From a virus: DNA of 64,000 nucleotides. Numbering within the stretch: the first letter of the stretch is position 1; each line of letters begins with the position of its first letter. The position numbers and the translations under genes are program-made. The notes under the pieces were generated by a model that saw only the letters and a program-made list of their open reading frames with translations, did not search any database and had not been told where the DNA came from. Positions 1-64,000 of this stretch are shown one piece after another. The stretch lies in IMG/VR virus record IMGVR_UViG_3300012036_000004, positions 1 through 64,000 of that record; one strand, written 5' to 3'.

Positions 1-134
1 CCGCCGAAAAGCGAGCGTCCGAGCAGGAATTAGATGTTCGCGAATTCGATCGTCCCATCACCTGCTAAAACGATATGGCAAATGGGTGGGAAGTTCGACA
101 GTACGACGCAGAAAAGCTGGCTGAGCTACTCTGT

Positions 135-569
135 TCAGCCGCCGCGGGCGTCGAACGTCGTCGCTTCCGCTACGACTGCGCCGATGGTCGTCACGACCGT
201 GGCCGCGCTTTCAGTGGGCGTTTCACTCGCCGTGGTGTCGAGGACGACCCAGTTCTGTCCGGTAGGAACCGTGATGTCGGTGTGCACGGCAGAGCGGAAC
301 AAGAATCGATGCTCTTCGATGTCATCGACTTCGACTGCAATCTGCTGGAGTCCTCGCTTCTTGGCAGAGCCGATCGACGTGACGGTGTCGATGTCCTCGA
401 ACCAATCTCCGGCGCTGTCCGCATTGAGGATTCGCTTGAGCTGTGACCTGAGGCCGTTGAGATCTCCTTCGATACTGACGGGAGCTGACTCGAGAGTCGC
501 CCCGGCTCCTACGGTATCGTCGTAGAGATCAGAGTTGAGAAGCTAGGTTTCTTGTCGAATTTGGGTCAC
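135..569 (-). pseudogene. Virion structural-type gene interrupted by an in-frame TAG and apparently 3'-truncated (not in ORF track)
   Basis: AGGAG RBS, GTG at 569. Reads MTQIRQET*(TAG 543-545)LLNSDLYDDTVGAGATLESAPVSIEGDLNGLRSQLKRIL...FDARGG*(TGA 135-137). Protein-like composition continues after the TAG. Confidence 0.6.
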
Positions 570-634
570 AACATGCTCCTACAACGGGTGGGGTAGAGGT
601 GCGTCTATGATACGGAAAAACGAGCGGACTGCAA

Positions 635-1330
635 TCACGTGTAGTACACCACTTCGAGCCAATCCCCTGCCCGAACGCCCTGGTTGGCGGTGATGGTTAC
701 CGTGTCGCCTGACACAGTGTAGTCGTAACTGCCTCCTTCGCGAAGACCCACTCCGTTTAGGGCGACACGAATGCCGCCGCCTGCAGGAGTGCCGGCTACG
801 GTGTGCGTCTTGTCTCCGGAGCCTGTGATGTCAAAGACCTCGACGTTGGGCGCTGTGCCTGTTCCGCCACCACCGCCGCCGCCCACTCCTTCGGCGAGCC
901 TCAGCCACTGCGTTCCGCTGTAGAGATAGACCTGGTTTCCGTACCCGGCATCGATGGAGTCGTTTGTAGACGCGCCGTCGATGAGCCGACCATTTCGGTT
1001 GACGATGATCTCGTTGCCGACCGCCGCTGCGCCGCCTTCATCTTTGACGACAATGTACTGACCTTCGAAAGGGGAGCTCGGCAGAAAAACATTGTACGGA
1101 CCGGCAAGCGGTATTGTGTCGACCAGGACAAACGCGTCCTTGTCTGGGATTGTGTACGAGGTAGAGCTTGTGTGGAGGACCTCGACGATCTCCCAAAGAT
1201 CCATGTACTCACGGACGTGCTCCGTCCAGTGATGGAAGATGTCGTGCCAGAACGGTCGCGGCTTCTTCCACACTCGCTTGATGAGGGAAGCCGCAATTTG
1301 GTGCCCCAACTTACGCGGATCATTAGCCAT
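635..1330 (-). CDS. Putative virion/tail-fibre-associated protein
   Basis: Beta-rich T/D/G composition; LPSSP..G..IVVKDEGG..A...I.V..NG..IDG module; poly-Gly linker; C-terminal VALNGVGL..G..YDYT module. Confidence 0.6.
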   Translation of the reverse strand: MANDPRKLGHQIAASLIKRVWKKPRPFWHDIFHHWTEHVREYMDLWEIVEVLHTSSTSYTIPDKDAFVLVDTIPLAGPYNVFLPSSPFEGQYIVVKDEGGAAAVGNEIIVNRNGRLIDGASTNDSIDAGYGNQVYLYSGTQWLRLAEGVGGGGGGGTGTAPNVEVFDITGSGDKTHTVAGTPAGGGIRVALNGVGLREGGSYDYTVSGDTVTITANQGVRAGDWLEVVYYT

Positions 1331-1375
1331 GGAGGGATCGTGGTAGAAGAGGCTGTGATTCGCAACGGAGGTTAC

Positions 1376-1855
1376 ATGAATCGCCTGAAGTCTTCACCCC
1401 CAAATCTGCTGGAGTCTCTTGTATATGCCCGAGTAGCGGAACGATTACAGACACTGAAGAACCTCGAGTACAGTGAAGCCATTTCCTGGGCCGCGAACAA
1501 CGACGCCGACGACCTCAATGTTGTTGTGTTATGTCACCGCTGTGACATTGGCGAGCTCGAGGATAAGTTCGAGCTCGATCCCGCCGAGTACCACATAGAG
1601 TACCCGGCAACGCTCTCGGACGCACGGGGATGTATTCTGTGCAATGCGCCCGTGAAGTATCACATGCGCTCCCATGCGATACCGACATTTTTCAAATGGA
1701 CGACGCGGCTTCGCGACGCAGGGTCCGGAGTACCAGCGTCGTATTGGATCTCGGTGCTGGCAGTCTTGGAAGGTGCGAACGACGAGGTACTTAACTCGGT
1801 TGGATACGAGCTGTTCCTGCATGCGGTCCTTGACCTCGACCTTCTACAGCCGTAA
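1376..1855 (+). CDS. Hypothetical protein with CxxC...CxxC (possible Zn ribbon)
   Basis: GGAGG RBS before ATG 1376 inside track ORF 803-1855; LCHRC and CILC motifs. Confidence 0.65.
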   Translation: MNRLKSSPPNLLESLVYARVAERLQTLKNLEYSEAISWAANNDADDLNVVVLCHRCDIGELEDKFELDPAEYHIEYPATLSDARGCILCNAPVKYHMRSHAIPTFFKWTTRLRDAGSGVPASYWISVLAVLEGANDEVLNSVGYELFLHAVLDLDLLQP

Positions 1856-1906
1856 TTTTTTCGCGAGGGTGCGCGGTCGATGGGCCGCACTACAAATGAC
1901 CTGCCT

Positions 1907-2458
1907 ATGCGGTGCTTTTCTTGGGAGACAGGCGAACTTCGACCTGGTCTCCTCATTTCTGGAGCGACAGAGCGAGGCCTGTTCTGTGCGTTGGGCGACC
2001 CCGACACACCGGGGCCCGCTACACGTGTACCTTTCCACCAGAAAAATCCGCCTACAGTGGAAAACGGACGCGTCTACGAGGCATTTCCTTTCTGGGTTCG
2101 CCCCAAGTCAGCGAAGAGATTCCTGGTACTGGCGCAGCCTCACGAAAAACACCTCGACGACGCAAGGTGTTTGCTGAACATCTCGACTTACAACCCCGAA
2201 ACATTCGGTGGCCGAGGGTTCTGGCGAGCGACAGAAGGACGCACCAACACGCTCGTCACCGGTCTCACGTACTACAGCGACGCACATGAACGCGAGGCCA
2301 TCGCCAGCCACGGTCTGGTAATTCTGGACCCTACACAGATTCTTCGCGTTCGACCCGAGGGGTCCGACCAACATTGGGCAGTGCGCCTCGTTGATGGTAC
2401 GCTTCAGTCTGATCCGTGGGAACAATATCAGGCCGCGCTTTACCTGGAGACACGATGA
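1907..2458 (+). CDS. Hypothetical protein
   Basis: Part of track ORF 1880-2458; ATGA overlap with next gene; start uncertain. Confidence 0.6.
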   Translation: MRCFSWETGELRPGLLISGATERGLFCALGDPDTPGPATRVPFHQKNPPTVENGRVYEAFPFWVRPKSAKRFLVLAQPHEKHLDDARCLLNISTYNPETFGGRGFWRATEGRTNTLVTGLTYYSDAHEREAIASHGLVILDPTQILRVRPEGSDQHWAVRLVDGTLQSDPWEQYQAALYLETR

Positions 2459-3111
2459 ACAAGCTCGCAAATGCAATCATGGGATACGGAGGCGCATCTG
2501 GAGGCGCCGGCAAAGGGACCACGCCGACAAGCCTCGCCGCCAATGCACCCGCGGCCTCCATGCCAACCACAGCACCAGCGGCAAAAGGGCTGGGGCCTGT
2601 CTCAGGTTCTCCGCCTGTTCCGCCTGCGTCGCCACGGCCTCCTTCACCTACCGCACCGGCTGGTGAGATGATTACGCCGGCGGCCAACCTTCCCAAGCCC
2701 GTCACACCGAGCACAGCTTCGGGTCCTCCCTCAGGGACGCCGGGGTCTAAGATGACGTTCGCCTCCCTCAAAGAAGCGCAAGAGGCGGCGCGAGCTGTAC
2801 TCGCTTCGTGCGACGACGAGGACGAGGACGATATGACATCTGGAGAAGGTGAGAGACCAGACAACAGCCCCAGCGAAGCAGAGGAGTCTGGCGAGCCCCC
2901 GTCTCCCACGGTTTCCACGACGCCGCAGATGGCGCAACGAAACGTCACCGCGGCTGAGCAGCTCCGTGAGAGTCTTCTACGCTCAGAGATGCCTGCATCG
3001 ATGCGGCCGATCGAGCCTCCGAAGCCCCCGAAACCCCCAAAGCCCTTCAAGCCGCAGAAACCTGGGACAACAAAGGACTTCCGTCTGGGGTCAACTGCGG
3101 GTACGATCTGA
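2455..3111 (+). CDS. Pro/Ser-rich disordered hypothetical protein
   Basis: GGAG RBS, ATGA coupling, starts MNKLA; PPKPPK repeats. Confidence 0.6.
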   Translation: MNKLANAIMGYGGASGGAGKGTTPTSLAANAPAASMPTTAPAAKGLGPVSGSPPVPPASPRPPSPTAPAGEMITPAANLPKPVTPSTASGPPSGTPGSKMTFASLKEAQEAARAVLASCDDEDEDDMTSGEGERPDNSPSEAEESGEPPSPTVSTTPQMAQRNVTAAEQLRESLLRSEMPASMRPIEPPKPPKPPKPFKPQKPGTTKDFRLGSTAGTI

Positions 3112-3137
3112 TCGATTTCACCTACGGCGGTGCCTTT

Positions 3138-3431
3138 ATGAGTTCAGCAAGTCGAAGCGATCTGGTTCAGTACATACAAGAAGCCCTGGGATGCACACGC
3201 GCAGATGCGCGAAGCTCTCTGGAGGCAGTGCTGGATGGCATTCAATTTCATCTGGTCGACGGACAGAAGGTCGCCTTCTCGGGCTTCGGTACGTTCCAAC
3301 CGTACGAGCGAGGGCCGCTTCGTCGGTACGATATGAACACGGGCAAGACGCGCACGCTGGATGCTCGTATGCGCATCAAGTTCACGCCGAGCCCGAAGCT
3401 TCTGGACACGCTTGAGGCTGTCGATGGATGA
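3138..3431 (+). CDS. HU/IHF-like DNA-binding protein
   Basis: SDLVQYI N-terminal helix; V.FSGFGTF; arm YDMNTGK; IKFTPSPKL, all typical of the HU family. Confidence 0.9.
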   Translation: MSSASRSDLVQYIQEALGCTRADARSSLEAVLDGIQFHLVDGQKVAFSGFGTFQPYERGPLRRYDMNTGKTRTLDARMRIKFTPSPKLLDTLEAVDG

Positions 3432-3642
3432 GGTGGCCAACGCAATGGCTCGCTACACGAACGCAGGACGCGCTCTGTACATGGCGCACCTGCATGCGAC
3501 TCGCGCAGGGCAGCCCGTCAGCAAATCTGAGAAAGCAAAGCTGCAGAAGGAAGTGCAGCAGGCTTCGGAGCACCTACTGAAGGTCTGCAGCCTGGAGGCG
3601 GTGTCAGAGTCGGAACTGCTTCAGGCGTTGATCTCCGAATAG
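3424..3642 (+). CDS. Small helical hypothetical protein (72 aa)
   Basis: GAGG upstream; ATG overlaps end of HU gene; lies within track ORF 3361-3642. Confidence 0.6.
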   Translation: MDEVANAMARYTNAGRALYMAHLHATRAGQPVSKSEKAKLQKEVQQASEHLLKVCSLEAVSESELLQALISE

Positions 3643-3655
3643 TGACCCCCGTTTA

Positions 3656-3699
3656 CGGTATAAGATAATGATAGCGACACACAGCATTGGCTGAGTCGC
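3656..3699 (+). promoter_or_regulatory. Phage promoter motif copy 1 plus leader hairpin
   Basis: CGGTATAAGATAATGATA followed by GCGAC..CAGC-ATTG-GCTG..GTCGC hairpin; motif recurs at 41834 and 42214. Confidence 0.65.
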
Positions 3700-3739
3700 A
3701 ACATTCATCCGTATCACCACCCTAAACAGGGAGCACACC

Positions 3740-3835
3740 ATGTACACGCACACCCACCGAACTCCGACGAACATCATCATCATCGACGTAGCACAGCCGT
3801 GGCTCGAGATTGAGCCACCGGACGATGAAAAATGA
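3740..3835 (+). CDS. 31-aa microprotein MYTHTHRTPTNIIIIDVAQPWLEIEPPDDEK
   Basis: AGGGAG RBS directly downstream of the promoter motif; below ORF-track cutoff. Confidence 0.45.
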   Translation: MYTHTHRTPTNIIIIDVAQPWLEIEPPDDEK

Positions 3836-3887
3836 AACTGAGGAGGAGGTGTCGGGTACAGGGTTTACTGCGTAAACACCGTGGGCT

Positions 3888-4421
3888 CTACTGAGCTCGT
3901 TCGGCTCGCGCTTTGGCGGCGAGACGCTCCCGCTCCTCCTCCTGCTTTTTCGCAAGAGCCCGCTTCGCAGACGCACTCTGCGGCTTCGGGCCCATGTCCT
4001 TGAACACGGAGGCGGCGTCATGCGTCACCGTCGTGCCACCGACCGGCCGACTGAACTGGTCGAGCTCGGGATTGGGCTCGTCCGCATAGCGGGTGTACGC
4101 CGATGGCTGCCAGTCGCGCGCCATGAAGTCACGCAGCGTGATCAACTGCGTATGGCTGTCCGGATGCGGGTCAGGGAACGCAGCGTCGTACCGATAGTTC
4201 GGCTCGACGACTGCGCCCTTATTTTTTGCATCCGCAACGTCTTCGGCGTTGAGAAGAGTGCGGGTGATGCGTACATCCTTGAGCTGCACGCCGTACTGCC
4301 CGATCATCTCGGCAAACCCGGCTTGCAGAAGGTCCATGGTCCCCAGCTCAATGCCGCTGTTCTCGATGAGAGCGGTGAGGATAGGGGCGAGAGGTGCGAC
4401 GTTCTCAGTATTCGTGCTCAT
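3888..4421 (-). CDS. Hypothetical protein
   Basis: ATGA-coupled start at 4421 (MSTNTEN...). Confidence 0.7.
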   Translation of the reverse strand: MSTNTENVAPLAPILTALIENSGIELGTMDLLQAGFAEMIGQYGVQLKDVRITRTLLNAEDVADAKNKGAVVEPNYRYDAAFPDPHPDSHTQLITLRDFMARDWQPSAYTRYADEPNPELDQFSRPVGGTTVTHDAASVFKDMGPKPQSASAKRALAKKQEEERERLAAKARAERAQ

Positions 4422-4825
4422 GAGGCAACTCGTGGTGAGGCCCACTTGGGGCTGGTAGGTACCGAAGTATTCTTCATCTTCCAGAGGGAGTCCGGGTCTT
4501 TTTTAGCCCGGAACATATGAGTACTATCAACACGTCGGTGCTCGAAGAACTCATAGTCGAGCCCCCGAGATACGGCCGTTGCGATGACAGCGTCTTCCCA
4601 GCCTCGCTTCCATTTCGTCAGACGAGGCTGCAGGGCGTAGCGTGTGTTTGGGTCCGACTCCTCGAACTTCACAGCGGCGGCATCGAGCTGTCGCATGCGA
4701 AGGAAGTCTCCGATGTCGTCGAGCGATATCCACGTCGTGTCTCCGCCGAGCGCCAGGGCAGCTGCCCAGGCTTTCTCAACGTGTTCTTCGGCGATCAGAT
4801 GAACCTGTCTCTTTCGCTTGGTCAT
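4418..4825 (-). CDS. Hypothetical protein
   Basis: ATGA overlaps on both sides. Confidence 0.7.
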   Translation of the reverse strand: MTKRKRQVHLIAEEHVEKAWAAALALGGDTTWISLDDIGDFLRMRQLDAAAVKFEESDPNTRYALQPRLTKWKRGWEDAVIATAVSRGLDYEFFEHRRVDSTHMFRAKKDPDSLWKMKNTSVPTSPKWASPRVAS

Positions 4826-5160
4826 ACCGGACGTCTCCCAACGTTGAGGTCTGCGCTGGTGGGAGAGCCGGACACCGTCATGGTGAACCCGAGCCGAAGC
4901 CCGTTGGGGTTGACCACCGCGAGATTAGCCGTCGCAGGATCGAGTACGAACGTATCCCCCGAGAGAAAGAACTCCGCAGCGGCTTCGTCATAGTAGTACA
5001 CGACGACCGTCATTTGCGGTGTCGTACCGCCGGCAATGTCTGCCGACAGTGCGACGTCCGTATTCAATCGAGTGTCGATGACATTCGGGTCAGTGTCTGC
5101 GACAGGCGCGGAAGCAAGGTCTGCTTCTGCAATGGTGGTCCATGTAAGTGCTTCAGCCAT
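4822..5160 (-). CDS. Small beta-rich putative virion protein
   Basis: GAGGG RBS; T/D/V-rich composition. Confidence 0.65.
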   Translation of the reverse strand: MAEALTWTTIAEADLASAPVADTDPNVIDTRLNTDVALSADIAGGTTPQMTVVVYYYDEAAAEFFLSGDTFVLDPATANLAVVNPNGLRLGFTMTVSGSPTSADLNVGRRPV

Positions 5161-5212
5161 GTGGCCCTCTTTTTATCGTAGGAACGGTATGTTCTCTACG
5201 TCGTCCGGTCAA

Positions 5213-6952
5213 CTAGCAGTCTTCGTCTCTGAGTCCGAGCTCAGTTAGCGTACGAGTCTGGTCTTCTGTCGCATCTTCATCAGCGTCCGCGTCATCACCA
5301 GGCGGATCTGATCGCTGCAGATCGGCGAGCACATCGAACCCGCCGTCGGGTTCGCCCAGGAACAAGGATAGCAGATCGACGAACGCTTGAACCGCGCCAG
5401 GTGTTTCGGCGCCGGTAACAAAGAACAGCGCAGACAGGGCTTCGTCGCCATCGTCAAACGGGGGCCGGTTGACAGTCTGTGGGTCGAGCAGCAGGTCGCC
5501 CATCGTCTTCACCAGGAACGGTGTGCCGCCCTGTCCGGAGAACGTCGTAGTCCACACTCCGACGTCGATGTTCTCGAGCGTCGAAAGGAACCTCTCCACC
5601 AGGTTAGACAACGCGTCTTGTCGCAGCTGAAGACCTTCCAGGACGTCGCGGAGTTTGGCCGCGGCATCGGAGAGTGTGTTGGATCGGTCTGCAAACGCAG
5701 TTTGGTAGAGCTCGACTGCGGCGCGGACCTCATTCAACGTCTGCTGGACCTGAGGAAACGCAGCGAGCGGACTTGAGATCGCCAGCCAGTCCGGCGGCGT
5801 ACCCTCTGTGAAGCGAGTGAAGCTCAAGCGGTCTTCGCCGCGAAAGCGCACCTGCCCACTCAGGGTTTCCCAGGTAGGTACGATCGGTACCACCTGCTCC
5901 GCGCGACGATCTTCAACGTCAACCGTGTAAGCTGCGCTGATGTAGTAGGTCGTGCCGGGGCGTAGCTTCTGCAAGATGAGTCCGCTCACGTCCCCGACGA
6001 CGACCGCATTCTCAAACTCGCGCTTCTGCTCGTCACTGAAGTTGCTCGGCGTGACCTCGAAGGACGCGACCTCGTACTGGGTGATCTCTTCGCCTGCCTT
6101 TATCTTCTCGTGAGGCTTCACGAAGACATGCCAGGACCGAATCGTGTAGGTCAGTGATCCGAACAGGACGTCGAACAGCACGGTCTTGGGTGGGTCCCAG
6201 AACACCTTTGCGGAGACGAACTCAGGGAGAGAAGGCCGGCTCAGAACCGGCACGAATCCCTGGCTTTCTTCAGGCTCGTCGCCGCTGATAGAGTCGGTGA
6301 CGACCTCGAACCCGTTGACGACACTTCGCTTCATCGTGGCCACCGGGCGAGCCTTGATGTTCTGCGGTACGGGGAGTTGGTAGTTGTCTACCGGAAGAGA
6401 GACGGCATCGCCGAACAGCGCGGACACGGATAGCATCCCGGATATGATCTCGGCGAAGCTCTCGGCTCCGAACAGGATGACGCCTCCACCGACGTACGCA
6501 TCCGGGGAGTACTCAGGACGGGAGAAGTCTCCGCGGTCAAACAGCGACTCTACGAACTTTCGATACATGCCGTAGTTCCCGCCGTCGGCGACGAGCTCAG
6601 ACGAGACGCCACGGACCATACGTACGTACGCGATGTTCTCCAGACCCTGCAACGGAACGCGCGGCGTGGCGGGTTGCCGAGAGAACGGTGCGATAGGAGG
6701 CACAAACATCAGGTGCCCGGCAGACTGCGCGGTGAGGTCTTCGAGCGCAGCCAGCGCGACCTCGAAGGCTGCGTCGATTGCCTGCGCCTGGACGTCGATG
6801 CCCTGCTGCAGTGCGGCCACGATATCCAGCACCGTTGCTGTCGCACTGACGAAGGGCTGGATGATTTGACCACCAGCATCCAACGCGTCGATCGCCGCCA
6901 GGATAGGGTCGAGACCGTTGAAGGACAGATTCTTGGTTTGCCACTCTGACAT
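5213..6952 (-). CDS. Putative baseplate-associated protein with FN3-like centre
   Basis: Adjacent to spike gene; LRPGTTYYISAAY resembles an FN3 strand; coiled-coil ends. Confidence 0.55.
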   Translation of the reverse strand: MSEWQTKNLSFNGLDPILAAIDALDAGGQIIQPFVSATATVLDIVAALQQGIDVQAQAIDAAFEVALAALEDLTAQSAGHLMFVPPIAPFSRQPATPRVPLQGLENIAYVRMVRGVSSELVADGGNYGMYRKFVESLFDRGDFSRPEYSPDAYVGGGVILFGAESFAEIISGMLSVSALFGDAVSLPVDNYQLPVPQNIKARPVATMKRSVVNGFEVVTDSISGDEPEESQGFVPVLSRPSLPEFVSAKVFWDPPKTVLFDVLFGSLTYTIRSWHVFVKPHEKIKAGEEITQYEVASFEVTPSNFSDEQKREFENAVVVGDVSGLILQKLRPGTTYYISAAYTVDVEDRRAEQVVPIVPTWETLSGQVRFRGEDRLSFTRFTEGTPPDWLAISSPLAAFPQVQQTLNEVRAAVELYQTAFADRSNTLSDAAAKLRDVLEGLQLRQDALSNLVERFLSTLENIDVGVWTTTFSGQGGTPFLVKTMGDLLLDPQTVNRPPFDDGDEALSALFFVTGAETPGAVQAFVDLLSLFLGEPDGGFDVLADLQRSDPPGDDADADEDATEDQTRTLTELGLRDEDC

Positions 6953-6953
6953 C

Positions 6954-8435
6954 TTACCCGCCGAGCTTCACGAAGTTGGAGCGGGAAAGAGGTAGCGCCC
7001 ACTGACTCGCCAGGTAAGGCGGGATAACCGGAGGCCCGGTCTGCGACGCTATCGTAGGGACGAAGTGGGTGTGCGTATCGATGAGCGCCCCGAACAGCGC
7101 CATGAACGCTTCGAGAAGCTCGTACATCACAGCACTGAAAGGGCCGACACGCGGCGCGCCCCCGATCTTGGTCATGCCTGGCCCGGCGTTGAGCTCAACT
7201 TTGCCGAGGAGGGATTGCAACGCAATACGGCCCGTCTGGGTATTTACACGGAACCCGCTCTGGGATACCTGCGCATCGCCGGCGAGCGGAGAGCCTACGT
7301 TGAAGAAGACGTCTCCGTTCGAGATGGTGAAGAGCATGGAGGGGTCGCTGCTGGTGACGTCTCCAGTCGCAGTTACGGCAGCGTTCCGCGCAGCGGAGAG
7401 GAACAGGTCATTGAGCGCTGTCATCGCAGCGTCTCCACCTGCCTGGATTCGAGCCGAGCCTCCGGCGTCGATTCCCTTGGTCCCCTCGACGGTCTCCACA
7501 GACGAGCCTGCCACGGATTCAATCTTGTCGCCGCCGATAGACGTCTGGTCCACCGAACCGATCTCAGTACGCCGGTCCTCCTCAATGATCTCTGTCTTTC
7601 GACGGGACTCGCTTTCCACGCGACCGTCGGGGTCGACATAGTGCCGGTACAACGCGCGGCCTTTTCCGTCGGTGACACGGAAGTCGACCATCTCCCCCTC
7701 ATCGCCGAGCTCACATCGGATACGGAAGTTCTCAGCGTCGGGGCTCGCTTCGGTCTCGCTATCGGCGCCTGCACGAAGCACCATGGATGTCTTGCCTTCG
7801 TCGGTCACGAACTCGAGCGAGCCTGCGCCGGTGTACAGCTGGAAGTTCTGTCCGACCAGGCGCAGAAGGTTACGAGCCTGCGTCGCAATGATTTGCGCCA
7901 GTTCGTTCGCTTTCACCACGACCACTCCGCCGGACAGCGTTCCCATCATCTGACCGAGGTCACCTAATTCAATGTGGTCGCCGGGGACGACGTCTTTGGG
8001 GAAGTTTCCGCGTTCGTTTCCTGAGCCCACGCCGGCGTACACGTTGTCTTCACCGCCTACGCCGTCCACCGGCGAGACCTGCAGGGGCGGAAGGTCGTCT
8101 TCCTCGCCTGGTGATTGCTGTACGTCAGTCGCAATCTCAACGAGAGAGGGCATCCCCATGTTGAAGTGCACGCCGAGTCGCTCGCGTCGCTTGGGGGCTC
8201 GGATGGACTGCCCGCTCTGAGGCCACGGGACGCCTTTTAGAAAGCGCCCGCCCTCTGTATAGACGTCGCACGTGTATCGATCGGGGAACACTTCGTAGAC
8301 GTAGCACCGCTCCCAGTTTTGCATCTGAGAAAACGGAGCAAAGGCATCTCCGGTGCTCCGACCCAGCGCCTGAGACGCTGAGTCGTGGTCGGAAATGCCC
8401 GTGCCGTCGAGTGGATATGGGGTGTAATTCGCCAT
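6954..8435 (-). CDS. Baseplate central spike (gpV/gp138/gp5-like)
   Basis: N-terminal OB-like region; gp5-type beta-helix repeats (RTEIGSVDQTSIGGDKIESVAG); C-terminal HxH tip (DTHTH) followed by TGPP. Confidence 0.7.
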   Translation of the reverse strand: MANYTPYPLDGTGISDHDSASQALGRSTGDAFAPFSQMQNWERCYVYEVFPDRYTCDVYTEGGRFLKGVPWPQSGQSIRAPKRRERLGVHFNMGMPSLVEIATDVQQSPGEEDDLPPLQVSPVDGVGGEDNVYAGVGSGNERGNFPKDVVPGDHIELGDLGQMMGTLSGGVVVVKANELAQIIATQARNLLRLVGQNFQLYTGAGSLEFVTDEGKTSMVLRAGADSETEASPDAENFRIRCELGDEGEMVDFRVTDGKGRALYRHYVDPDGRVESESRRKTEIIEEDRRTEIGSVDQTSIGGDKIESVAGSSVETVEGTKGIDAGGSARIQAGGDAAMTALNDLFLSAARNAAVTATGDVTSSDPSMLFTISNGDVFFNVGSPLAGDAQVSQSGFRVNTQTGRIALQSLLGKVELNAGPGMTKIGGAPRVGPFSAVMYELLEAFMALFGALIDTHTHFVPTIASQTGPPVIPPYLASQWALPLSRSNFVKLGG

Positions 8436-8498
8436 GTTGCGGCCTCCAAAGTGCGTACCTCGAAAGTAGCCGCCAGCGGACGAATAGCCAAGCTTCCT

Positions 8499-9242
8499 TT
8501 AGAAGTCGGCGAGGCCGTCCGGTACCGGTGCTCCGAAGCCCATGTCGTCTGTGATGACCGAGCTGGTCGACGTGACCTCCGGCGAGGAGACACCTGCGAA
8601 CTCGGATGGCGCGATCGGTCGGAGACGGTCGGCCATTCCCGACGTATTCTCCATGATTGCGTTCTGTCCGGCCGCGAAGTTCGTCGACCACGAGTTGAGC
8701 ATGCAGAGCTCGAGGTAGAAGCCCATCACCGTGTCGTGCATCACGCTTCGGAAAAGCACTGCCAGGCCGAAGGGGATGTAGAAAAGCTCGGAGTCCAGGT
8801 TGAGGAACGCCTGCTCTTCGTTCTGAACGGCAACGGGCGGGTCGCCGAAGTTCGTGATGTTGAGCTTGTTTTGAACTGCCTGCGTGTACAGCACGCGGAA
8901 CAGGTTTCGACCGTTGACCATCAGGCGACCGATGCTGAAGGTCACCTGACCTTTCCCTGCGAGGAAAAAGTTTCGACCGGAGCCGATCGCGAGCATCGGC
9001 TGGACCGGGCGCTGGTGCCCAATCTGCATCTGCTGCATCATTCCGACCGGCGTCATTACGTCTGCGAAGTCACCTCCGCCTCCGTCACCAGACTTCGGCT
9101 TTCGAGCCGGGCCTGCGAGGACGAGCGTGTTGTTGGGGTGCGCCGCCGTGAAGGACGCGTTGTCCATCAAACGCTCGACGTAATTCTGCTGAAAAGACCA
9201 CTCGTCGATACGAGTCGTTGCGTTAATTGGACCACCGGGCAT
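8499..9242 (-). CDS. Tail tube protein (putative)
   Basis: Downstream of sheath; size and VGMMQQMQIG..RPVQPMLAIGS pattern fit myovirus tube proteins. Confidence 0.6.
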   Translation of the reverse strand: MPGGPINATTRIDEWSFQQNYVERLMDNASFTAAHPNNTLVLAGPARKPKSGDGGGGDFADVMTPVGMMQQMQIGHQRPVQPMLAIGSGRNFFLAGKGQVTFSIGRLMVNGRNLFRVLYTQAVQNKLNITNFGDPPVAVQNEEQAFLNLDSELFYIPFGLAVLFRSVMHDTVMGFYLELCMLNSWSTNFAAGQNAIMENTSGMADRLRPIAPSEFAGVSSPEVTSTSSVITDDMGFGAPVPDGLADF

Positions 9243-9291
9243 GACGCTCTCTCAGTAACTGGTTTGCGCTAAAGTACCACTCTGCGCTTTG

Positions 9292-9693
9292 TTATCGCAA
9301 GGCTTTGAGCACGGCCTCTGCGCGAGACTGCGTGTCCAAATCCGTTCCAAGTGTGCGGTTAATCGTACCTTTGACCTTGTTCCCCATCGTATCAGCATCG
9401 CCTGCCAGGTGCAGGCCGGTAAGACCTGCGCCGAGAAGAGCCACTCCTGGCAATCCCAACCCGCGCTGCTGCTGCTCTTGCGACACGGAGTCCCCCATCA
9501 TGTAAGGGAGCTGTGCCATCGACATCTGCGCCAACTCATTGTAGGCGCGCTTGACGATGTTTCGCGCGGAGTCCGGAATGTCAGACGCCACTTTCGCGAC
9601 GAAGAGATCATTACGGTCGTCGTAGCCTGTCGCACTTGCGACGGCGCTACGCTGCGCGGGGGAAAGCGATGCTGTCTTGAGCCAGGGGTACAT
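9292..9693 (-). CDS. Putative head-internal protein, paralogue C
   Basis: LKTA and AKVA motifs; Gly-rich hydrophobic stretch; C-terminus resembles 9701 and 10255 ORFs. Confidence 0.6.
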   Translation of the reverse strand: MYPWLKTASLSPAQRSAVASATGYDDRNDLFVAKVASDIPDSARNIVKRAYNELAQMSMAQLPYMMGDSVSQEQQQRGLGLPGVALLGAGLTGLHLAGDADTMGNKVKGTINRTLGTDLDTQSRAEAVLKALR

Positions 9694-9700
9694 GAGTTCC

Positions 9701-10258
9701 TCAGAGTCCGAGTTGGCTTTTCAGACCTTGCAGGGGGCCGCCCATTCCGAGCGTCGCTTTCGCGTCTCGGATGCCGCCGCCCAGAATCGACGTCTGCTTC
9801 AACCCAAGACCTCCGCGAAGTTTATTCGCCGTGCTGTCCTCGGGGGTCATCCCGGCCGCGGCGGTGCCTGCTCCCGCGAGGCCGAGCCCCGCAGCGCCTG
9901 CCATCACCTTGTTCTGGTCGTCGATGACCTGCCAAGCTCGATCCGCGTTTCTCTGGACGCCGGGTAGCTGCGGCCCGTGCGCCAGGTCATCGAGGTACTG
10001 GGTCGCTTTGCCGCGCCCCGCTCTGCCTCGGCCGACGTTCTCCACGAAGCGTCCGATGCGCTTTCCAGCAGCGCCAATCGCGTCGCCGACGGCTTTTGCT
10101 TTGCTCGCGACCTTCTCGTACTCGAGAATGGCCTCAGCAATCTTGAGTGCGCCGGGGTCATTGTTTCGGACAGCAGACCGAACGAAGTCAGCCGGGTCGA
10201 TGTTGTGCTCCGCCATTTTCACGAGAGCACCGTATGCGAATGCGTGTTTCTGATTCAT
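9701..10258 (-). CDS. Putative head-internal protein, paralogue B
   Basis: First ~51 aa nearly identical to the 10255 ORF, ending EYEKVA. Confidence 0.7.
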   Translation of the reverse strand: MNQKHAFAYGALVKMAEHNIDPADFVRSAVRNNDPGALKIAEAILEYEKVASKAKAVGDAIGAAGKRIGRFVENVGRGRAGRGKATQYLDDLAHGPQLPGVQRNADRAWQVIDDQNKVMAGAAGLGLAGAGTAAAGMTPEDSTANKLRGGLGLKQTSILGGGIRDAKATLGMGGPLQGLKSQLGL

Positions 10259-10848
10259 TGGCCTACCAGTTCCTTGAGTTGTTCCAGGGTTGCATCGCCT
10301 TGGGTTCGCTGGTCCATGCCAACGGCACCGCGAAGCGTGTTGGCGAGAGAGTCTTCCGGCGTCGCCATGTAGTCAGCGCCCGCGGCCGCACCACCTGCGG
10401 CAGCCAGACCACCTGCGCCTAGCGCCATATTCTGGTCCCGCATGAGGCGCTTACTGGCAAGCAGCCCTTCGAGCTGGCCCTCGCTGAGGTTCTCGAGCTC
10501 ACCGAACGCGTCGATGGTGTCTTGCGCGATGCCGCGACCTTGTCGTCCGCCGGCAAGATTGCCTGCGAAATCACCGGCACGTCCTGCTGCACCGGCCATG
10601 CCGCTTCCGATGCCTGCGACAGCGTCACCGGGTGCGCGGGTGACCCGCTTCGCTGCAGCCGATGCCAGATCGCCAGCGGCTTCCATACGTCCACCAGCGA
10701 CCTTCTCGTACTCGAGAATAGCTTCGGCGATTTTCAGGGCGCCCGAGTCGTTGTTCCGAACTGCGGACCGAACGAAATCAGCAGGATCGACCTGGTGATC
10801 GGCCATCTTGACGAGGGCGCCATATGCGTATGCGTGAAGCGGATTCAT
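10255..10848 (-). CDS. Putative head-internal protein, paralogue A
   Basis: AGGAG RBS; shared N-terminal leader; ATGA coupling. Confidence 0.7.
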   Translation of the reverse strand: MNPLHAYAYGALVKMADHQVDPADFVRSAVRNNDSGALKIAEAILEYEKVAGGRMEAAGDLASAAAKRVTRAPGDAVAGIGSGMAGAAGRAGDFAGNLAGGRQGRGIAQDTIDAFGELENLSEGQLEGLLASKRLMRDQNMALGAGGLAAAGGAAAGADYMATPEDSLANTLRGAVGMDQRTQGDATLEQLKELVGQ

Positions 10849-10883
10849 GTGTTCTCCTACGGCGCCGAGGCGCGAAGTGTGTA

Positions 10884-13538
10884 TCAGGCTCGAATGTGAA
10901 GACCAATGCGGTTGAGCGGGTACGGGAACTCAGCGTCGAGGAAAATCTCGACGCGGTCCTTCGATCCGTCGAGCACCTCGATGCGATCGATGGTGGCGGA
11001 CAGGATGGGCGTACCGATGCGCGGGAACTTGCGCGTCAAGAGCTGCTCGGTGCCGCCGTTGATAGCTTCTCGAAGGACGTCGAGCACCTCGTCAATGACG
11101 TTGTACTTGCCCAGGAAGTCGTCGGCGATGTCCTTGTAGAATCGCGACACGAAGTCGAAGTTCTTGACGAAGGAGAACTCACCGGACTCGAGCGACGTGA
11201 CATCGGTCGTGAGCTGGTGCAGGCAATACGGAATCGAGGCCTGCGTGTCTTGCACGAAGAGGTAGTACCCCGAGTTCGACAGCTCCTCGAGCTGGTCTTC
11301 GGAGAAGTACCGCGACGAGTTGTGGACCTCCGAGATTCCGGCGATGCCGATGTTCGTGAAGCCCTGGTGCGGAGGCAGTCCGGCGGACATACCGCCGACT
11401 GCGCAAGAGAGGTAGTACCCGGGCTGCCGACTCTGAACACCTGTCTGGTTGTTCTGCACCCCGGCAATCGTACACCGGTCAGGGAAAACAATCGTCAGAC
11501 GCTTGTTGTCAAAGCTCGATGGAATCGCCACGAGCTCTGCAACCTGGTCGAACTTGCTCAGGTTCCGGATCACTCGGTAACCGAGATCACCAATTTGAGC
11601 GACGGTGGTATCGACAATCGGAATGTCTGTTCCAGGCACGAGCAAAACACGGTTCTCGGAAAGAACAGTGTTCACGACTGCGGTGTACACTGAGTCGAAG
11701 TCTGCGTTGCCGGGCGCTGTGTCTGCGGGCGGCAAGGGCACCTCGAGGATATCCCCTGAGATGACGCCGTCCGACAGGAACGTTGCGCTAACGTCGAGTA
11801 CCTGGCGGAACGCCTGTCGAGACACGACCGTCGCGGGCGCGTTGACGGGCACCGCCGGAATCGTATTGTCAGTCGTCGACACGACGGGGTTGAGGATGGT
11901 CGCGTTACGTATGGTGGTGTCTGACCACGTACCGGCGTTCGCGGCAACAGTCCAGGACGTGCCGACAGAGACTGCCGTGATAAGGAAATCTTTGTTTCCT
12001 GCGCCGACGGGCGAGTCATCTCCGCCGTCGAGGCGAATGACTTTACCGACATCGGTGGCGACGGCCTCTACGCTGAGAATCTCGTCGGAGCCAGATGGCG
12101 TGACAGGCAGATTGATGCCGCGATCGACTTCGCCGGTGCCGCGCAAGATGTAGTACTGCTCAGCGCCTGCGCCTGCAGAGACTGCGAGGTCCGCATCAAC
12201 GCGGATACCGTCTCCGACAGGGAGGACTTCTTCGATTTCGTAGCCGCCTTCCCGACCTGAGCCGTCGTCGACCAGGTAGAACGTGTCGCCACTTCGCACG
12301 CCCGCGTCCGAGAAGGACTCAGGGTGGTCTGAGACCACGATATCGACGTCGTCGCCGGAGACCTCTTCCGTGGTGCCGACTGTCGAGGCTTCGGAGAGCA
12401 CGCGGGTGGTCGGAAGCGTATCAGCGGAGCCGATGACACAGCGGAAGTTTGATTTCTCGGGCGTCGCCAGACCGACTACGTTGGCCAGGTACGCCGAAAG
12501 GACGGCGGTGTCTGACGTCAACGGCACGATCGCAAAGAGATCTTTTCGCGCCTCGAGCTCTGGAAGTACGTCGGTGTATCCGGTGAGACGATCGACAGCG
12601 CCGTTGATGCTGTCGGACTGAATTCCGATGTATCGAATCGGCGTGTTGGTGTTTTGGAGCGCGACGAACAGACCGACGGCGAGCGGGTTTCGCTCGTCGA
12701 TGGCGCCGACGGCGGCTTCGATGTCGTCTGTGCTGTCGATCTCGTTGATCAACGCGAGGTCCTGCCGAAGGGAGCAATACGCGATGAGAATCTCAGCGTA
12801 GTTGACCTGGAGTGCCTGGTCGATACCGTCTTCGGACACGTCGTAAAGGTACGTCAGACCGCCCTTGATGGTGATCTCGTTCTCGTCCACTTCGACGAAA
12901 GCGTCACTCATCTCCGCGGAGTCGAGTACTCGCTCGACTCGGAAGCTTCGCTCGTCGAACTGCCCGCCTGTGTAGTCGTCGCCGTTGATGTCCACACCGG
13001 AAGTGGTGTAGTTCGTCGTCATGCGAAGCTGATCTGTGGACAACGAAGACCCGTCATACCCGCCGACCTCTTGGATGATGAACGCGACGGTCTCGTTGTT
13101 CGTAGTGACGAACCGATCGCCGGGACGCACGCCCAACTCCTCGAAGTTGTCGCCACTTGTGGAAGTGAAAAGGTTCTCGTCGGGAGCAGTGGGAGTGAAA
13201 TCGCCGGTACCCTCCACGATCTGAAGGTGGACGTTTTCCATCCACACCGACAGAGAGTTTTCTACCAGCTCTGCGCCCACGGCGTTGTCCGGCGGGTCTG
13301 ACACAATGATCGCGTCGGAGCCGGGAACAGGAATACCTGCCGCGCCTCCGCCGGCCACGTCGTTCTCCGCAGTCAGCGAACCGTAGTTACCGGCGCCGAT
13401 GTTGTCGGAGTCTTCCGGGTAGTCCCTGCAATGATATGCGGGACCTACAATGATCGTGTTGAGACTGGGAACCGCCGCCGGAATACTGACCGACTCGAAT
13501 TCCTGGAACACAAGGACAAGGGGGCGCAAAGCTGCCAT
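10884..13538 (-). CDS. Contractile tail sheath protein
   Basis: N-terminal RPLVLVFQEF; C-terminal HQLTT..E.S.VKN.DFV...F.GKYN...PYPLNRI typical of sheaths; large central insertion domains; start at MAALRP. Confidence 0.85.
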   Translation of the reverse strand: MAALRPLVLVFQEFESVSIPAAVPSLNTIIVGPAYHCRDYPEDSDNIGAGNYGSLTAENDVAGGGAAGIPVPGSDAIIVSDPPDNAVGAELVENSLSVWMENVHLQIVEGTGDFTPTAPDENLFTSTSGDNFEELGVRPGDRFVTTNNETVAFIIQEVGGYDGSSLSTDQLRMTTNYTTSGVDINGDDYTGGQFDERSFRVERVLDSAEMSDAFVEVDENEITIKGGLTYLYDVSEDGIDQALQVNYAEILIAYCSLRQDLALINEIDSTDDIEAAVGAIDERNPLAVGLFVALQNTNTPIRYIGIQSDSINGAVDRLTGYTDVLPELEARKDLFAIVPLTSDTAVLSAYLANVVGLATPEKSNFRCVIGSADTLPTTRVLSEASTVGTTEEVSGDDVDIVVSDHPESFSDAGVRSGDTFYLVDDGSGREGGYEIEEVLPVGDGIRVDADLAVSAGAGAEQYYILRGTGEVDRGINLPVTPSGSDEILSVEAVATDVGKVIRLDGGDDSPVGAGNKDFLITAVSVGTSWTVAANAGTWSDTTIRNATILNPVVSTTDNTIPAVPVNAPATVVSRQAFRQVLDVSATFLSDGVISGDILEVPLPPADTAPGNADFDSVYTAVVNTVLSENRVLLVPGTDIPIVDTTVAQIGDLGYRVIRNLSKFDQVAELVAIPSSFDNKRLTIVFPDRCTIAGVQNNQTGVQSRQPGYYLSCAVGGMSAGLPPHQGFTNIGIAGISEVHNSSRYFSEDQLEELSNSGYYLFVQDTQASIPYCLHQLTTDVTSLESGEFSFVKNFDFVSRFYKDIADDFLGKYNVIDEVLDVLREAINGGTEQLLTRKFPRIGTPILSATIDRIEVLDGSKDRVEIFLDAEFPYPLNRIGLHIRA

Positions 13539-13608
13539 GAGGCTCTCCCAGGTGGGCGTTAAAACGTGCCGCATAACGGCGCATGTCTTTTACGTGCGCA
13601 ATCATGCG

Positions 13609-14295
13609 TTAGTTTTCTTGGTTCTTCAAGGCAAAGGTTTGGACGTAATTAGCGGCATCGACCACTGACTTTGTGAAGAAATCTACTCGATCTAGTATGG
13701 GTGCTGAAGGGATAACTTTCCAGCGCTGTTCGAAGTACACCCTGAATTCTACGACACACATGAACTTGTCACTGTCGCGAATGTACGGCTGTACGGGACT
13801 TAGGACTGTTTGGCTGACGTTTCGAAGAGTCATCGCTTGCATGATGGATTTTCTCGACATCGTGATCGATGCCTGCACGATGTCGCCGATAATCGATGCT
13901 TCAGCTTTCGTCTGTCCGATGCATTGCATCCGAACATCCATTTCTCCGAATCCGATTTTCTGCTCCCAACCCCGCGTGAGTTTGTCCGGACTGACGGGCG
14001 CGTCATCTCCGACGACAGGTCGCGGATGCACCACGGAACCCCGGCCGACAATGATCGCGGGGGACGCGCCTTCGTAGTCCTTCTCCAACGCAAACTCGGC
14101 GTCAATGAAGACCGTCGCCGCTGCATCCGGGTCGTCGCCATCGCCCCAAACTTTGTTCGGGTCTTCTCTCCACTGCCAGGGAAGGGTGCCCTGTGAGAAT
14201 CGGATTTGCAGGAATCGCGTGAACATCGCCAGCTTGTTGAGCGGCGAATGGAGGAAGATGAGCTTCGATTCGGGTACGTCGAGAAGGTCACTCAT
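13609..14295 (-). CDS. Tail completion/terminator-like protein
   Basis: Position between neck and sheath; PAIIVGRG motif. Confidence 0.55.
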   Translation of the reverse strand: MSDLLDVPESKLIFLHSPLNKLAMFTRFLQIRFSQGTLPWQWREDPNKVWGDGDDPDAAATVFIDAEFALEKDYEGASPAIIVGRGSVVHPRPVVGDDAPVSPDKLTRGWEQKIGFGEMDVRMQCIGQTKAEASIIGDIVQASITMSRKSIMQAMTLRNVSQTVLSPVQPYIRDSDKFMCVVEFRVYFEQRWKVIPSAPILDRVDFFTKSVVDAANYVQTFALKNQEN

Positions 14296-15214
14296 ACAAA
14301 GGACTCTGCAGGTCAGCGGGTACCTCCACTCTATACTCTACCGAGGTCCGCGCAAGCTCGATGACCTGGCAGTGCTGAGTGACGCGTCGTCGACGCAGCT
14401 TTCGGTCGCTTGTTCCGTCGACAAGCCAACGCCGGTTGTTGTCGAGCTCTACAAGCACATCGTTTTCTTCAAGCCGCGGATAGTCGACGAACTCGGCACG
14501 TGCTCGCGTCATCTTGGTGTTTCCTTCCTGCTCAATCTGGGATTGCGTATCTCCCTCCGTGATGCGCATCAATGTTCCCACTGCCGGGAAGTAGCCGTTC
14601 TCCCAACCAGTGCCGTAACAAGACATACAGTTGGAGACGAGCGATTTTTTTAGAACTGGGTCGTAGCAAGCCAGGCAGCGAACGCCGAAGTGCCGTCGCT
14701 TGAGCACCGCGATGCGAACTCCGGTGAACATCTCGAGCGCTACATGCGCGTAACGCTGCACCGCTCGGTGCGCGAGCTGGAGGCGCCGCTGAATACGTGG
14801 GTTGTCATGGAAGACAGTCTCGGGAGTCGGTCGAGTTTCATCGCTATCTACTGTCAGTCCGTGGGCGGCTTCGTTAAGCACCTGCCCGATGGTCGACCCC
14901 TCGTTGTCGACAGCGTTGCTGATGTAGACATCGTTGGCAGCCGTTGTCGCGACGACGCGGTACCAGATCTCGCGCTCGATGGAGAGCTGATTGATGCCGC
15001 CCTCATTGTTCTCGAAGAGCGTGTCCTCGTACATCACAGAAGATACGCCAGACGCAATCGTCTCCCACGCGCCGCCGCCCTGCTTCGGGGAGCCCGACCT
15101 CTGGACGTCGAACGTCAAGCCGGCGAGCTCTGCGGAGGTGGCGCCTTCGACGCTCCACTGGATGAGAACATGCCGAGGATAGTGCGGCAGCACATGGTCA
15201 ACGATGACTTCCAT
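14288..15214 (-). CDS. Neck/head-closure protein with Zn finger
   Basis: RCLACYD...CMSCYGTGW; C-terminal P.L..NDVLVE..N.RWLV beta-barrel pattern; N-terminal FN3-like domain. Confidence 0.65.
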   Translation of the reverse strand: MEVIVDHVLPHYPRHVLIQWSVEGATSAELAGLTFDVQRSGSPKQGGGAWETIASGVSSVMYEDTLFENNEGGINQLSIEREIWYRVVATTAANDVYISNAVDNEGSTIGQVLNEAAHGLTVDSDETRPTPETVFHDNPRIQRRLQLAHRAVQRYAHVALEMFTGVRIAVLKRRHFGVRCLACYDPVLKKSLVSNCMSCYGTGWENGYFPAVGTLMRITEGDTQSQIEQEGNTKMTRARAEFVDYPRLEENDVLVELDNNRRWLVDGTSDRKLRRRRVTQHCQVIELARTSVEYRVEVPADLQSPLYE

Positions 15215-16206
15215 CAGGGTGACGGCCCCGGGTTCCCTTGGGCGTCGGCGCTGGGCATGTCTGTTACTTCGAACGAATCATGCTCAGCCCAGGCTCGAGA
15301 CGTGGGTTCGTCTCCCTGGCCAGAATCCCGAGAGTCGTTGTCGACGTCGGGCCACTGCGGAAGGCCTCGAGCTTCTTCATCTTCGACCCACTCGCGGTTG
15401 GGCGGAAGCACGGAACCGATCTTGTTGTGCTCGGACCACTGAAACACGGTGCCGTTGTGTGCCTCTTCGCCGCTGGGGGCGTAATGCTCTACCGCGTCGA
15501 ATCTTTCACTGACGGCGCGTTCTTGCTGGCTGTCGGTGAGCTCCGCGCGCGAGCCGCCCGCGTCGGGATACTCATCTTCCCCCTCCACGACGTTCTCTGA
15601 TTGCACGGCAGACTTGATGCGGTCTGCGTATAGCTTGGCCAGGCGCGACAAATCAGCGTAGCTCTGCACCGCAGTCGACGCGTATTTCTGCTCCTGAGGC
15701 CGGCGCTGAAGCGTTGGGTTTTCCCCGGATACAGAAGGCGTGTCGCTCCCCGGTGCGAAGGTCTCATGAGACTTCCAGGCGATATCCAGGCCTGTTTGAA
15801 TGTCCCGATCTCGGATGTCGGAATAGTCTCGCCCCTCCGGATTCCCGTCTTTGACTTCGTAACGTTCGAAGTCACCGTCGTCGGCTTCCATGGAAATCAT
15901 GCGCGACACCTTGGAGAGAAATGATATGGCTCGCTTTGCGTTGTACATACCACTCCTTGCTTCACCGATGTTGGGTGCAGGCTCTCGTTCTCCGCGAGCG
16001 ACCTGCTCTCGGTAGGTCTTCCGGTCCGGCAAGATAAAGACGCGCTCCGCGGCGGTTTCTTCGAATCCAGGAATCAACTGCGTACCATACAGCCGGTCAC
16101 CCCGATCTCGGAGCGCCGATTCAGACACACCGCGCCAGGCAGTGGAGGCCACCTGGTCGGGTATTGAGCCGGTAGCCGCAAGTTTACGCAGTAAACTCGA
16201 CATCAA
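15214..16206 (-). CDS. Hypothetical protein (likely virion)
   Basis: Coupled within operon; RKLA and QKYA motifs; acidic C-terminus. Confidence 0.65.
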   Translation of the reverse strand: MMSSLLRKLAATGSIPDQVASTAWRGVSESALRDRGDRLYGTQLIPGFEETAAERVFILPDRKTYREQVARGEREPAPNIGEARSGMYNAKRAISFLSKVSRMISMEADDGDFERYEVKDGNPEGRDYSDIRDRDIQTGLDIAWKSHETFAPGSDTPSVSGENPTLQRRPQEQKYASTAVQSYADLSRLAKLYADRIKSAVQSENVVEGEDEYPDAGGSRAELTDSQQERAVSERFDAVEHYAPSGEEAHNGTVFQWSEHNKIGSVLPPNREWVEDEEARGLPQWPDVDNDSRDSGQGDEPTSRAWAEHDSFEVTDMPSADAQGNPGPSP

Positions 16207-16526
16207 TCATCGTCCTCGTCTTCGTCCTCGCCGCCGTAGAAGGTGTCCTGACCGTAGTCGTCGTCCTCTTCGTCTTCGACATCGTCCTCGTCTTTCTCTT
16301 TCTCGGGACCACTGGCGTTGCACATCTCAGTATAGGCCTCGGCCAGGTCCTGGGTGTCCTTCTCGAGCGCCGTCTTGAACAGCTCTTTTCGAGCGTCGAG
16401 CGTCGCGTCGTCGAGCCAGGCTGCGACCTTGTAGCCGTCCTGGGACTGAGGGACGTAGAAGTCGCTGCTGGTCAGCAGACTCCCCTGCATGTCGACAGGC
16501 GGTTGCATGGTGTACAGGCGTTTCAT
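16203..16526 (-). CDS. Acidic hypothetical protein
   Basis: ATGA coupling; YKVA and FKTA motifs. Confidence 0.7.
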   Translation of the reverse strand: MKRLYTMQPPVDMQGSLLTSSDFYVPQSQDGYKVAAWLDDATLDARKELFKTALEKDTQDLAEAYTEMCNASGPEKEKDEDDVEDEEDDDYGQDTFYGGEDEDEDDD

Positions 16527-16987
16527 GGATTCTCCGGGGTCGGGGTCGGTGTGCGAAGGCCCCCTGCCTCAAGGGCTGCGTCGATGCCACGCGACACTGT
16601 GTCTTTGGCGAGGTTTCGTGGCGACAGCTTGCGTGCATGCCCCAGCGCCTCAGAACCGCCTTGCAGAGCTTCACGCAATCGCTGCGCACGCTCGTCTTGC
16701 GCCATCTCCTCAGGTGGTGCAGGCGGCGAAGCTTCCTCGGGCATCTGACTGGACTCCAACGCCGTCAGCATCGCGATGTCCTCAGAAGTCAACTCTGTAG
16801 GCATGTCAACCCGCGGCGAGGCGGGAGGCGGCATCGAGAGCAGCGCCTCTACGGGAAGCGTTGACTCGCCCGGGACTTGGAGTACGTCCTCTTCGGGCGG
16901 CGCTTGCGCAGACGGCTCTTTTTCGGGGCGGTCCTGCTCAGACGGCTCGCTGTTCTTCTTCGAATTGTCTTTGGATTCTTCAGCCAC
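16523..16987 (-). CDS. Pro/Glu-rich hypothetical protein
   Basis: GGAGG RBS before GTG 16987. Confidence 0.6.
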   Translation of the reverse strand: MAEESKDNSKKNSEPSEQDRPEKEPSAQAPPEEDVLQVPGESTLPVEALLSMPPPASPRVDMPTELTSEDIAMLTALESSQMPEEASPPAPPEEMAQDERAQRLREALQGGSEALGHARKLSPRNLAKDTVSRGIDAALEAGGLRTPTPTPENP

Positions 16988-17510
16988 CGACCAACCTCCC
17001 GCCTGCACCGACTGTGTTCGCGAACATCGCAAGCACCCGAAGGTCTTGCCCGGACGCCGCGTTTGTGATGACTCGAATTCGCTGTCCGGGTAGAAGCTCG
17101 CGGTTCACCGCGACGTAGGCGGGTCCGTTACCAAGGTCCGTAGAGCTTGCCACGGGCATGTCCCACTGCGGAGCATGGACGTCCTCTTCCGAAGGTGTTC
17201 CGAGTTCGGGGTCCCCGCTGGTGACGTAGACGTCCCAGGTCAGCGAACCATCTCCTTGAATCTGTACACCAACGCAGTACGGATGGATCTTCGAGTTCAC
17301 GAAGGGGCCTGGGTCAAACAAACCCATCTGTCCGTCCGCCGGCTGCGTGTACACAACGACTTTCCGGACGTCGTCAAACGCGAAAGGCGGGTCGGGATCG
17401 TCTGGCACCACAGGGGCCTGTCCGAGCATGGCCTGGCCATCGGCCACGCTGTGCTGAATGCCGAGTGCGCAGTCCTGAATCTTTACCGATGTACCTGAAA
17501 TGAGTGCCAT
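16980..17510 (-). CDS. Hypothetical virion protein
   Basis: Operon position; beta-rich. Confidence 0.65.
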   Translation of the reverse strand: MALISGTSVKIQDCALGIQHSVADGQAMLGQAPVVPDDPDPPFAFDDVRKVVVYTQPADGQMGLFDPGPFVNSKIHPYCVGVQIQGDGSLTWDVYVTSGDPELGTPSEEDVHAPQWDMPVASSTDLGNGPAYVAVNRELLPGQRIRVITNAASGQDLRVLAMFANTVGAGGRLVGG

Positions 17511-17517
17511 TTATATC

Positions 17518-17997
17518 TCACGAGTGAAAGCGGGAAACGTTTGCGTAGCCGCTGCTCACCGACCCGAACCCGGAGGCGATGTTGTCGGCGTATTTACGTT
17601 CCTGCGTCTCACGTTTGAATTCGCTACGCAGGTCCTGCATCTGGTTGTAGTAGAGCTGGTACTTATCGTCGAGCCCAACCACGCCGAGCCCGTCTGTCTG
17701 AACCGAGATCTGATTCCGAACCTGGAGGAACGACTCGGCTTGCATCAGCCACCTGCACGTCCCCAAGAATAGCAGGTGCTCCGGTATCAAGCGCCATGTA
17801 GTGGAGGTGACGGGCGGCGTCGAATTCCACTGACTCACGGTGAGGTCGATGGCTCGAGATATTTCTTCGTCCTCGAACTGGACCTTCTTCAGCAGGTGGT
17901 TGTTGACGCCGTAGTCGCGCATCATCATCCGAACACACTCGATGAACTCCTGCAGCTCCTCTTCGGTGATGTCGGCTGCTGCCCCTGTGATGGCCAT
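17518..17997 (-). CDS. Head-tail adaptor/neck protein (putative)
   Basis: AGGAG RBS; VRMMMRD..N.L...F.DEEI helical adaptor pattern; lies downstream of capsid genes. Confidence 0.6.
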   Translation of the reverse strand: MAITGAAADITEEELQEFIECVRMMMRDYGVNNHLLKKVQFEDEEISRAIDLTVSQWNSTPPVTSTTWRLIPEHLLFLGTCRWLMQAESFLQVRNQISVQTDGLGVVGLDDKYQLYYNQMQDLRSEFKRETQERKYADNIASGFGSVSSGYANVSRFHS

Positions 17998-18005
17998 GAC
18001 GTCTC

Positions 18006-18605
18006 CTACGGCACGATGACTTCAATGCTGGTGGGCCCGATGGCGCCCTCTTTATGGAAGACAATGACGTACGTGTCTCCGGGGTTGACCGGTATGGGGT
18101 CCAGCCAGAGTCCGGATGCATCGGTAGTTGTCAGACCGATCGGGTTCCCTACTACATTAGCGTCGTAGTCGGCCTTTGTGAAGATGCGGACCGTCGCGCC
18201 TTCGACCGGGTCACCGTTCTCAGCGATGAGTTTGTAGTTGTCGACGCCGGTGTACTGGTCGTGAAGGTGGATCTGGTCTTCGAGAAGCGACACCAGAGGC
18301 ATGTCGTTTACGAGGTAAACCTGCGCCACCTGTTCTGTGAAAAGCTCATCGGTCTGCCCGTCACGAGGCAAGATGGTGTACGCGCCGTCGTCTTCACCGA
18401 CCAACACCAGACTCAGTGCCCATACACCCGGTTGGTTGCTATCTTCGACGAGCTCGATTTGTCCGTCCACCAGAGCACCGAACGTTTTGAACGTAGCGTC
18501 GTCGGTGTCGTAGTACAGCCCGTCTACGTCGCGTCGAAAATAGACGTAGTAGTTGTTCGTGACGTCGACGTCGGACCCGGGGGCGTATAGCTCGTACTCG
18601 ACCAC
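18006..18605 (-). CDS. Virion protein with prealbumin-like (carboxypeptidase regulatory-like) fold
   Basis: GDPVEGATVRIF...TTTDASGLW...PGDTY motif. Confidence 0.6.
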   Translation of the reverse strand: MVEYELYAPGSDVDVTNNYYVYFRRDVDGLYYDTDDATFKTFGALVDGQIELVEDSNQPGVWALSLVLVGEDDGAYTILPRDGQTDELFTEQVAQVYLVNDMPLVSLLEDQIHLHDQYTGVDNYKLIAENGDPVEGATVRIFTKADYDANVVGNPIGLTTTDASGLWLDPIPVNPGDTYVIVFHKEGAIGPTSIEVIVP

Positions 18606-18614
18606 TGTGACTCC

Positions 18615-18650
18615 AAAAAGAAACGCGACCCCAGAGTATAGGATCGCGTT
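18615..18650 (-). terminator. Intrinsic terminator
   Basis: AACGCGATCC..GGGTCGCGTT followed by TCTTTTT on minus strand. Confidence 0.55.
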
Positions 18651-18673
18651 AGGGAGGACCAGAGAAAGCGGGC

Positions 18674-19258
18674 TTAGCTGCTGAGGTGCTCTTCGTACAG
18701 CGAGGTCCGCTTTTCCTGGTTGCTGAAGTCGCCTTCGATGCCCAGGTCGGTGAGATAATCTCGCTGTTCATCAGCACGAAGCTCCTGGAAGTCATCGGAC
18801 GAGAGGAGGGCCGATTCTTCTGATTCTTCCTCGGACTCTTCTTCCTCGGACTCTTCTTCCTCGGACTCTTCTTCCTCGGCCTCTTCTTCCTCGGACTCTT
18901 CTTCCTCGGACTCTTCTTCCGGCTCGGACTCTTCCGGCTCGGACTCTTCTTCCTCGGACTCTTCTTCCGGCTCGGACTCTTCCGGCTCGGCCTCCTCTAC
19001 GGCCTCGACCGGCGTCTCTTCAACGCGGGTCTCGCGCAGCGGCTTTTTGATGGCGCCCTTCGAGAGGAACAGGCGGTATTGCTCCGCAGTCAGCACACGA
19101 ACTTTGCCTGTGCGCTTGAGGGCCTCGACTTCGCGATGCGTCTGCGCGTCGCGAGGCAGGGGCTTGACGTAGCCACGACGGCCAGCCGGGTTCAACTGAA
19201 GCGAGCCATCAAATAGGCTGATGCGGGCTCCAGTGAGGTTGACGATGTAGTGCTTCAT
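18674..19258 (-). CDS. Protein with acidic repeat linker and C-terminal HeH/Rho-N-like helical domain
   Basis: Follows the capsid gene; EEEES/EPEES repeats; short C-terminal helix-extension-helix. Confidence 0.65.
   Translation of the reverse strand: MKHYIVNLTGARISLFDGSLQLNPAGRRGYVKPLPRDAQTHREVEALKRTGKVRVLTAEQYRLFLSKGAIKKPLRETRVEETPVEAVEEAEPEESEPEEESEEEESEPEESEPEEESEEEESEEEEAEEEESEEEESEEEESEEESEESALLSSDDFQELRADEQRDYLTDLGIEGDFSNQEKRTSLYEEHLSS
18830..18990. repeat. 15-nt coding tandem repeat (TCGGACTCTTCTTCC variants)
   Basis: About 10 degenerate units encoding EEEES/EPEES. Confidence 0.9.
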
Positions 19259-19275
19259 AGCGCTCCTCGAAGGTC

Positions 19276-19302
19276 AAAAATAAGCGGGGCCGAAGCCCCG
19301 CT
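19276..19302 (-). terminator. Intrinsic terminator after major capsid gene
   Basis: AGCGGGGC-TTCG-GCCCCGCT then TATTTTT. Confidence 0.85.
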
Positions 19303-19323
19303 GTGCGTGCCTTCCGGCCTCGA

Positions 19324-20226
19324 TCAGAGCTCGAGACGGGTGACGGAGCGCGTGTTACCGATGCCGATTCCCGGAGCAGCGTAGCTCCAGAACTCGATCA
19401 TGTCGGCGCGCTGCTCGATGAAGAGCGTCGCGTCCTGGAGAAGATAGAAGTTCCCCAGGTAGTTTTGCGGTCCGAAGATGTACGCGTGATTGCTCGGGAT
19501 GATGTCGTTCTTGATGGTCGTGATGACCGGGAATCCCCAGAGGTGATTCTCCGACTCCACGCCTTCGTCGTAGTGACGCGAGGCGACCACGTCACCGATC
19601 GACGTCGCTGGCAACTTCAGCGCATCGTAGTAGAGCTCTTTGGTCATCAGAATCTTGCCGATCGGAATCTTACGCGACACCAGGTTCTTGAACGCGTCGG
19701 CGAAGTTGGCAGCTGTGAGGCCGCCTGCCGGCGAGAGCACCTGACCGGGGTTGGCGGTCAGAATGGCATCGAGCGTGTCGACGAATCGAAGGTCTTCCTG
19801 ATCGGCCATGTCCTTGACGGAGTTGTCCGAGAGGATCTTGCGGATGTCGTTCTCGTACGTCATCAGCTCGAACTTCGACTTCTTGAATCGCTGCGATTCC
19901 GTCTTGCCGAAGTACACGGAGTACTTGCGACCGCGGAACCAGGTGCGGCGACCGGTGCCTTTGAACGGCACGAACGTCGCGACCGAGTCAGGCTCGAGCT
20001 CGACGATCTTGCGAGGCATGTCCGTGTTCACCGAACGGTCGAGCTGGTCGTCGCCGATCAGCTGAGGCTCGATGATTTCACGGGTGAACGAAGCCTGTCG
20101 CAACTTGCTGCGGATGAAGGCAGTACCTTCGGTCTCTGCAGCGGTCTTGTCGCGCTCGACTTTCTTGACGAATCGGGTGTTGATGAGTGACGCGCTCGTG
20201 CGCGAAGTCTCTGTATTGTAAGACAT
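19324..20226 (-). CDS. Major capsid protein (HK97 fold)
   Basis: 300 aa; FIRSKLRQASFTREII; E-loop region; KDMADQED..F spine helix; C-terminal G.GIGN; strong terminator downstream. Confidence 0.8.
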   Translation of the reverse strand: MSYNTETSRTSASLINTRFVKKVERDKTAAETEGTAFIRSKLRQASFTREIIEPQLIGDDQLDRSVNTDMPRKIVELEPDSVATFVPFKGTGRRTWFRGRKYSVYFGKTESQRFKKSKFELMTYENDIRKILSDNSVKDMADQEDLRFVDTLDAILTANPGQVLSPAGGLTAANFADAFKNLVSRKIPIGKILMTKELYYDALKLPATSIGDVVASRHYDEGVESENHLWGFPVITTIKNDIIPSNHAYIFGPQNYLGNFYLLQDATLFIEQRADMIEFWSYAAPGIGIGNTRSVTRLEL

Positions 20227-20279
20227 GTCCTGTCCTTGGTCGTTTTGGTTTCAGCAGTTCCTACCGCGTCGCGGTGGGC

Positions 20280-20798
20280 TCAGCTCGTGGTGACGGTGAG
20301 CAGCTCGCGAGCCGAATCGTACGACAAGACTTCGGCGTACTGCCGACGACCTGCCCCGAAGTCCGCGGTACGGTCCAGAAGACCCGCGTCCACGGAGATG
20401 GCGTCGCCTGGGGCGTATGCTCGGCCTGCGACGAATCGCTGGGTCTCGAACATGATGTGACCGCGAATCGCGGTGACTTTCCAGGGGACGTACGTGAAGT
20501 CAGCGCCGACGTAGCCCTGCTTCAGGCCGTCGTACTGGTCGTCTTCGACGCCGGAGCAGACAACCCAGAAGAGCTCTTTGGCGGCCAGAAGGCCGGCGAG
20601 AGCTGCGACCGAGCCTGCGGCAGCGTAGTCTTCGCTGGTGGCGCGGTTCCAGGTTCCGTCGGACTCCATCTTGACGATGTCGCCTTCGATCAGCGGCGAA
20701 CCTGCGCCGATGGCCGAATTCTGTTCCGCTGTCTCATCGATGGCGTTCTCGTTGGGCCATCCGCGGACCACGTCGAACAGTGAGTTCAGGATACTCAT
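20280..20798 (-). CDS. Capsid decoration/cement protein (putative)
   Basis: Immediately upstream of MCP; FET..F....Y.PGD.I motif; GGAGG RBS. Confidence 0.6.
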   Translation of the reverse strand: MSILNSLFDVVRGWPNENAIDETAEQNSAIGAGSPLIEGDIVKMESDGTWNRATSEDYAAAGSVAALAGLLAAKELFWVVCSGVEDDQYDGLKQGYVGADFTYVPWKVTAIRGHIMFETQRFVAGRAYAPGDAISVDAGLLDRTADFGAGRRQYAEVLSYDSARELLTVTTS

Positions 20799-20848
20799 AT
20801 CTATCTCCTCCGCCCGAATCCGAGCTTAGTGTTGGGGTGTGTCAGCCT

Positions 20849-21208
20849 TTACTCGAGCAGGAAGGACCCAAATCGATCCCACGCGTCATCACCTGAGCCG
20901 GCTTCTTTCGTTCGCGACTTTCGCGACTGACCCAAATTGTCAGCCGTTTCCGGCGCAGCCAATTTCTGCAGAACCTGACGAACTTCGTCGTCGCCGTGCG
21001 CTGCAATCTTTCGGAAGACACCCATGTCGGGCTCTTCCCCTGTCATTTCTGTGAACTGCGCTGCGAGTTTCTGCGCCTCGACAGACACGCGCTCTTCATG
21101 AATCGCGTTCTGACCTTCAGCGAGCTTGCGGTTCTCGGCTTCGAGAGCGTCGAGGTAGTCCGCAGTCTTCTCGAGGAATTCAGCAATTGCTTCGTTCGAT
21201 ACGCTCAT
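20849..21208 (-). CDS. Scaffold-like coiled-coil protein
   Basis: Multiple KxA motifs; C-terminal DAWDRFGSFLLE. Confidence 0.6.
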   Translation of the reverse strand: MSVSNEAIAEFLEKTADYLDALEAENRKLAEGQNAIHEERVSVEAQKLAAQFTEMTGEEPDMGVFRKIAAHGDDEVRQVLQKLAAPETADNLGQSRKSRTKEAGSGDDAWDRFGSFLLE

Positions 21209-21211
21209 AGC

Positions 21212-21352
21212 TCACCCGTGGATCTTACGCTTGAGTCGCTCGAGCCCGCTGAGGGCCTCGAGAACCTGCGCCGTTTTCAGAGTCTTTTTCATCGACACTT
21301 GCGGCTGCTTCCGGATGCTCGCCGCCTTCTTTCGTAGTTCGTCCGAGATCAC
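21212..21352 (-). CDS. 46-aa basic protein (not in ORF track)
   Basis: GTGA overlap with the upstream stop; MISDELRKKAASIR...LKTAQVLEALSGLERLKRKIHG fills the operon gap. Confidence 0.6.
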   Translation of the reverse strand: MISDELRKKAASIRKQPQVSMKKTLKTAQVLEALSGLERLKRKIHG

Positions 21353-21576
21353 TGGTTCACCGTCGTCATCAGGTTCCGAAGATCTCTTACAGTAACGTCT
21401 TCTTCGTCAGCTGCAAGGATGACTTCGGCGGCCTCTTTGAGGCGCAGACCCATTGGCGCAGGGGTAGAGGCGGCGACAGACTCATCACTGCCATTGATCT
21501 CTGCCTGCTTCGTCTGCTCGCGTTCGAGTCGAGACTGTTCCAGGGCGTGCTTAATTCCTTCTGCGATGTTCGACAT
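21349..21576 (-). CDS. Small head-assembly hypothetical protein
   Basis: TGATG coupling; TKQA and LKEA motifs. Confidence 0.65.
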   Translation of the reverse strand: MSNIAEGIKHALEQSRLEREQTKQAEINGSDESVAASTPAPMGLRLKEAAEVILAADEEDVTVRDLRNLMTTVNQ

Positions 21577-22475
21577 CAGTATCCTCGCTGACGCATCATC
21601 ATGCGCTGCTGTCCCGACAGCCCACCCTGTTGAGGGGCATGAGGTCGCGGCGCACTCGGAGGTCGTCCTGCACCGGGGCTTTGACCGCCGCCGGACAGAT
21701 TACCTACGCCTTGAAGAGTGCTCCCGATGTTTTTCATCAGGCCCGGCGCCGCTATACCTGCAGCAGCGCCCGCACCAAAGGCGAGGTTTCTATTTCGAAT
21801 TCCTTTTTCGCGCTCTTGACCGGCGCCATAAGCGTGACCGGCGAGACCGGCTGCGCCTATACCGCCACCGGCGAGCAGCGTGTTTCGAAGCGCGTTTCCG
21901 CCGCCCTTAGCAGCGGCTTGACCGCCCTCCGCGGCTGCCTGACCTGCAGCTTGTGCCGCAGGAGCAGCAGCTTGGCCGCCCTGGGCAGCCGCACCAGCGG
22001 CGCCAGCAGCTTCATCTGCAGCGCCCGCAGCTTCATCTGCAGCGCCCGCAGCGTTTCGAGTCTTGAGCCATTGGCTGTACTCGTCGACGTTTTCGTAGCC
22101 CAGGTCTTTCATGAGCTGCTGACGAGCAGGGTGGTTGCGGAGGTATTGTTCTTTTTCTGCGATGCTCCCCGCGAGCTCATCCTGTCGTTTGGCCCAGGCT
22201 GCGGCGCCTTCGTCGAGATCCCCACGCAACCCCTTGGTCCGTACGATGGCATCCATCAAGTCATCGGGTTTTCGATAACTGTTCCGGACCACGCCCTCCA
22301 TCGCCTCGTCGCCCAGGCCTGCTACCTGAGGCGCAACGAAGTCCTGAACCTTGTTCATGACTTTTGCGAAACGATTCGCCTGCTTCTCCTGACCGAACTG
22401 GCGGTCATGAGCTGCCGACACATCATGGTAAGCGAGCTTGTATAGCTCAGCGTATTCGGTCAGGAGGGTGGTCAT
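21576..22475 (-). CDS. Ala/Gly-rich putative internal/ejection protein
   Basis: YKLA and EKQA leader; two Gly-rich hydrophobic segments. Confidence 0.6.
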   Translation of the reverse strand: MTTLLTEYAELYKLAYHDVSAAHDRQFGQEKQANRFAKVMNKVQDFVAPQVAGLGDEAMEGVVRNSYRKPDDLMDAIVRTKGLRGDLDEGAAAWAKRQDELAGSIAEKEQYLRNHPARQQLMKDLGYENVDEYSQWLKTRNAAGAADEAAGAADEAAGAAGAAAQGGQAAAPAAQAAGQAAAEGGQAAAKGGGNALRNTLLAGGGIGAAGLAGHAYGAGQEREKGIRNRNLAFGAGAAAGIAAPGLMKNIGSTLQGVGNLSGGGQSPGAGRPPSAPRPHAPQQGGLSGQQRMMMRQRGY

Positions 22476-22485
22476 AGATCGTCTC

Positions 22486-23172
22486 TTAGGTCAGGGCTTC
22501 GGCAATCTTGTGCATGTCTTCGTAGCCACGCACGAAGCAGTCTTCAGCTGCGGCAGCCGTCTTCTCAGCCGCGGCCAGGATTCCCTGGATGCGCTGATCT
22601 TCGGCGACCTTCTGCTGATTCTGCTGATACTGTCGCTGCGCCTGCTGATTCTGCTGATTCTGCTGATACTGCCCGTTCTGGCGCTGGGCCGCGGCGGTTT
22701 TCTCAGCACTCACGAGACGCTGGATGGCGTTCTCAGCCTCGGAGTACCCGAGGTCAGCGGCGAGCTTGGTCGTCTGCTCTTCGAGCTGCTGTTCCGCGGC
22801 GGTCTTGGCGCCCCCGGGAATGGCCTGAATCGATGCCTGCTTCTGCGTCGGAGCATTCTCGGCGTACTGATTCGCACGCTGCAAGAATCCGTCGAACGCG
22901 GCGGCGCCCATGAGTTGCGCGGTTTTCACCTGCGCAGTCTCGTCGGCATCCGCCAGGTCGCTGGCGATCTTGGTCAGCTCCTGAACAGCGCTGACGTCAG
23001 CTCCGTTATTCGAAGCAGTTTTGGTCTGTGGCGCCGTGACGGCCTGCAGACTCTGCTGCAAGGCGTGCTTGGCCTGACCGAGATCCGGTGCGGAGTTAGC
23101 ATCCGCAGCGGTTTTGGTGGCAGGCTCTGCGGAGCGTCGCAGGTCGGAGAGAATGTCTTGAACACTGTTCAT
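22486..23172 (-). CDS. Prohead core/scaffold protein (putative)
   Basis: About 11 KxA motifs; Ala/Gln coiled-coil; follows the protease gene. Confidence 0.6.
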   Translation of the reverse strand: MNSVQDILSDLRRSAEPATKTAADANSAPDLGQAKHALQQSLQAVTAPQTKTASNNGADVSAVQELTKIASDLADADETAQVKTAQLMGAAAFDGFLQRANQYAENAPTQKQASIQAIPGGAKTAAEQQLEEQTTKLAADLGYSEAENAIQRLVSAEKTAAAQRQNGQYQQNQQNQQAQRQYQQNQQKVAEDQRIQGILAAAEKTAAAAEDCFVRGYEDMHKIAEALT

Positions 23173-23243
23173 GTGTCTTCCGTAGGTTTACGCGCGTCGT
23201 AGCGCCATACTAAATGACCGGGTTTTCAAAACCAAGGTGTATT

Positions 23244-25190
23244 TTATCGCACGAGTGCCAGGCCGATCTCTCGGAACAGCGTGCTCATGTCGACGGGGTC
23301 CAACTCCGTTGGATTATTCTCTGCGGCATGTTTCAACACAGGGGCCGCCTTGTCAAATGTGTGTTGCAGTGCACTGAGAAGTGTTGTCGACCCCAGCATC
23401 GCGCCGTAAGGGTTTTCTCGACTCCACTGTATCGCACGGTGCGCTTCCGGCGGCGCTACTTGCGCAGCTCGGTCGCTAAGAAGTGCGGCAGTTAGGAGTG
23501 CGCCACCCGCCAGAGGAGTACCGACACGCCGAAGCGTGCTCGAGCGTTTCTCAACAAACTCGACGTTGGACGGTACGTCTACTCCTTCTCTTGTTTTGAC
23601 GGTGGGCATCTTCTGGGTGTCGTGCATCCACTTCATCGCACCGAGTCCGCCGAGCGCCATAGGTGCTGCAGCCGCCGGGATACGCGACGTCACTACTTTG
23701 TACGCGCCGCCTAATCCTGCGCCGAGTCCCGCCAGCTCAAGCATCTCTTTCCAGGTGTTGCTGACGTCGGCACGCTCTGCAGCGCGTCGTGTCGTCTGGT
23801 AGGTCTTTCCCGAGTTCGGATCGTCCCAGGTCAATGGCTGCCAGGTCGGGGTGTAGTAAGCAGCGTCTGCATCTACAGCACCCGTAGCGCCCGCCAGGTT
23901 TCCAAGGCTCTCTGGGACGTACTTTCGCGCGACGTATTCTTTCCACAGCGCGCGCTTTTCTTGGAGAGGTTCAACACTGTCCATCACGTCGTCACGGGCG
24001 TACTCAGCCCCTATTTTCAGTAGCCCCATGTCCTCAAACTGCGTGAGGATTTGCGGCGACCGGCTCATCAATGCGGCCACTTTGCCCTGCGACTTCGCAA
24101 TCTGCTCTTCGAGGAAAGGGTCGCTCTCTTTGCCTGCTTGCGCGCAGATGAACCGGAATAGCTCAACGGCAGTGGGCAGCATACCCATCTGCATGAACGA
24201 GTTCGCAAACTCCGGTAGCGATCGATGCTTGATTGTCTTGGTCATCGACATCGAAAGCGTCGGCGTATCCTGCATCGCAGGCCGCAACGCGTCCGCAAGC
24301 CGCCGTGTAGCGTGGTGCTCTTCAGGAGACATCGAAGGCGTGTCTCGCGGGTCCACGACGTCGCCGCATATGATCTTGTCGATGTCCGAGATCTTCAGTA
24401 GCGCTGAGCGCTTCTCAGATAGGTCTCGGACTTTAGTACCGAGCGCAGCGCTCGACTGCAGCACGTAAGGCTGCTCATGCGCGACCTTCTTCATCGTGAA
24501 GCCGATCGGGTCTGCCGGGCGGAACACGAATGAAATGTCGAACAGCAACGGGCTGGGGTTCCAGACAAAACATCGCTGTCCGTCAGGAAGCAGCGCATTC
24601 ATCCCGTAGCACGGGTCCATCCCATTGACGTGATGACAGTAGTCCGCTGTCGTCGGAGCCTGGTGGCCGCAAATCGAGCACACGTCGTACTTGATGCGGC
24701 AGCCCATCGAAACGCCAGGGTATTCTTCAGCGTCGATTCGTCCGACGATGTCTGCTGCTCGGGCGTTGTCGACCGACAAGAAGAGCTCCACTCGGTGCAT
24801 CTTCCAGTTGTAGAACGAGCGCAGCACGTCACCGTAGTTGTTCTCAGGGTCTTTGTTGATGTGGTGCTTGTAGACCGTCGCGTGCTCTTCGAAGGTCTTG
24901 TGGTGGTCAGGAAGCGTCTCTCCCGGAGCGATTGCCCAACCTCCGTTGACCTGAATAGGCTGCTCGGACCATGCGTCCCCGTTTCGGTTGGGGCCGTAGT
25001 ACTCGCCAGCTGACATCGCCAGAACCATGATGATGGTACGTCCGTCCACAGGGGCTAGCGTTCCAGCATAGTCCAGTGCAGTCTCCGAAGCGTACTTGTA
25101 CTGATGCCGATCTCCGGGATGGTAGATCTGGCACCGAGCTTCCCCTGTACGCTCGAAGTGACTGTCGAACTGGTAGATCTTGTCGAGCAT
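23244..25190 (-). CDS. Prohead maturation protease (assemblin/HK97 gp4-like) with C-terminal extension
   Basis: NRNGD; HH.NKDP (candidate catalytic His); GVSMG (candidate catalytic Ser); CSICG..C.H Zn insert; FDISFV..PAD. Confidence 0.75.
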   Translation of the reverse strand: MLDKIYQFDSHFERTGEARCQIYHPGDRHQYKYASETALDYAGTLAPVDGRTIIMVLAMSAGEYYGPNRNGDAWSEQPIQVNGGWAIAPGETLPDHHKTFEEHATVYKHHINKDPENNYGDVLRSFYNWKMHRVELFLSVDNARAADIVGRIDAEEYPGVSMGCRIKYDVCSICGHQAPTTADYCHHVNGMDPCYGMNALLPDGQRCFVWNPSPLLFDISFVFRPADPIGFTMKKVAHEQPYVLQSSAALGTKVRDLSEKRSALLKISDIDKIICGDVVDPRDTPSMSPEEHHATRRLADALRPAMQDTPTLSMSMTKTIKHRSLPEFANSFMQMGMLPTAVELFRFICAQAGKESDPFLEEQIAKSQGKVAALMSRSPQILTQFEDMGLLKIGAEYARDDVMDSVEPLQEKRALWKEYVARKYVPESLGNLAGATGAVDADAAYYTPTWQPLTWDDPNSGKTYQTTRRAAERADVSNTWKEMLELAGLGAGLGGAYKVVTSRIPAAAAPMALGGLGAMKWMHDTQKMPTVKTREGVDVPSNVEFVEKRSSTLRRVGTPLAGGALLTAALLSDRAAQVAPPEAHRAIQWSRENPYGAMLGSTTLLSALQHTFDKAAPVLKHAAENNPTELDPVDMSTLFREIGLALVR

Positions 25191-26260
25191 TACTTCGTCT
25201 TCCCGGCCACTTCCTGCGGCGTGTAGGTCCGCTTGGGCTGCGAAACCGGCTTCCCGGCGTCCATCTTCTTACGCTTCGCAGGAGAAGCTTTCGCACGGTC
25301 TGCGGCGTCCAGGTTCTTCTTGATTGCCATGATAGGCGAGTCTTCCGACATCTTCACCGTGGTCGCCAGCAGCTCCGTGAGAAACTCACCGTTGAGCTCC
25401 CGAAGCGACGCCGTCTTGGCTGTCTGCTCCACCGACGCGAGACACCCGTCGAGGTACACACATGTCGCCATGTGAGCGACCTTTTCTTCGGGGAGATGCA
25501 GCATAGCATACACATCGACTGCGATCTTCTCGTGGCTGGCCTTGCTGCGGTGGAACTCGATCATGTCTTTGTGACGCTGCGCATCCTGGTCTTTCATCTG
25601 ACCCATCGCATCGTAGTTTTGCGTGCGAGTTCGGTCCTGGGCAGCCTGGTCCATCAGCTTCTTGGCGCCGTAGCCCGCGAGTCCGAGACCTGTCACGCCC
25701 GCAGCAGTCTGTAGTGCTCGGTTGCGTGAGTCCTCGGTGAACTTGTCCGAGAGCGCGCTTCCCACGGCGTACACAGGCAACGCGGCTCCGCCGGCGAGCG
25801 CGGCTCCTCCCATCATTTTCTTGGCGCCTTCACGGAGCGCAGGGTTGCTGATGATGCCAGAAAGGGCAGTACCGACACCGGCCTGCTTGACCGTGTCCAT
25901 GATCTCGACGTTCAGCGTGCGTCGTGTCCGTGCTGCGGCCTGCTTCTCTCCGCCGGAGAGATACGGCTCGAGCGTACGAATCTTGTACGACCGGGACACC
26001 TTCTCGGTGAACGTCTCTCGCGGCGAGATCGAAGCTTCCTTGGCCACCATAGCCAGAGCCTCGAGCCCACTCTGGATAGACTTCGCCTCGGCTTGTTTGT
26101 GCATCTTCGAAGAGATGGACGCTCCGATAGCGTGCGGCAACGCGAAACTCGAGTCCGCTCCGAGCACCTCAGGCAGCGGCGAGTTCTGCAGAAAGGCTCG
26201 CTTCTCAGTGCCCAGGGCACCTCCGATCGCGCGCCAAAGTAGTTGGTCGATGTTCGACAT
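25190..26260 (-). CDS. Putative internal head protein
   Basis: Many EKxA motifs; Gly-rich hydrophobic helices. Confidence 0.6.
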   Translation of the reverse strand: MSNIDQLLWRAIGGALGTEKRAFLQNSPLPEVLGADSSFALPHAIGASISSKMHKQAEAKSIQSGLEALAMVAKEASISPRETFTEKVSRSYKIRTLEPYLSGGEKQAAARTRRTLNVEIMDTVKQAGVGTALSGIISNPALREGAKKMMGGAALAGGAALPVYAVGSALSDKFTEDSRNRALQTAAGVTGLGLAGYGAKKLMDQAAQDRTRTQNYDAMGQMKDQDAQRHKDMIEFHRSKASHEKIAVDVYAMLHLPEEKVAHMATCVYLDGCLASVEQTAKTASLRELNGEFLTELLATTVKMSEDSPIMAIKKNLDAADRAKASPAKRKKMDAGKPVSQPKRTYTPQEVAGKTK

Positions 26261-26268
26261 CAGGTCTC

Positions 26269-27483
26269 CTAGATCGGTGCTTTGGTCTTCTGCGGGAGCA
26301 GGGCTTGCGGCGCGATGCTTTCGTTGACGCGAGCCATTTGCCCCAGCGTAGCGTAGTCGGGTCCGTTGGCAGCCAGCATAGACTCTCGCAGGAAGTTCTT
26401 CACGGCGAATTCGTCCGTCGCGAGATCTGGCGAGAATCGGGTCATCGAATTGAACGATCGGCGCAGCATATCTTTGTCTTCCGGCGTCGCCTGACTGAGC
26501 AACGGATCGGACTGCATCGCATTCTGGAACTGGACGTCCTGGTCGAACGAGCGGTTGTGATGCACCGCTGCGGTTGCGCCCACGTTGACGCCTTCTCGAA
26601 TCGCTTCGTCGAGCAGGTTCGCCATGTTCTTGCCCGACTGCGACAAGAACGAGGCCGCCGCGGTGTCCGTCGCCTGGATTCGGTCTTCGATGGGGATATA
26701 CTTCTTGGCGAGTTGGTACTCGAGCCCGGACCCCACAGCAGCGTCGCCCTGTAGGATGTCAGCGCCAGCACCCAGTGCCGCCGCTCCGCCTGCCAGCGCC
26801 ATTGCTTTTCCAGGGGAGAACTGCCGCGGCCCGGCTTCCATGGCGATGCTGCCTGCTGCGTCTGTGACGTTCCTCAGCACACCTTTGTCGACGAAGGTCC
26901 GAGGCACTTTGGCTCCCGGAGAGGAGACAAGGTCACCGACCAGGTCGCCGAGCACGTCAATGCCGTGGCCGAAAGCGCGGGGGAGCGACTTAACGGCTGT
27001 CTTCTCAGCTGCACGTTTCTGTACGAAGGATGTGAATGGGTCAGTCATCAGGTTTTCTCCGGTTGCCTGCGCCTGGGCAAGCGGCGCGACAGTGCTTGAA
27101 TTGAGATAAGCTTCGTCAGCGGCGAATGGGATAGAAAGCACCGCACCGCCGACGAGCGCTCGAGGAAGTGTCATCCGGCTACTTACCGCGTCGGCGACTC
27201 CCCCGTACACAGGGGAAAGCGCGCTCTGCGAACCGGGCTGCAGTGCTACGTCTAGCGCCTTCCCTGTACCACGCGCTCCAGCCGCAGCGACTTGCGGAAC
27301 CGTCTCCGCTGCAGCGCCGCCCATCCCTGTGGCAAGCTGGGCGAACCACGACGGAATGGCAGAGCTCGAGCTGAGCAATCCCGGGCGTCGCGCAGGGCCT
27401 TCAGCGAGCTCCTTGGAGACGTCCATCAGACGTCGCGCAACGCGGCTCTCGCTGGAAGCCAGTTTTTCGTAGAGATCATTCAC
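26269..27483 (-). CDS. Putative internal head protein
   Basis: GTGA-coupled start (MNDLYEKLA); QKRA and EKTA motifs. Confidence 0.6.
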   Translation of the reverse strand: MNDLYEKLASSESRVARRLMDVSKELAEGPARRPGLLSSSSAIPSWFAQLATGMGGAAAETVPQVAAAGARGTGKALDVALQPGSQSALSPVYGGVADAVSSRMTLPRALVGGAVLSIPFAADEAYLNSSTVAPLAQAQATGENLMTDPFTSFVQKRAAEKTAVKSLPRAFGHGIDVLGDLVGDLVSSPGAKVPRTFVDKGVLRNVTDAAGSIAMEAGPRQFSPGKAMALAGGAAALGAGADILQGDAAVGSGLEYQLAKKYIPIEDRIQATDTAAASFLSQSGKNMANLLDEAIREGVNVGATAAVHHNRSFDQDVQFQNAMQSDPLLSQATPEDKDMLRRSFNSMTRFSPDLATDEFAVKNFLRESMLAANGPDYATLGQMARVNESIAPQALLPQKTKAPI

Positions 27484-28301
27484 CGAAGAAGTGGCTCCGC
27501 TTGACGTTCCATCCAGGCACATCCCTGCGCCAACTCGAGTGCGTCGTTATATGCAGCGACTACTTCGCGGAACATCCCGTGCTCTTTTCGTTCGACGACG
27601 TAGCGCGTTGCGCTGGCAGTCTTCTCGGAAGACTCGGGGAGACGCGGATTGTGCTCACGGACTTTCGCCAGGATCGTGGCAGCAACCTGCGAATCAGCGA
27701 GAGCGTGGGCGTCCTTCTCGAACTCTTCGAAAGGCATCGAAGAGACATAGTTGAATGTCTGAGCGAGAGCAGCAACCTTGTCGGTGTACTCCATGTGCGC
27801 AGCGAGCGCGGCCATCTTCAATTCTTCCGCCACCTTGTTGGTGAGCTGGATGGCGTGGTGCATCTTGTCACCGGCATACGGGTCTTCCGGCTCGGGCTCC
27901 GCTGCAGCGGGGAAAGCTTCGGCGGCGAGCTTCTCTGCGACCTGATGACTCAGCGTATCCCAACGCTCGTCCGGTAGCTCGAGACGCAGTGAGGCGACCT
28001 TCCCGAAGAAGTCAGGCTCGTCGTCATGATCGTCAGGGTCAGGAGACGCGAAGAGACGGCTCGCAACTTTCTCAGGCTCCACCACATCGAACTCGACGTA
28101 CTTGTGGTCGGCCATCTTCTCGAAGAGAACCAGGTGTGCGTTGAGGTTCGTTGCCTCCAAGAGACGTCGCGCTTCGTAGGCGTTCATGCAGCGGTCGTCC
28201 GCGACTTTGACTACGCCGTCTTCCAACGGAACGGCTTGCTGGACGAAAGTGTCCACGATGGATTTGGCAAACCGCTGGTAGTCTTTGTCGTTGTAGCTCA
28301 T
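27480..28301 (-). CDS. Putative head protein
   Basis: Nine KxA motifs. Confidence 0.6.
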   Translation of the reverse strand: MSYNDKDYQRFAKSIVDTFVQQAVPLEDGVVKVADDRCMNAYEARRLLEATNLNAHLVLFEKMADHKYVEFDVVEPEKVASRLFASPDPDDHDDEPDFFGKVASLRLELPDERWDTLSHQVAEKLAAEAFPAAAEPEPEDPYAGDKMHHAIQLTNKVAEELKMAALAAHMEYTDKVAALAQTFNYVSSMPFEEFEKDAHALADSQVAATILAKVREHNPRLPESSEKTASATRYVVERKEHGMFREVVAAYNDALELAQGCAWMERQAEPLLR

Positions 28302-28305
28302 GTAC

Positions 28306-29025
28306 CTACTCGCCGTCTTCTGTGATCGTCATAATGTCGTCAGGGTTAATCTCTTCCTGCGTCTGCTTTCGCCGGATCATGATGAGCTCGAATTTCAGGG
28401 ACTCTCTTGCCCCTGCTTCAGCGTCTTCAATCTCTGGCAGCGTTCGAATTCCACTCATCATAGTACCAGACCATTGACGCGCTTCCTTCGCCTCCACAGA
28501 ATCCAAGGGTACACTACCTGCTTCTTTCGACAGAATATACGCCTGGTTGATGGTTTCTTTCAAGGCATCAGCGGAAGGTACTTGATAGTGCTCGCGACCG
28601 AACTTCGCGGATATCCAGTGTCGGCCTCGTTCTAAGGCGTCTGTCTTGAGTGACGCTCCGAACCCGTCATCATGTGCTGTGGGGTATTCTCTGACGTACG
28701 CTTCCAGGTCGAGTCGGTCTCGGAAGGCCGTCAAATCGAAGAACATCCCCGTGTACACGTCGGTCACTTCGACCGGAATCGAGAGCACAGCGTTGATATG
28801 TTCGGCGTCGGCCCCGGTGACTAGAAACGCTTCGAGCACCTCTCGTTTGTAGGGATGTAGATAAATGGAGTAGGCATACTGAACCTCTTCCGGGGCAGAT
28901 GTCTGCCCCAGCAAGAGTGTACCGACCGCATTCCGAAGTGAGTCATCGGTTGGAGCTGCGCCGGTTTCATCGACCTCCTCCGCCAACCTGACGAAGAGGT
29001 GGTCCGGTTTCACAGATCCAAACAT
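28306..29025 (-). CDS. Hypothetical protein
   Basis: Long ORF within operon. Confidence 0.7.
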   Translation of the reverse strand: MFGSVKPDHLFVRLAEEVDETGAAPTDDSLRNAVGTLLLGQTSAPEEVQYAYSIYLHPYKREVLEAFLVTGADAEHINAVLSIPVEVTDVYTGMFFDLTAFRDRLDLEAYVREYPTAHDDGFGASLKTDALERGRHWISAKFGREHYQVPSADALKETINQAYILSKEAGSVPLDSVEAKEARQWSGTMMSGIRTLPEIEDAEAGARESLKFELIMIRRKQTQEEINPDDIMTITEDGE

Positions 29026-29037
29026 GTGAGGCCCGGG

Positions 29038-31611
29038 CTAGCTGGGTGCGTCTACGTTTTCGTCGCTTGCGACGATGGCGTTGATGCGAAGAATGGTATC
29101 TCCCATTCCCTCGAATAGCGACTGCAGCTTATCACGGATCTCGTTGTAGGTCCCGTCTCCGATTCTCTCACGAAGGATAGGCGCCTTCATTCGAACCTCG
29201 GTCAGCATGCGACCCAGGGCGTCAAGCGACTCTCGGACAGCAGGCAAAAAGCCCGACACCGTCGAGTCGAAATTGTTTGACTCAGCCAGCGACGCAATCG
29301 CCGCGGCATCAAACATGTCGGGGTCTTCGAGCTCCATGGCGGCTTCCATCATGCCAGGCTCTTCCACGGGCATACCGTCGGGTCCCACCGGCGGTGCGCC
29401 GCCTGGTCCCATTCCGGGCCCCATTCCGGGCCCCATTCCGGGTTCCATACCCTCAGGAGGCATCTCGCCTGGGTACATGCCGCCGCGTTCGGCCATCATC
29501 TGTGACCCGGCCGGGTCCATCGACGCCATGTCAGGTGCAGCGCCGCCCATCATCGCCGGGTTCATGGGCTCGATCGGGGGTGCCATGACTTCCGGCGCAG
29601 GAAGGCCCGTCTGCATCGAGAGTTCGTTGGCGCGGCCCACTACTGCCTGGATCGCTGCCATCTGAGTTTGAATGCTCTGCGCTTGTTGCGCCATCTGCGA
29701 CATGATGAGCTGGTTCTGCTCGGCGAGCTGGTCAGCCACTTCCTGTGCCGCCATCTCGACGACATTCGGGGGCGGAGGCATGGGAGGCATTCCGCCCATC
29801 ATCGCCGGGTCCATCATCGCCGGGTCCATCATCGCCGGGTCCATCATCGCCGGGTCCATCGGAGCTCCACCGGGAGGTGCTCCGCCAGGAGGCGGGCCTG
29901 CAGGCTGCGCAGTCTTGGTACGCTGAAGCACGTAGAACTGAGCAAGACCTTTGTCTCGCGCAGTTTTCACCGCTTCTTCAGCGTCGGGGACTGCGACGTT
30001 GTATTCGAAGACCAGGTGCTTGACCGTGGCCAGCTTGTCTCGTTCTGCTCCGTCTGTGTACAGGAAGCCTGCGCCTGCATCTTGGAGACGGATGATATCG
30101 GCGCCGGCTTCAGCCAGCTTATGGAAGTGGCTGTTCACTACGTCGCCAGCATCGCGAATGATCTCGTCTCCCGAGATCGTTTCTTTCACAGGGAGAAACG
30201 CCCACTGGTCGGGCACCAGAATCAGTGTAGCACTGTCGATACGGTCGCCCCGATCTTTCTTGTCGGCGAACGCGTAGGGGACGTAGTTCGTGTGCGGACT
30301 CCCGCTGGACGTCCTCTCTCCAATGAGGAGACGAGGTACCACGCCTGGTGCACCTTCAATCTGCTGCACCGTGACCTGGTTGCCGCTGTAGACCTGTCCG
30401 GCGGCGTAGTGCGAGCCGTCGGTTGACCAGGTCCGCTCCACTGCCATCGGCTCGAGCGCAATCAAGTTGCCCGGGTCGGGGTTGTAGAAGATACCCTTCT
30501 GATTGTTCTTGGGCTTCTCAGAGGTCGGCTTCGTCACGAGCTTCCACAGCTTCTCCGGAACCTCTTGAGGCCCAACGGGTTCCGCCACGAAGTCGTCCTT
30601 GAGCACGAAGAGCTCTCCGTCTTCCGTAAGCCCAGCGCGACACACATAGGAGCGCTTGCTCCGGTCGTCGTACTCGGTCTTGCCGGTCAGTCCTTTCCCG
30701 TAGCGAAGCGTGTTCTCGGTGAGCACTTTCCCGAAGATGAGCGCAATCTGTGTACGCCCATCGGTTCGGTAGATGCGGTAGTAACCGGTATCCGACGGGA
30801 TGGTGAGCTGCAGAGGCGTCTCCGTCTCGTACATCACCGCCATGTCGAGCTCGGGACGCTCGTCCCAGGCGGCGTAGCCCTGCTCAGCAATGGTTCGGAA
30901 CACATTGGACGAGTCTTCCTTTGCCTTCTCTTTGATCTCTTCGGCCGGAGTCTCCATCGTCATGAAGCTGACCGTCGGGGCCGCTTCTTTGACCTGGGGC
31001 AGGGCGCGAAGTGTTACGGCGTCGCGCAAAGCGTTTACCCCGTAAACATCGAAAGCGAACTTTGCGATGTGAGGGTTGTTCTCCAGGGTTCGAACGAAAG
31101 CCACCTTGACCGGGTTCGAGGCCTCCCACAGATAGGCGGGGAGGTTGGTGTGCTGATTGACGCTGGCGTAGCTGTACCGGCCTGTGGTCGGCGGGACGAC
31201 GATGTTTCGGATGTCGACGTCCGAAGACAGGGTCTCCGGGGCCTTCATGCTTTCGCCCATCTGCTGCTCGCCGACGTGCTCCACTTCAGTGAGCCACTGC
31301 TCGTTGAGTGGGAGCATCTGGTCGAGGCTCTTCACGTACATCGTGTCGAACGGCAGCATCTCGTTGTCGGCGAAGATGGCCGGGACGTGCACCTCTTCTC
31401 CGCCGCGCTCCACGATGAATGCGCCAACCGCGTGATTCGTCGAAGGGTCCGCCTCCTGAACTTTGAAAGACACGACCGAATCTACAATCTCGGGCGCCTT
31501 GGACACGAGCTGGGCGAAAGCGAGCTCTTGAAATGACTGCTCGAAGATCTCCTGCGGGTCGCCCCCGCCGGATTCTTGCATCATCATTTGTGTTCGGGGA
31601 GATACGGACAT
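29038..31611 (-). CDS. Large putative head protein with Pro/Met/Gly-rich region
   Basis: Start MSVSPRT; KxA motifs; DPAMM and GMGP repeats. Confidence 0.65.
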   Translation of the reverse strand: MSVSPRTQMMMQESGGGDPQEIFEQSFQELAFAQLVSKAPEIVDSVVSFKVQEADPSTNHAVGAFIVERGGEEVHVPAIFADNEMLPFDTMYVKSLDQMLPLNEQWLTEVEHVGEQQMGESMKAPETLSSDVDIRNIVVPPTTGRYSYASVNQHTNLPAYLWEASNPVKVAFVRTLENNPHIAKFAFDVYGVNALRDAVTLRALPQVKEAAPTVSFMTMETPAEEIKEKAKEDSSNVFRTIAEQGYAAWDERPELDMAVMYETETPLQLTIPSDTGYYRIYRTDGRTQIALIFGKVLTENTLRYGKGLTGKTEYDDRSKRSYVCRAGLTEDGELFVLKDDFVAEPVGPQEVPEKLWKLVTKPTSEKPKNNQKGIFYNPDPGNLIALEPMAVERTWSTDGSHYAAGQVYSGNQVTVQQIEGAPGVVPRLLIGERTSSGSPHTNYVPYAFADKKDRGDRIDSATLILVPDQWAFLPVKETISGDEIIRDAGDVVNSHFHKLAEAGADIIRLQDAGAGFLYTDGAERDKLATVKHLVFEYNVAVPDAEEAVKTARDKGLAQFYVLQRTKTAQPAGPPPGGAPPGGAPMDPAMMDPAMMDPAMMDPAMMGGMPPMPPPPNVVEMAAQEVADQLAEQNQLIMSQMAQQAQSIQTQMAAIQAVVGRANELSMQTGLPAPEVMAPPIEPMNPAMMGGAAPDMASMDPAGSQMMAERGGMYPGEMPPEGMEPGMGPGMGPGMGPGGAPPVGPDGMPVEEPGMMEAAMELEDPDMFDAAAIASLAESNNFDSTVSGFLPAVRESLDALGRMLTEVRMKAPILRERIGDGTYNEIRDKLQSLFEGMGDTILRINAIVASDENVDAPS
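29797..29860. repeat. 15-nt tandem repeat (CCATCATCGCCGGGT) encoding DPAMM; a 12-nt GMGP repeat lies at about 29404-29445
   Basis: Directly visible. Confidence 0.85.
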
Positions 31612-31618
31612 GGTTATC

Positions 31619-32134
31619 TCACTGCAGGATGCTGGAAAGTACGGCGTTGAGTACCGGAATTGATTGCAGCGCTGCTTCAGTCCCGACGTCACGGCCGACA
31701 TGCTTCAAAGCTTGTCGCGTGTCCGGAGAGTGCTTCAGGGTGTAGGCGCCTGCTCTCGCCTTGTCTCCCATGAGGGGCGCTCCCGAGGCCAACTGCACGA
31801 CGTCGAGTACGTTGATGATATCCTGCCGCTCTTCAGGGTCTTCGATATATGCGGAAGCGCCCAAAAGCATCGGCACCCTCGCAAGAAGCGTGATGTCGTT
31901 GATGCCCTTAGCGATCCGCAAAAGTTCTGCGTGTCGACCTTTCGCGTCGGGTGCGGGGGTAACGGGCGCGGCAACCTGTGCGCGCTGAGCTACAGGAGCT
32001 GGGCTCGCATGCAAAACCTCGGCTCGTTCGCGAGGCATCGCTGCCTGTAACAAGCCGAGATCAGGAGACGCCGAGACCGGAATCCCGCGTGCGGCAGCAA
32101 TCTGCGCCGCGCGGTTGGCATGTTGCCCGATCAT
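31619..32134 (-). CDS. Hypothetical protein
   Basis: GAGGG RBS; fills operon gap. Confidence 0.6.
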   Translation of the reverse strand: MIGQHANRAAQIAAARGIPVSASPDLGLLQAAMPRERAEVLHASPAPVAQRAQVAAPVTPAPDAKGRHAELLRIAKGINDITLLARVPMLLGASAYIEDPEERQDIINVLDVVQLASGAPLMGDKARAGAYTLKHSPDTRQALKHVGRDVGTEAALQSIPVLNAVLSSILQ

Positions 32135-32144
32135 GGCGCCCTCG

Positions 32145-33260
32145 TTATCGCGTCAGTTGATTGAGGCTACCGAGAAGCGAACCCACGGTGCTCTGCGGCG
32201 AGTACTGCTGCGCGACCTTCTGCAGGTACTGCTGCTGTGCGATCGGCTCGAGGCCCATGCACTGCTTGACGGCGGCGACCTTCTCTTCCATCGGCATCGC
32301 GTCCGGAAGCTGCGGGCCGACCAGTGTGGCGACCGCGTTGAAGTGTTGATTCCACTGCGCGTTCTTGGTGGCATCCACCACCGAGTTCGACGCGTCGCCG
32401 CTGTGCGCGGGCTGGTCAGGGTGAGGCGTTTCCATGCCGGTCACCGCGTTCGACGGGGTGCCGTCGAAGTTGGCTCCACCTTGTCCGACCGCTGCGTAGT
32501 CTTCGGGGCGCTGGGCGATGTCGAGCTTGCCTTCGCCGCTGGGCGAAGCGTGCTGCGTGTTCGGAGCGCTCGAAGCGCCGGTGATGGTCGACGACTCCGA
32601 ATCAGCCGGAGCCGAATCCTTCGGTTGGTCGCCCATGGCGAGCTTACGAAGCGCGGCCTGAACCGAGGCCTCTTTGGAGTTCGCCGAACTGTTCTGCGAC
32701 GCTCGGGTAACCGAGTTCGAATCGACGCCACCCGGTGCCTTCGGTGCCAGGGGGTGCTTCATCTCAGCGCCCTGAACTGCGTTGGCCGGAACCAATCCGT
32801 CGATGTTCGTGCCGCCCAGACCTTTGAGGTACGGGTCATTGGTGCCTTCACCACGGTGCTCGTCGAGGACTTTGTTCGCGTCCATCGAGTTCGCCGTGGT
32901 GTTGGGAGGCGAGGACTTTCCGTCAATCACGGACGAGCCCTGGTGCATCGCCTGTTTGACCAGGTGCGTGATCACGTCCCCGTACGCAACCTGCGGGTCG
33001 TGGTCGATGGTCGCGCCTTGTCCGGCCGAAGCGACCTTGCCCTGCTGGGAAAGTGCTTCGTTGAACGCAACGAGATGTTTCGCCACTTTGAACGTCTCCT
33101 CGTAGGGGACTGCATTCGCTGCAGGCTCGATATCGAGTGAGTTCGCCGCGATTGCGCATGCCTGCTTGAGCAGACCTTCGGTCGGGATTTGAGTGGTGCC
33201 CGTTCGCTGGAGGTAATTTCCAACTCCGCGGGCAAATGCAAGTTTCGTTACGCTGGACAT
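32145..33260 (-). CDS. Putative internal head protein with internal duplication
   Basis: AGGAG RBS; about 10 KxA motifs; two related ~100-aa modules. Confidence 0.65.
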   Translation of the reverse strand: MSSVTKLAFARGVGNYLQRTGTTQIPTEGLLKQACAIAANSLDIEPAANAVPYEETFKVAKHLVAFNEALSQQGKVASAGQGATIDHDPQVAYGDVITHLVKQAMHQGSSVIDGKSSPPNTTANSMDANKVLDEHRGEGTNDPYLKGLGGTNIDGLVPANAVQGAEMKHPLAPKAPGGVDSNSVTRASQNSSANSKEASVQAALRKLAMGDQPKDSAPADSESSTITGASSAPNTQHASPSGEGKLDIAQRPEDYAAVGQGGANFDGTPSNAVTGMETPHPDQPAHSGDASNSVVDATKNAQWNQHFNAVATLVGPQLPDAMPMEEKVAAVKQCMGLEPIAQQQYLQKVAQQYSPQSTVGSLLGSLNQLTR

Positions 33261-33328
33261 GAAAGCTCTCCTGGGAACGCGATGATGCGTGAAGTATATG
33301 GACTCGTCTTGAGATAAACAACCACGTT

Positions 33329-36300
33329 TTACCGCTTCCAGAACGGTGACGCAACAGCGCTACCGTTCTGGGAAGATTGCTGCGTCTTCATTCGATGCAG
33401 CTCTCGTGCGGGGTAGTGGCCGGACCGCACAGAGAAGTCTTGTTTCATTTGCGTTGGCAGACCGGGTCGCTGCTGTTGCTGTGCGCGAGCCTGCTCTGCG
33501 GCGAACTGCTGCTGCTGCCACATCTGACGCAATTGAGGAGAGTGCTGCTCCCACTCCGCTCTTGCCGTACCCAATGCGTCTTCTGCAAGGTTAAGTCGGG
33601 CGAGGTACGGATGGCTCTGCATCGAACCCCATACGGCGTCGGCACTCCGATCTCCGTACTGCGCAGCCTGACCCCACGCGTTGGGGTTCGTGCGCATCTG
33701 CTGCGGCGAGGGTCGGGCCGCCATTCGCTGTCCACCGGGAGGCTGACCTTGTGTTGGAGGCTGACCTTGTGTTGGAGGCTGACCTTGTGTTGGAGGCTGA
33801 TAGTTCGGGTCGATTTTCCGTCCGATGGCTTTTCCGGCTGCGGTGAACGGTGCCGCAAATGCGCCGCCGGAAAGCATCCCGAAGGGCGACCCGATGGCCC
33901 ACCCCAGCGAGTCGCCCAACGTGCCGCCGATATTCTCCAGCTTGGACTGCCCTTCGACGTCAGGGGCGTTGGCGGCTTCATGCACCATGGCCGCCGGCAT
34001 CCCGTACGCCATGCCCTTGTTCAATACGTCCATCGAGACGGGCAGGACCATACCACCGTATCCCGCATCCACGTTGGGGTTTCGCGCATTTCGCCAGGCA
34101 CGCATCACGTCCGGGTCGATCGCCATCTCTCCGTGAAGCAACCCGCCCCGCCCGAAGATGCCGCCCATCTGGGCACGCTGCTTCATTATCTTGAGGGGGT
34201 TCTGCCCGATCGACACGTCGCTGGCGCCGCGGGCAATGCGTCGCCCCAACCCTGGTCGCGCCGCCGCGTACTGCTGCGCCACGTCGGGGGTGAACATCTT
34301 TGCAGCCGCCGGATTGACGTTCTCCAAATCCACCTTGGCTCGAGCGAAGTCGGAGAGCGCTTTTCCGTGTGTCTCTTCGAACGCTTTCAAGCGTTCTCCG
34401 AATGCTTGGGCCGATTCATCCGCGCCTCGTCGCGGTACATTCTCCACTGCCTCGCGAGTGAATTGAGACAAGTTCAGGTGTGGATTGCGGCTCGCCTGCT
34501 GCGCCTCCTGGAGCGCGCCGCCGATGTTCTTGAAGGCCTTCTCATTGGAGTCGAGCGTTCGAACGAATCGCGCACCCTCGTCAGTGAGTTGGTTATTCTG
34601 AATCAGGTTCGCCCGAGACATGAAATCGTCGGGGAGTCGTTTCATACGGCGCGCAGCGTCGAGTGCCGCTGTGTCAATTCCGCCAGCCGTCCAGGGCGCA
34701 TCCGAGATCATGCGTAGGGCCTCGTCACCTTTGGAGGCGACCTGCTCCGCGAACTCATCACCCGACCCGACCAAAATGCGTTTCAAAAGACCAGCTTTGC
34801 TCGCGATCTTTTCCACGGCACCGCCGTCCGCAGCGTATTTCCCTTGTAGCCCCGTGCCGAACGGAGCGCCGATCGCGTAGGCAGGAACAGGACTGGTCGA
34901 CGCAATGTCGGTGGTCGAACCAAACCCTGCGCCTTCTACCAAGGTGCGCTTGAGGTAGCGGTGCGACAGACGAGACATCCAGTCGTCGTTGAGCAGCGGC
35001 GCCTGGATCATGGACTTCATGATAGGCGTCGTCACAGTAGGGAGGTTGGATACACTCACCGAGGCAATGCCGTTGTTCTTGAGCTCAGCTTGTACAGACG
35101 GCGTGATGCGTGTGCCTGTCGAGAAGTGCAGCGTCTGCTCTGCCAGGTAGTGACCCTTCGCTTTGCTCACCGGCACGCTCTTGCCGGCCTTTGACATGCG
35201 CTTCTGGACTTCGGTGTACGGAACGATGTCGCCACGCAGGAACTTGTCGGTCGGGTCTTCCTCGACCCGCACGTGCTTCATGGCGTTTCGAGCCAGTAAC
35301 TCCGTATGGCGACGGTCAATGTCCACGCCTTGGCGGCGGTACAGGTCTGTCAGTTGGTTCGACAGGTACACGCGGCCCGCGCCGATTCCCTTGTGTTTTA
35401 CGACGGCGTTCGGAAGTGCGACGCCGTCAGACAGTGCGTCACCCGCTTCGACGATGTCACCCTGTTTGACGATCGGCTGCAATCGCGGCGGAGTGTAGTA
35501 ATTCTTGCCGGCAACACGGATGTGCCACCCGCCCTGCGGCGCTTTCTTCACCGACTCGACGCGGCCGTCGTGTTCTGTGATAGCCGCCTTGTCTTGGAAC
35601 GATTTCGGGACTTCGGTGAGCGTACGAAACCCCGTGAGACCCGTGAGCTCGGTTGCGCCCTGGCCCTTTCCTTTGGCGAGTCGAACGCCGTGCTTGGCGT
35701 TTAGCGCGAACTGCGTCAACGGTTCGGTCATCGCCTGTGCGCTTCGTGCGCCGACATTCGTTCCGACCTGATGCGGTTTGCCCCACTCGTTGAGTCCCAC
35801 ACACTTCTGGCACACTCCATCATGGGCTTCGCATGCCGTGGGGCTTCGAACCAAAACCTTCGGTTTGTTGGCCTTTTTCAGCTTGTTGACGACGTCAGAT
35901 GTAACGAGGGTGTTCCGGGATACGGGACCCTCATCTCGCGCGAGGTAGCGGTCTTGCACCTGGTCTGTCACGGGAAGAAGAATCCCGCCTCTCGTGCCGC
36001 AGTCAGCTTGCGTCACCACCAGGTCGTCCATGTTGTTCATGACGACTTTGGCGACCATACCCGGCTCGACAACAGCGCCCGAGGAAGCGATCGCGTTTCG
36101 ACGTGATTCTACGCCGGTCACCCACGCGTCTGCCGGGTTGACTCCCTGCGAGTACGACTTGGTCACGAGCCACGGTGTCGCCTGGCCCTTGTTCATCGCG
36201 AGGACGGGTGACGCAACAATCTTCATGAGCTGCGCAATGGAGCCTCTGCCGCCTGACTTGGCCATGATGGTCATGTCGGAAGGATGATTCTCCGTGGCGG

Positions 36301-36640
36301 TGACCATCTTGTCCTGCGTCTCGAGCAGGATCTTTCGCTTCTCTTCGTCTGACTTGGCGGCTTTGATGCGACGAAGCGCGTCTTTCATGACAGGGTCGCG
36401 CTGTTTGTAGTCAGGCGCAATGTCATCCAGTCCCACCGAGATCCCTTCCAGGGTCGCAACTTCGTCGCCCAGTGACTTGAGTTTCATCACCGTCTTGACG
36501 TAAGTGTCCGGGTCCGACTTCGCGAGCTCCGTCATCTGCTTCTTGAGGATGCCTTTGGTCACCGGACCGTCCATCCTCATGTCGCCGGGAAGCGTCTCAT
36601 TGAGAAGGAAGTGCCCCAGAGTTTGATTGTCATCAGGCAC
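33329..36640 (-). CDS. RNA polymerase beta' C-terminal subunit fused to a ~490-aa Gly/Ala/Gln-rich domain
   Basis: SGGRGS; bridge-helix region; DCGT; RSPTAC...VCQKC Zn site; trigger loop AQAMTEPLTQ..L..KH; GGAGG RBS before GTG 36640. Confidence 0.9.
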   Translation of the reverse strand: MPDDNQTLGHFLLNETLPGDMRMDGPVTKGILKKQMTELAKSDPDTYVKTVMKLKSLGDEVATLEGISVGLDDIAPDYKQRDPVMKDALRRIKAAKSDEEKRKILLETQDKMVTATENHPSDMTIMAKSGGRGSIAQLMKIVASPVLAMNKGQATPWLVTKSYSQGVNPADAWVTGVESRRNAIASSGAVVEPGMVAKVVMNNMDDLVVTQADCGTRGGILLPVTDQVQDRYLARDEGPVSRNTLVTSDVVNKLKKANKPKVLVRSPTACEAHDGVCQKCVGLNEWGKPHQVGTNVGARSAQAMTEPLTQFALNAKHGVRLAKGKGQGATELTGLTGFRTLTEVPKSFQDKAAITEHDGRVESVKKAPQGGWHIRVAGKNYYTPPRLQPIVKQGDIVEAGDALSDGVALPNAVVKHKGIGAGRVYLSNQLTDLYRRQGVDIDRRHTELLARNAMKHVRVEEDPTDKFLRGDIVPYTEVQKRMSKAGKSVPVSKAKGHYLAEQTLHFSTGTRITPSVQAELKNNGIASVSVSNLPTVTTPIMKSMIQAPLLNDDWMSRLSHRYLKRTLVEGAGFGSTTDIASTSPVPAYAIGAPFGTGLQGKYAADGGAVEKIASKAGLLKRILVGSGDEFAEQVASKGDEALRMISDAPWTAGGIDTAALDAARRMKRLPDDFMSRANLIQNNQLTDEGARFVRTLDSNEKAFKNIGGALQEAQQASRNPHLNLSQFTREAVENVPRRGADESAQAFGERLKAFEETHGKALSDFARAKVDLENVNPAAAKMFTPDVAQQYAAARPGLGRRIARGASDVSIGQNPLKIMKQRAQMGGIFGRGGLLHGEMAIDPDVMRAWRNARNPNVDAGYGGMVLPVSMDVLNKGMAYGMPAAMVHEAANAPDVEGQSKLENIGGTLGDSLGWAIGSPFGMLSGGAFAAPFTAAGKAIGRKIDPNYQPPTQGQPPTQGQPPTQGQPPGGQRMAARPSPQQMRTNPNAWGQAAQYGDRSADAVWGSMQSHPYLARLNLAEDALGTARAEWEQHSPQLRQMWQQQQFAAEQARAQQQQRPGLPTQMKQDFSVRSGHYPARELHRMKTQQSSQNGSAVASPFWKR
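33738..33800. repeat. 18-nt tandem repeat x3 (QPPTQG)
   Basis: GGAGGCTGACCTTGTGTT repeated. Confidence 0.9.
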
Positions 36641-37292
36641 CGTACCCTCCAACGCCAGGGTTTCTCAGTTTCTTCGTTACGTTCACTCCGTCCGACAAAG
36701 ACCACGCGGTTCCGCCGGCCGCCAGTGCTTTGCCGGGCGTGCCCCGCGCCACTTCGGATGCCCGGTGACCAACGTTCGACATCATGCGTCGACCCGGAGA
36801 CATGCCTTCAGTCTTCGCCGCGTGTGTTGCAGCTCGCTCTGCTTTGGCTGTTTGAGACTTCACCGCGCTTGCCTGACGTCGGTTGGAGAAGAAGTTTCGA
36901 CTCTTCTTTCCGAAGTTGCTACTCCCTTTTCCGCCAGCTTTCCCAACCCCTTTGATGGCTTTCCCAACCCCTTTGATGACTTTCCCAACCCCTTTGGCGA
37001 AAAATTTCCCGCCCTGAATCAGCGGACTCAGTAACGCGATTTTCTCCATGTCCTCCGGAGTTGGGTGAAGCAGTGCTTGACGGAGCATTGCGGTCTTGAT
37101 GGAGGGGGCACCCATATCGATGCCCAGACGAGACGCGGCGTCCTGTCCGAACAGGGACGTGGGTTCACCCCACGTGAGCGGTTCGAGCCCATACAGGTTA
37201 TCGCCTTTGAGCTCCCGAATACCTTTGGGCTCGGAAGGCTCTTCCGTGATTCCCTCGAGCAGTTCTTTGACTCCGGTGATCTTCTTTTCCAT
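36633..37292 (-). CDS. Protein between the RNAP genes: acidic N-terminus, cationic amphipathic C-terminus
   Basis: TAATG coupling; IKTA and EKIA motifs; 21-nt repeat encoding KGVGK(V/A)I. Confidence 0.7.
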   Translation of the reverse strand: MEKKITGVKELLEGITEEPSEPKGIRELKGDNLYGLEPLTWGEPTSLFGQDAASRLGIDMGAPSIKTAMLRQALLHPTPEDMEKIALLSPLIQGGKFFAKGVGKVIKGVGKAIKGVGKAGGKGSSNFGKKSRNFFSNRRQASAVKSQTAKAERAATHAAKTEGMSPGRRMMSNVGHRASEVARGTPGKALAAGGTAWSLSDGVNVTKKLRNPGVGGYGA

Positions 37293-40200
37293 TAGGTCCT
37301 CTGAATCTTAACGGGGGTGCTCATCTTGATTTCGCCGCGTTTGTACGCTGCCATCGCATCGGCTTTCGAGTCAAAGACGCGCGTCTCGCCTTGCGGACCC
37401 TCTCGAGTTGCCATGTACGTCCCGATCAGCGCTTCGTGTGCCGGGAAGACCATGAGGTCATCCTTGGATACATCGCCGAGAAGAAGGTTGGACAGCGTCA
37501 TGCTCTTCGACTCAGATACGGCGGCGTCTGCCACAGGGACATGCAGCTGCACGGTGTCGCCATCATAGTCGGCGTTCATGCCTTGTTCTGCAAATGGATT
37601 CAGTCGAACGGTCTTGCCCGGGATGAGTTTCGGATACGCAGAAATGAGCCCAAATCGGTGCAGCGTGGGGGCTCGGTTCATGACGACAGGCCGTTTCTTG
37701 ACTTCGGTACCCAGGATGCGTCGAGCCGCCGGGTCTCGGTTCTTCACTTTCTTGCGGGCGTCTGCTGCGCGGTGCCCTGACTGGACCAGTCCTTTGACGA
37801 GGAAAGGTTCGTACATCTTCCAGGCCATCTCCTCAGGCATACCGACCTCGTCCATGTTCAGGTTGAGATCCGGAGCAATGGTTGCGCGGCCCGACAGGTC
37901 CTGACGTCGCTTCATCATGCGCGACTGGAAGTACCCATGCTTCGGCGAGCCGGTGCCTGTGATTTGCTGAAGATGCCCCTTCGTTCCTCGCCCCTGGTTC
38001 TGCGGAGACACGGGGTCATTGAAGCCGAACAAAGCACCGACCGAGTCGTGCAGGTGTTTGCGTCGCTTCTTCCGATCGTCATCGGTGTCGAGCTCCTCGG
38101 GCGTCTCGGTAATGGACTCGTTTGCCAGCATCACGTCTCGGTACAGGTAGTTTGCATCCGAGATGAGCATGGTCCCGTCGCTCGTGGGCATGATGGGGCG
38201 AATCGTCGGAGGCACGACCGGTACCTTCGACAGCACATAGGCGTCGCCCGCGGTCAGGTCTTCTTTGAGCAGAGCGTCGATGTACTTGATGCGCTTGACG
38301 GCATCGTCGAGCGTCGCGCCTCGAGCCGTTTTAATCTCCTGCTTCAGCTTCCGGCGTTCGCTCTTCAGGTCGATCTCGTTGAGCTTCTTTTTGACCTCAG
38401 ACGCCCCCTTGTCATCTCGGAATGCGCGGAATTCATTCTTCGTCATCCCCAGCATCCGACGGGCCGGGTCTTCGAACACCGGATTCACCACCGGCTCCGC
38501 CAGGTTAATCTTGGAGTACTTCGTGCCGGTCAGTCCGCCTGTCAGCGCGGGGTCAAACAGCCCTCCCTCCTCAGGCTGGAGCTGTGTAACGCCCTGGCGT
38601 TTCCGCGGCGTCACGAGCAGTGCGTTCTTCACTTCGGTCTTTGCCATCGAGTCGATGTCGCGGTCGGTGAGCGGGGCCAGGCTGTGTCGTGAACCCTTCT
38701 TGTTCACTTTGATGCCTGCTCCGTGCAGCATGTGATTGAACTTCTCGTAAGCGAAGTTCTCGCTCGGCATCGGAGCTGGAAGACCCAGTTGAATGCGGCG
38801 CCAGTACTCGTCGTTACGCTGTCCTTTAACGACCGCAGCCTCCTGCAGCACGTTTCGAGCGTTGTGCGCAAGGAGTGCGTTGAACTCCATCTTGCCCAGG
38901 GACTTCGCCCCCTCGTCACCGCCTTTGGTGGGCTGCATGTTGGAGTCGTACCCGGGGCCAATACCGCGAGCAGCGAAGTTGGTGTCGGTCGACTTGAACA
39001 GTTTGTAGGTGTACTGCCTCCCCACGTGGATGCCTGGGATTTTCTTTCCCGACATCGGGTCGTACACGGTTTCCTTGTCCTTGAGTCCGTTGTCCTTGAG
39101 TAGCTTCTTCGCCCACTTCACGTTGTCGTGGTCGGCGAACTGATCGATGATGACTGGCTTGCCTGTCTTTTCAGCGACCTTGCCGACCGCCGTCTCGAGA
39201 ATCTGACTGGGGTTGATTCGAGTGATCACGCCTGCAGACGTCATCAACACGTCGATCGGCTTGCCGGCCTCGTCTTTCACCATCTGGTCGTCCGGGACGA
39301 TCTTAGACACCACGCCTTTGTTCCCGTAACGCCCGGCCATTTTGTCCCCTACACCCATTGGCGCGTCCATCTTCACCGTGACGGTGATTTGTTTGTTGGT
39401 GACTGCGACGTCAATCACGGTGCCGGGATGGTCGTGATCCCACGTAATGGCCGCGTCCCGGTAAGGCTTCACCAGTGACTTGTGCAAGTTCCCCAGCATC
39501 TGCTGCTGGGCAGATGCCTGATCTTTTCGGATCGCAGAGATGAGGAGCTCACCGTGGTCCACCTGCTGGCCCTTCTTGATGATTCCCTTGGAGTCGAGCC
39601 GTTCGTACTCCGGACGCGAGTAGCGCGAGCCGAAGTAGGCCCGGTGCTTGTCCTTGTCTGTGGAGACCCCCTGGTCCAGCGACAGCGTCTCTTTGTACAT
39701 GTGCCTCGAAGTCAGCTTCTTGGACGCAGACTCCGAGATCACGACAGCGTCGTTGGAGTTGTAACCGTAGTAGGGCATGTATCCCACCGACAGATTCTTC
39801 CCCAGAGCAAGCGTTCCGTTGCGAGTGAAGTTGGTCTCCGCCAGGGCCTGCCCCTGTTGGACTCGCTGGCCTTTCTTCACGTTGACGTCGTCGTGCATGT
39901 ACGTCTTGGACATCAAGGGGAAGTCCGTAGCGTAAGGCACCTTGACGAGATCGTCTGTCTTGGCCGCGGCGGTCTTCATCCATGCAGAAAGGGATTTTTC
40001 CTGAGGCCCTTCAGCGCTTCGCTTGGAGCGATCAGGTCGGATGTAGATGTAGTCTTTGTCGATCTTCTCCACAGTGCCAGCGGTCGGCGACATGGGAACG
40101 ATGAGCTCACCCATCTGTTTCTCGACAGTCTTCTCCGGGTCCCACGACCGAATTTGTACATAAGGCTCGTCTCGATCAATGAGCGGCAACGCCTGGGTGT

Positions 40201-41746
40201 GCATCTTGGACCCCATGATGTTTCGGTTGCCCTGCGCGCTGTTCAAAAACGGCACGAGATTCGTCGTCGGGCTGTACATCCGGGAGGGGTCGGGGACTTC
40301 ATAGTCCACCTCCGAAGAGTTTACTGAGTAAACCTGTCCGTTCTTCAGTGCGTCGATCTTCTTGCGCCCGCCCAGCTTCTGGTTCGGGAACGCGACGGTT
40401 TTCTCCATCAGCTTCGACGCCTTCACGTACTCGAGTTTCCCGTTCTTGGTGTTGCGCATCTGGGCGTACATGTTTCCTTCGTCGTCACGCCGAGCGAACA
40501 TCGAAGTTCGCACATCGATGCCTGCTTTCCCTGATTCGGGCGTTCGCACCGGGTCAAGGATACCCAGATGGGAGTGATGCACGTCTCGAGCTTCGTCTGG
40601 TACGGCCAAAGTCGACGAAATACCCCCCTCACCTAGCGAGGTGACTTTAACGGCATGATCAACGATCTCCATCGGATTTATCTGCATCGGCGTCGCAGTG
40701 AGTGCGGACGTCGTCACAAAAGAGTGGAGGGATTTCGTGAAAGGAGACGACGGCATGATGTCCGAGACCTTCGGATTGTCCCCGGCCTTCCGAAGACGCA
40801 TCTTGACCTTTCGAGAGATGTCTGGCGCTGCGTCTTTCTCAACTCGTTCCTTCAAAAACGACTCAACCGTGTGGATGGTCTTGAACGCAGTCGAGTCTCG
40901 ATCGTCCTGCTCCTCTTTGTCGTTGTAGACGTTCAGAATCTTCTGACTGGCTCGCAGAAGCGTCTTGGGTTCGACCTTAGAGAACTTCTGACCCAGCGTG
41001 ATGTTGGTGACCTCCGGATCGAGCTGCGTACGGTCGTACGAGTCCCGGATCGCCTCCAACATCTCCTGGTGATTCGGGTTGTCCTCCTGCAGAAAGCTTG
41101 GAATGAGCTTTTTGTAGAGCTTTCGGACGTACCGAGCTTCCTTGCCGGCGGCGTACTTCTTGTTGAGTTGAAGTACGTCCTTGCCCCAATACTTGGTGAT
41201 CTCTGTATCCCGCACCCCCAGGGCTGACAGGGCCCCGTAGAGCGGAATCTTGCTTGAGCCGTACTCCATGAAGATGAGACCGCGGTCTGGGTCGAGCGAC
41301 AACCGGAAGTTACGTCCCTTGGCGAGGTTGAATGCGGACTCGAGCTCTCCGTTGCCGCGCTGCCGTGTGTAGACCCCGGGCTTGATTCGAACCTGGTTGG
41401 AGACGGTGTAGTCATTGCCCTTCATGATGAAGGTGTGCCGCTCTGTGAAGTACGGGATCTGCGCCAGAGTTCGCTTGCTCGTATCCAGTATCTTACCCGT
41501 CTTCTTGTCACGAACAACGACCGTACCCTTCATCGGCTCGACCAAGGTCTTGCCCTCCAGGATGGCTTTCTTCTGCTCGGAGGGAGAGAACACTTTGTTC
41601 GTCGGTTCGACGTCCTGAATCTCCACAATGTGCTTATCTGTCTCGACCCGAAAGTCCTGAATCCCCTTCCTGACGTGGTCTCGAATCATCTCACGCCGTT
41701 CTTCAGCGCGCCCCATCAGGGGATAGAGTGTTGGGTTTTTCGCCAC
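37292..41746 (-). CDS. RNA polymerase beta - beta' N-terminal fusion (catalytic subunit)
   Basis: Beta motifs: RTPESG, MGSKMHTQA, GYNSNDA, GDKMAGRYGNKGV, RINPSQ, GKMEFNAL. Beta' motifs: PVVPP.IRP, D.SGRATI, NRAPTLHR, NADYDGD. Confidence 0.95.
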   Translation of the reverse strand: MAKNPTLYPLMGRAEERREMIRDHVRKGIQDFRVETDKHIVEIQDVEPTNKVFSPSEQKKAILEGKTLVEPMKGTVVVRDKKTGKILDTSKRTLAQIPYFTERHTFIMKGNDYTVSNQVRIKPGVYTRQRGNGELESAFNLAKGRNFRLSLDPDRGLIFMEYGSSKIPLYGALSALGVRDTEITKYWGKDVLQLNKKYAAGKEARYVRKLYKKLIPSFLQEDNPNHQEMLEAIRDSYDRTQLDPEVTNITLGQKFSKVEPKTLLRASQKILNVYNDKEEQDDRDSTAFKTIHTVESFLKERVEKDAAPDISRKVKMRLRKAGDNPKVSDIMPSSPFTKSLHSFVTTSALTATPMQINPMEIVDHAVKVTSLGEGGISSTLAVPDEARDVHHSHLGILDPVRTPESGKAGIDVRTSMFARRDDEGNMYAQMRNTKNGKLEYVKASKLMEKTVAFPNQKLGGRKKIDALKNGQVYSVNSSEVDYEVPDPSRMYSPTTNLVPFLNSAQGNRNIMGSKMHTQALPLIDRDEPYVQIRSWDPEKTVEKQMGELIVPMSPTAGTVEKIDKDYIYIRPDRSKRSAEGPQEKSLSAWMKTAAAKTDDLVKVPYATDFPLMSKTYMHDDVNVKKGQRVQQGQALAETNFTRNGTLALGKNLSVGYMPYYGYNSNDAVVISESASKKLTSRHMYKETLSLDQGVSTDKDKHRAYFGSRYSRPEYERLDSKGIIKKGQQVDHGELLISAIRKDQASAQQQMLGNLHKSLVKPYRDAAITWDHDHPGTVIDVAVTNKQITVTVKMDAPMGVGDKMAGRYGNKGVVSKIVPDDQMVKDEAGKPIDVLMTSAGVITRINPSQILETAVGKVAEKTGKPVIIDQFADHDNVKWAKKLLKDNGLKDKETVYDPMSGKKIPGIHVGRQYTYKLFKSTDTNFAARGIGPGYDSNMQPTKGGDEGAKSLGKMEFNALLAHNARNVLQEAAVVKGQRNDEYWRRIQLGLPAPMPSENFAYEKFNHMLHGAGIKVNKKGSRHSLAPLTDRDIDSMAKTEVKNALLVTPRKRQGVTQLQPEEGGLFDPALTGGLTGTKYSKINLAEPVVNPVFEDPARRMLGMTKNEFRAFRDDKGASEVKKKLNEIDLKSERRKLKQEIKTARGATLDDAVKRIKYIDALLKEDLTAGDAYVLSKVPVVPPTIRPIMPTSDGTMLISDANYLYRDVMLANESITETPEELDTDDDRKKRRKHLHDSVGALFGFNDPVSPQNQGRGTKGHLQQITGTGSPKHGYFQSRMMKRRQDLSGRATIAPDLNLNMDEVGMPEEMAWKMYEPFLVKGLVQSGHRAADARKKVKNRDPAARRILGTEVKKRPVVMNRAPTLHRFGLISAYPKLIPGKTVRLNPFAEQGMNADYDGDTVQLHVPVADAAVSESKSMTLSNLLLGDVSKDDLMVFPAHEALIGTYMATREGPQGETRVFDSKADAMAAYKRGEIKMSTPVKIQRT

Positions 41747-41833
41747 GTGGCCTCCTGGGAAGTTCCGCCATTATACGCAGTACTACCGCGCATTCCAGCG
41801 CCGGAAAACGATCAAAAATCCACCCCCTCGATG

Positions 41834-41910
41834 CGGTATAAGATATTGATACAGAAAACACGCTCTCGACGACACTGCAATCCTGCAGCGAACTCTCCCA
41901 TAAGAGCGTA
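41834..41910 (+). promoter_or_regulatory. Phage promoter motif copy 2 plus structured leader
   Basis: CGGTATAAGATATTGATA; outer stem ACGCTCT/AGAGCGT; inner CTGCA-ATCC-TGCAG. Confidence 0.7.
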
Positions 41911-41927
41911 CGGAACAGGGAAAACAC

Positions 41928-42104
41928 ATGGAACATCTCGACCAGCCGCAGACGAAGCCGAAATCGACCTTCAACAAGGTCGTGGATGGTGTTCTCAAAG
42001 GCGCGAAGATTGGCGCCGGAGTCTGGCTGGCGACCAGCATTGTGAAGCGAGACTGGATGGGGGCATTCAATGCCGTCACCGCGCTCGTCGTGCTCAGGGA
42101 CTAG
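41928..42104 (+). CDS. 58-aa protein (not in ORF track)
   Basis: AGGGA RBS; MEHLDQPQTKPKSTFNKVVDGVLKGAKIGAGVWLATSIVKRDWMGAFNAVTALVVLRD; terminator follows. Confidence 0.65.
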   Translation: MEHLDQPQTKPKSTFNKVVDGVLKGAKIGAGVWLATSIVKRDWMGAFNAVTALVVLRD

Positions 42105-42129
42105 GGTCTCTAAGCACGTCATTTCACCC

Positions 42130-42159
42130 AAAAACCCCCTATATCGGGGGTTATTTTTT
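42130..42159 (+). terminator. Intrinsic (possibly bidirectional) terminator
   Basis: AAAAACCCCC-TATATC-GGGGGTT then ATTTTTT. Confidence 0.75.
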
Positions 42160-42213
42160 GCCCTAAAAAGGGCCCAAAAACCCCCTAAAATCACAAATAT
42201 AGGGGTCTTTTTT

Positions 42214-42289
42214 GGTATAAGATATTGACACGAAAAACACGCTCTGACAACTACATCAATTCTGATGGAACGTCTCCCATGAGTGTGTA
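42214..42289 (+). promoter_or_regulatory. Phage promoter motif copy 3 plus structured leader
   Basis: GGTATAAGATATTGACA; outer stem ACACGCTC/GAGTGTGT; inner CATCA-ATTC-TGATG. Confidence 0.7.
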
Positions 42290-42307
42290 TCAGACAAAGG
42301 TAAAACT

Positions 42308-43348
42308 ATGTCAGTCGCAATCAACGTACTCTCATCGCTCTTCAGCAGTTCCACGCTCGCCTCGGCGGCGTGGAGTGGATTAAGTACACCGGTTCAGGCG
42401 GCCATCGCCTTGGCCGGAATCGGCAGCGCTGGGTGCACCGCCCACTCCGTGGGCAAAAGAACCATCCTTTCGGTAGCGAACTACCGAAAGAACGGTGCAA
42501 AGGTGTTCCTCCCGTGTGGAAACACCGGGAGGGTCAGCAAAGTCGGCTTCGATTTCATCGAGGCCATCCGAGACCATGACGACACCATCGTCACGGTCCG
42601 CGGAGACGACCTCGAGAATCTCCGAGACGCCGAATTCAAGCGTGATCCCGAGGCCGGAGCAAAGGCCCGGGAGCGCGTACAGGCACTCAGGTCGAAGACG
42701 ATCGGAGAACGCCGAAACGAGCGTCTGGGTCAAGACGATCGTCAGCTGTCGGACGTCAAGTACGACAACATCCAGCTCACCGGCGAGCTGGGGGCTGCGA
42801 AGCAGGTGATGAAAGACCAGCGCGCCAAGTTCGAGGCGCGTTTCGAGAATTTCCGCGAGGAAATCTTCGGGCAGATGGACGCTGTGACTCCTGAGGACGA
42901 CGAAGAGGTCGTTCTCGACCTCGGAGACGAGGAATCGGACGCTAAGCCCTCAAACGAGGGCGACGCCTCCTCACCCGAGGAAGGTGCTGACGAGTCCCCC
43001 ACCCAGGAGGACGAAGTCAACGAGAGCACTCCGGCTCTCAAGTCCGACGCCATCAAGGCGAAGGTCAAAGCGGCTGCCGCCGTCGCTGAATCTGCTGACG
43101 AGGCCGTAGAGGCCGCGGAAGCGGAGTTGGATGAAGCACTCGAGGAAGCGGTCGCGACTGCGGCCGCGTCGGATGAGTCGGACGAGTCGGAAGACTCGGA
43201 CGAGTCCAGCGAGTCCACGGAGGACTCGGAGAACAAGGCCAATGCGGCCGCGTCGGATGAGTCGAAAGGCTCAGAAGACAGCGACCCCGCTTCGGCGGAG
43301 GTCGCACCGTCGGGAAAGCAACAGGCGAAGGGGGAGGCGACGGCGTAG
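42308..43348 (+). CDS. Putative early protein: hydrophobic N-terminus, coiled coil, acidic tail
   Basis: AAAGG RBS after promoter motif; D/E/S-rich C-terminal half. Confidence 0.75.
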   Translation: MSVAINVLSSLFSSSTLASAAWSGLSTPVQAAIALAGIGSAGCTAHSVGKRTILSVANYRKNGAKVFLPCGNTGRVSKVGFDFIEAIRDHDDTIVTVRGDDLENLRDAEFKRDPEAGAKARERVQALRSKTIGERRNERLGQDDRQLSDVKYDNIQLTGELGAAKQVMKDQRAKFEARFENFREEIFGQMDAVTPEDDEEVVLDLGDEESDAKPSNEGDASSPEEGADESPTQEDEVNESTPALKSDAIKAKVKAAAAVAESADEAVEAAEAELDEALEEAVATAAASDESDESEDSDESSESTEDSENKANAAASDESKGSEDSDPASAEVAPSGKQQAKGEATA

Positions 43349-43812
43349 CGTCGAAACCCTCTCCAAAGCCGACCCCGGCCAAGGCGAGACCCTCGCGAAA
43401 GCGGGGGAATCGCTGGGAGATCCCCAGAGATGTCCGAAAGGGCATCGCACTCGCAAACGCGTATGCGGATGCGAAAGGGGACGCCGCCGCAGCGGTGGCT
43501 GGGCGTGAGTACATGATGTACTACGCCCAGCGCCTGGTCAAAACGAAGCGTAACCTCGCGGTTGCGCAGCGTTTCGACGCCCACAACCCAGGTTGGACGT
43601 GGCCTGCCAATTATGGCAAGGCTACGGGGCGTACCAAGCTCCTGGAATTCCTCTACGGGGAACTGGCGGACGTCATGCAAGACGTTCAGAAGTTTCTCGA
43701 CGAGTATGCGAATCGAGTCGCGCCACTTCCTGCACGGCGCTACCGACGCTACTCGGATAACGAGTCGCGCGTCACCCTCGGTGAAGGCGCAAAGAAGTCG
43801 TCCTTAAAATAA
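43312..43812 (+). CDS. -1 frame extension of the 42308 gene (includes track ORF 43495-43812)
   Basis: Frame open from 43261 to 43812; slippery G GGA AAG at 43312-43318; no clear RBS of its own. Confidence 0.6.
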   Translation, partial: GKATGEGGGDGVASKPSPKPTPAKARPSRKRGNRWEIPRDVRKGIALANAYADAKGDAAAAVAGREYMMYYAQRLVKTKRNLAVAQRFDAHNPGWTWPANYGKATGRTKLLEFLYGELADVMQDVQKFLDEYANRVAPLPARRYRRYSDNESRVTLGEGAKKSSLK

Positions 43813-43813
43813 G

Positions 43814-43875
43814 CCCTGTCCCTGCGTGGGACAGGGGCAGGCACGACGCCCCCGACTCTGGGGGCGTCTTTTTTT
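43814..43875 (+). terminator. Double hairpin/terminator between convergent genes
   Basis: CCCTGTCCC/GGGACAGGG, then GACGCCCCC/GGGGGCGTC followed by T7. Confidence 0.8.
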
Positions 43876-43877
43876 GA

Positions 43878-44294
43878 TCACTCAGGTTTGGTGACGTGCG
43901 CCACCTCGTCGGTGCCGTCCATGTCCTCGTCGGGCATCTCGCCGTCGCGGTAGAACTCAGGTCCGGCCTTCTTCTTTTTAGGTGTCACATCCAGCCAGGA
44001 CACGGTGACCACCGTGAGCCCGTCCTTGTCATGCGACCACCGTTCTTCTCGGATCATCTTCGTGCCTCGACACGCCTCTGTCATGAGCGTCTCGAGCTCT
44101 TTGACTTGACTGTCTTTGGTGAGGTCGAACATTTTGTAACGCGCCGAGACGTGGTTGTTCTGGGTGAACGACGAGGCTGATCCCGCAGGGCCTCCCTGTC
44201 CGGGGTAGGTCGTACCTCCACCCTGGCGTCGTCGCGAGGGTCCGCGCCCTTGCATAACATCGTGCGATACTTTGCTGACGAAATCGTCTCCCAT
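43878..44294 (-). CDS. Hypothetical protein downstream of portal
   Basis: Abuts the portal stop; SKVS near N-terminus. Confidence 0.7.
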   Translation of the reverse strand: MGDDFVSKVSHDVMQGRGPSRRRQGGGTTYPGQGGPAGSASSFTQNNHVSARYKMFDLTKDSQVKELETLMTEACRGTKMIREERWSHDKDGLTVVTVSWLDVTPKKKKAGPEFYRDGEMPDEDMDGTDEVAHVTKPE

Positions 44295-46016
44295 TTAGCT
44301 CACCATCTCCTGCGCTGCGTTTCGTTCCTGCAGCTGAATCTCTTCGAGTCGTTGAATGACGACGGAGTACATGACGTAGTCTTCGGCCTGTAGCGAAGAG
44401 AGCACCGAACGGCGCTGTCCTTCGTCGATCTGGCTGAGCTCCATCGCCATCTGATCGGCCTCGGCGATGACGGCCTGCTGATCGTACTCGAGACCTGTCG
44501 ATCCTGCAGAAGCCTCGGCCTGCGCCTGGTCTGCGAGCGTCGACTGCAGCTCTTCCATCTTTCGGCTGAGCTTCGCCTGTCGTCGCGTCTGCTCGAGCAT
44601 CTCCTGTTCTTTTTGCTCGATCTCGTCGTCGTAATCGAGGTCGAGAATCTCCGATACGGTGCGTCGCGACACCAGGTCGTACTGCGCGTCCGCCTGCATG
44701 ATGAGAGACTTCTGCTGAATATCGTCGATGAACTTGAAGTTCGTGATATCCGCCGAAACTTTCGCCCATCCGAGGTAGTCTGCAATCGAGTCGCAGATCC
44801 ACTGTAGCAGGTCTCTGAGGTCAGCTGAGTGCGACAACAGCTGATTCTCCAGCATCCGTAATGTGACCGAACTTCCGGTAAAAGAGAGTCCCCCATATAG
44901 GAACTCCCGAGGCACGCCCAGACCGGCGATGATGTTGTTCTCGACTTCCTGCACCTCTCCGAGCGTCAAGAGCGTGCGGCCCTGTCCGCCCATCTGCGTG
45001 ACGCCCAGCGCAACCGGGGCGAACATGATATGGAGCGGGTCTTTTCGCCACTGCTTGATGTTCTGCTTGGTCTCGTCAATCCACTGCGCAAAGGCCAGTG
45101 TTTTGACGGGGTCGTTACTGCTCCCCGTCTGGGCGGGGTGAAGTACACGGAACGGCGTGAGGTGATCGAGTGCAATCGCTTCGTTCGACCTCCGCATGAC
45201 CTCCGCGTAGTAGAACTGCTTCATCACCGAGATCACTGATGGATAGCCCAGTGCTCCTCCAAGCCCCGCCGGTACGTCGCCTTTGAGGTGAAAGATTTTC
45301 GTGGGGTCGAAATGGAAAACCTGGTCGTCGTCCGCGGCTTCCAGGAACGCTTTCGGCGTCCCGTCGATCATGTGCCGATCTCCGTCCTTGATGGCGCTTC
45401 TCAGTTCCGCCGGGAGATCATAGTAATACTCAGTGTTGCCTGTGATGGGGTTGTGTTCGACGTCGATGTGTTTGGGGTCCCAGCAGATGACGTTCATGCG
45501 CTTGGGGTCATACACCTTGACGTCGCGCACCTCGCTCAGACGCGTCGTCGACGACGCCTTGCACTGCATGCAGTTGTACTTGAACGTTCGCTTCTTGTAG
45601 TCGAACTTGTAGTCTTTGATGCGCCGAATGTCCCACATCATCCCGCAGCCTTTGCACGGGACGATGCGTTTGAACGGGAAGTACAGAGAGTAAAAAGCGT
45701 TCCCGTACAGGGTGCGGTTCTTGGACGCACCCTTCAGCACCACCTTCGCCCGAAGAGTCTCGAGCACAATCTCGGAGTACTTCGTTCGGAGCGACTCGGA
45801 CTCCGTCTTGAACGTGATGTCCGTGATGACGTAGTCAGCGAGTTTTTGAAGAGCGATGAAAATGTGGGGGGAGTTGTAGTAAATATACTCCGTCCACCGG
45901 TACATATCCTTCAACTTCCGAGGGACGAAGCCCGTCAGAAAATTGAACATCGGGTTCGGATGCGCATTCGACTGCCCGAGAATGTCGAAAGGCTCTCTGC
46001 TGATATCACCACTCAT
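44295..46016 (-). CDS. Portal protein
   Basis: 573 aa; TLYGNAF; CxxC...CxxC insert; IFHLK; IIAGLGVPREFLYGG typical of portals. Confidence 0.8.
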   Translation of the reverse strand: MSGDISREPFDILGQSNAHPNPMFNFLTGFVPRKLKDMYRWTEYIYYNSPHIFIALQKLADYVITDITFKTESESLRTKYSEIVLETLRAKVVLKGASKNRTLYGNAFYSLYFPFKRIVPCKGCGMMWDIRRIKDYKFDYKKRTFKYNCMQCKASSTTRLSEVRDVKVYDPKRMNVICWDPKHIDVEHNPITGNTEYYYDLPAELRSAIKDGDRHMIDGTPKAFLEAADDDQVFHFDPTKIFHLKGDVPAGLGGALGYPSVISVMKQFYYAEVMRRSNEAIALDHLTPFRVLHPAQTGSSNDPVKTLAFAQWIDETKQNIKQWRKDPLHIMFAPVALGVTQMGGQGRTLLTLGEVQEVENNIIAGLGVPREFLYGGLSFTGSSVTLRMLENQLLSHSADLRDLLQWICDSIADYLGWAKVSADITNFKFIDDIQQKSLIMQADAQYDLVSRRTVSEILDLDYDDEIEQKEQEMLEQTRRQAKLSRKMEELQSTLADQAQAEASAGSTGLEYDQQAVIAEADQMAMELSQIDEGQRRSVLSSLQAEDYVMYSVVIQRLEEIQLQERNAAQEMVS

Positions 46017-46044
46017 CCGAACTCCACATCCTCAAAAGGCACCT

Positions 46045-48210
46045 ATGCAACCTATACGACTGCAACTGATTCGTCACCATAATACACCGGTGTTCGCCAC
46101 AAAAGACGATCACTCAGATTTGAATCGAGTGTATGGCTACACTCGAGTTCGCAAGATGGGCCTCGCCCTCTTCCCCGCATTTCTCCCATTCTCCGAGCAC
46201 GTGGTCAACGACCTCAACATCGTGTACGGCGAGGAGAACCTGGACTGGGCACTGGCTGCAAAGAACCACCTTGCCGAGTTAGAGAACGAAAAGCGTCGAC
46301 AGAACTCTGAGAGCTTACCGGCTGGCTTCGAGTTCGTCACGGAGCCGTTCGGCCACCAGCGAGAAGGTGTGATACGCGCCATATACGAGCCGCGCACCGC
46401 GTTGTATTTCGACTGCGGTCTCGGCAAGACCAAAACGGCTATCGATCTCATCCGTGCGTTGAAGTGCAAGATCTCCGACATGCGTGCCCTGGTTATCTGT
46501 CCGCCGCACCTTGCGCCGAACTGGGAAGAAGAGTTCGCTACGCATGATGATGGCGAACTTCGCGTCCGAACGCTACTCGACCACAACTCCAAAACGCTTG
46601 GGTCAAAGAAGCGGCGCCATGCCTATCATGGGACGCGTAAGCACGAGCCGAGTTGGCACCCAGACGAGCCGTGGGGTGAGCTCTTTCCCGATGTCGTATA
46701 CGAACCCAGCCCTGACCGCGCCTTCCGTGTCGCTGGTGGCGATAACGAACTCGACTACCTGAAAGCGACGCAACGCGACGACTCCGACGAGCGCGGACGA
46801 GCTCGAGCTCGAATGCGTCGTCACGCCAAGAAGAGGGGCATCGACTTGCCTGCTCCTGCAAAACGAGTCAATCCGGCTCCCGAGCCTGTCAAGAACTTCG
46901 ATGTGTTGGTGTTGCCATACTCAGTGCTCAAGAAGGATCTCAATCACATCCTGGACGCCTATCCCTACAACGTCCTGATCTGTGATGAATCGCACATGCT
47001 CCGCTCCCACAAATCGAACCGGTCGAAGGCTGTCCTGAAGTTGGGCGCCAAAGCGAGTCATCGCTACTTGTTGTCCGGGACCCCGGCACTCGGAACGCCG
47101 ATGCATCTCTACGTGCAGCTTCGTTTGCTCGGCGGATTCCTGACCGGCACCTGGTGGGAGTTCTACAAGCGCTACAATGTAGCCATCCGACGCCAGCACC
47201 GAGGCGTTGAGCATGACGAGGTCGTGGCCTACAAGAACCTCAACGTGCTCAATGAGATTGTCACCGAAGTGGCGCTTCGTAAGAAAGCCGATGACTGCCT
47301 CGACCTTCCGCCGGTCCGCACGTTGACCTATCCAATCTATCCCAGCGACGAGACCAAGGAGATGTACAACGAACTCGTCCGAACACACTCTGCAGCGATT
47401 GGTGGTCGACAGATCCGTGTGGCGCACGCTGCAGATCGATTGACGAAGCTACTCCAGGTGTTGTCCGGGTTCATCATCGACTCGCAGAAGGACTACGAGC
47501 TCTGCGATGGCGGCGACGACCGTCCGCCCTGCCCTCATCTGATGGACTGCGTTCGCAACAAAATCAACCCCTACACGCCCAAGTGTGCAATCGTGCAGGA
47601 GGACCCGCCCAAGCTTACCGAGTTGTTGGACGCGCAGGACAGGTGCGACCAGAGCATGGAGCTCTTTGAGTCCATCCTGTCCTCGGACGACAACAAGGTC
47701 ATCGTGTGGGCCACCTTCCAGGCGGAGCTCAACATGTTGGACGCAGCTTTCACGAAGGAGGGTTGGGACTTTGTCCGCGTCGACGGGAACACCAAAGACA
47801 AGCAGGCGGCCAAGAAGCGCTTCAACACGGACCCGAACTGTCGCATCTACCTGAGCCAGATCCGCACAGGTGTCGGCATCACGCTGAACGCGGCCAACTA
47901 CACCGTGTTCTATAACGCCACTTTCGACCTGGGTGATTACATTCAGGCGCAGAAGCGAAACGACCGGATCGGACAGGAGCGTCCAGTGACGGTTTACCAG
48001 CTGGTTGTTCCTGGTAGTGTGAACGAGTATATTTTCCGTTCCTTGGAGCGAAAAGAAGATATTTCTGCTGCCCTCACCGACCACGTTCAGTGTATACTGT
48101 GCGACCGCAATAAGGAGTGCGACGCTGCCGGAATCCAGCCGTTCGACAAAGACTGCATCTACTCGTCGAAGGAAGGCCGACTGCGAATGCGCCCTGCGCT
48201 GCTTAAATAG
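46045..48210 (+). CDS. SNF2/DEAD-like (SF2) helicase
   Basis: DCGLGKT; DESH; LSGTP; GVGITL; QAQKRNDRIGQ. Confidence 0.9.
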   Translation: MQPIRLQLIRHHNTPVFATKDDHSDLNRVYGYTRVRKMGLALFPAFLPFSEHVVNDLNIVYGEENLDWALAAKNHLAELENEKRRQNSESLPAGFEFVTEPFGHQREGVIRAIYEPRTALYFDCGLGKTKTAIDLIRALKCKISDMRALVICPPHLAPNWEEEFATHDDGELRVRTLLDHNSKTLGSKKRRHAYHGTRKHEPSWHPDEPWGELFPDVVYEPSPDRAFRVAGGDNELDYLKATQRDDSDERGRARARMRRHAKKRGIDLPAPAKRVNPAPEPVKNFDVLVLPYSVLKKDLNHILDAYPYNVLICDESHMLRSHKSNRSKAVLKLGAKASHRYLLSGTPALGTPMHLYVQLRLLGGFLTGTWWEFYKRYNVAIRRQHRGVEHDEVVAYKNLNVLNEIVTEVALRKKADDCLDLPPVRTLTYPIYPSDETKEMYNELVRTHSAAIGGRQIRVAHAADRLTKLLQVLSGFIIDSQKDYELCDGGDDRPPCPHLMDCVRNKINPYTPKCAIVQEDPPKLTELLDAQDRCDQSMELFESILSSDDNKVIVWATFQAELNMLDAAFTKEGWDFVRVDGNTKDKQAAKKRFNTDPNCRIYLSQIRTGVGITLNAANYTVFYNATFDLGDYIQAQKRNDRIGQERPVTVYQLVVPGSVNEYIFRSLERKEDISAALTDHVQCILCDRNKECDAAGIQPFDKDCIYSSKEGRLRMRPALLK

Positions 48211-48218
48211 GAGATCCG

Positions 48219-48965
48219 ATGCCCCCTACGCTACACGCAACCCTATCGTTCGATGACACTGCTGTTGAGGAGCTCGTGCAAGCGCACGTCGAGTCTCAGG
48301 GGTACTTCGTCGAGGACATTCACCCCGATGAGAGCTCTCTGGGGTATCAGGTGTCCGTACGGCCTATGACGCAGGAAGAGCTTCTGCTGCACGATCTGCC
48401 GACTGAGTCCGTCGAAGACCGTCTCCAGATTAAGATCGATTCTCTGGTAGAAGAGACCCAGCGCGCATTCGGTAGCTTCGCTTCTCACATCGAGAAGCAG
48501 GCCCGCGACACAGAGATTGCGCTGGAGTCACGACTCGACGACCTGCGTGCGTTGAGTAGCAGCGCTCAGCAGACCATGCTCGAGATTCAGAGCCTGGCTG
48601 AGAAGCAACGAGCCACCCCGGTCTTCGTAGAAACACCTACCGAGACTGTCGTGACACGTTCCGAAGCCGTTACGGAGACACGCCTCCCTGCCCCGAAACC
48701 TGAACCTACGATTGACGCCGAGCCTCTCGGTGGCCCTGTCAGTGTCATGAGCACTGGCGCGCCATCTGGTTCTTACGAGACGCTCAGCTTTGCCGACGCC
48801 GTTGCGGCGCTCCAAGAAGATGCGTCTGCATCGAACCCGAACGACCACACACGGCAACGCCGATTCACCCAGCTCCACGAGGAGCTGGCCCAAGAAGCCG
48901 CGGTGGCTCGAGACCCGATTCCGGGCGAGTCCAGCGCATTTCCCTCTGACCTTGTGACCCAATAA
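48219..48965 (+). CDS. Coiled-coil hypothetical protein
   Basis: AGGAG RBS. Confidence 0.7.
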   Translation: MPPTLHATLSFDDTAVEELVQAHVESQGYFVEDIHPDESSLGYQVSVRPMTQEELLLHDLPTESVEDRLQIKIDSLVEETQRAFGSFASHIEKQARDTEIALESRLDDLRALSSSAQQTMLEIQSLAEKQRATPVFVETPTETVVTRSEAVTETRLPAPKPEPTIDAEPLGGPVSVMSTGAPSGSYETLSFADAVAALQEDASASNPNDHTRQRRFTQLHEELAQEAAVARDPIPGESSAFPSDLVTQ

Positions 48966-48970
48966 GGCCT

Positions 48971-49906
48971 ATGACAGACGACATCACAGACGAAGAAGAC
49001 GAAGACACATCCCGATCACGTGGACGCAGCCGCAACCACGATTTCGGGGAGTACGACAAAGTGTACGACCTGCCCAGTGGATACCTCTCGGTGTCCCAGG
49101 TGGGGCTGTACCAGAAGTGCGGAGAGCGGTACCGGCGTCGATACGTCGAAAACCAACGAACGCCGCCTTCCTCGAACCTGGGCCACGGTCGGTTGATCCA
49201 CAAGGCCGTCGAGACCCTGTTGCAGTACAAGATCGACAACGAGCAACGCGTGCCTCCCGCAGACCTGGGGAACGACGCAATCAGTGATCACTTCCAAGAG
49301 ATGTCACAGGACATCGAGATCTGGGACCCGAAGGTCCCCGACATCGAGACCTTCGAAGAGACGGCTCGTGAGTTGGTGGGGCTCTACGAAGAGTCGCGCC
49401 TGCCCGAAGTACTGCCGCGCGCCGTTGAGCTCAAGCTCAAGCGCGTTCTCCGTGGGCGCATCCCGTTTGTCGGGTACACTGACCTCATCGAGATGTCCCT
49501 GATGGATGTCGACTTCCAGCCTATGAAGTCACTCGATGATTTGAAGTCGACAGACAGCGTTCGCGACCTCAAAGCGACCGGTCGAAAGTACGGCGCGCAG
49601 CGCGTCAAGAATTCCCTGCAGCTTTCGATGTACGCCGAGATCACCGGGCTCGAGAACGTTGGGTACGACCTGCTCGTTCAGAAGAAAAAGTCCGAGTTCG
49701 CCAAGCAGGACGCCTTCCGCTCCAAGCGGGAGAAAGAACACGCCGTAGATGTGGTAGAAGATGTCGCCAAGTCCATCTCCGCTGGCGTGTTCATGCGTGC
49801 CGATCCGGAGAGCTGGATGTGCACCGAGAAATGGTGCCCGTACTTTAGCGAGTGCCGAGGCGCCCAGAAGAGCATTCACACTGTCCCTGATGGAGAGAGC
49901 GTTTGA
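48971..49906 (+). CDS. PD-(D/E)XK RecB/Cas4-like exonuclease
   Basis: LSVSQ...C; G..IH; GYTDL; DLKAT; QL..Y; C-terminal C..WC.Y..C. Confidence 0.85.
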   Translation: MTDDITDEEDEDTSRSRGRSRNHDFGEYDKVYDLPSGYLSVSQVGLYQKCGERYRRRYVENQRTPPSSNLGHGRLIHKAVETLLQYKIDNEQRVPPADLGNDAISDHFQEMSQDIEIWDPKVPDIETFEETARELVGLYEESRLPEVLPRAVELKLKRVLRGRIPFVGYTDLIEMSLMDVDFQPMKSLDDLKSTDSVRDLKATGRKYGAQRVKNSLQLSMYAEITGLENVGYDLLVQKKKSEFAKQDAFRSKREKEHAVDVVEDVAKSISAGVFMRADPESWMCTEKWCPYFSECRGAQKSIHTVPDGESV

Positions 49907-50118
49907 TGGAGAAATTCGGAGTAGAAACCCATCGCCCAGGAGAAAAGAATGCCGGAGATAGTCGAACCTGCCCCTGGTGCGGACGTTCTGTCAGCGTTGA
50001 CGGAGCTGTTCGACGATGCCCTGTACATGGAAGTGAGCCTTTCGAAGTACAGGGAGAAGCTGCGCCCGCTGACCGTTCCGACGTCAAGCTGGCTGGGGAT
50101 GATAGCCCCGACGAATAA
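49903..50118 (+). CDS. Small Zn-ribbon protein
   Basis: CPWC...CPVH; GGAG RBS. Confidence 0.6.
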   Translation: MMEKFGVETHRPGEKNAGDSRTCPWCGRSVSVDGAVRRCPVHGSEPFEVQGEAAPADRSDVKLAGDDSPDE

Positions 50119-50608
50119 CTCGGATTACCCGAGCCCCGCGCGCGGCTTTGTGCCGCTCGCCCGGGTTCGGAGCTGGGAGCCTGCGGAAGGGGAGAAAACA
50201 GGACGACTGCATAACCTGCTCTTTCTGCAGAACAGCAAGATACTGTACCGAGCAGCACACACCAGCCATGCCGCTGGAAACGGCGACGAACCCTACCTCA
50301 TATTCGTCACCCCAAGAGCCCTCCCTGAGGGTTGCCCGATTCAAACCGACACGAGCGACGCTTGTGACAACTGCGCCTTGTGGGCTCATTGCGCCACAGG
50401 GCGTCTTCCCTTCGCGGACCTACGCTACGTCAAGATCAGCGGCTTTCACTGCATGAAAGTATGCAAGGTCGACGACGAGTGGTTCGATGCAGGGCAATCT
50501 GCGAAGCGCCTGAGTTACCGAACCCTAGACGCCACTCCTCAGCAGGGGGTGCCTCTCACGGGAGTCGACCTCCGCGCACTACCTCAATTTGAACCATATT
50601 GTTATTGA
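50099..50608 (+). CDS. Cys-rich hypothetical protein
   Basis: Within track ORF 49949-50608; CDNC...HC motif; start uncertain. Confidence 0.55.
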   Translation: MIAPTNNSDYPSPARGFVPLARVRSWEPAEGEKTGRLHNLLFLQNSKILYRAAHTSHAAGNGDEPYLIFVTPRALPEGCPIQTDTSDACDNCALWAHCATGRLPFADLRYVKISGFHCMKVCKVDDEWFDAGQSAKRLSYRTLDATPQQGVPLTGVDLRALPQFEPYCY

Positions 50609-50623
50609 ACGGAGAGATCACGA

Positions 50624-50779
50624 ATGACACCGCGGCTTCGCTTCGCCTTACTCGTCTACTGGTATACTCTTCAGTACGTGAAAGAGGTTGAGCAAGCCCC
50701 CACCCAGGACCGGGGCTCAAACATCGTGAGCCTGGATGAATACAGACGGAAAAAACATGCCACATTTACCCATATCTAA
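50624..50779 (+). CDS. 51-aa protein containing NIVSLDEYRRKK (not in ORF track)
   Basis: GGAGAG RBS; fills the gap before ParB. Confidence 0.55.
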   Translation: MTPRLRFALLVYWYTLQYVKEVEQAPTQDRGSNIVSLDEYRRKKHATFTHI

Positions 50780-51959
50780 GATCTTGGCGGAGGACAATAT
50801 CCGCCTCAACATCGACCCGGACTCTATCGAGGAGCTGGCCGAGTCGGTTCTCGCCGTGCACACGTTGAGCAACGGTGAGAAGACTTTGCTGCAGCCAATC
50901 ACGTTGCAGAAGCTCGACAAACCAACGGAGGAGGGTCACACCCACCAGCTGCGTTACGGCTTCCGTCGTTACGCCGCCATGAAGTTTCTTCTGGAGAAGC
51001 ACCCGGAGAAATGTTTCTGGGCCGCCAACGTGCCCTACCACCTCGACGACGCTGTCTACAACGAGGAGGACAATGCGACGACGCATTTCCGTCTCGTCGA
51101 GAACATTCAGCGCGAAGACATGTCGCTGCTCGAGGAGGCGATGGCGATGAAGCGAATCCAGAAAGAGCAAGGGATGAAGCAGTCCGAGCTCGCCAAGATG
51201 CTCGGTAAGAGCAAGGGCTGGGTGTCGCAACGTCTCGCGCTGCTCCGCATGGACGAGTCCGTACAGCTCGGCGTCCAGGAAGGAAAGCTGGGGCAGGCTC
51301 ACGTCCGTGAGCTCGCACGCATCAAGAAGAAAAAGGACCAGGCCGACGTCGCGACCAAGCTTCTCCAAGACGAGTCGCCGTCCGTCGCAAAGGTCAAACG
51401 CGCCGTGAAGAAAGCACTCGGCGAGACCGAACCGAAAGAGAAGACGAAAGAGAAGACGAAAGAGAAGCCTGCCGAGAAGAATGACGACTCCGAAGAGGAC
51501 TGGGAAATGTCCGAAGAGGAGCGCTCTAAGCAGGATATCGATCAGCTCAAGACAGGTAAGAAAAGCAAGCCCGTCGAAGAAGAAAACGACGAGACGCCTG
51601 TCGAAGAGGCAGAGGAGTCCGAGGAGTCGGAAGAATCGGAGGGAGAAGAGGAGGTGTCCTCAACCACCGCTCCTGCGCCTTCCGAGCCGTCTCGAGGAGA
51701 CGTGCTGCAGACGATGTCTCACGAGGAGAAACTGAAGTTTCTCGAGGAAGACACAGAGCGTCGACTCGCAATGGAGTTCGACGGACGTAAGGGCGATCTC
51801 GAAGCTGAAATCTTGCGGTGCTCGCAAGCAGCAGTCGACGCCGTGAAGAAGGGCGACGCAGAGAAGGCCGCATACTACGCCGGAGCAGAGCAAGCGCTCA
51901 AATTCGCCCTGGGCTCGATCAAATCGATCCGCTACGTAAAGCGAAAAGTAGCAAGTTAG
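50757..51959 (+). CDS. ParB/Spo0J-like protein
   Basis: IEELAES; LLQPI; GFRRY; ENIQREDMS.LEEA; HTH QSELAKMLGKSKGWVSQRL. Confidence 0.9.
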   Translation: MPHLPISKILAEDNIRLNIDPDSIEELAESVLAVHTLSNGEKTLLQPITLQKLDKPTEEGHTHQLRYGFRRYAAMKFLLEKHPEKCFWAANVPYHLDDAVYNEEDNATTHFRLVENIQREDMSLLEEAMAMKRIQKEQGMKQSELAKMLGKSKGWVSQRLALLRMDESVQLGVQEGKLGQAHVRELARIKKKKDQADVATKLLQDESPSVAKVKRAVKKALGETEPKEKTKEKTKEKPAEKNDDSEEDWEMSEEERSKQDIDQLKTGKKSKPVEEENDETPVEEAEESEESEESEGEEEVSSTTAPAPSEPSRGDVLQTMSHEEKLKFLEEDTERRLAMEFDGRKGDLEAEILRCSQAAVDAVKKGDAEKAAYYAGAEQALKFALGSIKSIRYVKRKVAS

Positions 51960-52102
51960 TGTTGACGAGTGGGGAGGTCTATCGCTACAACGATAGACCT
52001 CCTGCCTGGCAGCAGAGGAAAACAAACTAGACAGTCCACCCGGAGCGTATTCCTCACTCCGAATGTATACGTGTGTCTGTCGAACACCCTTGGAGAAAGA
52101 TA

Positions 52103-52972
52103 ATGACAACTGAACTCGTTCTCACCGAAACCGTCCCCGCACTCGCGAATTACGAACTGACTGCGGAGATGGAGCAGCAACTCGAGGACCTCGTTTTCCT
52201 GATGACGACGCCTCCCATGGGTCTGGAGAACACGGACTGGGAATGGCGTCCCGACATCGTAAAAATCAAGGCCCCTACAACTACAGACGACGCCTGTCCC
52301 GGTAACGCCGAGATCGGCGACATCTGGGCTGCAGGCGAGATCCTGTGGTCACGCAAAGAAGATGGGAAAGACGAGCCGTTTCGGTTCATCCCGATCTATC
52401 ACTGGAAGCAGCACTCGAAGTTCGTCTACGGAAAGCGCCAGCCGGACTGCTCGAGCCCCGATGGTGTGACCGCTTATGACGGTACGCCGTGCGTGGAGTG
52501 TCCACACCTGCCGTGGAAGGGTAGCGCGAAAGTGCGTCCTGGAAGCGACAAGACCGCATGCGATGAGACGTTCTCGTTTCTCGTGATGGCCGAAGACATG
52601 AGCAACTTCTACGTGCTCAACTTCCGCGGCACCTCCGCCAAAGCAGGCAAGAACATCTTGCGCAACACACGCCGCGCGCTGTGGGGCAAGGTGTACGGCC
52701 TGACGTCCGTCGAGCAATCAACCGACACGAACACCTGGCAGAAGTATGACGTGGCCCCGATCTCGGGCTCTCGTCCTGCTCCCGAGGTTCAAGCGTTCGC
52801 ACGCTTCGTCCACGAGCAGAAAGACCAGGCCGCAAAAGCTCAGAGCGCCGAGCTCAAGGCCGCGCGTGAGGCCATCGAGAAGACGCTCAATGCCGACCTC
52901 GAAGAAGGCGGCGCCATCGATGACCTCGAAGCCGAGCTCAACGCAGACGATGGGTTCAGCGAGTCGATGTAG
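52103..52972 (+). CDS. Putative ssDNA-binding/annealing protein
   Basis: Replication-block position; CSSPDG...C..C...C; acidic C-terminal tail; own terminator. Confidence 0.5.
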   Translation: MTTELVLTETVPALANYELTAEMEQQLEDLVFLMTTPPMGLENTDWEWRPDIVKIKAPTTTDDACPGNAEIGDIWAAGEILWSRKEDGKDEPFRFIPIYHWKQHSKFVYGKRQPDCSSPDGVTAYDGTPCVECPHLPWKGSAKVRPGSDKTACDETFSFLVMAEDMSNFYVLNFRGTSAKAGKNILRNTRRALWGKVYGLTSVEQSTDTNTWQKYDVAPISGSRPAPEVQAFARFVHEQKDQAAKAQSAELKAAREAIEKTLNADLEEGGAIDDLEAELNADDGFSESM

Positions 52973-52993
52973 TCTCGATTCGCCCTCTCAATC

Positions 52994-53027
52994 GGGAGGG
53001 GTCGCTATGCGGCCTCTCCCTTTTTTT
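52994..53027 (+). terminator. Intrinsic terminator
   Basis: GGGAGGGGTCGC-TAT-GCGGCCTCTCCC then T7. Confidence 0.85.
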
Positions 53028-53050
53028 GCCTCTTTCCCATCGGACGTATC

Positions 53051-53818
53051 ATGAGCAACGCACCGTGGAGTATCTCCAAAGCCAACATGGCACATGAGTG
53101 CACGTATCGATTCCACATGCGCTACACCAAGCGCGCAAAAGGCCGGCGTATCGAGAACTCCGCGGGCCGGATCGGAACTGCCGTGCACGACATCCTGGAC
53201 CGCATGCTCCAGGGCACCGAATTCAAACGCGCCTTCGTCAATGCCTCCATCCAGAAACTGACTCGGAAAGAGATCCTGGAACTGAAGACGCACGAAGAGG
53301 GCATCAAACGATTCATCGAGCGGTTCGCAGACTGGCGCGACAAAATGGGGAAGCCAGAAGTCTACCCCGAAGTTCAGATGGCCATCACCGAAGAACTCGG
53401 CGAGACCGGCTACTGGGACAAAGACGCCTACTTCCGAGGTGTGCTCGACATCAGTACCGTGGTCACCCGCGGCGACCAGAAGTACGCCGTCATCATCGAC
53501 CACAAGACCGGCATGCCGTCTGATATCGAGAAGTACAAGCCGCAGCTCGACTCCTACGTCGCGATGGCGTCGGTAGTCTACCCCGACATCGTCGGCGCGC
53601 AGGCGGCCATTCACTGGGTCCGCGCGCAAGAGGCGGCGGATGAAGAAGTCATCGCCTGGGGCCCTATGTACAAACGCCCTGTCATTGAAAAACTCATACT
53701 TCCTCAGTTTTTGGAGCACCTTCAGTCCGCTGAAGCGCGCGCTCAAGAACGTCCCACACCCACGGAGGGGTGGTATTGCGAGTTCTGTGAATATCAGGAT
53801 TCGTGCCCAATAAAATAA
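53051..53818 (+). CDS. Second PD-(D/E)XK Cas4-like exonuclease
   Basis: WSISK...C; GTAVH; GVLD; IDHKTG; QL.SY; CEFC.....C. Confidence 0.85.
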   Translation: MSNAPWSISKANMAHECTYRFHMRYTKRAKGRRIENSAGRIGTAVHDILDRMLQGTEFKRAFVNASIQKLTRKEILELKTHEEGIKRFIERFADWRDKMGKPEVYPEVQMAITEELGETGYWDKDAYFRGVLDISTVVTRGDQKYAVIIDHKTGMPSDIEKYKPQLDSYVAMASVVYPDIVGAQAAIHWVRAQEAADEEVIAWGPMYKRPVIEKLILPQFLEHLQSAEARAQERPTPTEGWYCEFCEYQDSCPIK

Positions 53819-53843
53819 CCCAAGCCAAGACGGTGAGGTACCC

Positions 53844-56800
53844 GTGTCAAAATCATATAAAGTCCTGTCCCGGCAGGAGAAGTCGAAAATGCTTGCTGAC
53901 GTCGGCATCGAAGACGTCCTAGCTCTCTGCCAAGAAGCTCGCCCCTCGCATCAATGCGAACGGCACGGCAACCGAATCCGTTCGCGCTGCATGTTTCCAG
54001 GGCACTCGGACGCCAACCCTTCGATGGACATTGTGTTCACTGAGGGCCGTGTTTTCGCCAAGTGTTTCAGTTGCGGTCAGTATGAGTCTGACGGCTTTCG
54101 CATCGTTGAGCACATCACCGGCATCCACGCCGTTTCGCGACTGTACGCCGAGATATTCGGACAGCGCTTCGGTCTCAAAGTCGACGCCGAGTTGGACGAC
54201 GCGCTCGTCCAGGAAGACCTGTTTAGTCACTTCAAGAACTCGGTGCTGCGTGCCGGCGAACACCTTCTCGTCAACGCCTCATCCACCAAAAGTAAAGAGT
54301 ACACCTACGCCCAAAGCGCGATCACCTATCTGGCCCAGCGAGGCTTCCCAGCAACCACGTTCCTGACATTGGGTATTGGCATCTTCCCGACGCTCGAGCA
54401 CTTCGCTCAGCACGCAGACCAAGACGCACAGATCACCATTGGTGAGTATTTCGGCCCTCGTGTCTTCGAGCAGAAGCCCAAGGCCGTCGGGCGCTACGGT
54501 GGTTGGTTGATGTTTCCCTACTACACCTCACCCACGACGATCGGTCGCCTCAAACTGCGTGACCCCAAGAACAAGGACAATGAAGTCTGGCTGGGTATCC
54601 ACAAGGAAGAGACGCGCGGCTTCTTCGGACTCAACCAGTTCACCACTCTCGTAGGTAAAGACCTCAAGGAAGCCAAAACGGCGTATGTCGTCGAAGGGGA
54701 GTTCGACCAACTGGCGATGTTGCAGGCGCAGTTAAACCTGAACCCCAACCAGCAGCACATTGTGCTCGGCGGCTCAGGCTCGGCTCCGACCAGCTTGGAC
54801 ATCCTGGCTGATTCCCGTATCAGCCGAGTCACGCTCGTGGGAGACAACGATGCGGGCGGCGACCAATTCGTTCGACGCATCCTGGAAGTGTCCGAGCAGG
54901 AACGTATCCACGACTTCGGGGTCTACGACTGGTCGACCCTGCAGACGTATGGCGATCCTGACGACGTCGTTCAAGGTGGGGATTACCCGGACCTCATCCA
55001 CGGCCTCACCACACGCAGTGACGTCAAAGAGCTCCATATGTGGGCGATGGATACCGCCCTCAAAGAGATCGCGACGCTGAGCTCTCCGAGCTCTGTCGAG
55101 AAGATTGACGTGCTCGACAAGGGCTGCGCGTTCATCAAGAACGACGTCGAGCGCGGGTTGTACGTTTCCGAAGTGTCGGCCACGACAGGTCTCGACGGCG
55201 GCGTGCTCTCAAAGCACATGATCTCTATCGACACCGAGCGAGGTTTCCTGGTCGCGCTCGAGCGTAAGCTGGGTGAGCACGCCTCGCCTGTTGCGATGAA
55301 GAACTCAGAAACGGCGCTGATGTTCTGTCGAAACTCGAACGAGATATTCGAGGTCAACCTCAAGAAGCCGCGCGACATCGAGCTTGCTCTGCAAATGCAG
55401 GTCTTCGGATGCACGACCTACGACTTCGTCGAAGAGAACATCGGCATCCCTGACCGCGTTCGCTACACCCAGGGAAAGGTCCCGACTGAGCGTCCCATCA
55501 ATCACCAGGCCAAAGACCTGTCCGGTCACGTCGACCTCGCCGTGCAGAACTTCGTGGCAGGCTCCAAGCCCTTGTCCAAGTACCGAGTGCGGCGACAGGG
55601 CGTTCACTGGAGCGATGTGACCGAAGACCCGGTACGAGCCGAGGGTCTCCCCTCCAGCGCTCCTGCCCGCTGCGTTTACGTCGTAAACGGCCACCTTCGT
55701 CTCATGGGTACGCCCGGCTCAAACGGCCTGATGTACTACGAGGAGCTGTCTGAGCCTGTTCATGGCCTCAATCTGTTGTGGGGAGACGACGAACCTTGGA
55801 GCGCAATGCTCACAAGCGCTGACTCCGCCAATAAAAAGCCCAAGCACACGCGCAAGGAAGTCTACGAACTTCTCCTGGACGTAGTAGACGGGTGGGCTTT
55901 TGAGCGGCACGACCTGGTCCGTCATTTCTGGGCGGCCTACATCATGATGCTGACGCATTGCGACATCTTCGAGAACCTGCCGTACGTGCTGCTGAACGCG
56001 CCTTCGCAGTCAGGTAAATCAACGATGCTCAAAGGTGTTCTTCGCGGAGAGGACCCGGGAGAGATTGGCCTCATCGAACACAGCCGAGGCTACGATGACT
56101 ACACCGCCGCTGCCGTCATGCAGCACGCTGAGGGCTCGCCCATTCTGATGGGTCTCGAAGAGTTCGAGGCGGCAGACGACGCCAGCCGCAATGATTCCAA
56201 GGCCCGAGCAGTCCGCGCCATCCTAGCCTCTGTGCGAAACGCCAGCGGCCGAAAAGGGATGCAACGCTCTCGCGGCGGTCGCTACGGGACCCCATCCGAT
56301 ACGCACCTCCGTTTCCCGATCTCCGGGGCCGCCATTCAGCCTCTGCAAGAAGAGGCCGACCGAAACCGGTGGTTCACCTTCGAGCTGACGCAGCAGCCAG
56401 GCAAGCTTCCGCCCGAAGCCTACATCCGTCAGAAGCTGGGCTGGGACGGCGTCTCCGACCTTCGCGAATCGATCCTGTTGAACTCACTACAACACGCGCA
56501 CCGAGACTACCTTTCGGAGCAAGATATTCTGCAGAACGTGTGGGACAAGGACGTCCTGACGACCCGCTCGACTCGAGGCGCAAAGTCTGTGGCGCCCATC
56601 TTGACCATCATGAAAGACGTGGAGGTCGACTACCTGAGCTGGGGGCAAACCTTTCTGGACTGGCGTAGCGATTTGCTGCGTGCATCGAACACGTCCGCCG
56701 AGCGGACAATGTTCCTGGCCGTCTTCGAAACCAACGCCATCACGATTCCGAACGAGTTCCAGCGTCGAAGCCTCATCAACATTCTCGCCAACCCCGATCT

Positions 56801-57131
56801 GCGAAACCATCTAAGCTACGCAGACTGCGGAGCGTACTACCTGCCGGGGGCGACTTTCGTCGTGCTGTACCCCAAGAAGATTGCCGAGATTCTCAAGTAC
56901 AACGCCAACTACCGCCACTCCACGAACGCCAACCAGATCTTCAATCACCTCAAAAGAAACCCCGAGGTGAAATACGATCCGCCGTTCTTCAACGGGAGCA
57001 AAAAGACGATGCAGCACCTGCGTCAGTTTATGCCGAGTGTCCGCGCTGAGGATCTTCTCGCGGTGTCATTCCAGGCATTGGACTTCGACAAAGCGCCGCT
57101 CCTGCCCCCTGACCCGGACACCGTACTATGA
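53844..57131 (+). CDS. DNA primase (CHC2 Zn finger + TOPRIM) fused to a P-loop helicase-like domain
   Basis: C..PGH.D.NPS...CFSC; VVEGEFD; GDNDAGG; APSQSGKST. Confidence 0.85.
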   Translation: MSKSYKVLSRQEKSKMLADVGIEDVLALCQEARPSHQCERHGNRIRSRCMFPGHSDANPSMDIVFTEGRVFAKCFSCGQYESDGFRIVEHITGIHAVSRLYAEIFGQRFGLKVDAELDDALVQEDLFSHFKNSVLRAGEHLLVNASSTKSKEYTYAQSAITYLAQRGFPATTFLTLGIGIFPTLEHFAQHADQDAQITIGEYFGPRVFEQKPKAVGRYGGWLMFPYYTSPTTIGRLKLRDPKNKDNEVWLGIHKEETRGFFGLNQFTTLVGKDLKEAKTAYVVEGEFDQLAMLQAQLNLNPNQQHIVLGGSGSAPTSLDILADSRISRVTLVGDNDAGGDQFVRRILEVSEQERIHDFGVYDWSTLQTYGDPDDVVQGGDYPDLIHGLTTRSDVKELHMWAMDTALKEIATLSSPSSVEKIDVLDKGCAFIKNDVERGLYVSEVSATTGLDGGVLSKHMISIDTERGFLVALERKLGEHASPVAMKNSETALMFCRNSNEIFEVNLKKPRDIELALQMQVFGCTTYDFVEENIGIPDRVRYTQGKVPTERPINHQAKDLSGHVDLAVQNFVAGSKPLSKYRVRRQGVHWSDVTEDPVRAEGLPSSAPARCVYVVNGHLRLMGTPGSNGLMYYEELSEPVHGLNLLWGDDEPWSAMLTSADSANKKPKHTRKEVYELLLDVVDGWAFERHDLVRHFWAAYIMMLTHCDIFENLPYVLLNAPSQSGKSTMLKGVLRGEDPGEIGLIEHSRGYDDYTAAAVMQHAEGSPILMGLEEFEAADDASRNDSKARAVRAILASVRNASGRKGMQRSRGGRYGTPSDTHLRFPISGAAIQPLQEEADRNRWFTFELTQQPGKLPPEAYIRQKLGWDGVSDLRESILLNSLQHAHRDYLSEQDILQNVWDKDVLTTRSTRGAKSVAPILTIMKDVEVDYLSWGQTFLDWRSDLLRASNTSAERTMFLAVFETNAITIPNEFQRRSLINILANPDLRNHLSYADCGAYYLPGATFVVLYPKKIAEILKYNANYRHSTNANQIFNHLKRNPEVKYDPPFFNGSKKTMQHLRQFMPSVRAEDLLAVSFQALDFDKAPLLPPDPDTVL

Positions 57132-57484
57132 CCACCCTCAAAGAGAGCATGGACACCGAGAAGCTGAACAATCAGCTCCTCAACCTGACCAACGACCTCA
57201 ACGGAGTCCTTGGTCTTCGAGCCCTATCTTCCACCGCCGCCGAGATATGGGTCACTGGTGGCAGCACCAAAAACGAGGTGCTCGCCCGCGCCGAAGAGCA
57301 TGAAGAGCTGGCTGACGTAGACTTCACCTTCCGAGAAGAAGTCGACGAAGCCTACTCGCCCGGCGGCGCCACTGACCGACCTCGAACCTGGGAACCTAAA
57401 AATGACGACCGAGACAACGACACCGACCCCTTCGAAGAACTACTCGAGCGCGATCCAAGCAGCCCCCGCACGGTGGACGAGTAA
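57128..57484 (+). CDS. Hypothetical protein
   Basis: ATGA coupling with primase; overlaps the polymerase start. Confidence 0.55.
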   Translation: MTTLKESMDTEKLNNQLLNLTNDLNGVLGLRALSSTAAEIWVTGGSTKNEVLARAEEHEELADVDFTFREEVDEAYSPGGATDRPRTWEPKNDDRDNDTDPFEELLERDPSSPRTVDE

Positions 57485-60400
57485 CCAAAAGGGGACCTTC
57501 TGTAGTACCTGCCCCAACAAAGACGCTTCGTGCCTGCTGATGGGCCGCTGGTTGAGTCAGGCGAGCATGACCATCATCCTGGCATCGCCGGGGCAAGAAT
57601 CCATCGACCGTGTGCAGCCGCTGGGGAGCCGAGACGAAGCAATCATCGCGCAGCTCATGCAGAACCTGACCGAGAAGCACGGTACAGCCATCGCCTACAA
57701 CATCGTGTATTTGACAGGAGCAGAATCCCGAAAAGCCCCCGGCAAAGAGGTGATCGCTGCTTGCTCGCAGTACATGAACCAGAAGCTGCTCGACGCGCGT
57801 CGACAATTCGAACACGGCCCGCATGCAGGTCGAAACCACGTCCTGGTTCCGCTGGGAAAAGCCTGCACGCAGGCACTTCTTCCTGACGTACGAACCCTCA
57901 AAGAGGTTCGCGGAAAAACTGTCGCCACCGAATTCGGTGGGTACGAGTGGTTGGTCTGTCCGACGTTCAGCAGAGCGCAGCTCTACGTCAAGCCGGGCTA
58001 CGCTCGAGTGATGAGTCACGACATCTCCAAAGCCTACACGCTGTCCCTCAAAGAGGGGCGCGAGGATAAGGTCGACGTCCACTCACTGACGACCGACTAC
58101 ATCATTCCGCAGAACATCGAAGAGGTGCGCGACGTTTGCACTGACCTGCTCGAGCGTATCGAATCTGGCGACATCACTGCGATGAGCGTCGACATCGAGA
58201 CGAACACCAAGAACCCGTATCGCACTGACGGTCACACCTCGGTCGTCTCGCTGGCCTGGGACAAGGGGCAGGCTACCGCCATCCTCCTTGACCACCCTCG
58301 CTCCTACTACGACGCCGAAGAAGCGTGGGAAGCTGTGATTCCCATCCTGGAAAGCGACGTCAAGAAAATCTTCCACAACGGAAAGTTCGATCTCCAGTTC
58401 CTGCGAAACCGCAAAGGACTCAAGGTCCCCAACCTGTGGTGGGATACCATTCTTGCCGAGCACTTCCTCGACGAGGACAAGAGCGGTGTCTACGGCCTCA
58501 AAGAGGTCATCGGGCTCTACGCTCCCCGTTACATGGGCTACGAGAAAGAACTTCGAGCGAACTTCGTCAAGAAGGCGCTGGCCGAAGCTAAGGGTCTCGG
58601 AGAAGACGAAGACCGCGAACCCGACCACGAAGAATCATGGGAGATCATGCCCTTCTTCGCTGACCTCGAATACAAGCCAGTTGCCGAAGACGACAGCATC
58701 GACTGGGAAAGTCTTGGAGAGGACGTCCGTATTGAACTCTTCGAGAACGAAGTGATTTACCTCAACGCGCACCGCGACGGCGAGAAGAAGTCGAAGACTC
58801 GCGCACGAGGTCGCATCCGACGGCGCTGCAAGAAGTACGACCTCGACCCGCCTGACACCGTCAACGACCGCTCCTTCGACGTCGGCGACAATGGCTACGA
58901 CGACATCCCGGTCGACATGCTCCTGTGGTACGCCGCAGTCGACGCTGACGTAACGAGACAGGTATGCGCCGGGCAACGCATGATTGCCGCCCGACGCCAG
59001 CGAGACCTGGGCATGACCACGCCGAATGTCACGCTCCAACGAGACCTGGAGAACGTGATGGCCGACCTGTACGTGCCTGGAACGGATTCACTGTCCACCA
59101 TGTCGTATCGAGGCACCAAGCTCGACTACGATCTGCTCGACCAATACGAAGAAGAGATCGGCCAACTTCGAGACGACACACTTCGCATCATCCGAGAGAT
59201 GGTGTGCCAGCCCGAGTTCAATCCGAACTCCAGCGCCGAGATGGCAGACCTGGTGGTCAACGTCTTGAGCATCGACCCCGATGCGTTCACCTACACTGCC
59301 ACGGGAGCCATCAGCGTCACGGACGCCTGGTTGGCTACACAGCAGGAAGAGTGCGCCGACGAGTTCACGCAGGAAGTCATCTACTACATACGCCTTTACA
59401 AGAAGGCAGCGAAGACGATCTCGTCATTCCTCGCGAAGTTCCGTCGGTTGACTCAGTACGACGGACGTATCCACACCTCGTTCAATCTGAACGGAACCGC
59501 GACTGGTCGGCTGTCTTCTTCGTCGCCCAACCTGCAGAACGTTCCACTGTGGATGTGTCGATTCCCGCCGCACCCCAAGTTCACGAAGGTCTCGAGCCCG
59601 GGGTGGAACATCAAGGCATTGTTCATCCCGAGCGAGCCCGGAAAAGTGTACTTCCAGCTCGATATCTCGGCAGCCGAGATTCGCGTGCTCTGCGCCTACG
59701 CAGGCGACGAGCGTCTGATTTCGGCGCTCAAAGCTGGTCAGGATATTCACTCCTTCGTGGCCTCGCACGTGTTCGACCATACCTACGAAGAGTTCGTGGC
59801 TGGAAAGGACACCGACCCCGACCTCAAGCTGAAGCGAACCGCTACCAAACGCGTGGTGTTCGGCCTGATTTACGGCGCCGGTCCCTACAAGATTGCCGAG
59901 CAGATCTACGGCGGTCTGGCTACCGACGAAGCCGAGCGTGAAACGCAGATTGCCTTCGCGCAGTCTGTCATGGACATGGTCTTCGAGCGCTTCCCGAAGA
60001 TTCAGGAGTACATCTCCAAGACCATCGCGGAGGTCCAACTGTTCGACCAGGTCCGAACGTACTTCGGGCGACGTCGTCGCTTCGACCTTCGAAACGCCTC
60101 CTGGAAGGAAGCTCGGAAGAGCGAGCGCCAGGCGGTCAACTTCAAAATCCAATCGTCGGCTTCTGACATCGTCCTCTCGCAGCTCTGTGCGGTCGAGCAA
60201 GCCATCAAAGAGATTAGCGGAGAAGTGCTCCTCACGGTGCATGACTCCATCGCCGGGGAAATCGATGTCGACAAGGTGCCACTGATGCGTGCCTTCTTCG
60301 ACCACTATGTCGTGGACGAAGTGAAGCGAAAGTTCCCCTGGCTGCCCGTTCCGTTCGCCTACGACCTCGAAGTTGGACCTTCGTATGGTGAGCTCGTCGA

Positions 60401-60509
60401 CTTCGGCCTGCTCGAATCCGATCCGGACGACATCCCGGACTACGTCCTCAAGAAAGCCCGTCCTCGCATGGAGCGGGCAGGGCTCACCTTCTTCTCGGAG
60501 ACCGCCTGA
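57402..60509 (+). CDS. Family A DNA polymerase with N-terminal UDG-like domain and 3'-5' exonuclease
   Basis: CSTCP N-terminus; DIET, HNGKFD, YAAVD; TATGRLSS..PNLQN; DISAAEIR; K.VVFGLIYG; VHDS. Confidence 0.95.
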   Translation: MTTETTTPTPSKNYSSAIQAAPARWTSNQKGTFCSTCPNKDASCLLMGRWLSQASMTIILASPGQESIDRVQPLGSRDEAIIAQLMQNLTEKHGTAIAYNIVYLTGAESRKAPGKEVIAACSQYMNQKLLDARRQFEHGPHAGRNHVLVPLGKACTQALLPDVRTLKEVRGKTVATEFGGYEWLVCPTFSRAQLYVKPGYARVMSHDISKAYTLSLKEGREDKVDVHSLTTDYIIPQNIEEVRDVCTDLLERIESGDITAMSVDIETNTKNPYRTDGHTSVVSLAWDKGQATAILLDHPRSYYDAEEAWEAVIPILESDVKKIFHNGKFDLQFLRNRKGLKVPNLWWDTILAEHFLDEDKSGVYGLKEVIGLYAPRYMGYEKELRANFVKKALAEAKGLGEDEDREPDHEESWEIMPFFADLEYKPVAEDDSIDWESLGEDVRIELFENEVIYLNAHRDGEKKSKTRARGRIRRRCKKYDLDPPDTVNDRSFDVGDNGYDDIPVDMLLWYAAVDADVTRQVCAGQRMIAARRQRDLGMTTPNVTLQRDLENVMADLYVPGTDSLSTMSYRGTKLDYDLLDQYEEEIGQLRDDTLRIIREMVCQPEFNPNSSAEMADLVVNVLSIDPDAFTYTATGAISVTDAWLATQQEECADEFTQEVIYYIRLYKKAAKTISSFLAKFRRLTQYDGRIHTSFNLNGTATGRLSSSSPNLQNVPLWMCRFPPHPKFTKVSSPGWNIKALFIPSEPGKVYFQLDISAAEIRVLCAYAGDERLISALKAGQDIHSFVASHVFDHTYEEFVAGKDTDPDLKLKRTATKRVVFGLIYGAGPYKIAEQIYGGLATDEAERETQIAFAQSVMDMVFERFPKIQEYISKTIAEVQLFDQVRTYFGRRRRFDLRNASWKEARKSERQAVNFKIQSSASDIVLSQLCAVEQAIKEISGEVLLTVHDSIAGEIDVDKVPLMRAFFDHYVVDEVKRKFPWLPVPFAYDLEVGPSYGELVDFGLLESDPDDIPDYVLKKARPRMERAGLTFFSETA

Positions 60510-60805
60510 TGCCTATTTACGCCCTCGCCATGGAGACACCCGGTCGCTACATAGTCGGCCAGAGCAGTGCCGCCCCTGACGCTATCCTGTCGACGAACAC
60601 CGTCGCTCTTCAGGACGCCGCTCACCTCACGGTGCTCAAAGAACAGAGCATCCTGACGCCGATCGACGTGCTCGATAACTTCCACGCGAAGGTGTCGAGC
60701 TACATTGGCTTCGGGGTGCTCAACGAAGACTTCAGTTCCATCTACGAGTCGTGGCTCGAGATGCACAAAAATCCGCCGGATTTTGAGGTACAAGAGGGTG
60801 AATGA
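60509..60805 (+). CDS. Hypothetical protein
   Basis: TGATG coupling to the polymerase gene. Confidence 0.65.
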   Translation: MPIYALAMETPGRYIVGQSSAAPDAILSTNTVALQDAAHLTVLKEQSILTPIDVLDNFHAKVSSYIGFGVLNEDFSSIYESWLEMHKNPPDFEVQEGE

Positions 60806-60828
60806 ACTAGTACAGACACTTAGCTGTG

Positions 60829-61262
60829 GGCGATGTTTCGTCGCCATATCATAGCAGTACTTTAGTACTGGCCGCCGGCTTGAAGCCGAGCACCAGGCCG
60901 CCTCGAGCTCACTACTTCGGCGGAAATGGTAGTTCATTCATACGCACGCGCTAGACACTGAGGTGATCAAGGACGATCCCTCGAGGCGATGTTTCGTCGC
61001 CACATTTTGTTTCACTATCTCTTCACCTGGTTTAGCAACCAGGTGTAGAATTAGTAGCGCACTTGAGTTGGCACCGATCTCGGTGGGCGATGTTTCGTCG
61101 CCATATGAAGTAGGACCGGGAGCAAACGCGAGCGAGGTCTTCCTGGCCACGCGGTTTTCGTCGCATACGCTCCTCAACCCAGCTAGGCCTGGAAGACCAG
61201 GCTCAGCACAGCAACTCACCTCTGATTGGCTCCCGTTTGTGGAGGGCGATGTTTCGTCGCCA
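60829..61262. repeat. Four copies of GGCGATGTTTCGTCGCCA in a structured intergenic region
   Basis: Identical 18-mers at 60829, 60985, 61086 and 61245. Confidence 0.9.
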
Positions 61263-61329
61263 TATCTCCCAGACACTTTCGTGTCTGAGCTTTTCTCGAG
61301 CTCCTCCGGGAGCTGCGTGATCATGGCAA

Positions 61330-62925
61330 TCAGAGAGACATTGGGTAGAACGCTACCTGACCGGTGGCAATCTGCATCGCAAGGCGCCCGAATACCTGGG
61401 CGTGAAGAGCATCGTCAGGGGTGGCCGGGAAGCAGTTCCAAACCCGGCGCCCCTGACCCTGTTTCGTAACTTCCTCATACTCAGCGAGGATATCCTGAAT
61501 CGCGAGCTTCATCTGCTTCTGCTTCGCAAAGACGACGCGGCCTCGCTTGTAGTCCATCATCATCGAATCGATGGCTGCCGTCCGGTCCGCCATATACCGA
61601 TCTGTGTTGTTCCATCGGAGCATCTTCGAGATCGAGCCGTACTGAATCTGAACGACCTTGTTTGCCCCAAGCGCGTCGACCAGCATTGCGTTGGAGACTG
61701 CGCCAACTCCGGCGTCACCAGCGACCAGAGAGACCTTGTAGTCTCGACAGATCTCGATGATTTCCTTCACATCATTAACCGGGTTCGAGGTCGGGAAGAT
61801 GTGGTAGTACAGCGTCTTCATCTGGCCGTTCGGCAGCAAACCCCAGACGTGAATCGCTGTTCGAGACGTGAACGTCGAGGAGCCGCCTCCCGACCAGTCG
61901 ACCCCTGCGACAATCTTCGAGACATGCTTGAAGATTTTGGGGTCTGGCTTGCGCTCAATCGTGTAGTTCCGGCAGAGCGCTTCGAGCTCTTCGAGCGACA
62001 CCATGCGCGTGCCGATCGCGTCGCTCATCCCCAGTACCTCGTTCCTGAACTGCGAGTCTGGGTAGGTGTTGTACTTGTGAAGGATACGGTCCCACCGGGC
62101 CTGCACCTCATTGTTCTGTGGCATGATGAGCTGCGGGATGTGGAACCCGCGGACGTAGGCGCCCGGATTCATGCTGTACCACTGCCCGTCTCGAGGCCGC
62201 AGCTTCTTGCCGCAGTTGACGCAGATAACGCCCGACTTACCGATCGAGCGGACCGTGGTCACGTAGTTCCATTTGTTGCACCCCGTGCACTTCATCATCC
62301 ACACGTCTTGCGTGGATTGCTGCCAAAGGAACTCCATGGTGTTTTCCATCGACTTCGGTGTCCCGAAGTACCAGGTCCACCCGTGCTCCGACTCTGCCAT
62401 GCACTCGTTGACGACCGGCACCACCGACTTGTAAATGATGTCCTGGACCTCGTCCCATACGACCTGGTCCGCCGAGACGCCACGTGCGCGGTCCGGGTCG
62501 TCCTGGGCGTACGAAAGCACGACCTCCGACCCGTTCGAGAAGTGTTTCATCAGCACGTTCATCGGCATCGATGTGCTGGTGTAATTCTTGGAGATCAACG
62601 GAGAATAGGTGATCGCCTTCTGGAGACGGGAGTGCGAAAACCGAGTCGTCTGCTGCTGTGTAGGCGACACAAACAGCGTTCGAAAGTAGTCCTGCGAAAC
62701 CGAGTTCGTCAGGATCATGTTGCAGCCAGTAGTCGACTTAGCGACCTGGCGGCCGCATTTCATCACCAGCTCTTGGTGGTACCCATCGTAGATGTCTCGG
62801 TAAAACGGGTAGTTCTCAAACGAGAACTTCTTCCCGTCCAGTACCACCATAGCTTCCGTGAGTTGAGACCGGGTAAACTGCCCGACACTCTCTTCCTCGC
62901 GTCTAATCGACTGGAACACACTCAT
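61330..62925 (-). CDS. Terminase large subunit (lambda GpA-like)
   Basis: Walker A GRQVAKST; Walker B WDEVQD; GTPK; CxxC...CxxC; nuclease GVDW...DD.LHA; start uncertain. Confidence 0.9.
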   Translation of the reverse strand: MSVFQSIRREEESVGQFTRSQLTEAMVVLDGKKFSFENYPFYRDIYDGYHQELVMKCGRQVAKSTTGCNMILTNSVSQDYFRTLFVSPTQQQTTRFSHSRLQKAITYSPLISKNYTSTSMPMNVLMKHFSNGSEVVLSYAQDDPDRARGVSADQVVWDEVQDIIYKSVVPVVNECMAESEHGWTWYFGTPKSMENTMEFLWQQSTQDVWMMKCTGCNKWNYVTTVRSIGKSGVICVNCGKKLRPRDGQWYSMNPGAYVRGFHIPQLIMPQNNEVQARWDRILHKYNTYPDSQFRNEVLGMSDAIGTRMVSLEELEALCRNYTIERKPDPKIFKHVSKIVAGVDWSGGGSSTFTSRTAIHVWGLLPNGQMKTLYYHIFPTSNPVNDVKEIIEICRDYKVSLVAGDAGVGAVSNAMLVDALGANKVVQIQYGSISKMLRWNNTDRYMADRTAAIDSMMMDYKRGRVVFAKQKQMKLAIQDILAEYEEVTKQGQGRRVWNCFPATPDDALHAQVFGRLAMQIATGQVAFYPMSL

Positions 62926-63121
62926 GAAACTACTCAAGTTTGCAATTCTAGCGTGGGCAGCGATCGCGCTTCTCGGCGCGTGCATTGCCCACCCGGGTCT
63001 CGTGTTCCTGCTTATCATCGCAGGCACGCTTTACGGCCTGTTCACTCTCACGTTTGGGTCTCTCGATTACTGGCGTCGTTACCACGACCACGTATACGGA
63101 GACTCGAGCGATCACCAATAA
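62924..63121 (+). CDS. Small two-TM membrane protein
   Basis: Two hydrophobic segments followed by a polar tail. Confidence 0.55.
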   Translation: MKLLKFAILAWAAIALLGACIAHPGLVFLLIIAGTLYGLFTLTFGSLDYWRRYHDHVYGDSSDHQ

Positions 63122-63148
63122 CCACACATTCGTGCAGTAGGGAAAACC

Positions 63149-64000
63149 ATGACACAAGCATCACCATCCAGCAACAAGACGCTCGACTACGCAGAGGAGA
63201 TCGGCCTGGTTCCGGTGAGCCTCAAGACGGCCGCCTGGGTCATCCAGCTCTGTGCATACGACAGGCACGTGCCGCTTCTCATCGGCGAAACATCGACCGG
63301 CAAGACGGCCATTCTACGTCAGCTCGCTGAGTACAACGAGCTCGACTTCCTCTTCTACGGTCTGGCGCACAAGGAGGCGTCTGATCTCACCGGTCCGATG
63401 ATGCCTTCTTCGGACGGCGTCACCTTCCAGCACCTGCCGCCGGCGAACATCCCCATCAAGGGACACGCCGGCGAGGACCGGTTCGTCATGATGGACCTGG
63501 CAGAGGTGAACCGTGCCGACAGCACCGTGCACAATGCTGCCTTCCAGGTATGGACCGACCGACAGCTCGGCACGCACGAGCTCGGAGAGAATGTCATCGT
63601 CGTCTCCGATATGAACCCCCCGGACGGTGACTACGCCGTCACGTCGAGCTTCAGCAGTGACCCGGCCATGCGTCGGCGTACCTGCCAGATCGTCGTCAAC
63701 TTCTCGGTCAACGATCTGTTGGCATGGGCGAAGGACCCTGCGTCTGCGACGCAATTCAACATGCCGAAGCTCAGCGAAGACGGCGTTCTCGAGCCGGTAG
63801 GTTTACACCGTAAACGCCCGTGGCATCCGAGCGTTGTTGAGTTCCTGCAAGCCAACGTCGACATCGCGCTGGACAGACAGGCGCGCGACGCGGGCAAGAT
63901 ATTCGCCTGCCCGTCGACTTGGCACGCCTGCTCCGATACGCTCTACACGTTGGAGCGTCTCGAGATCGACACATCCAGCGCCAGTATGCAGCTTGCTCTT
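63149..64000 (+). CDS. MoxR/NorQ-like AAA+ ATPase (3'-partial, not in ORF track)
   Basis: AGGGA RBS; LIGETSTGKT; E..DL.GP; EVNRA; NP...DY; DPAMRRR; runs off the window. Confidence 0.8.
   Translation, partial: MTQASPSSNKTLDYAEEIGLVPVSLKTAAWVIQLCAYDRHVPLLIGETSTGKTAILRQLAEYNELDFLFYGLAHKEASDLTGPMMPSSDGVTFQHLPPANIPIKGHAGEDRFVMMDLAEVNRADSTVHNAAFQVWTDRQLGTHELGENVIVVSDMNPPDGDYAVTSSFSSDPAMRRRTCQIVVNFSVNDLLAWAKDPASATQFNMPKLSEDGVLEPVGLHRKRPWHPSVVEFLQANVDIALDRQARDAGKIFACPSTWHACSDTLYTLERLEIDTSSASMQLAL

What the first reader, a model, noticed from the sequence alone, without database searches (positions are those of the whole stretch)
9292..37292. Candidate K-x-A capsid-loading and maturation system
Seen: about 15 late-strand proteins around the protease and capsid genes carry many K-[T/V/I/L/Q/E/M/Y/R]-A motifs. 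There are about 11 in 22486-23172, 9 in 27480-28301 and about 10 in 32145-33260. They often sit at the boundary between a leader and a Gly/Ala-rich amphipathic region. Known: T4 gp21 (I/L-x-E) and phiKZ gp175 (S/A/G-x-E) cut short repeated motifs in core and internal proteins. Inference: the protease at 23244-25190 recognises K-x-A, so the motif marks the set of packaged and ejected proteins.
Basis: partly seen in the sequence, partly recalled or inferred. Interest (0 to 1): 0.85.

Follow-up and report, generated by a model that had tools for sequence, protein, structure and literature searches.

The report
Lys-x-Ala head-protease cut-site motif
An uncultured large phage, its hundreds of relatives and at least two cultured groups (Salmonella phage Arash, Vibrio phage D181) stud their head-assembly proteins with a short Lys-x-Ala signal that most likely tells the head-maturation protease where to cut; this rule has not been described for any phage and nobody has measured it yet.

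Summary
Among 1,600 gapped dipeptide patterns, K-x-A is the most enriched in the 9292-37292 block (112 observed, 60 expected). It is not enriched in the rest of the genome. Six window proteins are individually significant. In 22486-23172 all 12 lysines lie in K-x-A.

The same pattern ranks first in 69 of 80 related viral contigs (GC 40-71%), in Vibrio phage D181, and is strongly enriched in three head-module proteins of Salmonella phage Arash. Controls (A-x-K, K-A, R-x-A, K-x-S, out-of-frame DNA, tail genes) are flat.

Invariant K-x-A sites flank the catalytic domain of the protease, whose model has the T4 gp21/herpesvirus fold. One lies about 27-31 residues into the capsid protein. One ends a 15-residue leader shared by eight unrelated proteins. 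Two sit at a natural gene-fusion junction. The same scan on T4 recovers its known I/L-x-E motif.

Best reading: K-x-A is the prohead protease's cleavage motif, probably cut after Ala. No cleavage has been measured. The claim that the motif marks all packaged proteins is only partly supported.

This scan had noted similar leader-plus-cut-site systems in other phages, with other motifs. I found no paper describing K-x-A.

The parts
23244..25190 (-). Prohead protease polyprotein (648 aa). It has an N-terminal leader, a catalytic domain of about residues 35-234 with invariant H110 and S161 (VSMG), and a C-terminal extension of about 410 aa.
   Evidence: phrog_18299 head maturation protease, E 9e-10. 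AlphaFold model pLDDT 82. VIA-align to T4 gp21 5jbl_A: Z 10.0, rmsd 2.7 over 128 aa; herpesvirus proteases Z 6-8.4. Invariant residues.
25089..25097 (-). K32-Y-A34 (then Ser), just before the catalytic domain; candidate N-terminal self-processing site.
   Evidence: K32 and A34 are invariant in 25 proteases down to 35% identity. A K.A occurs at residues 16-75 in 62 of 68 orthologues. The model's confidence is low just before it (residues 27-29 under pLDDT 50).
24480..24488 (-). K235-V-A237, right after the catalytic domain; candidate release site like the herpesvirus R-site.
   Evidence: Invariant, or at least 90% conserved in 45 sequences, and a K.A at this column in 100% of 68 orthologues. 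It lies in the linker 233-245, which has pLDDT under 50.
23325..23351 (-). K614-A-A and K620-H-A, 27-35 residues from the protease C-terminus; possible M-site analogue in front of a conserved C-terminal tail.
   Evidence: 42 of 68 orthologues have a K.A 15-48 residues from the C-terminus, against 11.4 expected. This is weaker than the other two sites.
22486..23172 (-). Scaffold-like acidic protein (228 aa) directly downstream of the protease: 12 K-x-A, and every lysine lies in one.
   Evidence: 12 vs 2.5 expected. 35 orthologues: 401 vs 96 expected, with nine site columns conserved in 60-100% of sequences at about 35% identity. K and A inside the motif are conserved 0.56/0.59, against 0.25 overall and 0.21 for the middle residue.
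20849..21576 (-). Three small motif-rich proteins: 20849-21208 (6 sites), 21212-21352 (3) and 21349-21576 (3).
   Evidence: The 20849 family has 141 vs 30 expected over 26 orthologues.
27480..28301 (-). Motif-rich head-module protein (273 aa, 10 sites); homologue of Arash gp220.
   Evidence: 10 vs 2.4. Family 180 vs 50 expected. Arash gp220 has 10 vs 3.0.
32145..33260 (-). Motif-rich protein (371 aa, 10 sites), including K6-L-A8 at the extreme N-terminus.
   Evidence: 10 vs 2.6. K6 site conserved in 92% of 25 orthologues. K/A in the motif are conserved 0.61/0.69, against 0.12/0.27 outside.
29038..31701 (-). Large conserved head-module protein (887 aa) of unknown role, about 2-fold enriched.
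   Evidence: 7 vs 3.5 here. 607 vs 291 expected over 60 orthologues, with five conserved site columns. No PHROG or Pfam match.
25190..26260 (-). Protein upstream of the protease (356 aa, 8 sites vs 4.6) with a Gly/Ala-rich hydrophobic segment after K125-Q-A127.
   Evidence: In many relatives the matching position holds small motif-enriched ORFs.
19324..20226 (-). Major capsid protein (300 aa) with a single K-x-A, K27-T-A29 (20140-20148); candidate short N-terminal propeptide.
   Evidence: phrog_2522 major head protein, E 2e-4. Profile hit to phage G capsid protein 6wkk_A, E 0.0025. K.A at the same column in 64 of 65 orthologues. Arash gp226 has K27-E-A29, and D181 has it too.
33329..36652 (-). 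RNA polymerase beta'-C chain (about 600 aa) fused to an extension of about 500 aa. K605-Y-A and K615-I-A (34802-34840) sit at the junction.
   Evidence: The extension is homologous to separate ORFs directly downstream of a 590-600 aa RNA polymerase gene in at least 12 related loci (phmmer E 3e-14 to 4e-4). Some of those ORFs align from just after the junction, in an untidy N-terminal alignment.
9292..10848 (-). Three small proteins with N-terminal leaders holding K-x-A (K6; K14 in two paralogues, plus K39 and K49) and Gly-rich hydrophobic payloads. They sit in the tail gene block here.
   Evidence: Their homologues in the relative G002 lie in that genome's leader-gene block, not in the tail block. 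Enrichment is modest (10 vs 4.2 summed).
15214..16206 (-). Protein with K8-L-A10 at the N-terminus and 4 sites vs 1.0 expected.

Best explanation
K-x-A is the recognition and cleavage motif of the prohead protease encoded at 23244-25190. The fuller profile is [L/F/M]-[E/V/T]-K-[T/V/I/L]-A-[S/A/E]-[E/D]. The enzyme is a serine protease with the T4 gp21 / herpesvirus assemblin fold.

Proposed sequence of events (inferred):
1. The protease is made as a polyprotein and assembles into the prohead.
2. It frees its catalytic domain by cutting at the invariant sites on either side (K32-x-A34 and K235-V-A237).
3. It chops the site-dense scaffold or core proteins around it (22486, 20849, 27480, 32145 and small neighbours) into pieces.
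4. It trims about 29 residues from the capsid protein.
5. It removes short N-terminal leaders that end in K-x-A from a set of otherwise unrelated small proteins.
6. It separates the RNA polymerase beta'-C chain from its fused partner.

The cut is most likely after Ala (K at P3, Ala at P1, Ser/Ala at P1'). This follows the pattern of the T4 and phiKZ motifs and of the herpesvirus Ala-Ser/Thr sites.

Shown here: the enrichment, its specificity, its conservation, the positions of the sites, and the protease fold. Inferred: that the sites are cut, by this enzyme, and at which bond.
For: 1. Specific enrichment. K.A is rank 1 of 1,600 patterns in the block and is not enriched elsewhere in the genome.
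2. Family-wide signal. K.A is rank 1 in 69 of 80 related loci with GC 40-71% and protease identity down to 30%. Pooled on the head side it is 4806 vs 1975 expected (2.43x). On the tail side it is 1.19x.
3. Flat controls: A.K 0.86, KA 0.77, K..A 1.15, R.A 0.95, K.S 0.89.
4. Short-linear-motif signature. K and A in the motif are conserved two- to five-fold better than K and A elsewhere, and the middle residue is conserved less than average.
5. Invariant sites flank the catalytic domain, in or next to low-confidence stretches of the model.
6. The protease fold matches T4 gp21 (Z 10.0) and herpesvirus proteases.
7. The capsid protein site is conserved in 64 of 65 orthologues.
8. Eight genes in this genome begin with M-[TSD]-x-[FY]-E-x-G-Y-x-x-F-[ML]-K-x-A, and their payloads share no BLAST similarity. 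The relative G002 has at least 10 similar leaders.
9. A natural fusion junction carries two sites.
10. Positive control. The same scan on T4 gp20-gp24 ranks I.E first and L.E sixth, and not in T4 tail genes.
11. The pattern is present in cultured phages: three motif-rich head-module proteins in Arash and rank 1 in the head module of Vibrio phage D181.
Against: No cleavage product has been observed anywhere. The only virion proteome of a relative (Arash, PMC10585845) gives no peptide-level data.

That proteome reports 96-100% coverage of the motif-rich gp220 and gp223, which at face value argues against their removal. The dataset is loose, however: it lists 116 'virion' proteins including metabolic enzymes, and reports 100% coverage from two peptides.

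The catalytic domain and the large packaged RNA polymerase chains are neither enriched nor depleted, so folding rather than sequence must protect them.

The leader-bearing genes lie beside baseplate and cell-wall-hydrolase genes. A head protease could not reach them if they are tail parts.

The scissile bond cannot be read from sequence.
Confidence: 0.72

Rival explanations
1. K-x-A is a docking motif, not a cut site. The short peptide would bind a pocket on the capsid interior, the portal or the protease's non-catalytic part. It would serve to recruit and hold scaffold and cargo proteins, which stay intact.
For: The enrichment, conservation and leader data fit a binding motif as well as a cut site. 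Arash gp220 and gp223 are reported in virions with high coverage.
Against: Invariant sites exactly bracketing the catalytic domain in or next to low-confidence stretches, a site at a fusion junction and 9-12 sites per small protein are what known protease substrates look like (T4 gp22: 16 I/L.E sites). A docking peptide rarely needs a dozen copies. The five- to six-position preference profile, with Pro and bulky residues excluded after Ala, resembles protease subsites.
Confidence: 0.12
2. The motif is cleaved, but at a different bond or by a different enzyme. The cut could come after Lys (K at P1, as recalled for the HK97 capsid protein), or be made by a host or second phage protease.
For: Sequence alone does not fix the bond. 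Lys is the most strictly required residue, and Arg cannot replace it (R.A 0.95).
Against: Ala is as strictly required as Lys. The residue after Ala shows its own preference (Ser x3.0; Pro, Lys and Ile/Leu depleted). This fits Ala at P1 with a small P1' residue, as at the pseudorabies virus sites YLQA-T and VQA-S (PMC4498786). The sites bracket the phage protease's own domain, and the motif follows this protease family across hosts with GC 40-71%, which argues against a host enzyme.
Confidence: 0.12
3. The excess is a by-product of composition or helix periodicity in Lys/Ala/Glu-rich helical scaffold proteins.
For: The carriers are Ala-rich (14-21% Ala) and probably partly helical.
Against: Expectations were computed per protein from its own composition and by shuffling. 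The reverse and neighbouring patterns (A.K, KA, K..A, K...A), Arg in place of Lys, and Ser or Gly in place of Ala are all at or below expectation. The T4 scaffold shows only a weak excess of K.A (12 vs 7.0, z 1.9).
Confidence: 0.02

Closest known systems
Phage T4 prohead protease gp21 with its (L/I)-x-E sites and the capsid targeting sequence of internal proteins IPI-III and Alt
   Same: Same protease fold (Z 10.0 to 5jbl). Same gene neighbourhood (protease, then site-dense scaffold, then capsid protein). A three-residue motif with a free middle position. Self-processing at both ends of the enzyme. A short propeptide on the capsid protein. A short shared N-terminal leader that ends in the motif on unrelated small proteins.
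   Different: The motif is Lys-x-Ala instead of aliphatic-x-Glu. The protease is 648 aa with a long C-terminal extension (gp21 is 212 aa). No sequence-level family match (hhalign probability 2%). Nothing has been measured.
phiKZ gp175 and SPN3US gp245 proteases of giant phages, cutting after (S/A/G)-x-E or A-x-E (PMC5694885, PMC10052503)
   Same: A large phage with its own virion-type multisubunit RNA polymerase. An N-terminal protease domain with a self-cleaved C-terminal part. Many head proteins carry one to several motif sites.
   Different: Different motif: basic P3 and Ala P1, against small P3 and Glu P1. Unrelated head-module proteins. The genome is smaller (about 150-190 kb in complete relatives).
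Herpesvirus assemblin polyprotein (pUL26): protease, R-site, scaffold, M-site, capsid-binding tail, cut after Ala before Ser/Thr (PMC4498786)
   Same: Shared fold (Z 6-8.4). An N-terminal protease domain followed directly by an invariant x-x-Ala site and a long C-terminal part that holds further sites. Often a site about 25-35 residues from the C-terminus. Ala followed by Ser is preferred.
   Different: Lys instead of Val/Leu/Ile two residues before the Ala. The scaffold-like proteins are mostly separate genes. The third catalytic residue was not examined. Any evolutionary meaning of the shared Ala-Ser preference is speculative.
Salmonella phage Arash (OQ632216; PMC10585845) and Vibrio phages D181, D148 and D69
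   Same: True relatives: protease 34-35% identical, the same head-module order, and the same K-x-A pattern in the homologous proteins.
   Different: Their papers and records annotate the protease only as 'structural' or 'hypothetical' protein. They say nothing about processing.

Membership tests
Capsid maturation serine proteases of the T4 gp21 / herpesvirus assemblin fold | The characteristic fold of the catalytic domain | tested here: met
   AlphaFold model pLDDT 82. VIA-align gives T4 gp21 5jbl_A Z 10.0, rmsd 2.7 over 128 aa, with herpesvirus proteases next at Z 6-8.4. Foldseek's own E-values were weak (best 0.02).
Capsid maturation serine proteases of the T4 gp21 / herpesvirus assemblin fold | Conserved catalytic Ser and His | tested here: met
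   S161 (VSMG) and H110 are invariant in 25 and in 45 sequences. hhalign places P-G-V-S161 on P-G-V-S140 of gp21 (low overall probability). That S140 is the gp21 nucleophile is from memory. The third triad member was not assigned.
Capsid maturation serine proteases of the T4 gp21 / herpesvirus assemblin fold | Encoded in the head module next to scaffold and capsid protein genes | tested here: met
   Conserved gene order in 80 loci. The capsid protein lies 3 kb downstream.
Capsid maturation serine proteases of the T4 gp21 / herpesvirus assemblin fold | Proteolytic activity on head proteins | not testable with these tools
   Needs expression or virion mass spectrometry.
T4-type capsid targeting sequence (leader removed by the prohead protease) | One short N-terminal leader shared by otherwise unrelated proteins | tested here: met
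   Eight genes of this genome (73702-73956 and 87671-91360, outside the window) share a 15-residue leader. Their payloads have no pairwise BLAST hit at E<0.01.
T4-type capsid targeting sequence (leader removed by the prohead protease) | The leader ends in the phage's protease motif | tested here: met
   All eight end in K-x-A at residues 13-15. That this is the protease motif is itself inferred.
T4-type capsid targeting sequence (leader removed by the prohead protease) | The motif is aliphatic-x-Glu | tested here: not met
   The motif is K-x-A. L.E and I.E are not among the top patterns of the block. So it works like the T4 system but is not a member of its sequence class.
T4-type capsid targeting sequence (leader removed by the prohead protease) | Tagged proteins are found in the capsid without the leader | not testable with these tools
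   No proteome of this phage exists, and the Arash data have no peptide-level information.
Herpesvirus-type protease-scaffold polyprotein with sites cut after Ala | Self-release site directly after the protease domain, and a second site near the C-terminus | tested here: inconclusive
   K235-V-A237 is invariant and sits in a disordered linker. A C-terminal site is present in 42 of 68 orthologues against 11.4 expected. Cleavage has not been shown.
Herpesvirus-type protease-scaffold polyprotein with sites cut after Ala | Scissile bond Ala-Ser/Thr | not testable with these tools
   Only a preference is seen: Ser x3.0 and Ala x1.8 after the Ala, with Pro x0.29.

The most novel reading that the evidence does not exclude
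This large, mostly uncultured phage family (at least 563 viral contigs, plus Arash, the D181 group and perhaps Bacillus phage G) uses a head protease with a specificity not known in phages: Lys at P3 and Ala at P1, before Ser. Its P1/P1' preference and its layout (protease, release site, scaffold, C-terminal site) match herpesvirus assemblin better than any characterised phage enzyme does. The same rule also operates a modular 15-residue loading tag on unrelated, membrane-active-looking cargo proteins. It would also release a protein that is fused to the virion RNA polymerase beta'-C chain in this phage but is a separate gene in relatives.
Probability: 0.35. Interest if true: 0.72.

Novelty: new variant of a known kind. 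Interest (0 to 1): 0.6.

Why it matters
Prohead-protease cut rules are known by experiment for only a few phage groups (T4-like, phiKZ-like, and a few small phages). Each known rule lets mature virion proteins, scaffold, propeptides and injected cargo be read straight from sequence.

A K-x-A rule would do this for a widespread family of 100-190 kb phages that carry their own RNA polymerase. About 80% of the genes in this family are unannotated.

It gives concrete predictions that can be tested cheaply in two cultured systems:
- the mature N-terminus of the capsid protein;
- the boundaries of the active protease;
- a list of tagged cargo proteins.

It also explains in advance why standard tryptic proteomics would miss the processing: trypsin cuts at the same Lys. 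The shared preference for Ala followed by Ser with herpesvirus assemblin is a further point of interest for the common origin of these enzymes.

Tried and rejected
- Nucleotide search of the head module against cultured phages: no match.
- Pfam on ten head-module proteins: nothing. PHROGs named only the protease, capsid protein, sheath, baseplate and terminase.
Relatives were fetched with the search for related loci instead.
- Arash paper and supplements: no protease, cleavage or peptide-level data.
- Literature searches for a K-x-A protease motif, for Arashvirus, and for phage G processing, plus a 2026 jumbo-phage review: nothing relevant.
- Capsid protein fold: pLDDT 51, unusable, so it was not searched. 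A profile search against PDB sequences gave only a weak hit to the phage G capsid protein.
- Profile of the protease domain against PDB sequences: no true hit.
- hhalign to T4 gp21: only a short local match.
- Depletion of K-x-A inside the catalytic domain as a sign of self-protection: not seen (observed/expected 1.17).
- DNA pattern search for the leader in five relatives: one hit only, too strict. It was replaced by six-frame regular expressions on the fetched G002 genome.
- The 65158-66171 protein: no PHROG and no tblastn match in cultured phages.
- Compositional and helical artefact: rejected by controls.
Full report
**What the window is.** The window is the first 64 kb of a 101,735-bp viral contig with about 59% GC. 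A long minus-strand late block runs from about 5.2 to 41.7 kb. Read in the direction of transcription, it holds:
- a two-chain phage RNA polymerase (37292-41746 and 33329-36652);
- a head module;
- the capsid protein (19324-20226);
- neck, sheath (10884-13574) and baseplate genes.

I called 99 genes on the whole contig with a codon-usage score, covering 95% of the DNA.

**Checking the observation.** I compared K-x-A counts with each protein's own Lys and Ala content, analytically and with 2,000 shuffles.

| Protein | Observed | Expected |
|---|---|---|
| 22486-23172 | 12 | 2.5 |
| 27480-28301 | 10 | 2.4 |
| 32145-33260 | 10 | 2.6 |
| 20849-21208 | 6 | 1.0 |
| 21349-21576 | 3 | 0.4 |

A further gene outside the window, genome 65158-66171, has 13 against 2.95. 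In 22486-23172 every one of the 12 lysines lies in a K-x-A. In 20849-21208 six of seven do.

To avoid testing only the pattern I had been given, I ranked all 1,600 patterns of the form X, gap 0-3, Y. K.A is first in the 9292-37292 block (112 observed, 60.3 expected, z 6.7). It is only 100th in the rest of the genome (z 1.8).

The signal is in the protein, not the DNA. AARNNNGCN occurs 54 times in the coding frame of the enriched genes, and 4 and 2 times in the other two frames.

**Is it conserved?** The protease has more than 700 homologues in metagenomes. A profile search found 563 related viral contigs, and I fetched 80 of them with 10 kb on each side. Running the same unbiased ranking on each locus, K.A is first in 69 of 80. 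These loci span GC 40-71% and protease identity down to about 30%.

The pattern follows gene order:
- Enriched: the homologues of 32145, 29038 (2x), 27480, the small ORFs before the protease, the protease itself (2x), 22486, and the small proteins after it.
- Not enriched: the homologues of 28306, 26269 and 20280.
- The capsid protein has one or two sites, and the tail genes downstream have almost none.

Pooled over 75 loci, the head side has 4806 sites against 1975 expected (2.43x). The tail side has 1.19x.

Controls on the same head-side proteins are flat:

| Pattern | Observed/expected |
|---|---|
| K.A | 2.43 |
| A.K | 0.86 |
| KA | 0.77 |
| K..A | 1.15 |
| K...A | 0.98 |
| R.A | 0.95 |
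| K.S | 0.89 |
| K.G | 0.58 |

In family alignments the Lys and Ala of the motif are conserved at 0.56-0.69, against 0.12-0.28 for other Lys and Ala in the same proteins. The middle residue is conserved less than average (0.17-0.21). That is the signature of a short linear motif.

The wider preference over 4,127 non-redundant sites is [L/F/M]-[E/V/T]-K-[T/V/I/L]-A-[S/A/E]-[E/D]. Gly, Pro and Asp are excluded from the middle position. Pro, Lys, Ile and Leu are excluded after the Ala.

Some loci are near-duplicates, so the number of independent lineages is below 80.

**Where the sites sit.** Four placements bear on mechanism.

1. *The protease.* In 25 proteases down to 35% identity, K32-x-A34 (followed by Ser in at least 90% of them) and K235-V-A237 are invariant. 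The same holds in 45 N-terminal domains. An AlphaFold model of residues 1-270 (pLDDT 82) folds residues about 35-232 with high confidence. K235-V-A237 lies inside the low-confidence linker 233-245, and K32-x-A34 follows a low-confidence stretch (residues 27-29). The fold is that of T4 gp21 (5jbl_A: Z 10.0, rmsd 2.7 over 128 aa), followed by herpesvirus proteases (Z 6-8.4). S161 (VSMG) and H110 are invariant, and a weak profile alignment puts S161 on the P-G-V-S of gp21. The C-terminal 410 residues are 2.46-fold enriched, while the catalytic domain is not (1.17). Of 68 orthologues, 42 have a further site 15-48 residues from the C-terminus, against 11.4 expected.

2. *The capsid protein.* It has a single site at K27-T-A29. 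A K-x-A occupies the same alignment column in 64 of 65 orthologues. In the window's protein an indel has shifted the local sequence, yet the motif is kept.

3. *A shared leader.* Eight genes elsewhere on this contig (73702-73956 and seven between 87671 and 91360, all minus strand) begin with M-[TSD]-x-[FY]-E-x-G-Y-x-x-F-[ML]-K-x-A. After that they share no BLAST similarity, and several continue into Gly-rich hydrophobic segments. The 95%-complete relative G002 has at least ten genes with similar leaders ending in K-x-A at residues 10-25. In the window, 9701-10258 and 10255-10848 carry a related leader (K14-M-A16). 9292, 15214 and 32145 carry K-x-A at residues 6-8. In the late block, 9 of 34 proteins have a K-x-A in the first 15 residues, against 2.5 expected.

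4. *A fusion junction.* The RNA polymerase beta'-C gene is about 600 aa in most relatives and is followed by a separate ORF. Here, and in the two closest relatives, the two are fused, and K605-Y-A and K615-I-A lie at the junction.

**Positive control.** The same unbiased ranking on T4 genes 20, 67, 68, 21, 22, 23 and 24 puts I.E first and L.E sixth. Within gp67, gp68, gp21 and gp22 they rank first and second. In T4 tail and terminase genes they rank 646th and 585th. So the method recovers an experimentally established prohead-protease motif. The signal in the present phage is stronger than T4's.

**Cultured relatives.** tblastn finds the protease in Salmonella phage Arash (gp222, 35% identity) and in Vibrio phages D181, D148 and D69. 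More distantly it finds gp19 of Bacillus phage G.
- *Arash:* gp220 (10 vs 3.0), gp223 (8 vs 3.0) and gp225 (7 vs 1.8) are motif-rich. The capsid protein has K27-E-A29, and the protease is bracketed by K-Q-A and K-V-A.
- *D181:* K.A is first in the head module (51 vs 22.5, z 6.0), with the same bracketing sites.
- *Phage G:* a weaker version. K.A is first in gp4-13 and fourth in gp14-27. gp19 has 8 sites against 2.4 expected, on both sides of its domain, and the capsid protein has none.
- *Arash paper:* it lists 116 proteins found in virion preparations but never mentions a protease or processing, and it holds no peptide-level data. I found no paper describing a K-x-A rule.

**Mechanism proposed.** The enzyme is made as a polyprotein, co-assembles into the prohead and then cuts at K-x-A. 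This would:
- free its own catalytic domain;
- fragment the site-dense scaffold or core proteins;
- trim the capsid protein;
- remove leaders from tagged proteins;
- separate the polymerase chain from its fused partner.

I place the cut after Ala, with perhaps 60% confidence within the cleavage reading, for three reasons:
- The T4 and phiKZ motifs occupy P3 to P1.
- The residue after Ala has its own small or acidic preference, with Pro and bulky residues excluded.
- The structurally related herpesvirus enzymes cut after Ala before Ser or Thr. The pseudorabies virus sites are given as YLQA-T and VQA-S in PMC4498786.

The layout of protease domain, invariant site, long site-bearing C-terminal part and frequent C-terminal site also recalls herpesvirus pUL26.

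**What is not shown.**
- No cleavage has been measured.
- The Arash table reports near-complete coverage of gp220 and gp223. If reliable, this would mean they stay in the virion. That fits phiKZ-type inner-body proteins but not a fully expelled scaffold. The table is clearly loose, however.
- The polymerase chains are packaged in Arash but show no enrichment, so the motif does not mark all packaged proteins.
- The leader genes lie next to a baseplate wedge gene, an M23-like cell-wall hydrolase and a NUDIX protein. Whether their products ride in the head is open.

**Rivals.**
- A pure docking motif cannot be excluded without data. It explains the bracketing of the catalytic domain, the junction sites and the dozen copies per scaffold protein less well.
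- A different scissile bond or a different enzyme remains possible.
- A compositional artefact is excluded by the controls.

**Earlier notes of this scan.**
I read their leader as ending at K14-M-A16, by analogy with the eight-gene family, although K49-V-A is also present.
- The scan has reported analogous leader-plus-cut-site systems in other phages, with aliphatic-x-Glu or Leu-x-His motifs. The kind is therefore not new. The K-x-A rule and the family it belongs to are.

**Verdict.** The feature is real and strongly conserved. It is most likely the cleavage code of an assemblin-fold prohead protease with a specificity not described before. Cultured phages are available to test it.

Noticed in passing
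Genome G000 73702-73956 and 87671-91360, minus strand (L083:9702-9956; L084:3671-7360); outside the window: Eight genes start with the same 15-residue leader, M-[TSD]-x-[FY]-E-x-G-Y-x-x-F-[ML]-K-x-A, followed by unrelated payloads of 62 to 243 aa. Several payloads have glycine-zipper-like hydrophobic stretches. The genes lie after a baseplate wedge gene, an M23-like hydrolase and a NUDIX protein.
   Followed up: partly
Genome G000 89747-89965, minus strand (L084:5747-5965): This 72-aa ORF ends in a decayed copy of the leader (…S-P-F-Q-R-G-Y-T-Q-F-M-N-M-A…, with Asn in place of Lys) just before its stop codon. It may be a remnant of a ninth leader gene or a mis-called boundary.
   Followed up: no
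Genome G000 65158-66171, minus strand (L083:1158-2171): A 337-aa protein with 13 K-x-A against 2.95 expected, far from the head module, next to an HNH endonuclease gene and near the terminase gene. It has no PHROG, no tblastn match in cultured phages and no BLAST homologue in G002. The motif predicts it to be a head protein.
   Followed up: partly
window 33329-36652: The RNA polymerase beta'-C chain is fused to the product of what is a separate downstream gene in most relatives. The fusion is shared with the two closest contigs (L001, L002).
   Followed up: yes
window 20280-20798: The 172-aa protein between the motif-rich proteins and the capsid protein has no K-x-A here, and none or almost none in its orthologues, although it is 14% Ala. 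It may be a shell or decoration protein that must stay intact.
   Followed up: no
Protease homologues P0048, P0070, P0097, P0100: Some family members are 935-1015 aa and carry Hint/intein and LAGLIDADG endonuclease domains, so inteins have invaded the protease gene in part of the family.
   Followed up: no
L085 (Bacillus phage G, JN638751 2107-32667): Phage G shows a weaker K-x-A excess around its gp19 protease, and its solved capsid protein (6wkk) is the only PDB sequence hit of this family's capsid profile. The 500-kb phage G may be a distant cousin of this 100-190 kb family in its head genes.
   Followed up: partly
window 9292-10848 against G002 41937-44947: The three small leader-bearing genes sit between the sheath and baseplate genes in this phage. 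Their homologues in G002 lie in the leader-gene block, so the genes have moved.
   Followed up: partly

Follow-up and report, generated by a model that had tools for sequence, protein, structure and literature searches.

We show that the 64,000-nt window analysed here (positions 1 to 64,000 of the IMG/VR virus record IMGVR_UViG_3300012036_000004) encodes, as read from its sequence, a two-chain catalytic core belonging to a multisubunit RNA polymerase (RNAP) that is bacterial in type and specific to phages. The first chain (P0001) joins beta to the N-terminal portion of beta' and stops just past the catalytic double-psi barrel of beta'; the second (P0002) carries the rest of beta', including the clamp's C-terminal portion (table 1). 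Hundreds of related phages have this two-chain layout, which is apparently undescribed: in the literature covered by our search, with subscription journals outside that coverage, we found no paper describing the beta::beta'N fusion or the accompanying split.

Table 1. Features of the polymerase locus and its surroundings (window coordinates)
Feature	Position	Strand	Details
Major capsid protein, downstream of polymerase genes, same strand	19324..20226	-	42% identity to Arash gp226
beta'C gene (P0002)	33329..36652	-	Pfam Rpb1_4/_5
beta'C C-terminal extension, ~500 aa	33329..34834	-	Ala/Gly/Gln-rich, QPPTQG x3 repeat
Extension core, P0002 residues 688-958	33779..34591	-	iterated HMM, 46 sources
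beta' C-terminal portion, P0002 residues 1 to ~606	34835..36652	-	
Trigger loop, N-terminal arm, P0002 residues 298-321	35690..35761	-	
Second Zn site, Cys 218, 274, 281, 284	35795..36007	-	match E. coli C814, C888, C895, C898
Bridge helix, P0002 residues 173-209	36026..36136	-	
219-aa gap gene between polymerase genes	36633..37292	-	coupled to both neighbours
Conserved motif W-G-x-P-[ST]-x-L-x2-G-D-A-x2-R...M-G in 219-aa gene	37104..37178	-	alignment A4
Fused beta::beta'N gene (P0001), 1484 aa	37292..41746	-	GTG start, AGGAGG 4 nt ahead
beta' N-terminal portion, residues ~1017-1484	37295..38698	-	VIA-align of AF2 model + HMM mapping
Catalytic motif NADYDGD, residues 1391-1397	37556..37576	-	
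Site of lost clamp Zn-binding domain	38492..38566	-	GGLFDPALTG, 8 residues, KINLAEP
beta portion, residues 1 to ~1016	38699..41746	-	family HMM vs E. coli RpoB
beta double-psi-barrel motif GDKMAGRYGNKG, residues 800-811	39314..39349	-	
Portal protein, upstream of polymerase genes, same strand	44295..46016	-	29% identity to Arash gp204, E 1e-96

The fused chain matches the Pfam models Rpb2_2, Rpb2_3 and Rpb2_6 at residues 141-942 and Rpb1_1 (partial) and Rpb1_2 at residues 1130-1417, Rpb2_6 at 1.5e-50 and Rpb1_2 at 3.8e-26. The original prediction placed both double-psi barrels in this single chain and noted a Tyr in the catalytic motif, and on both points it was correct. The beta Lys pair (GDKMAGRYGNKG) and the beta' DxDGD triad (NADYDGD) are both present, with all catalytic signatures intact, and conservation of the Tyr across the fused-polymerase family is at least 90%. 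Mapped on E. coli RpoB with the family HMM, the beta portion is complete and forms one unbroken block, devoid of the inserts SI1 and SI2 and with the flap-tip region kept. Its Rif pocket bears the substitutions Q513A, D516M, R529K and S531T, and the enzyme is probably insensitive to rifampicin. The beta'N portion corresponds to E. coli beta' ~16-553 and retains the lid, clamp helices, rudder and switch 2. The N-terminal Zn-binding cysteines of beta' had been reported missing; in fact P0001 contains no cysteine anywhere, and the clamp Zn finger is therefore absent. GGLFDPALTG (residues 1061-1070) and KINLAEP (1079-1085) flank the deletion, E. coli beta' residues 64-95 have no counterpart, and the loss is family-wide (consensus A1).

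The two subunits are joined end to end near residue 1017, and beta appears to run seamlessly into beta'. The junction gave no significant pairwise alignment with E. coli, and when it was used by itself as a PDB query no match came back; because sequence similarity is weak here, the evidence for a seamless join comes from the predicted model and from the family profile. In the AF2 model (mean pLDDT 76), the blocks flanking the junction mostly score 74-95. VIA-align (Z 21-23) paired model residues 238-705 with E. coli beta' 16-553 and with T. thermophilus beta' starting at its residue 4; beta' chains begin aligning at their own residues 2-16, at model residue ~238. On the other side, PDB beta chains align to P0001 up to query residue 1039.

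The bridge helix and trigger loop lie in the second gene, as originally proposed. The likelier start of this gene is the GTG at 36640, with GGAGGG ahead of it. Its beta' portion lacks SI3 and corresponds to E. coli beta' ~573 to ~1360, and the four cysteines of the second Zn site are the only ones in the chain. The polymerase totals ~2090 aa over both chains; the description of the enzyme as streamlined, given the lack of the Zn finger and of E. coli-type inserts, is well founded. The polymerase portion of the second gene stops at residue ~606, the remainder being an added domain. Relatives have a beta'C of 587-631 aa (median 600), and the extension of ~500 aa was found only in the window and in loci L011 and L012. 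In 43 other loci, the gene just downstream of beta'C encodes a stand-alone glycine-zipper protein of 150-440 aa that is homologous to the extension core. An atlas search with the extension returned viral hypothetical proteins only and a weak glycine-zipper lead.

The polymerase genes are not adjacent, as a gene of 219 aa intervenes. It is translationally coupled, with TAATG at its start and GTGCCTGA at its end. Its W-G...M-G motif is common to small acidic proteins occupying the same gap in relatives, recovered by iterated HMM in 29 of 91 sources (E<0.01). Neither the protein nor its family has a Pfam or credible PDB match, and the 219-aa protein is also without a PHROG match.

A sigma-70-family gene (Pfam Sigma70_r3) is found at 85965-87041 of the same contig, outside the window. 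The earlier statement that no alpha or sigma gene is recognisable thus stands within the window, but not, as regards sigma, for the contig. Across regions 2-4, the family profile of this sigma matches SigA, RpoS and SigF (E 1e-11), and the gp10-type sigma also occurs in Arash, in D69 and on at least six contigs carrying the fused gene. Two further ORFs were considered as sigma candidates and rejected: the one at 42308-43348 has no Pfam match and is unlike Arash gp196, and the one at 50736-51959, with a weak Sigma70_r4 match, encodes a ParB-type HTH protein. Arash gp196, a second sigma, has a homologue in D69, and none was found on the window's contig. Searches with Pfam models, which divergent analogues could escape, gave no match for alpha (PF01000) in the contig, Arash or D69, and none for omega (PF01192) in Arash or D69. 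The complete genomes of Arash and D69 have one polymerase match each, a single set. The window's contig is only ~57% complete, and its missing part could hold a further polymerase or sigma, or an alpha-like protein. As for promoters, we found three sigma-70-like sites, against 3.6 expected from shuffles, and neither a repeated intergenic word nor any phage promoter motif.

Full-length counterparts of the fused chain occur at 194 IMG/VR loci, spread over more than 120 protein clusters, and two cultured phages, Arash and Vibrio D69, have it as well; this recurrence argues for selection. Far from being an oddity on its own, it belongs to a large family already in GenBank, where its members are labelled just 'beta' and 'beta prime'. 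Megablast of the locus against phage records returned nothing. Wherever the beta'C gene is complete (61 loci), it lies downstream of the fused gene on the same strand and never adjacent to it, at a distance of 477-5716 nt (~640 nt in the window). The family forms a monophyletic group (SH-aLRT 100) and in both trees occupies a long branch of its own, outside the 14-16 bacteria (at least ten phyla) and five other phage polymerases sampled, which agrees with the original view of a separate phage RNAP lineage.

The closest known systems are Salmonella phage Arash (gp206 and gp216; OQ632216; PMC10585845) and Vibrio phages D69, D148 and D181, which have the same fused chain and a separate beta'C of ~600 aa. 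Their fused chains (~1450-1530 aa in Arash-like phages, matched end to end) are 36% and 35% identical to that of the window over 98-99% of the length. They are also alike in having a gp10-type sigma, a portal-polymerase-capsid gene order and a single polymerase set without alpha or omega, and a genome class of ~180 kb is common to the Arash-like phages. Unlike these relatives, the window's phage carries the glycine-zipper extension on beta'C and an N-terminal NUDIX domain on sigma, and its polymerase gap holds one coupled gene, not nine. The Arash paper names the proteins 'beta' and 'beta prime', and the fusion and split go unmentioned (PMC10585845).

Other arrangements share only part of this architecture. 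In cyanobacteria and plastids, beta' is likewise divided (gamma + beta') shortly past the catalytic barrel, and gamma chains rank with the closest matches by structure (Foldseek TM 0.5; VIA Z 22). However, the phage chain ends ~60 residues earlier, at gamma residue ~552-558 of 617-624, and gamma carries no fused beta. Helicobacter and Wolbachia have natural rpoB-rpoC fusions, and beta-beta' fusions have been engineered in E. coli; these join the C-terminus of beta head to tail to the N-terminus of beta', and retain a full-length beta' with its Zn finger, as well as alpha and omega. The beta::beta'N chain resembles them in the head-to-tail join but differs in its short beta' and in the lack of Zn finger, alpha and omega. 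The mReC phages are also uncultured tailed phages with bacterial-like, deep-branching beta and beta'; in the supplementary-table entries covered from Weinheimer and Aylward (2020, PMC7481178), these are separate proteins of ~900-1100 and ~1000-1400 aa. Separate full-length genes in those entries, against a pair of 1450-1500 + 600 aa here, rule out membership on architecture.

Taken as a whole, the best explanation, which we consider probable without being assured, is that of a two-chain RNAP core free of alpha and omega, directed by sigma, expressed late, packed in the capsid and injected with the DNA. The covalent beta-beta' link would stand in for the alpha-dimer assembly platform, and promoter recognition would fall to the small sigma-70-family protein whose gene lies elsewhere on the contig, with the second sigma of complete relatives (Arash, D69) possibly switching gene classes. 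The three translationally coupled genes would be expressed late, together with the head genes. Once injected from the capsid, the enzyme would transcribe early phage genes without the host polymerase, and newly made copies of it may serve later transcription. Candidate partners, either accessory or acting in packaging/ejection, are the small protein with the conserved motif and the glycine-zipper domain fused to chain 2. A bolder version, which we offer tentatively and regard as rather doubtful, is a minimal, self-sufficient sigma-dependent RNAP in which the beta-beta' link replaces the alpha2/omega scaffold, the small acidic W-G..G-D-A..R..M-G protein and the glycine-zipper protein are hitherto unseen partners of the polymerase that load it into the capsid and, together with the DNA, take it through the host envelope, and the lineage split from bacterial polymerases before the sampled phyla diverged.

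Based on Arash mass spectrometry and synteny, which support it indirectly, we infer that the polymerase would be packaged in the virion. Arash gp206 and gp216 are among the most abundant proteins of sucrose-gradient particles (3516 and 1210 spectra), and sigma gp10 was also detected in them (PMC10585845). It is nevertheless conceivable, if on balance unlikely, that this functional RNAP is no part of the virion and is made during infection for middle or late transcription, with early genes left to the host polymerase and the Arash signal representing carry-over of an abundant cytoplasmic enzyme. Carry-over was in fact allowed by the Arash authors, whose preparation went through a sucrose gradient only and listed 116 proteins, including metabolic enzymes such as ribonucleotide reductase (PMC10585845). 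Yet gp206 out-counts the capsid protein in spectra (PMC10585845), and in the window's phage, Arash and D69 alike the polymerase genes lie on the late strand within the head-gene cluster, between portal and capsid. Moreover, with a single polymerase set, a host-independent start would require delivery with the DNA.

Alternatively, the genes might derive from host rpoB-rpoC captured recently, say from a bacterium with a natural rpoBC fusion, and later truncated, instead of being an old phage lineage; this would fit with bacterial beta and beta', and not phiKZ/AR9-type enzymes, being the closest solved relatives. Such a capture is highly improbable, considering the identity of only ~24-31% to bacterial chains, the long branch outside all sampled phyla in both trees, and the family-wide Tyr and Zn-finger loss, both absent from bacteria. 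There is likewise very little chance that we are dealing with a member of the phiKZ/AR9-type jumbo-phage polymerases. These are also phage-encoded two-barrel enzymes without alpha or omega, with beta' cut past the catalytic barrel, and their virion-delivered form transcribes early genes (PMC7598289, PMC7824862). However, their beta is split too, into two or three chains, and their phages have two paralogous sets (virion and non-virion) and no sigma (PMC7824862), whereas the window's phage has the whole of beta, as one continuous block, fused to beta'N, as well as a sigma-70-family factor; one set is present in the complete Arash and D69, the window's contig being incomplete. YerA41- and Carin-5-type beta chains, in addition, fall on another long branch. 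The difference from phiKZ/AR9 was rightly predicted. An assembly artefact or a decaying gene has nothing in its favour and is contradicted by the data: the frame is open, is matched along its whole length in 194 independent contigs as well as two cultured genomes, and retains all catalytic residues.

Phage multisubunit polymerases have so far been understood from the phiKZ/AR9 type, sigma-free and much fragmented, and the fused family represents the opposite design, with fewer chains, to our knowledge, than any cellular enzyme. An enzyme free of alpha, omega and the clamp Zn finger that still appears to be paired with a sigma-70-type factor would provide a compact natural test of what the alpha platform contributes to assembly and the Zn finger to initiation. 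It also poses the question of how an enzyme of ~230 kDa might be packed in a capsid and then injected. These questions are testable, as a cultured member exists in Salmonella phage Arash. The fusion of beta'C to its neighbouring gene in the window links that neighbour to the polymerase, and the fused gene itself, long and conserved, is a marker of a widespread ~180-kb phage clade.

Judging from its sequence, the locus encodes an intact two-chain catalytic core. In P0001, the fused beta-beta'N gene, residues 141-942 match the Pfam models for Rpb2 domains 2, 3 and 6, and residues 1130-1417 those for Rpb1 domain 1 (in part) and Rpb1 domain 2; in P0002, the beta'C gene, Rpb1 domains 4 and 5 occupy residues 100-463. 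The closest solved structures are bacterial beta (E 1e-69) and bacterial beta' or cyanobacterial gamma (E 1e-53 to 1e-50). Family profiles were built and mapped onto E. coli RpoB and RpoC. The beta portion is whole except for the E. coli-specific inserts, retaining the flap-tip region and the barrel motif GDKMAGRYGNKG, and the beta' portion runs from about E. coli residue 28 to about 551 and keeps the lid, clamp helices, rudder, switch 2 and NADYDGD; both barrels do lie in one chain. The stated loss of the beta' N-terminal Zn-binding cysteines also held: nothing in P0001 corresponds to the clamp Zn finger (E. coli beta' 64-95) or to roughly 117-176, and the chain has no cysteine at all. P0002 picks up at about beta' 573 and, as originally noted, supplies the bridge helix (residues 173-209) and trigger loop (298-321; SI3 is absent). 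Its only four cysteines (218, 274, 281, 284) match the second Zn site (C814/C888/C895/C898), and the conserved C-terminal region extends to about residue 606.

Sequence similarity at the junction is by itself too weak to demonstrate an end-to-end join. P0001 residues 780-1484 were modelled with AlphaFold2 from 41 family sequences; the mean pLDDT was 76, with 10-residue blocks near the junction mostly at 74-95. On this model bacterial beta' chains superpose (VIA-align, Z 21-23) from model residue ~238 (P0001 ~1017), where their own residues 2-16 fall, to its end, which corresponds to E. coli beta' 553 or Synechococcus gamma 558. This superposition on the model therefore indicates that beta' follows directly on the end of beta, essentially without a linker.

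Features of the polymerase locus and its source contig
Feature	Position	Strand	Length or content
P0001, fused beta-beta'N gene	37292-41746	-	1484 aa
P0003, gap gene	36633-37292	-	219 aa
P0002, beta'C gene	33329-36652	-	1107 aa as longest frame
Basic tail of P0003	36924-37010	-	Gly/Lys repeat, KGVGK-type units
Glycine-zipper segment, beta'C extension	33821-33928		
Tandem repeat	33737-33799	-	QPPTQG x3
Plus-strand island	42308-43812	+	two ORFs, no family match
Hairpin closing the island	43814-43868		bidirectional, terminator-like
Replication/recombination block	45943-53818	+	SNF2-type helicase, two PD-(D/E)XK nucleases, ParB-type HTH
ParB-type HTH	50736-51959		
Sigma-like gene, outside the window	85965-87041	-	358 aa; L009:2965-4041

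By their sequence, P0001, P0003 and P0002 are a tightly coupled trio in translation, set within the late cluster that runs from portal to capsid. The start of P0001 is a GTG with AGGAGG 4 nt ahead, its stop overlaps the P0003 start in TAATG, and a GTG at 36640, preceded by GGAGGG, overlaps the P0003 stop (GTGCCTGA). Since the long frame of P0002 resembles its relatives from residue 9-12 onward, this GTG is the likelier start among the candidates 36580, 36640 and 36652, and the public gene call, which begins beta'C at Met25, is probably truncated. Between portal and polymerase operon the window has a plus-strand island closed by a strong bidirectional terminator-like hairpin, whereas the two are contiguous in Salmonella phage Arash and Vibrio phage D69. 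The replication/recombination block is partly syntenic with Arash gp193-gp198.

The fused gene is not an artefact, as its sequence distribution indicates, and belongs to a larger family. By tblastn, Arash has chain 1 at 36% identity over 98% of the length, and Vibrio phages D69, D148 and D181 have it at 35% identity, interrupted in the last two by a homing endonuclease. Protein searches brought in over 120 clusters of at least 49% identity; nearly all have both Rpb2 and Rpb1 domains, and their contigs reach 196 kb. In an IMG/VR scan the gene recurs in 194 loci; almost all of the 80 fetched match from about residue 5 to 1481, and in a few the contig ends within the gene. In all 61 loci with a complete beta'C gene (587-631 aa, median 600) it lies downstream on the same strand, after a gap of 477-5716 nt, never adjacent.

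Many members (P0009, P0012, P0044, P0065, P0098 and others, besides D148 and D181) carry inserts, namely acetyltransferase domains, PF14528- and PF18823-bearing segments or the homing endonuclease, giving chains of up to ~2130 aa. An 883-kb contig of a Vicinamibacterales MAG (L099) has at 8001-11276 one shorter ORF that resembles the beta part as well as the beta' part (26% identity over query residues 356-1478). Its long branch in the beta tree stands by itself, beside bacteria, and the ORF is possibly a further fused polymerase-like gene, here within a bacterial chromosome. Very divergent fused homologues (L097, L098; 33-35% identity) come from contigs assigned to Thermoanaerobaculaceae and Patescibacteria MAGs, and two phage contigs (L094, 170 kb; L095, 131 kb) were binned into Gemmatimonadaceae and Acidimicrobiaceae MAGs. 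As host hints, these four binnings are weak at best.

The gap protein P0003 shares the motif W-G-x-P-[ST]-x-L-x2-G-D-A-x2-R...M-G with small acidic proteins in the same gap of relatives. It occurs in 29 of 91 sources, usually as the extreme C-terminus of a protein whose gene adjoins one polymerase gene. In the window and two related loci (L011, L012) a Gly/Lys-rich basic tail follows it; in most relatives the motif protein is shorter and has no such tail. P0002 residues 688-958 have a stand-alone homologue of 150-440 aa, encoded directly after beta'C in 43 other loci. The consensus of this family ends in a glycine-zipper hydrophobic segment, and only in the same three loci is the protein fused in frame to beta'C. 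The QPPTQG repeat lies near the end of this extension, just after the zipper segment. Neither family had a Pfam or PDB match.

No sigma or alpha gene is recognisable within the 64-kb window, as originally stated, but the 101,735-bp IMG/VR viral contig that begins with this window (~57% complete by CheckV) does carry a sigma-70-family gene, homologous to Arash gp10, with an N-terminal NUDIX hydrolase domain ahead of Sigma70 region 3. This domain recurs in only one other cluster (P0127), most relatives of the gene being ~235-aa proteins without it; at least six of the relatives are on contigs that agree in length with contigs carrying the fused polymerase. The family profile matches SigA, RpoS, SigB and SigF at ~1e-11 over regions 2-4. 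Arash and D69 each have a single polymerase set, a gp10-type sigma and a second sigma, gp196; no Pfam-detectable alpha or omega was found in their genomes.

Trees of the beta (658 columns) and beta'N (377 columns) regions (IQ-TREE, LG+C20, quick search, SH-aLRT) united the 18 sampled fused sequences (support 100) as a long branch outside 14-16 bacteria of at least 10 phyla and outside Vibrio phages 1.031.O and Va2, Rhizobium phage TM30, YerA41 and Carin-5, with the window, L011 and L012 in one subclade. This agrees with the proposed separate phage lineage; as the trees are unrooted and comprise no archaea, phiKZ or AR9, they show separateness, not age. The enzyme departs from the phiKZ/AR9 type, and from the cyanobacterial split, in what defines each. 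Membership of the mReC phages was rejected, since in the supplementary entries examined Weinheimer and Aylward (PMC7481178) list beta (~900-1100 aa) and beta' (~1000-1400 aa) as two proteins, in contrast to the fused chain here. The enzyme is clearly a member of the Arash-like family, whose Arash chains have been called only 'beta' and 'beta prime' (PMC10585845). In the literature searched we found no description of the fusion, the split or the Zn-finger loss. The observation behind the original prediction is confirmed and its interpretation partly supported.

The enzyme may work like a bacterial sigma-dependent polymerase and be deployed like the phiKZ virion enzyme. The covalent beta-beta' link would replace the alpha-dimer platform; synthesised late and then packaged, the enzyme would be injected with the gp10-type sigma to start transcription, and another sigma might later redirect it. 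In sucrose-gradient particles of Arash, gp206, the chain 1 counterpart, was the most detected protein (3516 spectra), with 1210 spectra for gp216 (chain 2) and 467 for gp10; the list of 116 proteins includes metabolic enzymes, and its authors allow for carry-over (PMC10585845). The rifampicin pocket differs from that of E. coli RpoB at Q513A, D516M, R529K and S531T. Resistance mutations of E. coli are known at these positions, and the enzyme is therefore likely to be rifampicin-insensitive. The gene fusions of this contig, of beta'C with the glycine-zipper protein and of NUDIX with sigma, add functional links.

Follow-up and report, generated by a model that had tools for sequence, protein, structure and literature searches.

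Organization of the locus

The window analyzed here, a 64-kb stretch of DNA, is the first part of a 101.7-kb IMG/VR virus record whose completeness is estimated at 57%. One late block on its minus strand holds both the RNA polymerase (RNAP) genes and the head module, and the RNAP genes stand at the head of this head-morphogenesis block. A 1484-aa RNAP chain (37292-41746, minus strand) is followed by a 219-aa ORF, by an ORF of 1107 aa (33329-36652, minus strand) that is open throughout, and then by ORFs of 371, 171, 887, 239, 273, 417 and 356 aa. The same block also contains a scaffold-like Q-rich ORF, a weak match to a major head protein and a protease-like ORF of 648 aa (23244-25190, minus strand). 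The latter is a candidate prohead protease: its N-terminal ~260 aa are protease-like and it matches phrog_18299, annotated as 'head maturation protease' (E 9.4e-10), while searches of Pfam and of PDB sequences returned no match for it.

The 1484-aa chain carries the Pfam domains Rpb2_6, Rpb2_3, Rpb2_2, Rpb1_1 and Rpb1_2, and so combines RNAP beta with the N-terminal half of beta'; it is the sole beta-like gene in the 101.7-kb record. The subunit that partners it is found in the 1107-aa ORF, which possibly starts at the TTG at 36652 or at a nearby codon. Judged by similarity, residues 1-606 of this ORF (34835-36652, minus strand) are the C-terminal half of beta' (Rpb1 domains 4-5, hereafter beta'C). 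PF04998 (RNA_pol_Rpb1_5) matches residues 200-463 with 58.9 bits against a cut-off of 28.5, phrog_25354 matches the beta'C part with an E-value of 4e-34, and the Pfam and PHROG similarities together span residues ~26-483. Among cultured phages, the closest relatives are Salmonella phage Arash and Vibrio phages D69, D148 and D181, all with genomes of ~180 kb. Gp216 of Arash (606 aa) aligns with the ORF by BLASTP from end to end at 30% identity, and the alignment stops at query residue Y606, the final residues of gp216 (...GGDFGNGHNGRY) pairing with ...GAPFGTGLQGKY, whose end is Y606.

The reading frame does not end at this residue. Across the junction, formed by K605-Y606-A607 (34832-34840, minus strand), the ORF reads ...PVPAYAIGAPFGTGLQGKY / AADGGAV EKIA SKAG..., and after Y606 it goes on with AADGGAVEKIASKAG... 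for 501 further residues. An earlier note, made from the letters of the window alone, had described an RNAP part followed by GKYA-ADGGAV-EKIA, a sequence that is indeed present, with E614-A617 at 34802-34813 (minus strand), and had proposed testing if the homologous genes for beta'C end at this point. They clearly do: Arash, D69 (VPHD69_0264, 609 aa) and eight IMG/VR relatives at 44-52% identity, 10 unfused genes in all, stop at the residue matching Y606, in ...G(K/R/G)Y. From this comparison, the ancestral stop codon would have come right after Y606.

A single ancestral fusion of two adjacent genes

The fused architecture is not confined to the window. Two JGI proteins (1043 and 1039 aa) display it in full, with an RNAP part ~80% identical by eye and a tail 53-54% identical, the fused genes at two IMG/VR loci encode 975 and 1071 aa, and a HMMER scan of 1.8 billion representatives returned seven further fused clusters (938-1096 aa). 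Rooting the beta'C tree on Arash and D69 places all 12 fused sequences in one clade with a support of 87/95; in 92% of the bootstrap trees, a single change suffices to explain them. Because all 12 fall in one clade, the long ORF reflects a single ancestral fusion and not an assembly error. As read from this tree, there was one loss of the beta'C stop codon, and it took place in the common ancestor of a clade of ~180-kb phages. The window does come from one metagenome-derived contig, in which a missed stop or a frameshift at 34790-34860 might have created a spurious fusion. However, such an artefact of sequencing or assembly would have to be repeated in 12 independent sequences that come from different samples, are 50-80% identical in beta'C and keep one open frame despite differing linkers, and we give it a negligible probability.

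The 501-aa tail (residues 607-1107; 33332-34834, minus strand) is homologous to proteins that are mostly encoded by genes of their own. A profile search with the tail (hmmsearch) returned 82 clusters at E <= 1e-3, with 35 of them reaching E <= 1e-10; about 70 of the 82 are proteins that stand alone (150-480 aa) and match the core of the tail, and one cluster (P0004, 368 aa, on a 3.5-kb contig) is possibly a truncated fused gene. Scored against a profile built from 62 family members, the tail of the window gives an E-value of 3e-58. To locate these genes, loci were searched with a hand-made degenerate DNA pattern, the 62-row alignment being too diverse for a pattern to be derived from it; a scan of viral contigs with the tail alone as query gave no match. 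At every locus with enough flanking DNA (ten loci), the stand-alone homologue is the next gene 3' of beta'C, in many cases with a start codon that abuts or overlaps the stop codon of beta'C. At one other locus (L012) a probable diverged member, which the profile does not detect, occupies the same position. Synteny is kept further downstream as well, with homologues of the 371-aa, 887-aa and 239-aa ORFs present in the relatives. The N-termini of the stand-alone proteins read ...(L/M)EK(Q/T/R/S)AG and then LL(R/K)RxLxGxG, features that correspond to tail residues 8-25, AVEKIASKAGLLKRILVGSG. Since the tail matches the stand-alone next gene and has the same N-terminal features, we interpret the 1107-aa ORF as an end-to-end fusion brought about by loss of the intervening stop codon. 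The possibility that the tail is a new domain grown onto beta' was considered and rejected, the tail being a formerly separate adjacent gene.

The likeness of the N-termini also bears on an alternative in which an internal start near the junction, for example the GTG at V613, makes the tail in addition to the long product or as the sole source of it, so that the long ORF overstates the fusion. This in-frame GTG stands just before E-K-I-A and would give M-E-K-I-A, which resembles the stand-alone starts MEKNA and MSMEKTA. However, no stop codon lies between the two frames in 12 of 12 sequences, so that ribosomes translating beta'C read through into the tail, only a weak GGCGG is found 4 nt upstream of the GTG, and no promoter-like site was found in 32900-37400. 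We therefore hold an internal start to be very improbable as the explanation of this gene.

Features of the tail

The tail is rich in Ala (15-17%) and Gly (10-16%), and Gln reaches 19% in its last 157 aa. The alignment of 62 family members revealed a conserved KQRxQxGGxxG(K/R)GGL motif (residues 824-839; 34136-34183, minus strand), in which R220, G224, G225, G228, G230 and G231 (tail numbering) are nearly invariant. The family core profile, which the tail of the window matches, runs KQRYxQGGxxGKGG ... NxxFxxGxPA ... glycine zipper. The zipper itself, G909xxxG913xxxG917xxxG921xxxG925xxxG929 (33863-33928, minus strand), was detected by motif scan as a run of six Gly at i+4 spacing from G909 to G929, part of which lies in GDSLGWAIGSPFGMLSGG (residues 913-930). 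It is predicted to form a helix-turn-helix hairpin whose helices have a pLDDT of ~90. Its Kyte-Doolittle hydropathy over 19 aa is 1.09, moderately hydrophobic and below the usual transmembrane level. The tail ends in a Gln/Pro-rich region (33332-33802, minus strand; pLDDT < 50) that differs in length among relatives and that includes a perfect 18-bp x3.5 tandem repeat at 33738-33800, identified with a tandem repeat finder and encoding PPTQGQ repeats.

An AlphaFold2 model of the tail based on the 62-sequence alignment is all-helical (pLDDT 75), confident over tail residues ~50-350 and of low confidence over the Q/P-rich last ~150 residues; a 206-aa tail core modelled alone reached a pLDDT of 84. 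A complex prediction for beta'C with tail residues 1-355 (score 0.00) spoke neither for nor against an association. Pfam and PHROG searches of the tail returned nothing, and no Pfam glycine-zipper family matched at E <= 0.1. Foldseek found no match at E <= 0.001 in the PDB or BFVD, the tape-measure rows from BFVD being non-significant (E >= 0.07). The best VIA-align scores for the whole tail and the core domain (Z 6.0-6.6) lie inside the noise range for helical models, a PDB sequence profile search gave a chance-level row only, and the matches from the ESM Atlas were all unnamed viral clusters scoring below 0.9. A tblastn search of the tail and two stand-alone members against 50,697 phage records gave no match, so that no member from a cultured phage was found.

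The tail had been described beforehand as a ~490-aa Gly/Ala/Gln-rich domain bearing a glycine zipper of the kind seen in the internal proteins encoded nearby. Its composition and zipper agree with this description, its length is 501 aa, and the neighbours do have Gly/Ala-rich hydrophobic stretches but no hydrophobic GxxxGxxxG zipper, the only other match to the zipper pattern among them being a Gly/Met/Pro repeat in the 887-aa ORF. A homology of the tail to these internal proteins is not supported by the family profile, which finds no second copy in the 101.7-kb record. The tail being present in single copy and its neighbours being devoid of the hydrophobic zipper, we rejected the idea that they are paralogs. 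We likewise rejected homology with Arash gp218 and D69 0266, the large structural protein encoded after beta'C in these phages (BLASTP E > 1); this protein is the counterpart of the 887-aa ORF of the window.

The RNAPs of phiKZ and AR9 have a fifth subunit. The tail could be a functional analogue of it, serving the phage RNAP as an accessory subunit or a specificity subunit and having no role in membranes or ejection. Such a function would agree with a Rosetta-stone reading of the fusion as the sign of a complex, with the strict adjacency of the two genes, whose start and stop often adjoin or overlap, and with the retention of the fusion; Foldseek also returned sigma-factor rows, which are weak and non-significant (E ~1). 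However, Arash and D69 share the two-gene RNAP and yet have no tail-family member detectable anywhere in their genomes, which implies that the RNAP core does not need the tail protein. Furthermore, the tail has no RNAP-related Pfam or PHROG match, and it is built of a motif characteristic of head cargo (see below), a glycine zipper and a Q/P-rich low-complexity end. On balance, we consider an accessory subunit unlikely.

E-K-x-A is enriched in head-module proteins

E614-K-I-A617, located just before the tail domain, is a copy of a family-wide E-K-x-A motif and is proposed here as a processing or targeting site. We scanned 4803 residues of head-module proteins for all three-residue patterns, contiguous and gapped, with no prior choice. 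E-K-x-A ranks first, with 19 occurrences against 2.2 expected (p 4e-12), and is followed by K-V-A, K-T-A, K-x-A-S and K-x-A-A; permutations of E, K and A occur 0 to 4 times in the same proteins, and the rest of the record contains 10 copies of E-K-x-A against 5.9 expected. Of the nine relatives scanned, six have the same patterns among the highest-ranking ones in the equivalent proteins. Arash, with 14 copies (1.4 expected), and D69, with 18 copies of K-x-A-S (1.85 expected), are two of these six.

The position of the motif is also informative. In the window, E-K-x-A is found at residues 13-30 of five head-module proteins. It lies within the first 45 aa of 22 of the 75 stand-alone tail homologues, as compared to 2.4 expected by shuffling, and only 4 copies are found elsewhere in the 16,950 residues of these proteins; the stand-alone members that have no leader begin about where the motif ends. 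The linkers of the fused proteins range from 10 to ~130 aa, one of them with a ~125-aa GNAT-like insert, and yet 10 of the 12 have [ED]KxA ahead of the tail domain, at a distance of 4-12 residues in nine. In these respects the motif behaves as a leader or cleavage signal common to head cargo should. Even with linkers that otherwise vary freely, Ala directly follows GKY in 10 of 12 fused forms, which also favours a processed polyprotein; this Ala could, however, have been inherited from the single ancestor and not selected.

The E-K-x-A segment is predicted to be helical by AlphaFold2, with moderate confidence, and may thus be a docking element and not a scissile site. The fusion could then be permanent and uncleaved. 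The tail would remain tethered to the virion RNAP and serve its encapsidation or ejection, much as the non-catalytic domains of N4 gp50 or the tape-measure part of P23-45 gp96 do, and E-K-x-A would be a docking motif for loading cargo into the prohead. There are precedents for virion RNAPs joined to a structural or ejection part (PMC10770324), and the fusion has been kept through deep divergence, the fused forms being ~50% identical in beta'C and ~25-37% in the tail. However, the two proteins are separate in most relatives, so that tethering is not required, and the linkers vary freely and even accommodate the GNAT-like insert. Furthermore, many head proteins that are unrelated to one another carry the motif at their N-terminal margin, in the manner of cleavable leaders, and the leader is absent from some stand-alone members. 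We regard a permanent tether, the main rival to cleavage, as possible but not probable.

A putative head-packaged polyprotein

In Arash particles, the beta subunit gp206 yielded the most spectra of all proteins (3516) and the beta' subunit gp216 yielded 1210 (PMC10585845); as this proteome lists 116 proteins, some carry-over is possible. Arash gp216 and D69_0264 are homologous to the window protein over the whole 606-aa beta'C. Both phages also have the two-gene RNAP layout with fused beta and beta' N-terminal half, RNAP genes that adjoin head genes, and an enrichment of E-K-x-A or K-x-A-S in the neighbouring structural proteins. Unlike that of the window, their beta'C ends in ...GRY and is devoid of a tail, and in Arash the next gene encodes a SNF2-type helicase. 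By analogy, we infer that the RNAP of the window phage is packaged in the head, the measurement coming from Arash only, whose protein is ~30% identical and which has no member of the tail family.

If the RNAP is indeed head-packaged and if E-K-x-A marks head cargo, it follows that the 1107-aa chain would enter the prohead as a polyprotein. We propose that E-K-x-A, often extended as K-x-A-S, would mark the leaders or cleavage sites of head-packaged cargo and that the candidate prohead protease (23244-25190) would cut the chain at K-Y-A and/or E-K-I-A. The cut would release a glycine-zipper protein of ~490 aa and leave beta'C with a C-terminus close to the native one, a pair of products that unfused relatives make from two coupled genes. 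The fusion would ensure 1:1 synthesis and co-packaging of both. We lean towards this interpretation with fair but far from full confidence: a polyprotein packaged in the head would be split by the prohead protease to give beta'C and a cargo protein bearing the glycine zipper. A polyprotein cut in the prohead had been suggested in the earlier note, and the separate-gene origin of the tail, the enrichment of the motif and its presence in 10 of 12 fusions all lend support to the suggestion, the cleavage step itself being deduced from sequence. More speculatively, the freed glycine-zipper protein might act on the host membrane during ejection of the DNA and the RNAP. Given that the hydropathy of the zipper is below the usual transmembrane level and that the matches to its hairpin are weak, a membrane role is a lead, not a result. 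The other suggestion of the earlier note, an ejection or membrane pilot tethered to the RNAP, is neither strengthened nor weakened by these features.

These elements can be assembled into a broader hypothesis, which we consider doubtful at present. E-K-x-A / K-x-A-S would be a hitherto undescribed cargo-loading and cleavage code across ~180-kb phages with virion RNAPs, and the glycine-zipper protein would be the pilot of the RNAP. It would be loaded with the enzyme, as one chain in the fused clade, be freed or remain tethered in the head, and then, upon infection, insert in the membrane of the host, where its oligomeric zipper would form a pore or an anchor through or at which the multisubunit RNAP enters and begins early transcription.

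The fusion bears on how a large multisubunit RNAP is loaded into a phage head and delivered to the host. It offers a natural Rosetta-stone link between the RNAP and one conserved uncharacterised cargo protein, and E-K-x-A provides a short, statistically strong signal common to the head cargo of a phage family that includes the cultured Arash and Vibrio D69. The fused clade thereby predicts which protein to follow in order to learn the route taken by the RNAP.

Comparison with known systems

The best structural neighbours of the tail, SlyB, TraT and Tim17/22/23, are weak ones (Z 5.1-6.6 with 52-86 residues aligned, within the noise of helical models). The likeness lies in the five successive GxxxG units, which are predicted to be part of a helix-turn-helix hairpin. 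In contrast to the glycine-zipper membrane families, the zipper of the window has no Pfam match (E <= 0.1) and its hydropathy of 1.09 is sub-transmembrane.

The fusion is a variant on a known theme, illustrated by N4 gp50, by the tape measure protein-RNAP of P23-45 and by the propeptides of T4 and phiKZ. N4 gp50 and crAss-like gp66 are virion RNAPs with flanking non-catalytic domains. Gp96 of Thermus phage P23-45 is a virion RNAP fused to the tape measure protein (PMC10770324). The window protein resembles these three in that a virion-delivered RNAP would be covalently joined to a packaging or envelope-crossing part, the virion location being deduced in our case from homology and gene position. 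It differs from them in several respects. Theirs are single-chain enzymes, whereas only the last subunit of a multisubunit RNAP of the beta/beta' type is fused here. The partner displays neither sequence similarity nor confident fold similarity to theirs and does not appear to be a tape measure protein. Most relatives encode it separately, and a probable cleavage signal is found at the joint.

Prohead-protease sites have the consensus (L/I)-x-E in T4 and (S/A/G)-x-E in phiKZ and SPN3US, and the virion RNAP subunits of SPN3US are among its internal head proteins (PMC10052503). As with the T4 CTS and the propeptides of phiKZ and SPN3US, the putative leader described here finishes with a short consensus found repeatedly among the head proteins, and the head module includes a gene for a protease. 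However, the consensus, a presumed cleavage site, is E-K-x-A(S/G/A) instead of (L/I)-x-E or (S/A/G)-x-E, and the 'leader' would be a whole 606-aa enzyme subunit, kept rather than discarded.

Architecture of the fused RNAP gene and its neighbor

The first ~24 residues read from the TTG start of the beta'C fusion gene (36580-36652, minus strand) align with the N-terminus of gp216, the unfused beta'C of the cultured Salmonella phage Arash, and the fused JGI homologues P0002 and P0003 are annotated from a later ATG, so that the annotated starts of these two homologues are probably too short. The same TTG start is overlapped by 20 nt by a 219-aa ORF located between the two RNAP genes (36633-37292, minus strand); at its other end, this ORF has one base in common with the upstream gene's stop codon. 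This ORF, which contains one E-K-I-A motif, had no match in Pfam or PHROG, and its homologues were found only in L004 and L005, two loci of the fused clade.

In another fused relative, P0007, the linker that separates beta'C from the E-K-T-A signal holds an insert of ~125 aa (residues ~602-725) carrying a GNAT-like motif (..YVNPDFRGQGLAKALM..). This one relative shows that the fusion linker accepts whole domains. At the low-complexity end of the tail, a perfect 18-bp tandem repeat (3.5 copies, 33738-33800) encodes PPTQGQ repeats; the closest homologues lack it, and so its expansion is recent.

K-x-A motifs and repeats in other proteins

N-terminal tags of the form M-x-PFE-x-GY-x-x-F-x-K-x-A are carried by several proteins encoded beyond the window (88.9-91.4 kb of the same record, G000). 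Tags of this kind are also present at the N-termini of two stand-alone tail homologues, L006:11791-12330 and L011:11788-12402, which start with MTPYDLGKYA.. and MTPFESGW..GLTKTA. Judging from these sequences, K-x-A would thus close the leaders of more than one cargo class.

The candidate prohead protease ORF (23244-25190, minus strand) has a C-terminal extension of ~380 aa with hydrophobic stretches rich in Gly and Ala, and with [ED]-K-x-A present twice. These features suggest that the protein processes itself or that a scaffold or cargo part has been fused to it.

The 887-aa protein encoded at 29038-31701 (minus strand), which is homologous to the structural protein gp218 of Arash, has short-repeat tracts (MDPAM and GMGP) around residues 600-770, and its L004 homologue is enriched in similar MDP and DPS repeats. 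In Arash itself (locus L001), the slot after beta'C is occupied by gp217 (10803-12221), a SNF2-type helicase gene whose product, represented in virions by 1148 spectra, is as abundant there as beta'.

Follow-up and report, generated by a model that had tools for sequence, protein, structure and literature searches.

Predicted sigma-like promoters and a paired candidate leader element beside the fused RNA polymerase gene of an uncultured phage

The window analysed here is the first 64,000 bases (positions 1-64000) of a 101,735-bp IMG/VR virus record (G000) that is estimated to be 57% complete. The record encodes a two-gene bacterial-type RNA polymerase (RNAP), with beta fused to the N-terminal part of beta' in one gene and the C-terminal half of beta' (beta'C) in the other. 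Two of the three promoters described below, B and C, sit in the divergent intergenic region that adjoins the fused RNAP gene. The features are as follows, in positions of the window.

3634-3699, plus strand: promoter A, with TCCGAATA, 14 nt and then GGTATAAGATAATGATA at 3657-3673
33329-36652: beta'C, the C-terminal half of beta', the next large gene after the fused gene (Pfam)
37292-41746, minus strand: fused RNAP beta and N-terminal beta', 1484 aa (Pfam Rpb2_6 1.5e-50, Rpb1_2 3.8e-26, Rpb1_5 6.8e-16)
41812-41819, plus strand: -35-like element TCAAAAAT of promoter B (position weight matrix, PWM)
41835-41851, plus strand: core of promoter B, the -10-like GGTATAAG followed by ATATTGATA with a conserved TG
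41855-41909, plus strand: leader element B (folds, alignment and pair counts)
41928-42104, plus strand: 58-aa ORF, first gene behind promoter B, with no Pfam family
42133-42159, plus strand: intrinsic terminator closing the B unit, AACCCCC-TATATC-GGGGGTT and then a T run (terminator scan)
42182-42213, plus strand: second hairpin, CCCCTA/TAGGGG and then TCTTTTTT (read from the sequence)
42214-42230, plus strand: core of promoter C, with a T before it (TGGTATAAG, extended -10-like)
42234-42288, plus strand: leader element C (folds, alignment and pair counts)
42308-43348, plus strand: 346-aa orphan ORF, first gene behind promoter C
43845-43868, plus strand: next terminator after the C unit (terminator scan)

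B and C are paralogous terminator-promoter-leader-ORF cassettes. The B unit runs from its promoter and leader through the 58-aa ORF to a terminator, after which the second hairpin follows, and the C unit runs from its promoter and leader through the 346-aa ORF to the terminator at 43845. The loop of the second hairpin is 12 nt long, more than the terminator scanner accepts, and contains the -35-like element of C, TCACAAAT (42191-42198); the T run of this hairpin directly adjoins promoter C. The coding sequences behind the two promoters are unrelated to each other. The 346-aa ORF has a single other homologue, P0002 (72% identity, on a 1492-bp ENA contig), among 5.8 billion proteins searched, and none in IMG/VR. 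The 2.5-kb region has no blastn match among cultured phages. All three promoters in the window fire rightward, away from or opposite to the block of virion and RNAP genes.

The sequence-only reading had noted a motif that occurs twice, each time followed by shared blocks, and this is borne out. The exact 17-mer GGTATAAGATAWTGAYA lies at 41835-41851 (..TTGATA, copy B) and at 42214-42230 (..TTGACA, copy C), both on the plus strand, and AAAACACGCTCT and TCTCCCAT stand behind both. The genome-wide scan that it had proposed adds a third plus-strand copy, A (GGTATAAGATAATGATA at 3657-3673, one mismatch), which is also upstream of a gene, and finds no other in the entire 101,735-bp record. With up to three mismatches the 17-mer has 3 matches, against 0.01 expected from shuffles, and TATAAGAT is restricted to the same three sites in the record. 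Each copy has a ribosome binding site (RBS) and ATG 70-81 nt downstream (ATGs at 3740, 41928 and 42308). Searching IMG/VR for the exact 17-mer gave 57 single, unrelated matches, as expected by chance.

Promoter A is directly followed by an unrelated hairpin, GCGAC...GTCGC (3674-3699), and then by a 31-aa ORF (3740-3835) that ends in WLEIEPPDDEK. A promoter at 119333 in the relative G002 leads to a 17-aa ORF (~119380) ending in WIEIEPPPEA, and a GTTTAC-n-GTAAAC hairpin lies behind both ORFs. The pair looks like a conserved micro-gene.

A weight matrix built from 17 sites of G000 and two relatives found via the RNAP, G001 and G002 (70% and 65% RNAP amino-acid identity to G000), gives the consensus TCAnAAAa-N14-tGGTATAAGAa-nn-TG. 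It has three conserved blocks, namely TCAnAAAa at -23 to -16 (counting from the first G of GGTATAAG), the core tGGTATAAGAa, and a TG four bases on. Scanning G000 with this matrix identified no additional strong site. From sigma-type spacing, the predicted start is G41848 or A41849 for promoter B and G42227 or A42228 for promoter C. The last base of the -10-like element is G in 17/17 of these sites and in 29/29 sites of the Salmonella phage Arash (see below), that is, in all 46 examined. A T precedes the GG in 11 of the 17 sites, and the G is invariant; in the window copy C has TGG, and copies A and B have CGG. The 17-mer is well supported as the core of what would be a phage-specific promoter, with the -10-like GGTATAAG often extended to TGGTATAAG.

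The core is conserved, and strongly oriented, in relatives. GKTATAAG occurs 3 times forward and 0 times reverse in G000, 6 and 1 times in G001, and 10 and 0 times in G002 (reversed-pattern control 1/1, 0/1 and 3/1), which sums to 19 forward versus 1 reverse, and almost every copy has an RBS and ATG behind it. The equivalent intergenic regions flanking the RNAP gene in G001 and G002 lack the 17-mer but have GGTATAAG or GTTATAAG. One metagenome scan yielded 158 relatives with the fused beta-beta' RNAP, from sediments, lakes, soils and other sources, and their GC content spans 29-68%. Among the 66 metagenomic loci that have sequence upstream of the RNAP gene, 18 carry an exact, divergent GGTATAAG within 900 nt of that gene and none carries one in the same orientation, where about one is expected by chance; the GC content of these loci runs from 29% to 68%.

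By RNAP, the closest cultured phages are Salmonella phage Arash and the Vibrio phages D69, D181 and D148. The RNAP of Arash (OQ632216.1) shows 35.8% identity over 98% of its length. The Arash genome has 30 copies of GGTATAAG on the strand that does not carry the virion genes and one on the other (controls 2 and 3). The Arash sites share the consensus GGTATAAGtAa.gTGtAa, behind which come a short leader and AGGAG; the -35-like box of Arash is not position-conserved, unlike that of the G000-G002 sites. G000, with three copies in 101.7 kb, has far fewer. Vibrio phage D69, whose RNAP is of the same family, shows no enrichment of GGTATAAG, so the motif is widespread in the family yet not universal. 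The literature search found no description of promoters of the fused beta-beta' polymerase phages.

The motif thus resembles early promoters read by phage-specific RNAPs of the phiKZ/AR9 type in lying near -10, being strand-specific, standing upstream of putative early units and being conserved in relatives. The sequence-only reading had called B and C early promoters for the phage RNAP. The promoter part stands (strand bias, 30:1 in Arash, 18/66 divergent), and that the phage RNAP is the reader is something we infer. Sigma70 needs a T at -7, one of the two bases that it flips out (PMC7598289). Mass spectrometry of Arash virions yielded more spectra for the RNAP beta protein Gp206 than for any other protein, and also detected beta' Gp216 and the 'sigma factor' Gp10; promoters are not mentioned in that paper (0 occurrences; PMC10585845). 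The invariant G at the T(-7) of sigma70, the conservation over 29-68% GC, and the RNAP and sigma-like protein in Arash virions make the phage's own two-gene bacterial-type RNAP, together with a sigma-like subunit, the most likely reader.

A candidate for this subunit is encoded in the record, outside the window. Arash Gp10 matches Pfam Sigma70_r3 and has homologues in G000, G001 and G002 (E 1e-27 to 1e-28; G000 1.2e-28). The G000 homologue scores above the Pfam cut-off for Sigma70_r3 and aligns weakly to residues 413-498 of sigma70 in solved holoenzymes, a segment that we take to be about regions 2.4-3.0, the readers of the -10 element and the TG. Pfam Sigma70_r2 has no match in G000-G002, and the sigma-like gene was found only via Arash Gp10. 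The G000 protein (358 aa; G000:C1:~85965-87041, minus strand; L164:1270-2346:-) has a NUDIX hydrolase domain (Pfam 2.5e-11) at its N-terminus, fused to the Sigma70 region 3-like part, and a weak HTH at its C-terminus. Arash Gp10 (234 aa) has no NUDIX domain. A fusion of this kind might link initiation to the chemistry of the RNA 5' end.

The sites could instead be ordinary extended -10 promoters (TGnTATAAN) of the host sigma70, with the host polymerase serving the early genes and the phage RNAP acting only later. TGGTATAAG is compatible with TGn plus TATAA, the T being present ahead of GG in the 11 sites mentioned, and the motif shares with sigma70 extended -10 promoters (TGnTATAAT) the TG one base before the hexamer, the TATAA beginning and a similar spacing to the start. 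The RNAP gene lies on the virion-gene strand and could be a late product, and packaging of the RNAP in the virion is established, by mass spectrometry, for Arash alone. However, the hexamer reads TATAAG, with a G in every case where sigma70 requires the flipped-out T(-7). The upstream box is TCAnAAAa in place of TTGACA (optional in this class), and the scanner calls no sigma70 promoter at these positions. Host promoters have no need of the start-site TG, which is conserved here, and an identical 8-mer is retained from 29% to 68% GC and occurs 30 times in a Salmonella phage. The record's only two TATAAT hexamers are on the other strand and in a different context. Reading by host sigma70 is therefore quite unlikely. 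The most economical interpretation would be that TGGTATAAG is read by a packaged polymerase equipped with a sigma-like specificity factor.

Both of these TATAAT hexamers are part of GCGTATAATG on the minus strand (window 41770-41778 and G000:C1:~94555-94563). One copy lies 36 nt before the start codon of the RNAP gene, and in the same place G002 has GCGTATACT and G001 has GTGTAGACT; GCGTATAATG upstream of the RNAP gene is a candidate for a separate promoter of that gene. A single late-promoter motif was looked for on the minus strand and none was found. A second class of plus-strand motif, TTG[TA]GGTA[GC]AAG, occurs 2, 2 and 4 times forward in G000, G001 and G002 and 0 times reverse, and may be a middle promoter variant of GGTATAAG. 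Its copies in G000 are at 60783-60794 of the window (plus strand), directly preceding an ORF-poor stretch (60799-61335), and at G000:C1:65827.

Behind the cores of B and C the two leaders align without gaps over 62 columns, 38 of which are identical. Each is part of a 5' UTR of ~80 nt, and its central ~55 nt folds as an imperfect long hairpin with an outer stem of 7-8 bp, a middle helix of 3-5 bp and a 5-bp tip with the loop AUYC (AUCC or AUUC). The conserved AAAACACGCTCT occupies 41855-41866 in B and 42234-42245 in C, and the conserved unpaired TCTCCCAT occupies 41894-41901 and 42273-42280. The invariant single-stranded UCUCCCAU is on the 3' side of the hairpin. In the middle helix, GAC pairs with the UC of an invariant (G/C)UCUCCC. 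The stems end 18-19 nt ahead of the ATGs at 41928 and 42308, in agreement with the earlier statement that the structure ends shortly before the RBS.

The inner hairpins, CTGCA-ATCC-TGCAG in B (41875-41888) and CATCA-ATTC-TGATG in C (42254-42267), had been described as differing in sequence and keeping their pairing. This is confirmed, since all four substitutions in the tip stem form two full compensatory pair changes (U-A to A-U and G-C to U-A). The Monte Carlo chance of such an outcome is 0.005 for 24 random substitutions and 0.016 given four substitutions in ten stem positions; a covariation shuffle control (114/500) is uninformative with just two sequences. The outer stem pairs 41860-41866 with 41903-41909 in B (ACGCUCU/AGAGCGU) and 42237-42244 with 42281-42288 in C (ACACGCUC/GAGUGUGU), where it is shifted by 2 nt and includes one G-U pair. 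Its 5' arm AAAACACGCUCU is invariant, and in the register of B the C copy has one U-U mismatch. The outer stem is thus retained in both leaders, as had been proposed, but its one-sided changes and register shift do not amount to classical covariation.

The stability of the 60-nt cores is modest, at -14.2 and -15.5 kcal/mol (z -2.6 and -2.9), and the whole leaders have z of about -1. The reverse strand of B has a stronger fold (-22.2 kcal/mol). Folding alone cannot identify the strand, as the reverse strand does at least equally well, and for this reason the G-U pairs were dropped as evidence for the RNA strand. Three other candidates were also rejected. A reverse-strand ORF from the ATG in ATGGGAGA has 29 codons in B and 9 in C and is not conserved, an upstream ORF in the leader is found in C only, and anti-Shine-Dalgarno pairing of UCUCCC with the RBS is absent from the predicted folds, its complement being missing in C.

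The leader appears to be confined to this pair. A B/C covariance model, searched against 906 kb of related loci, recovered B and C alone, and Rfam cmscan of 41000-43000 with E up to 10 gave sub-threshold chance matches, none of them on the plus strand over the leaders. The pattern ACACGCTC-N25-45-TCTCCCAT has more than 112 chance matches in IMG/VR, and none is behind GGTATAAG. The proposal of a covarying leader has the two compensatory pairs in its favour (chance ~0.005-0.016), and is weakened by the two-sequence sample, the powerless shuffle control, the register change and the lack of another homologue in ~0.9 Mb of related DNA.

The likeness of the leaders may be a remnant of a duplication of the promoter cassette, or of gene conversion, with the hairpin incidental. 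There are two copies only, in one genome, with no homologue found elsewhere; the full leaders fold at z of about -1, and the covariation test on two sequences is uninformative. Against this, the likeness is confined to blocks. In the 15-nt promoter spacer that separates the -35-like box from the core, B and C agree at 2/15 positions, and the ORFs have fully diverged, a distribution limited to functional blocks that argues for selection on the leader. The inner-stem substitutions form compensating pairs (p ~0.016), and structured leaders are enriched behind this class of promoter, as set out next. A duplication remnant is thus an unlikely explanation, and we regard the B/C leader as a real conserved two-copy element for which the structural evidence is suggestive but underpowered.

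Downstream of the 17 promoters of G000-G002, the initial 60 nt are more strongly structured, with a mean z of -1.69 compared with -0.25 for random 60-mers (Mann-Whitney p 1e-5). The hairpins there have unrelated sequences and begin 1-16 nt past the predicted start, and U runs follow some of them in an attenuator-like manner (G001 23350, G002 155863). The leaders behind the Arash promoters are mostly short (median ~23 nt) and mostly unstructured. Since the hairpin sequences vary and the Arash leaders are short, the hairpins would belong to the transcripts and not to promoter recognition. In the GC-rich clade, structured leaders are the rule for promoters of this class. In B and C the outer stem stands 10-12 nt away from the predicted 5' end, farther than expected of a classical hairpin that protects the 5' end, and pure 5'-end protection would fit copy A better than B and C. 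In G002 (G002:C1:155274-155396, L080) the first promoter by the RNAP gene has behind it a long, perfect-looking hairpin of 45 nt, and no ORF before the next promoter, which lies 123 nt on; this may be a small RNA unit.

These observations also bear on whether the hairpin works at the DNA level, by extrusion or as an operator for recognition or shut-off (N4-style or a repressor site), which the sequence-only reading had allowed. Inverted repeats do adjoin a phage promoter here, a protein might bind the invariant block at about +8 to +19, and folding does not distinguish the strands. However, the hairpin is downstream of the predicted start and of the core, its sequence varies among promoters, and in Arash most leaders behind this promoter class are short, at ~23 nt, and leave no room for it. 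A single DNA-binding protein could not recognise both B and C, whose inner arms differ. N4-type promoters have their DNA hairpin upstream of the start and a single-subunit virion RNAP as reader; the polymerase here is multisubunit and not N4-like. A DNA hairpin within the promoter is highly improbable.

A nut-like antitermination site is another very unlikely candidate, in which CGCUCU would stand for boxA and the 5-bp hairpin after a spacer of ~8 nt for boxB, allowing the polymerase to pass the terminators at 42133-42213 and 43845. Lambda boxA is CGCTCTTA, and the CGCTCT of the leader is identical to its first six bases. A 5-bp hairpin follows 8 nt after CGCTCT, with a covarying stem and a semi-conserved loop, and terminators lie downstream of both units. 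However, the match ends at 6 nt, with C or G where boxA has U. Lambda nut sites present a single-stranded boxA, CGCUCUUA, and here CGCUCU alone matches and is paired as the 5' arm of the outer stem. Compared with lambda boxB, the 5-bp stem with compensatory changes is present, but the loop is a 4-nt AUYC and not a GNRA-like pentaloop. The block is not retained in the equivalent leaders of G001, G002 and L156, and neither of the two first ORFs appears to encode an Arg-rich N-like protein. Finally, boxA acts on the host RNAP via NusB and NusE, and these promoters look phage-specific.

On balance it is probable that the sites are phage-specific promoters read by the phage's own sigma-assisted RNAP, and that the B/C leader is an element acting at the level of the mRNA and not in promoter recognition. 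The phage RNAP with its sigma-like subunit would start rightward transcription at A, B and C. Since both RNAP and sigma-like factor travel in the Arash virion, these units would be the first to be transcribed after injection. The shared leader would then give the two immediate-early messages a common fate, through stability or through binding of one regulator. As a conjecture, the single-stranded UCUCCCAU and the AAAACAC tail form a putative binding site for a common factor. It is a rather remote prospect that the leader is a cis-acting RNA, either for antitermination or pausing of the phage polymerase or as the operator of an early RNA-binding regulator, coupled to TGGTATAAG-N4-TG promoters read by a packaged sigma. 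If so, infection would start by a route undescribed for any phage.

The early promoters of jumbo phages of the phiKZ/AR9 type are likewise short, conserved, AT-rich motifs near -10 upstream of early operons, and are phage-specific and recognisable by bioinformatics (PMC7598289). These phages also carry a polymerase of beta/beta' homologues in the virion, which in the fused beta-beta' family has been shown for Arash only. They differ in the sequence of the motif and in having 4-5 split subunits in place of the two-gene RNAP. The sigma-like promoter and the sigma region 3 homologue also set the present phage apart from phiKZ, for whose virion RNAP no sigma is known. Arash is similar in its RNAP, its Gp10 homologue and its GGTATAAG-N5-TG opposite the virion genes, and different in its short leaders. 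Sigma70 extended -10 promoters lack the constant final G, the TCAnAAAa box and the conserved start-site TG. T7-type cassettes, such as the phi10 leader, consist of a phage promoter and then a 5' stem-loop. B and C resemble these and lambda nutL/nutR in that a conserved hairpin is transcribed behind a phage promoter and would act in RNA, and resemble nutL/nutR also in being paired, paralogous sites behind two presumed early promoters, with candidate covarying stems. They have no sequence relation to either system, the hairpin lies 10-12 nt from the 5' end, the boxA likeness spans 6 nt and the polymerase is of another type.

Metagenomes commonly contain phages with the fused beta-beta' polymerase, and at least one such phage, Arash, is in culture. 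The paired B/C leader is a small, well-delimited candidate, on thin evidence, for how such phages handle their first messages. The promoter is sharply defined and sigma-like, with G for T at -7, and makes the transcription programme of the group directly testable. The GGTATAAG promoter may also serve as an annotation rule for early units in uncultured relatives.
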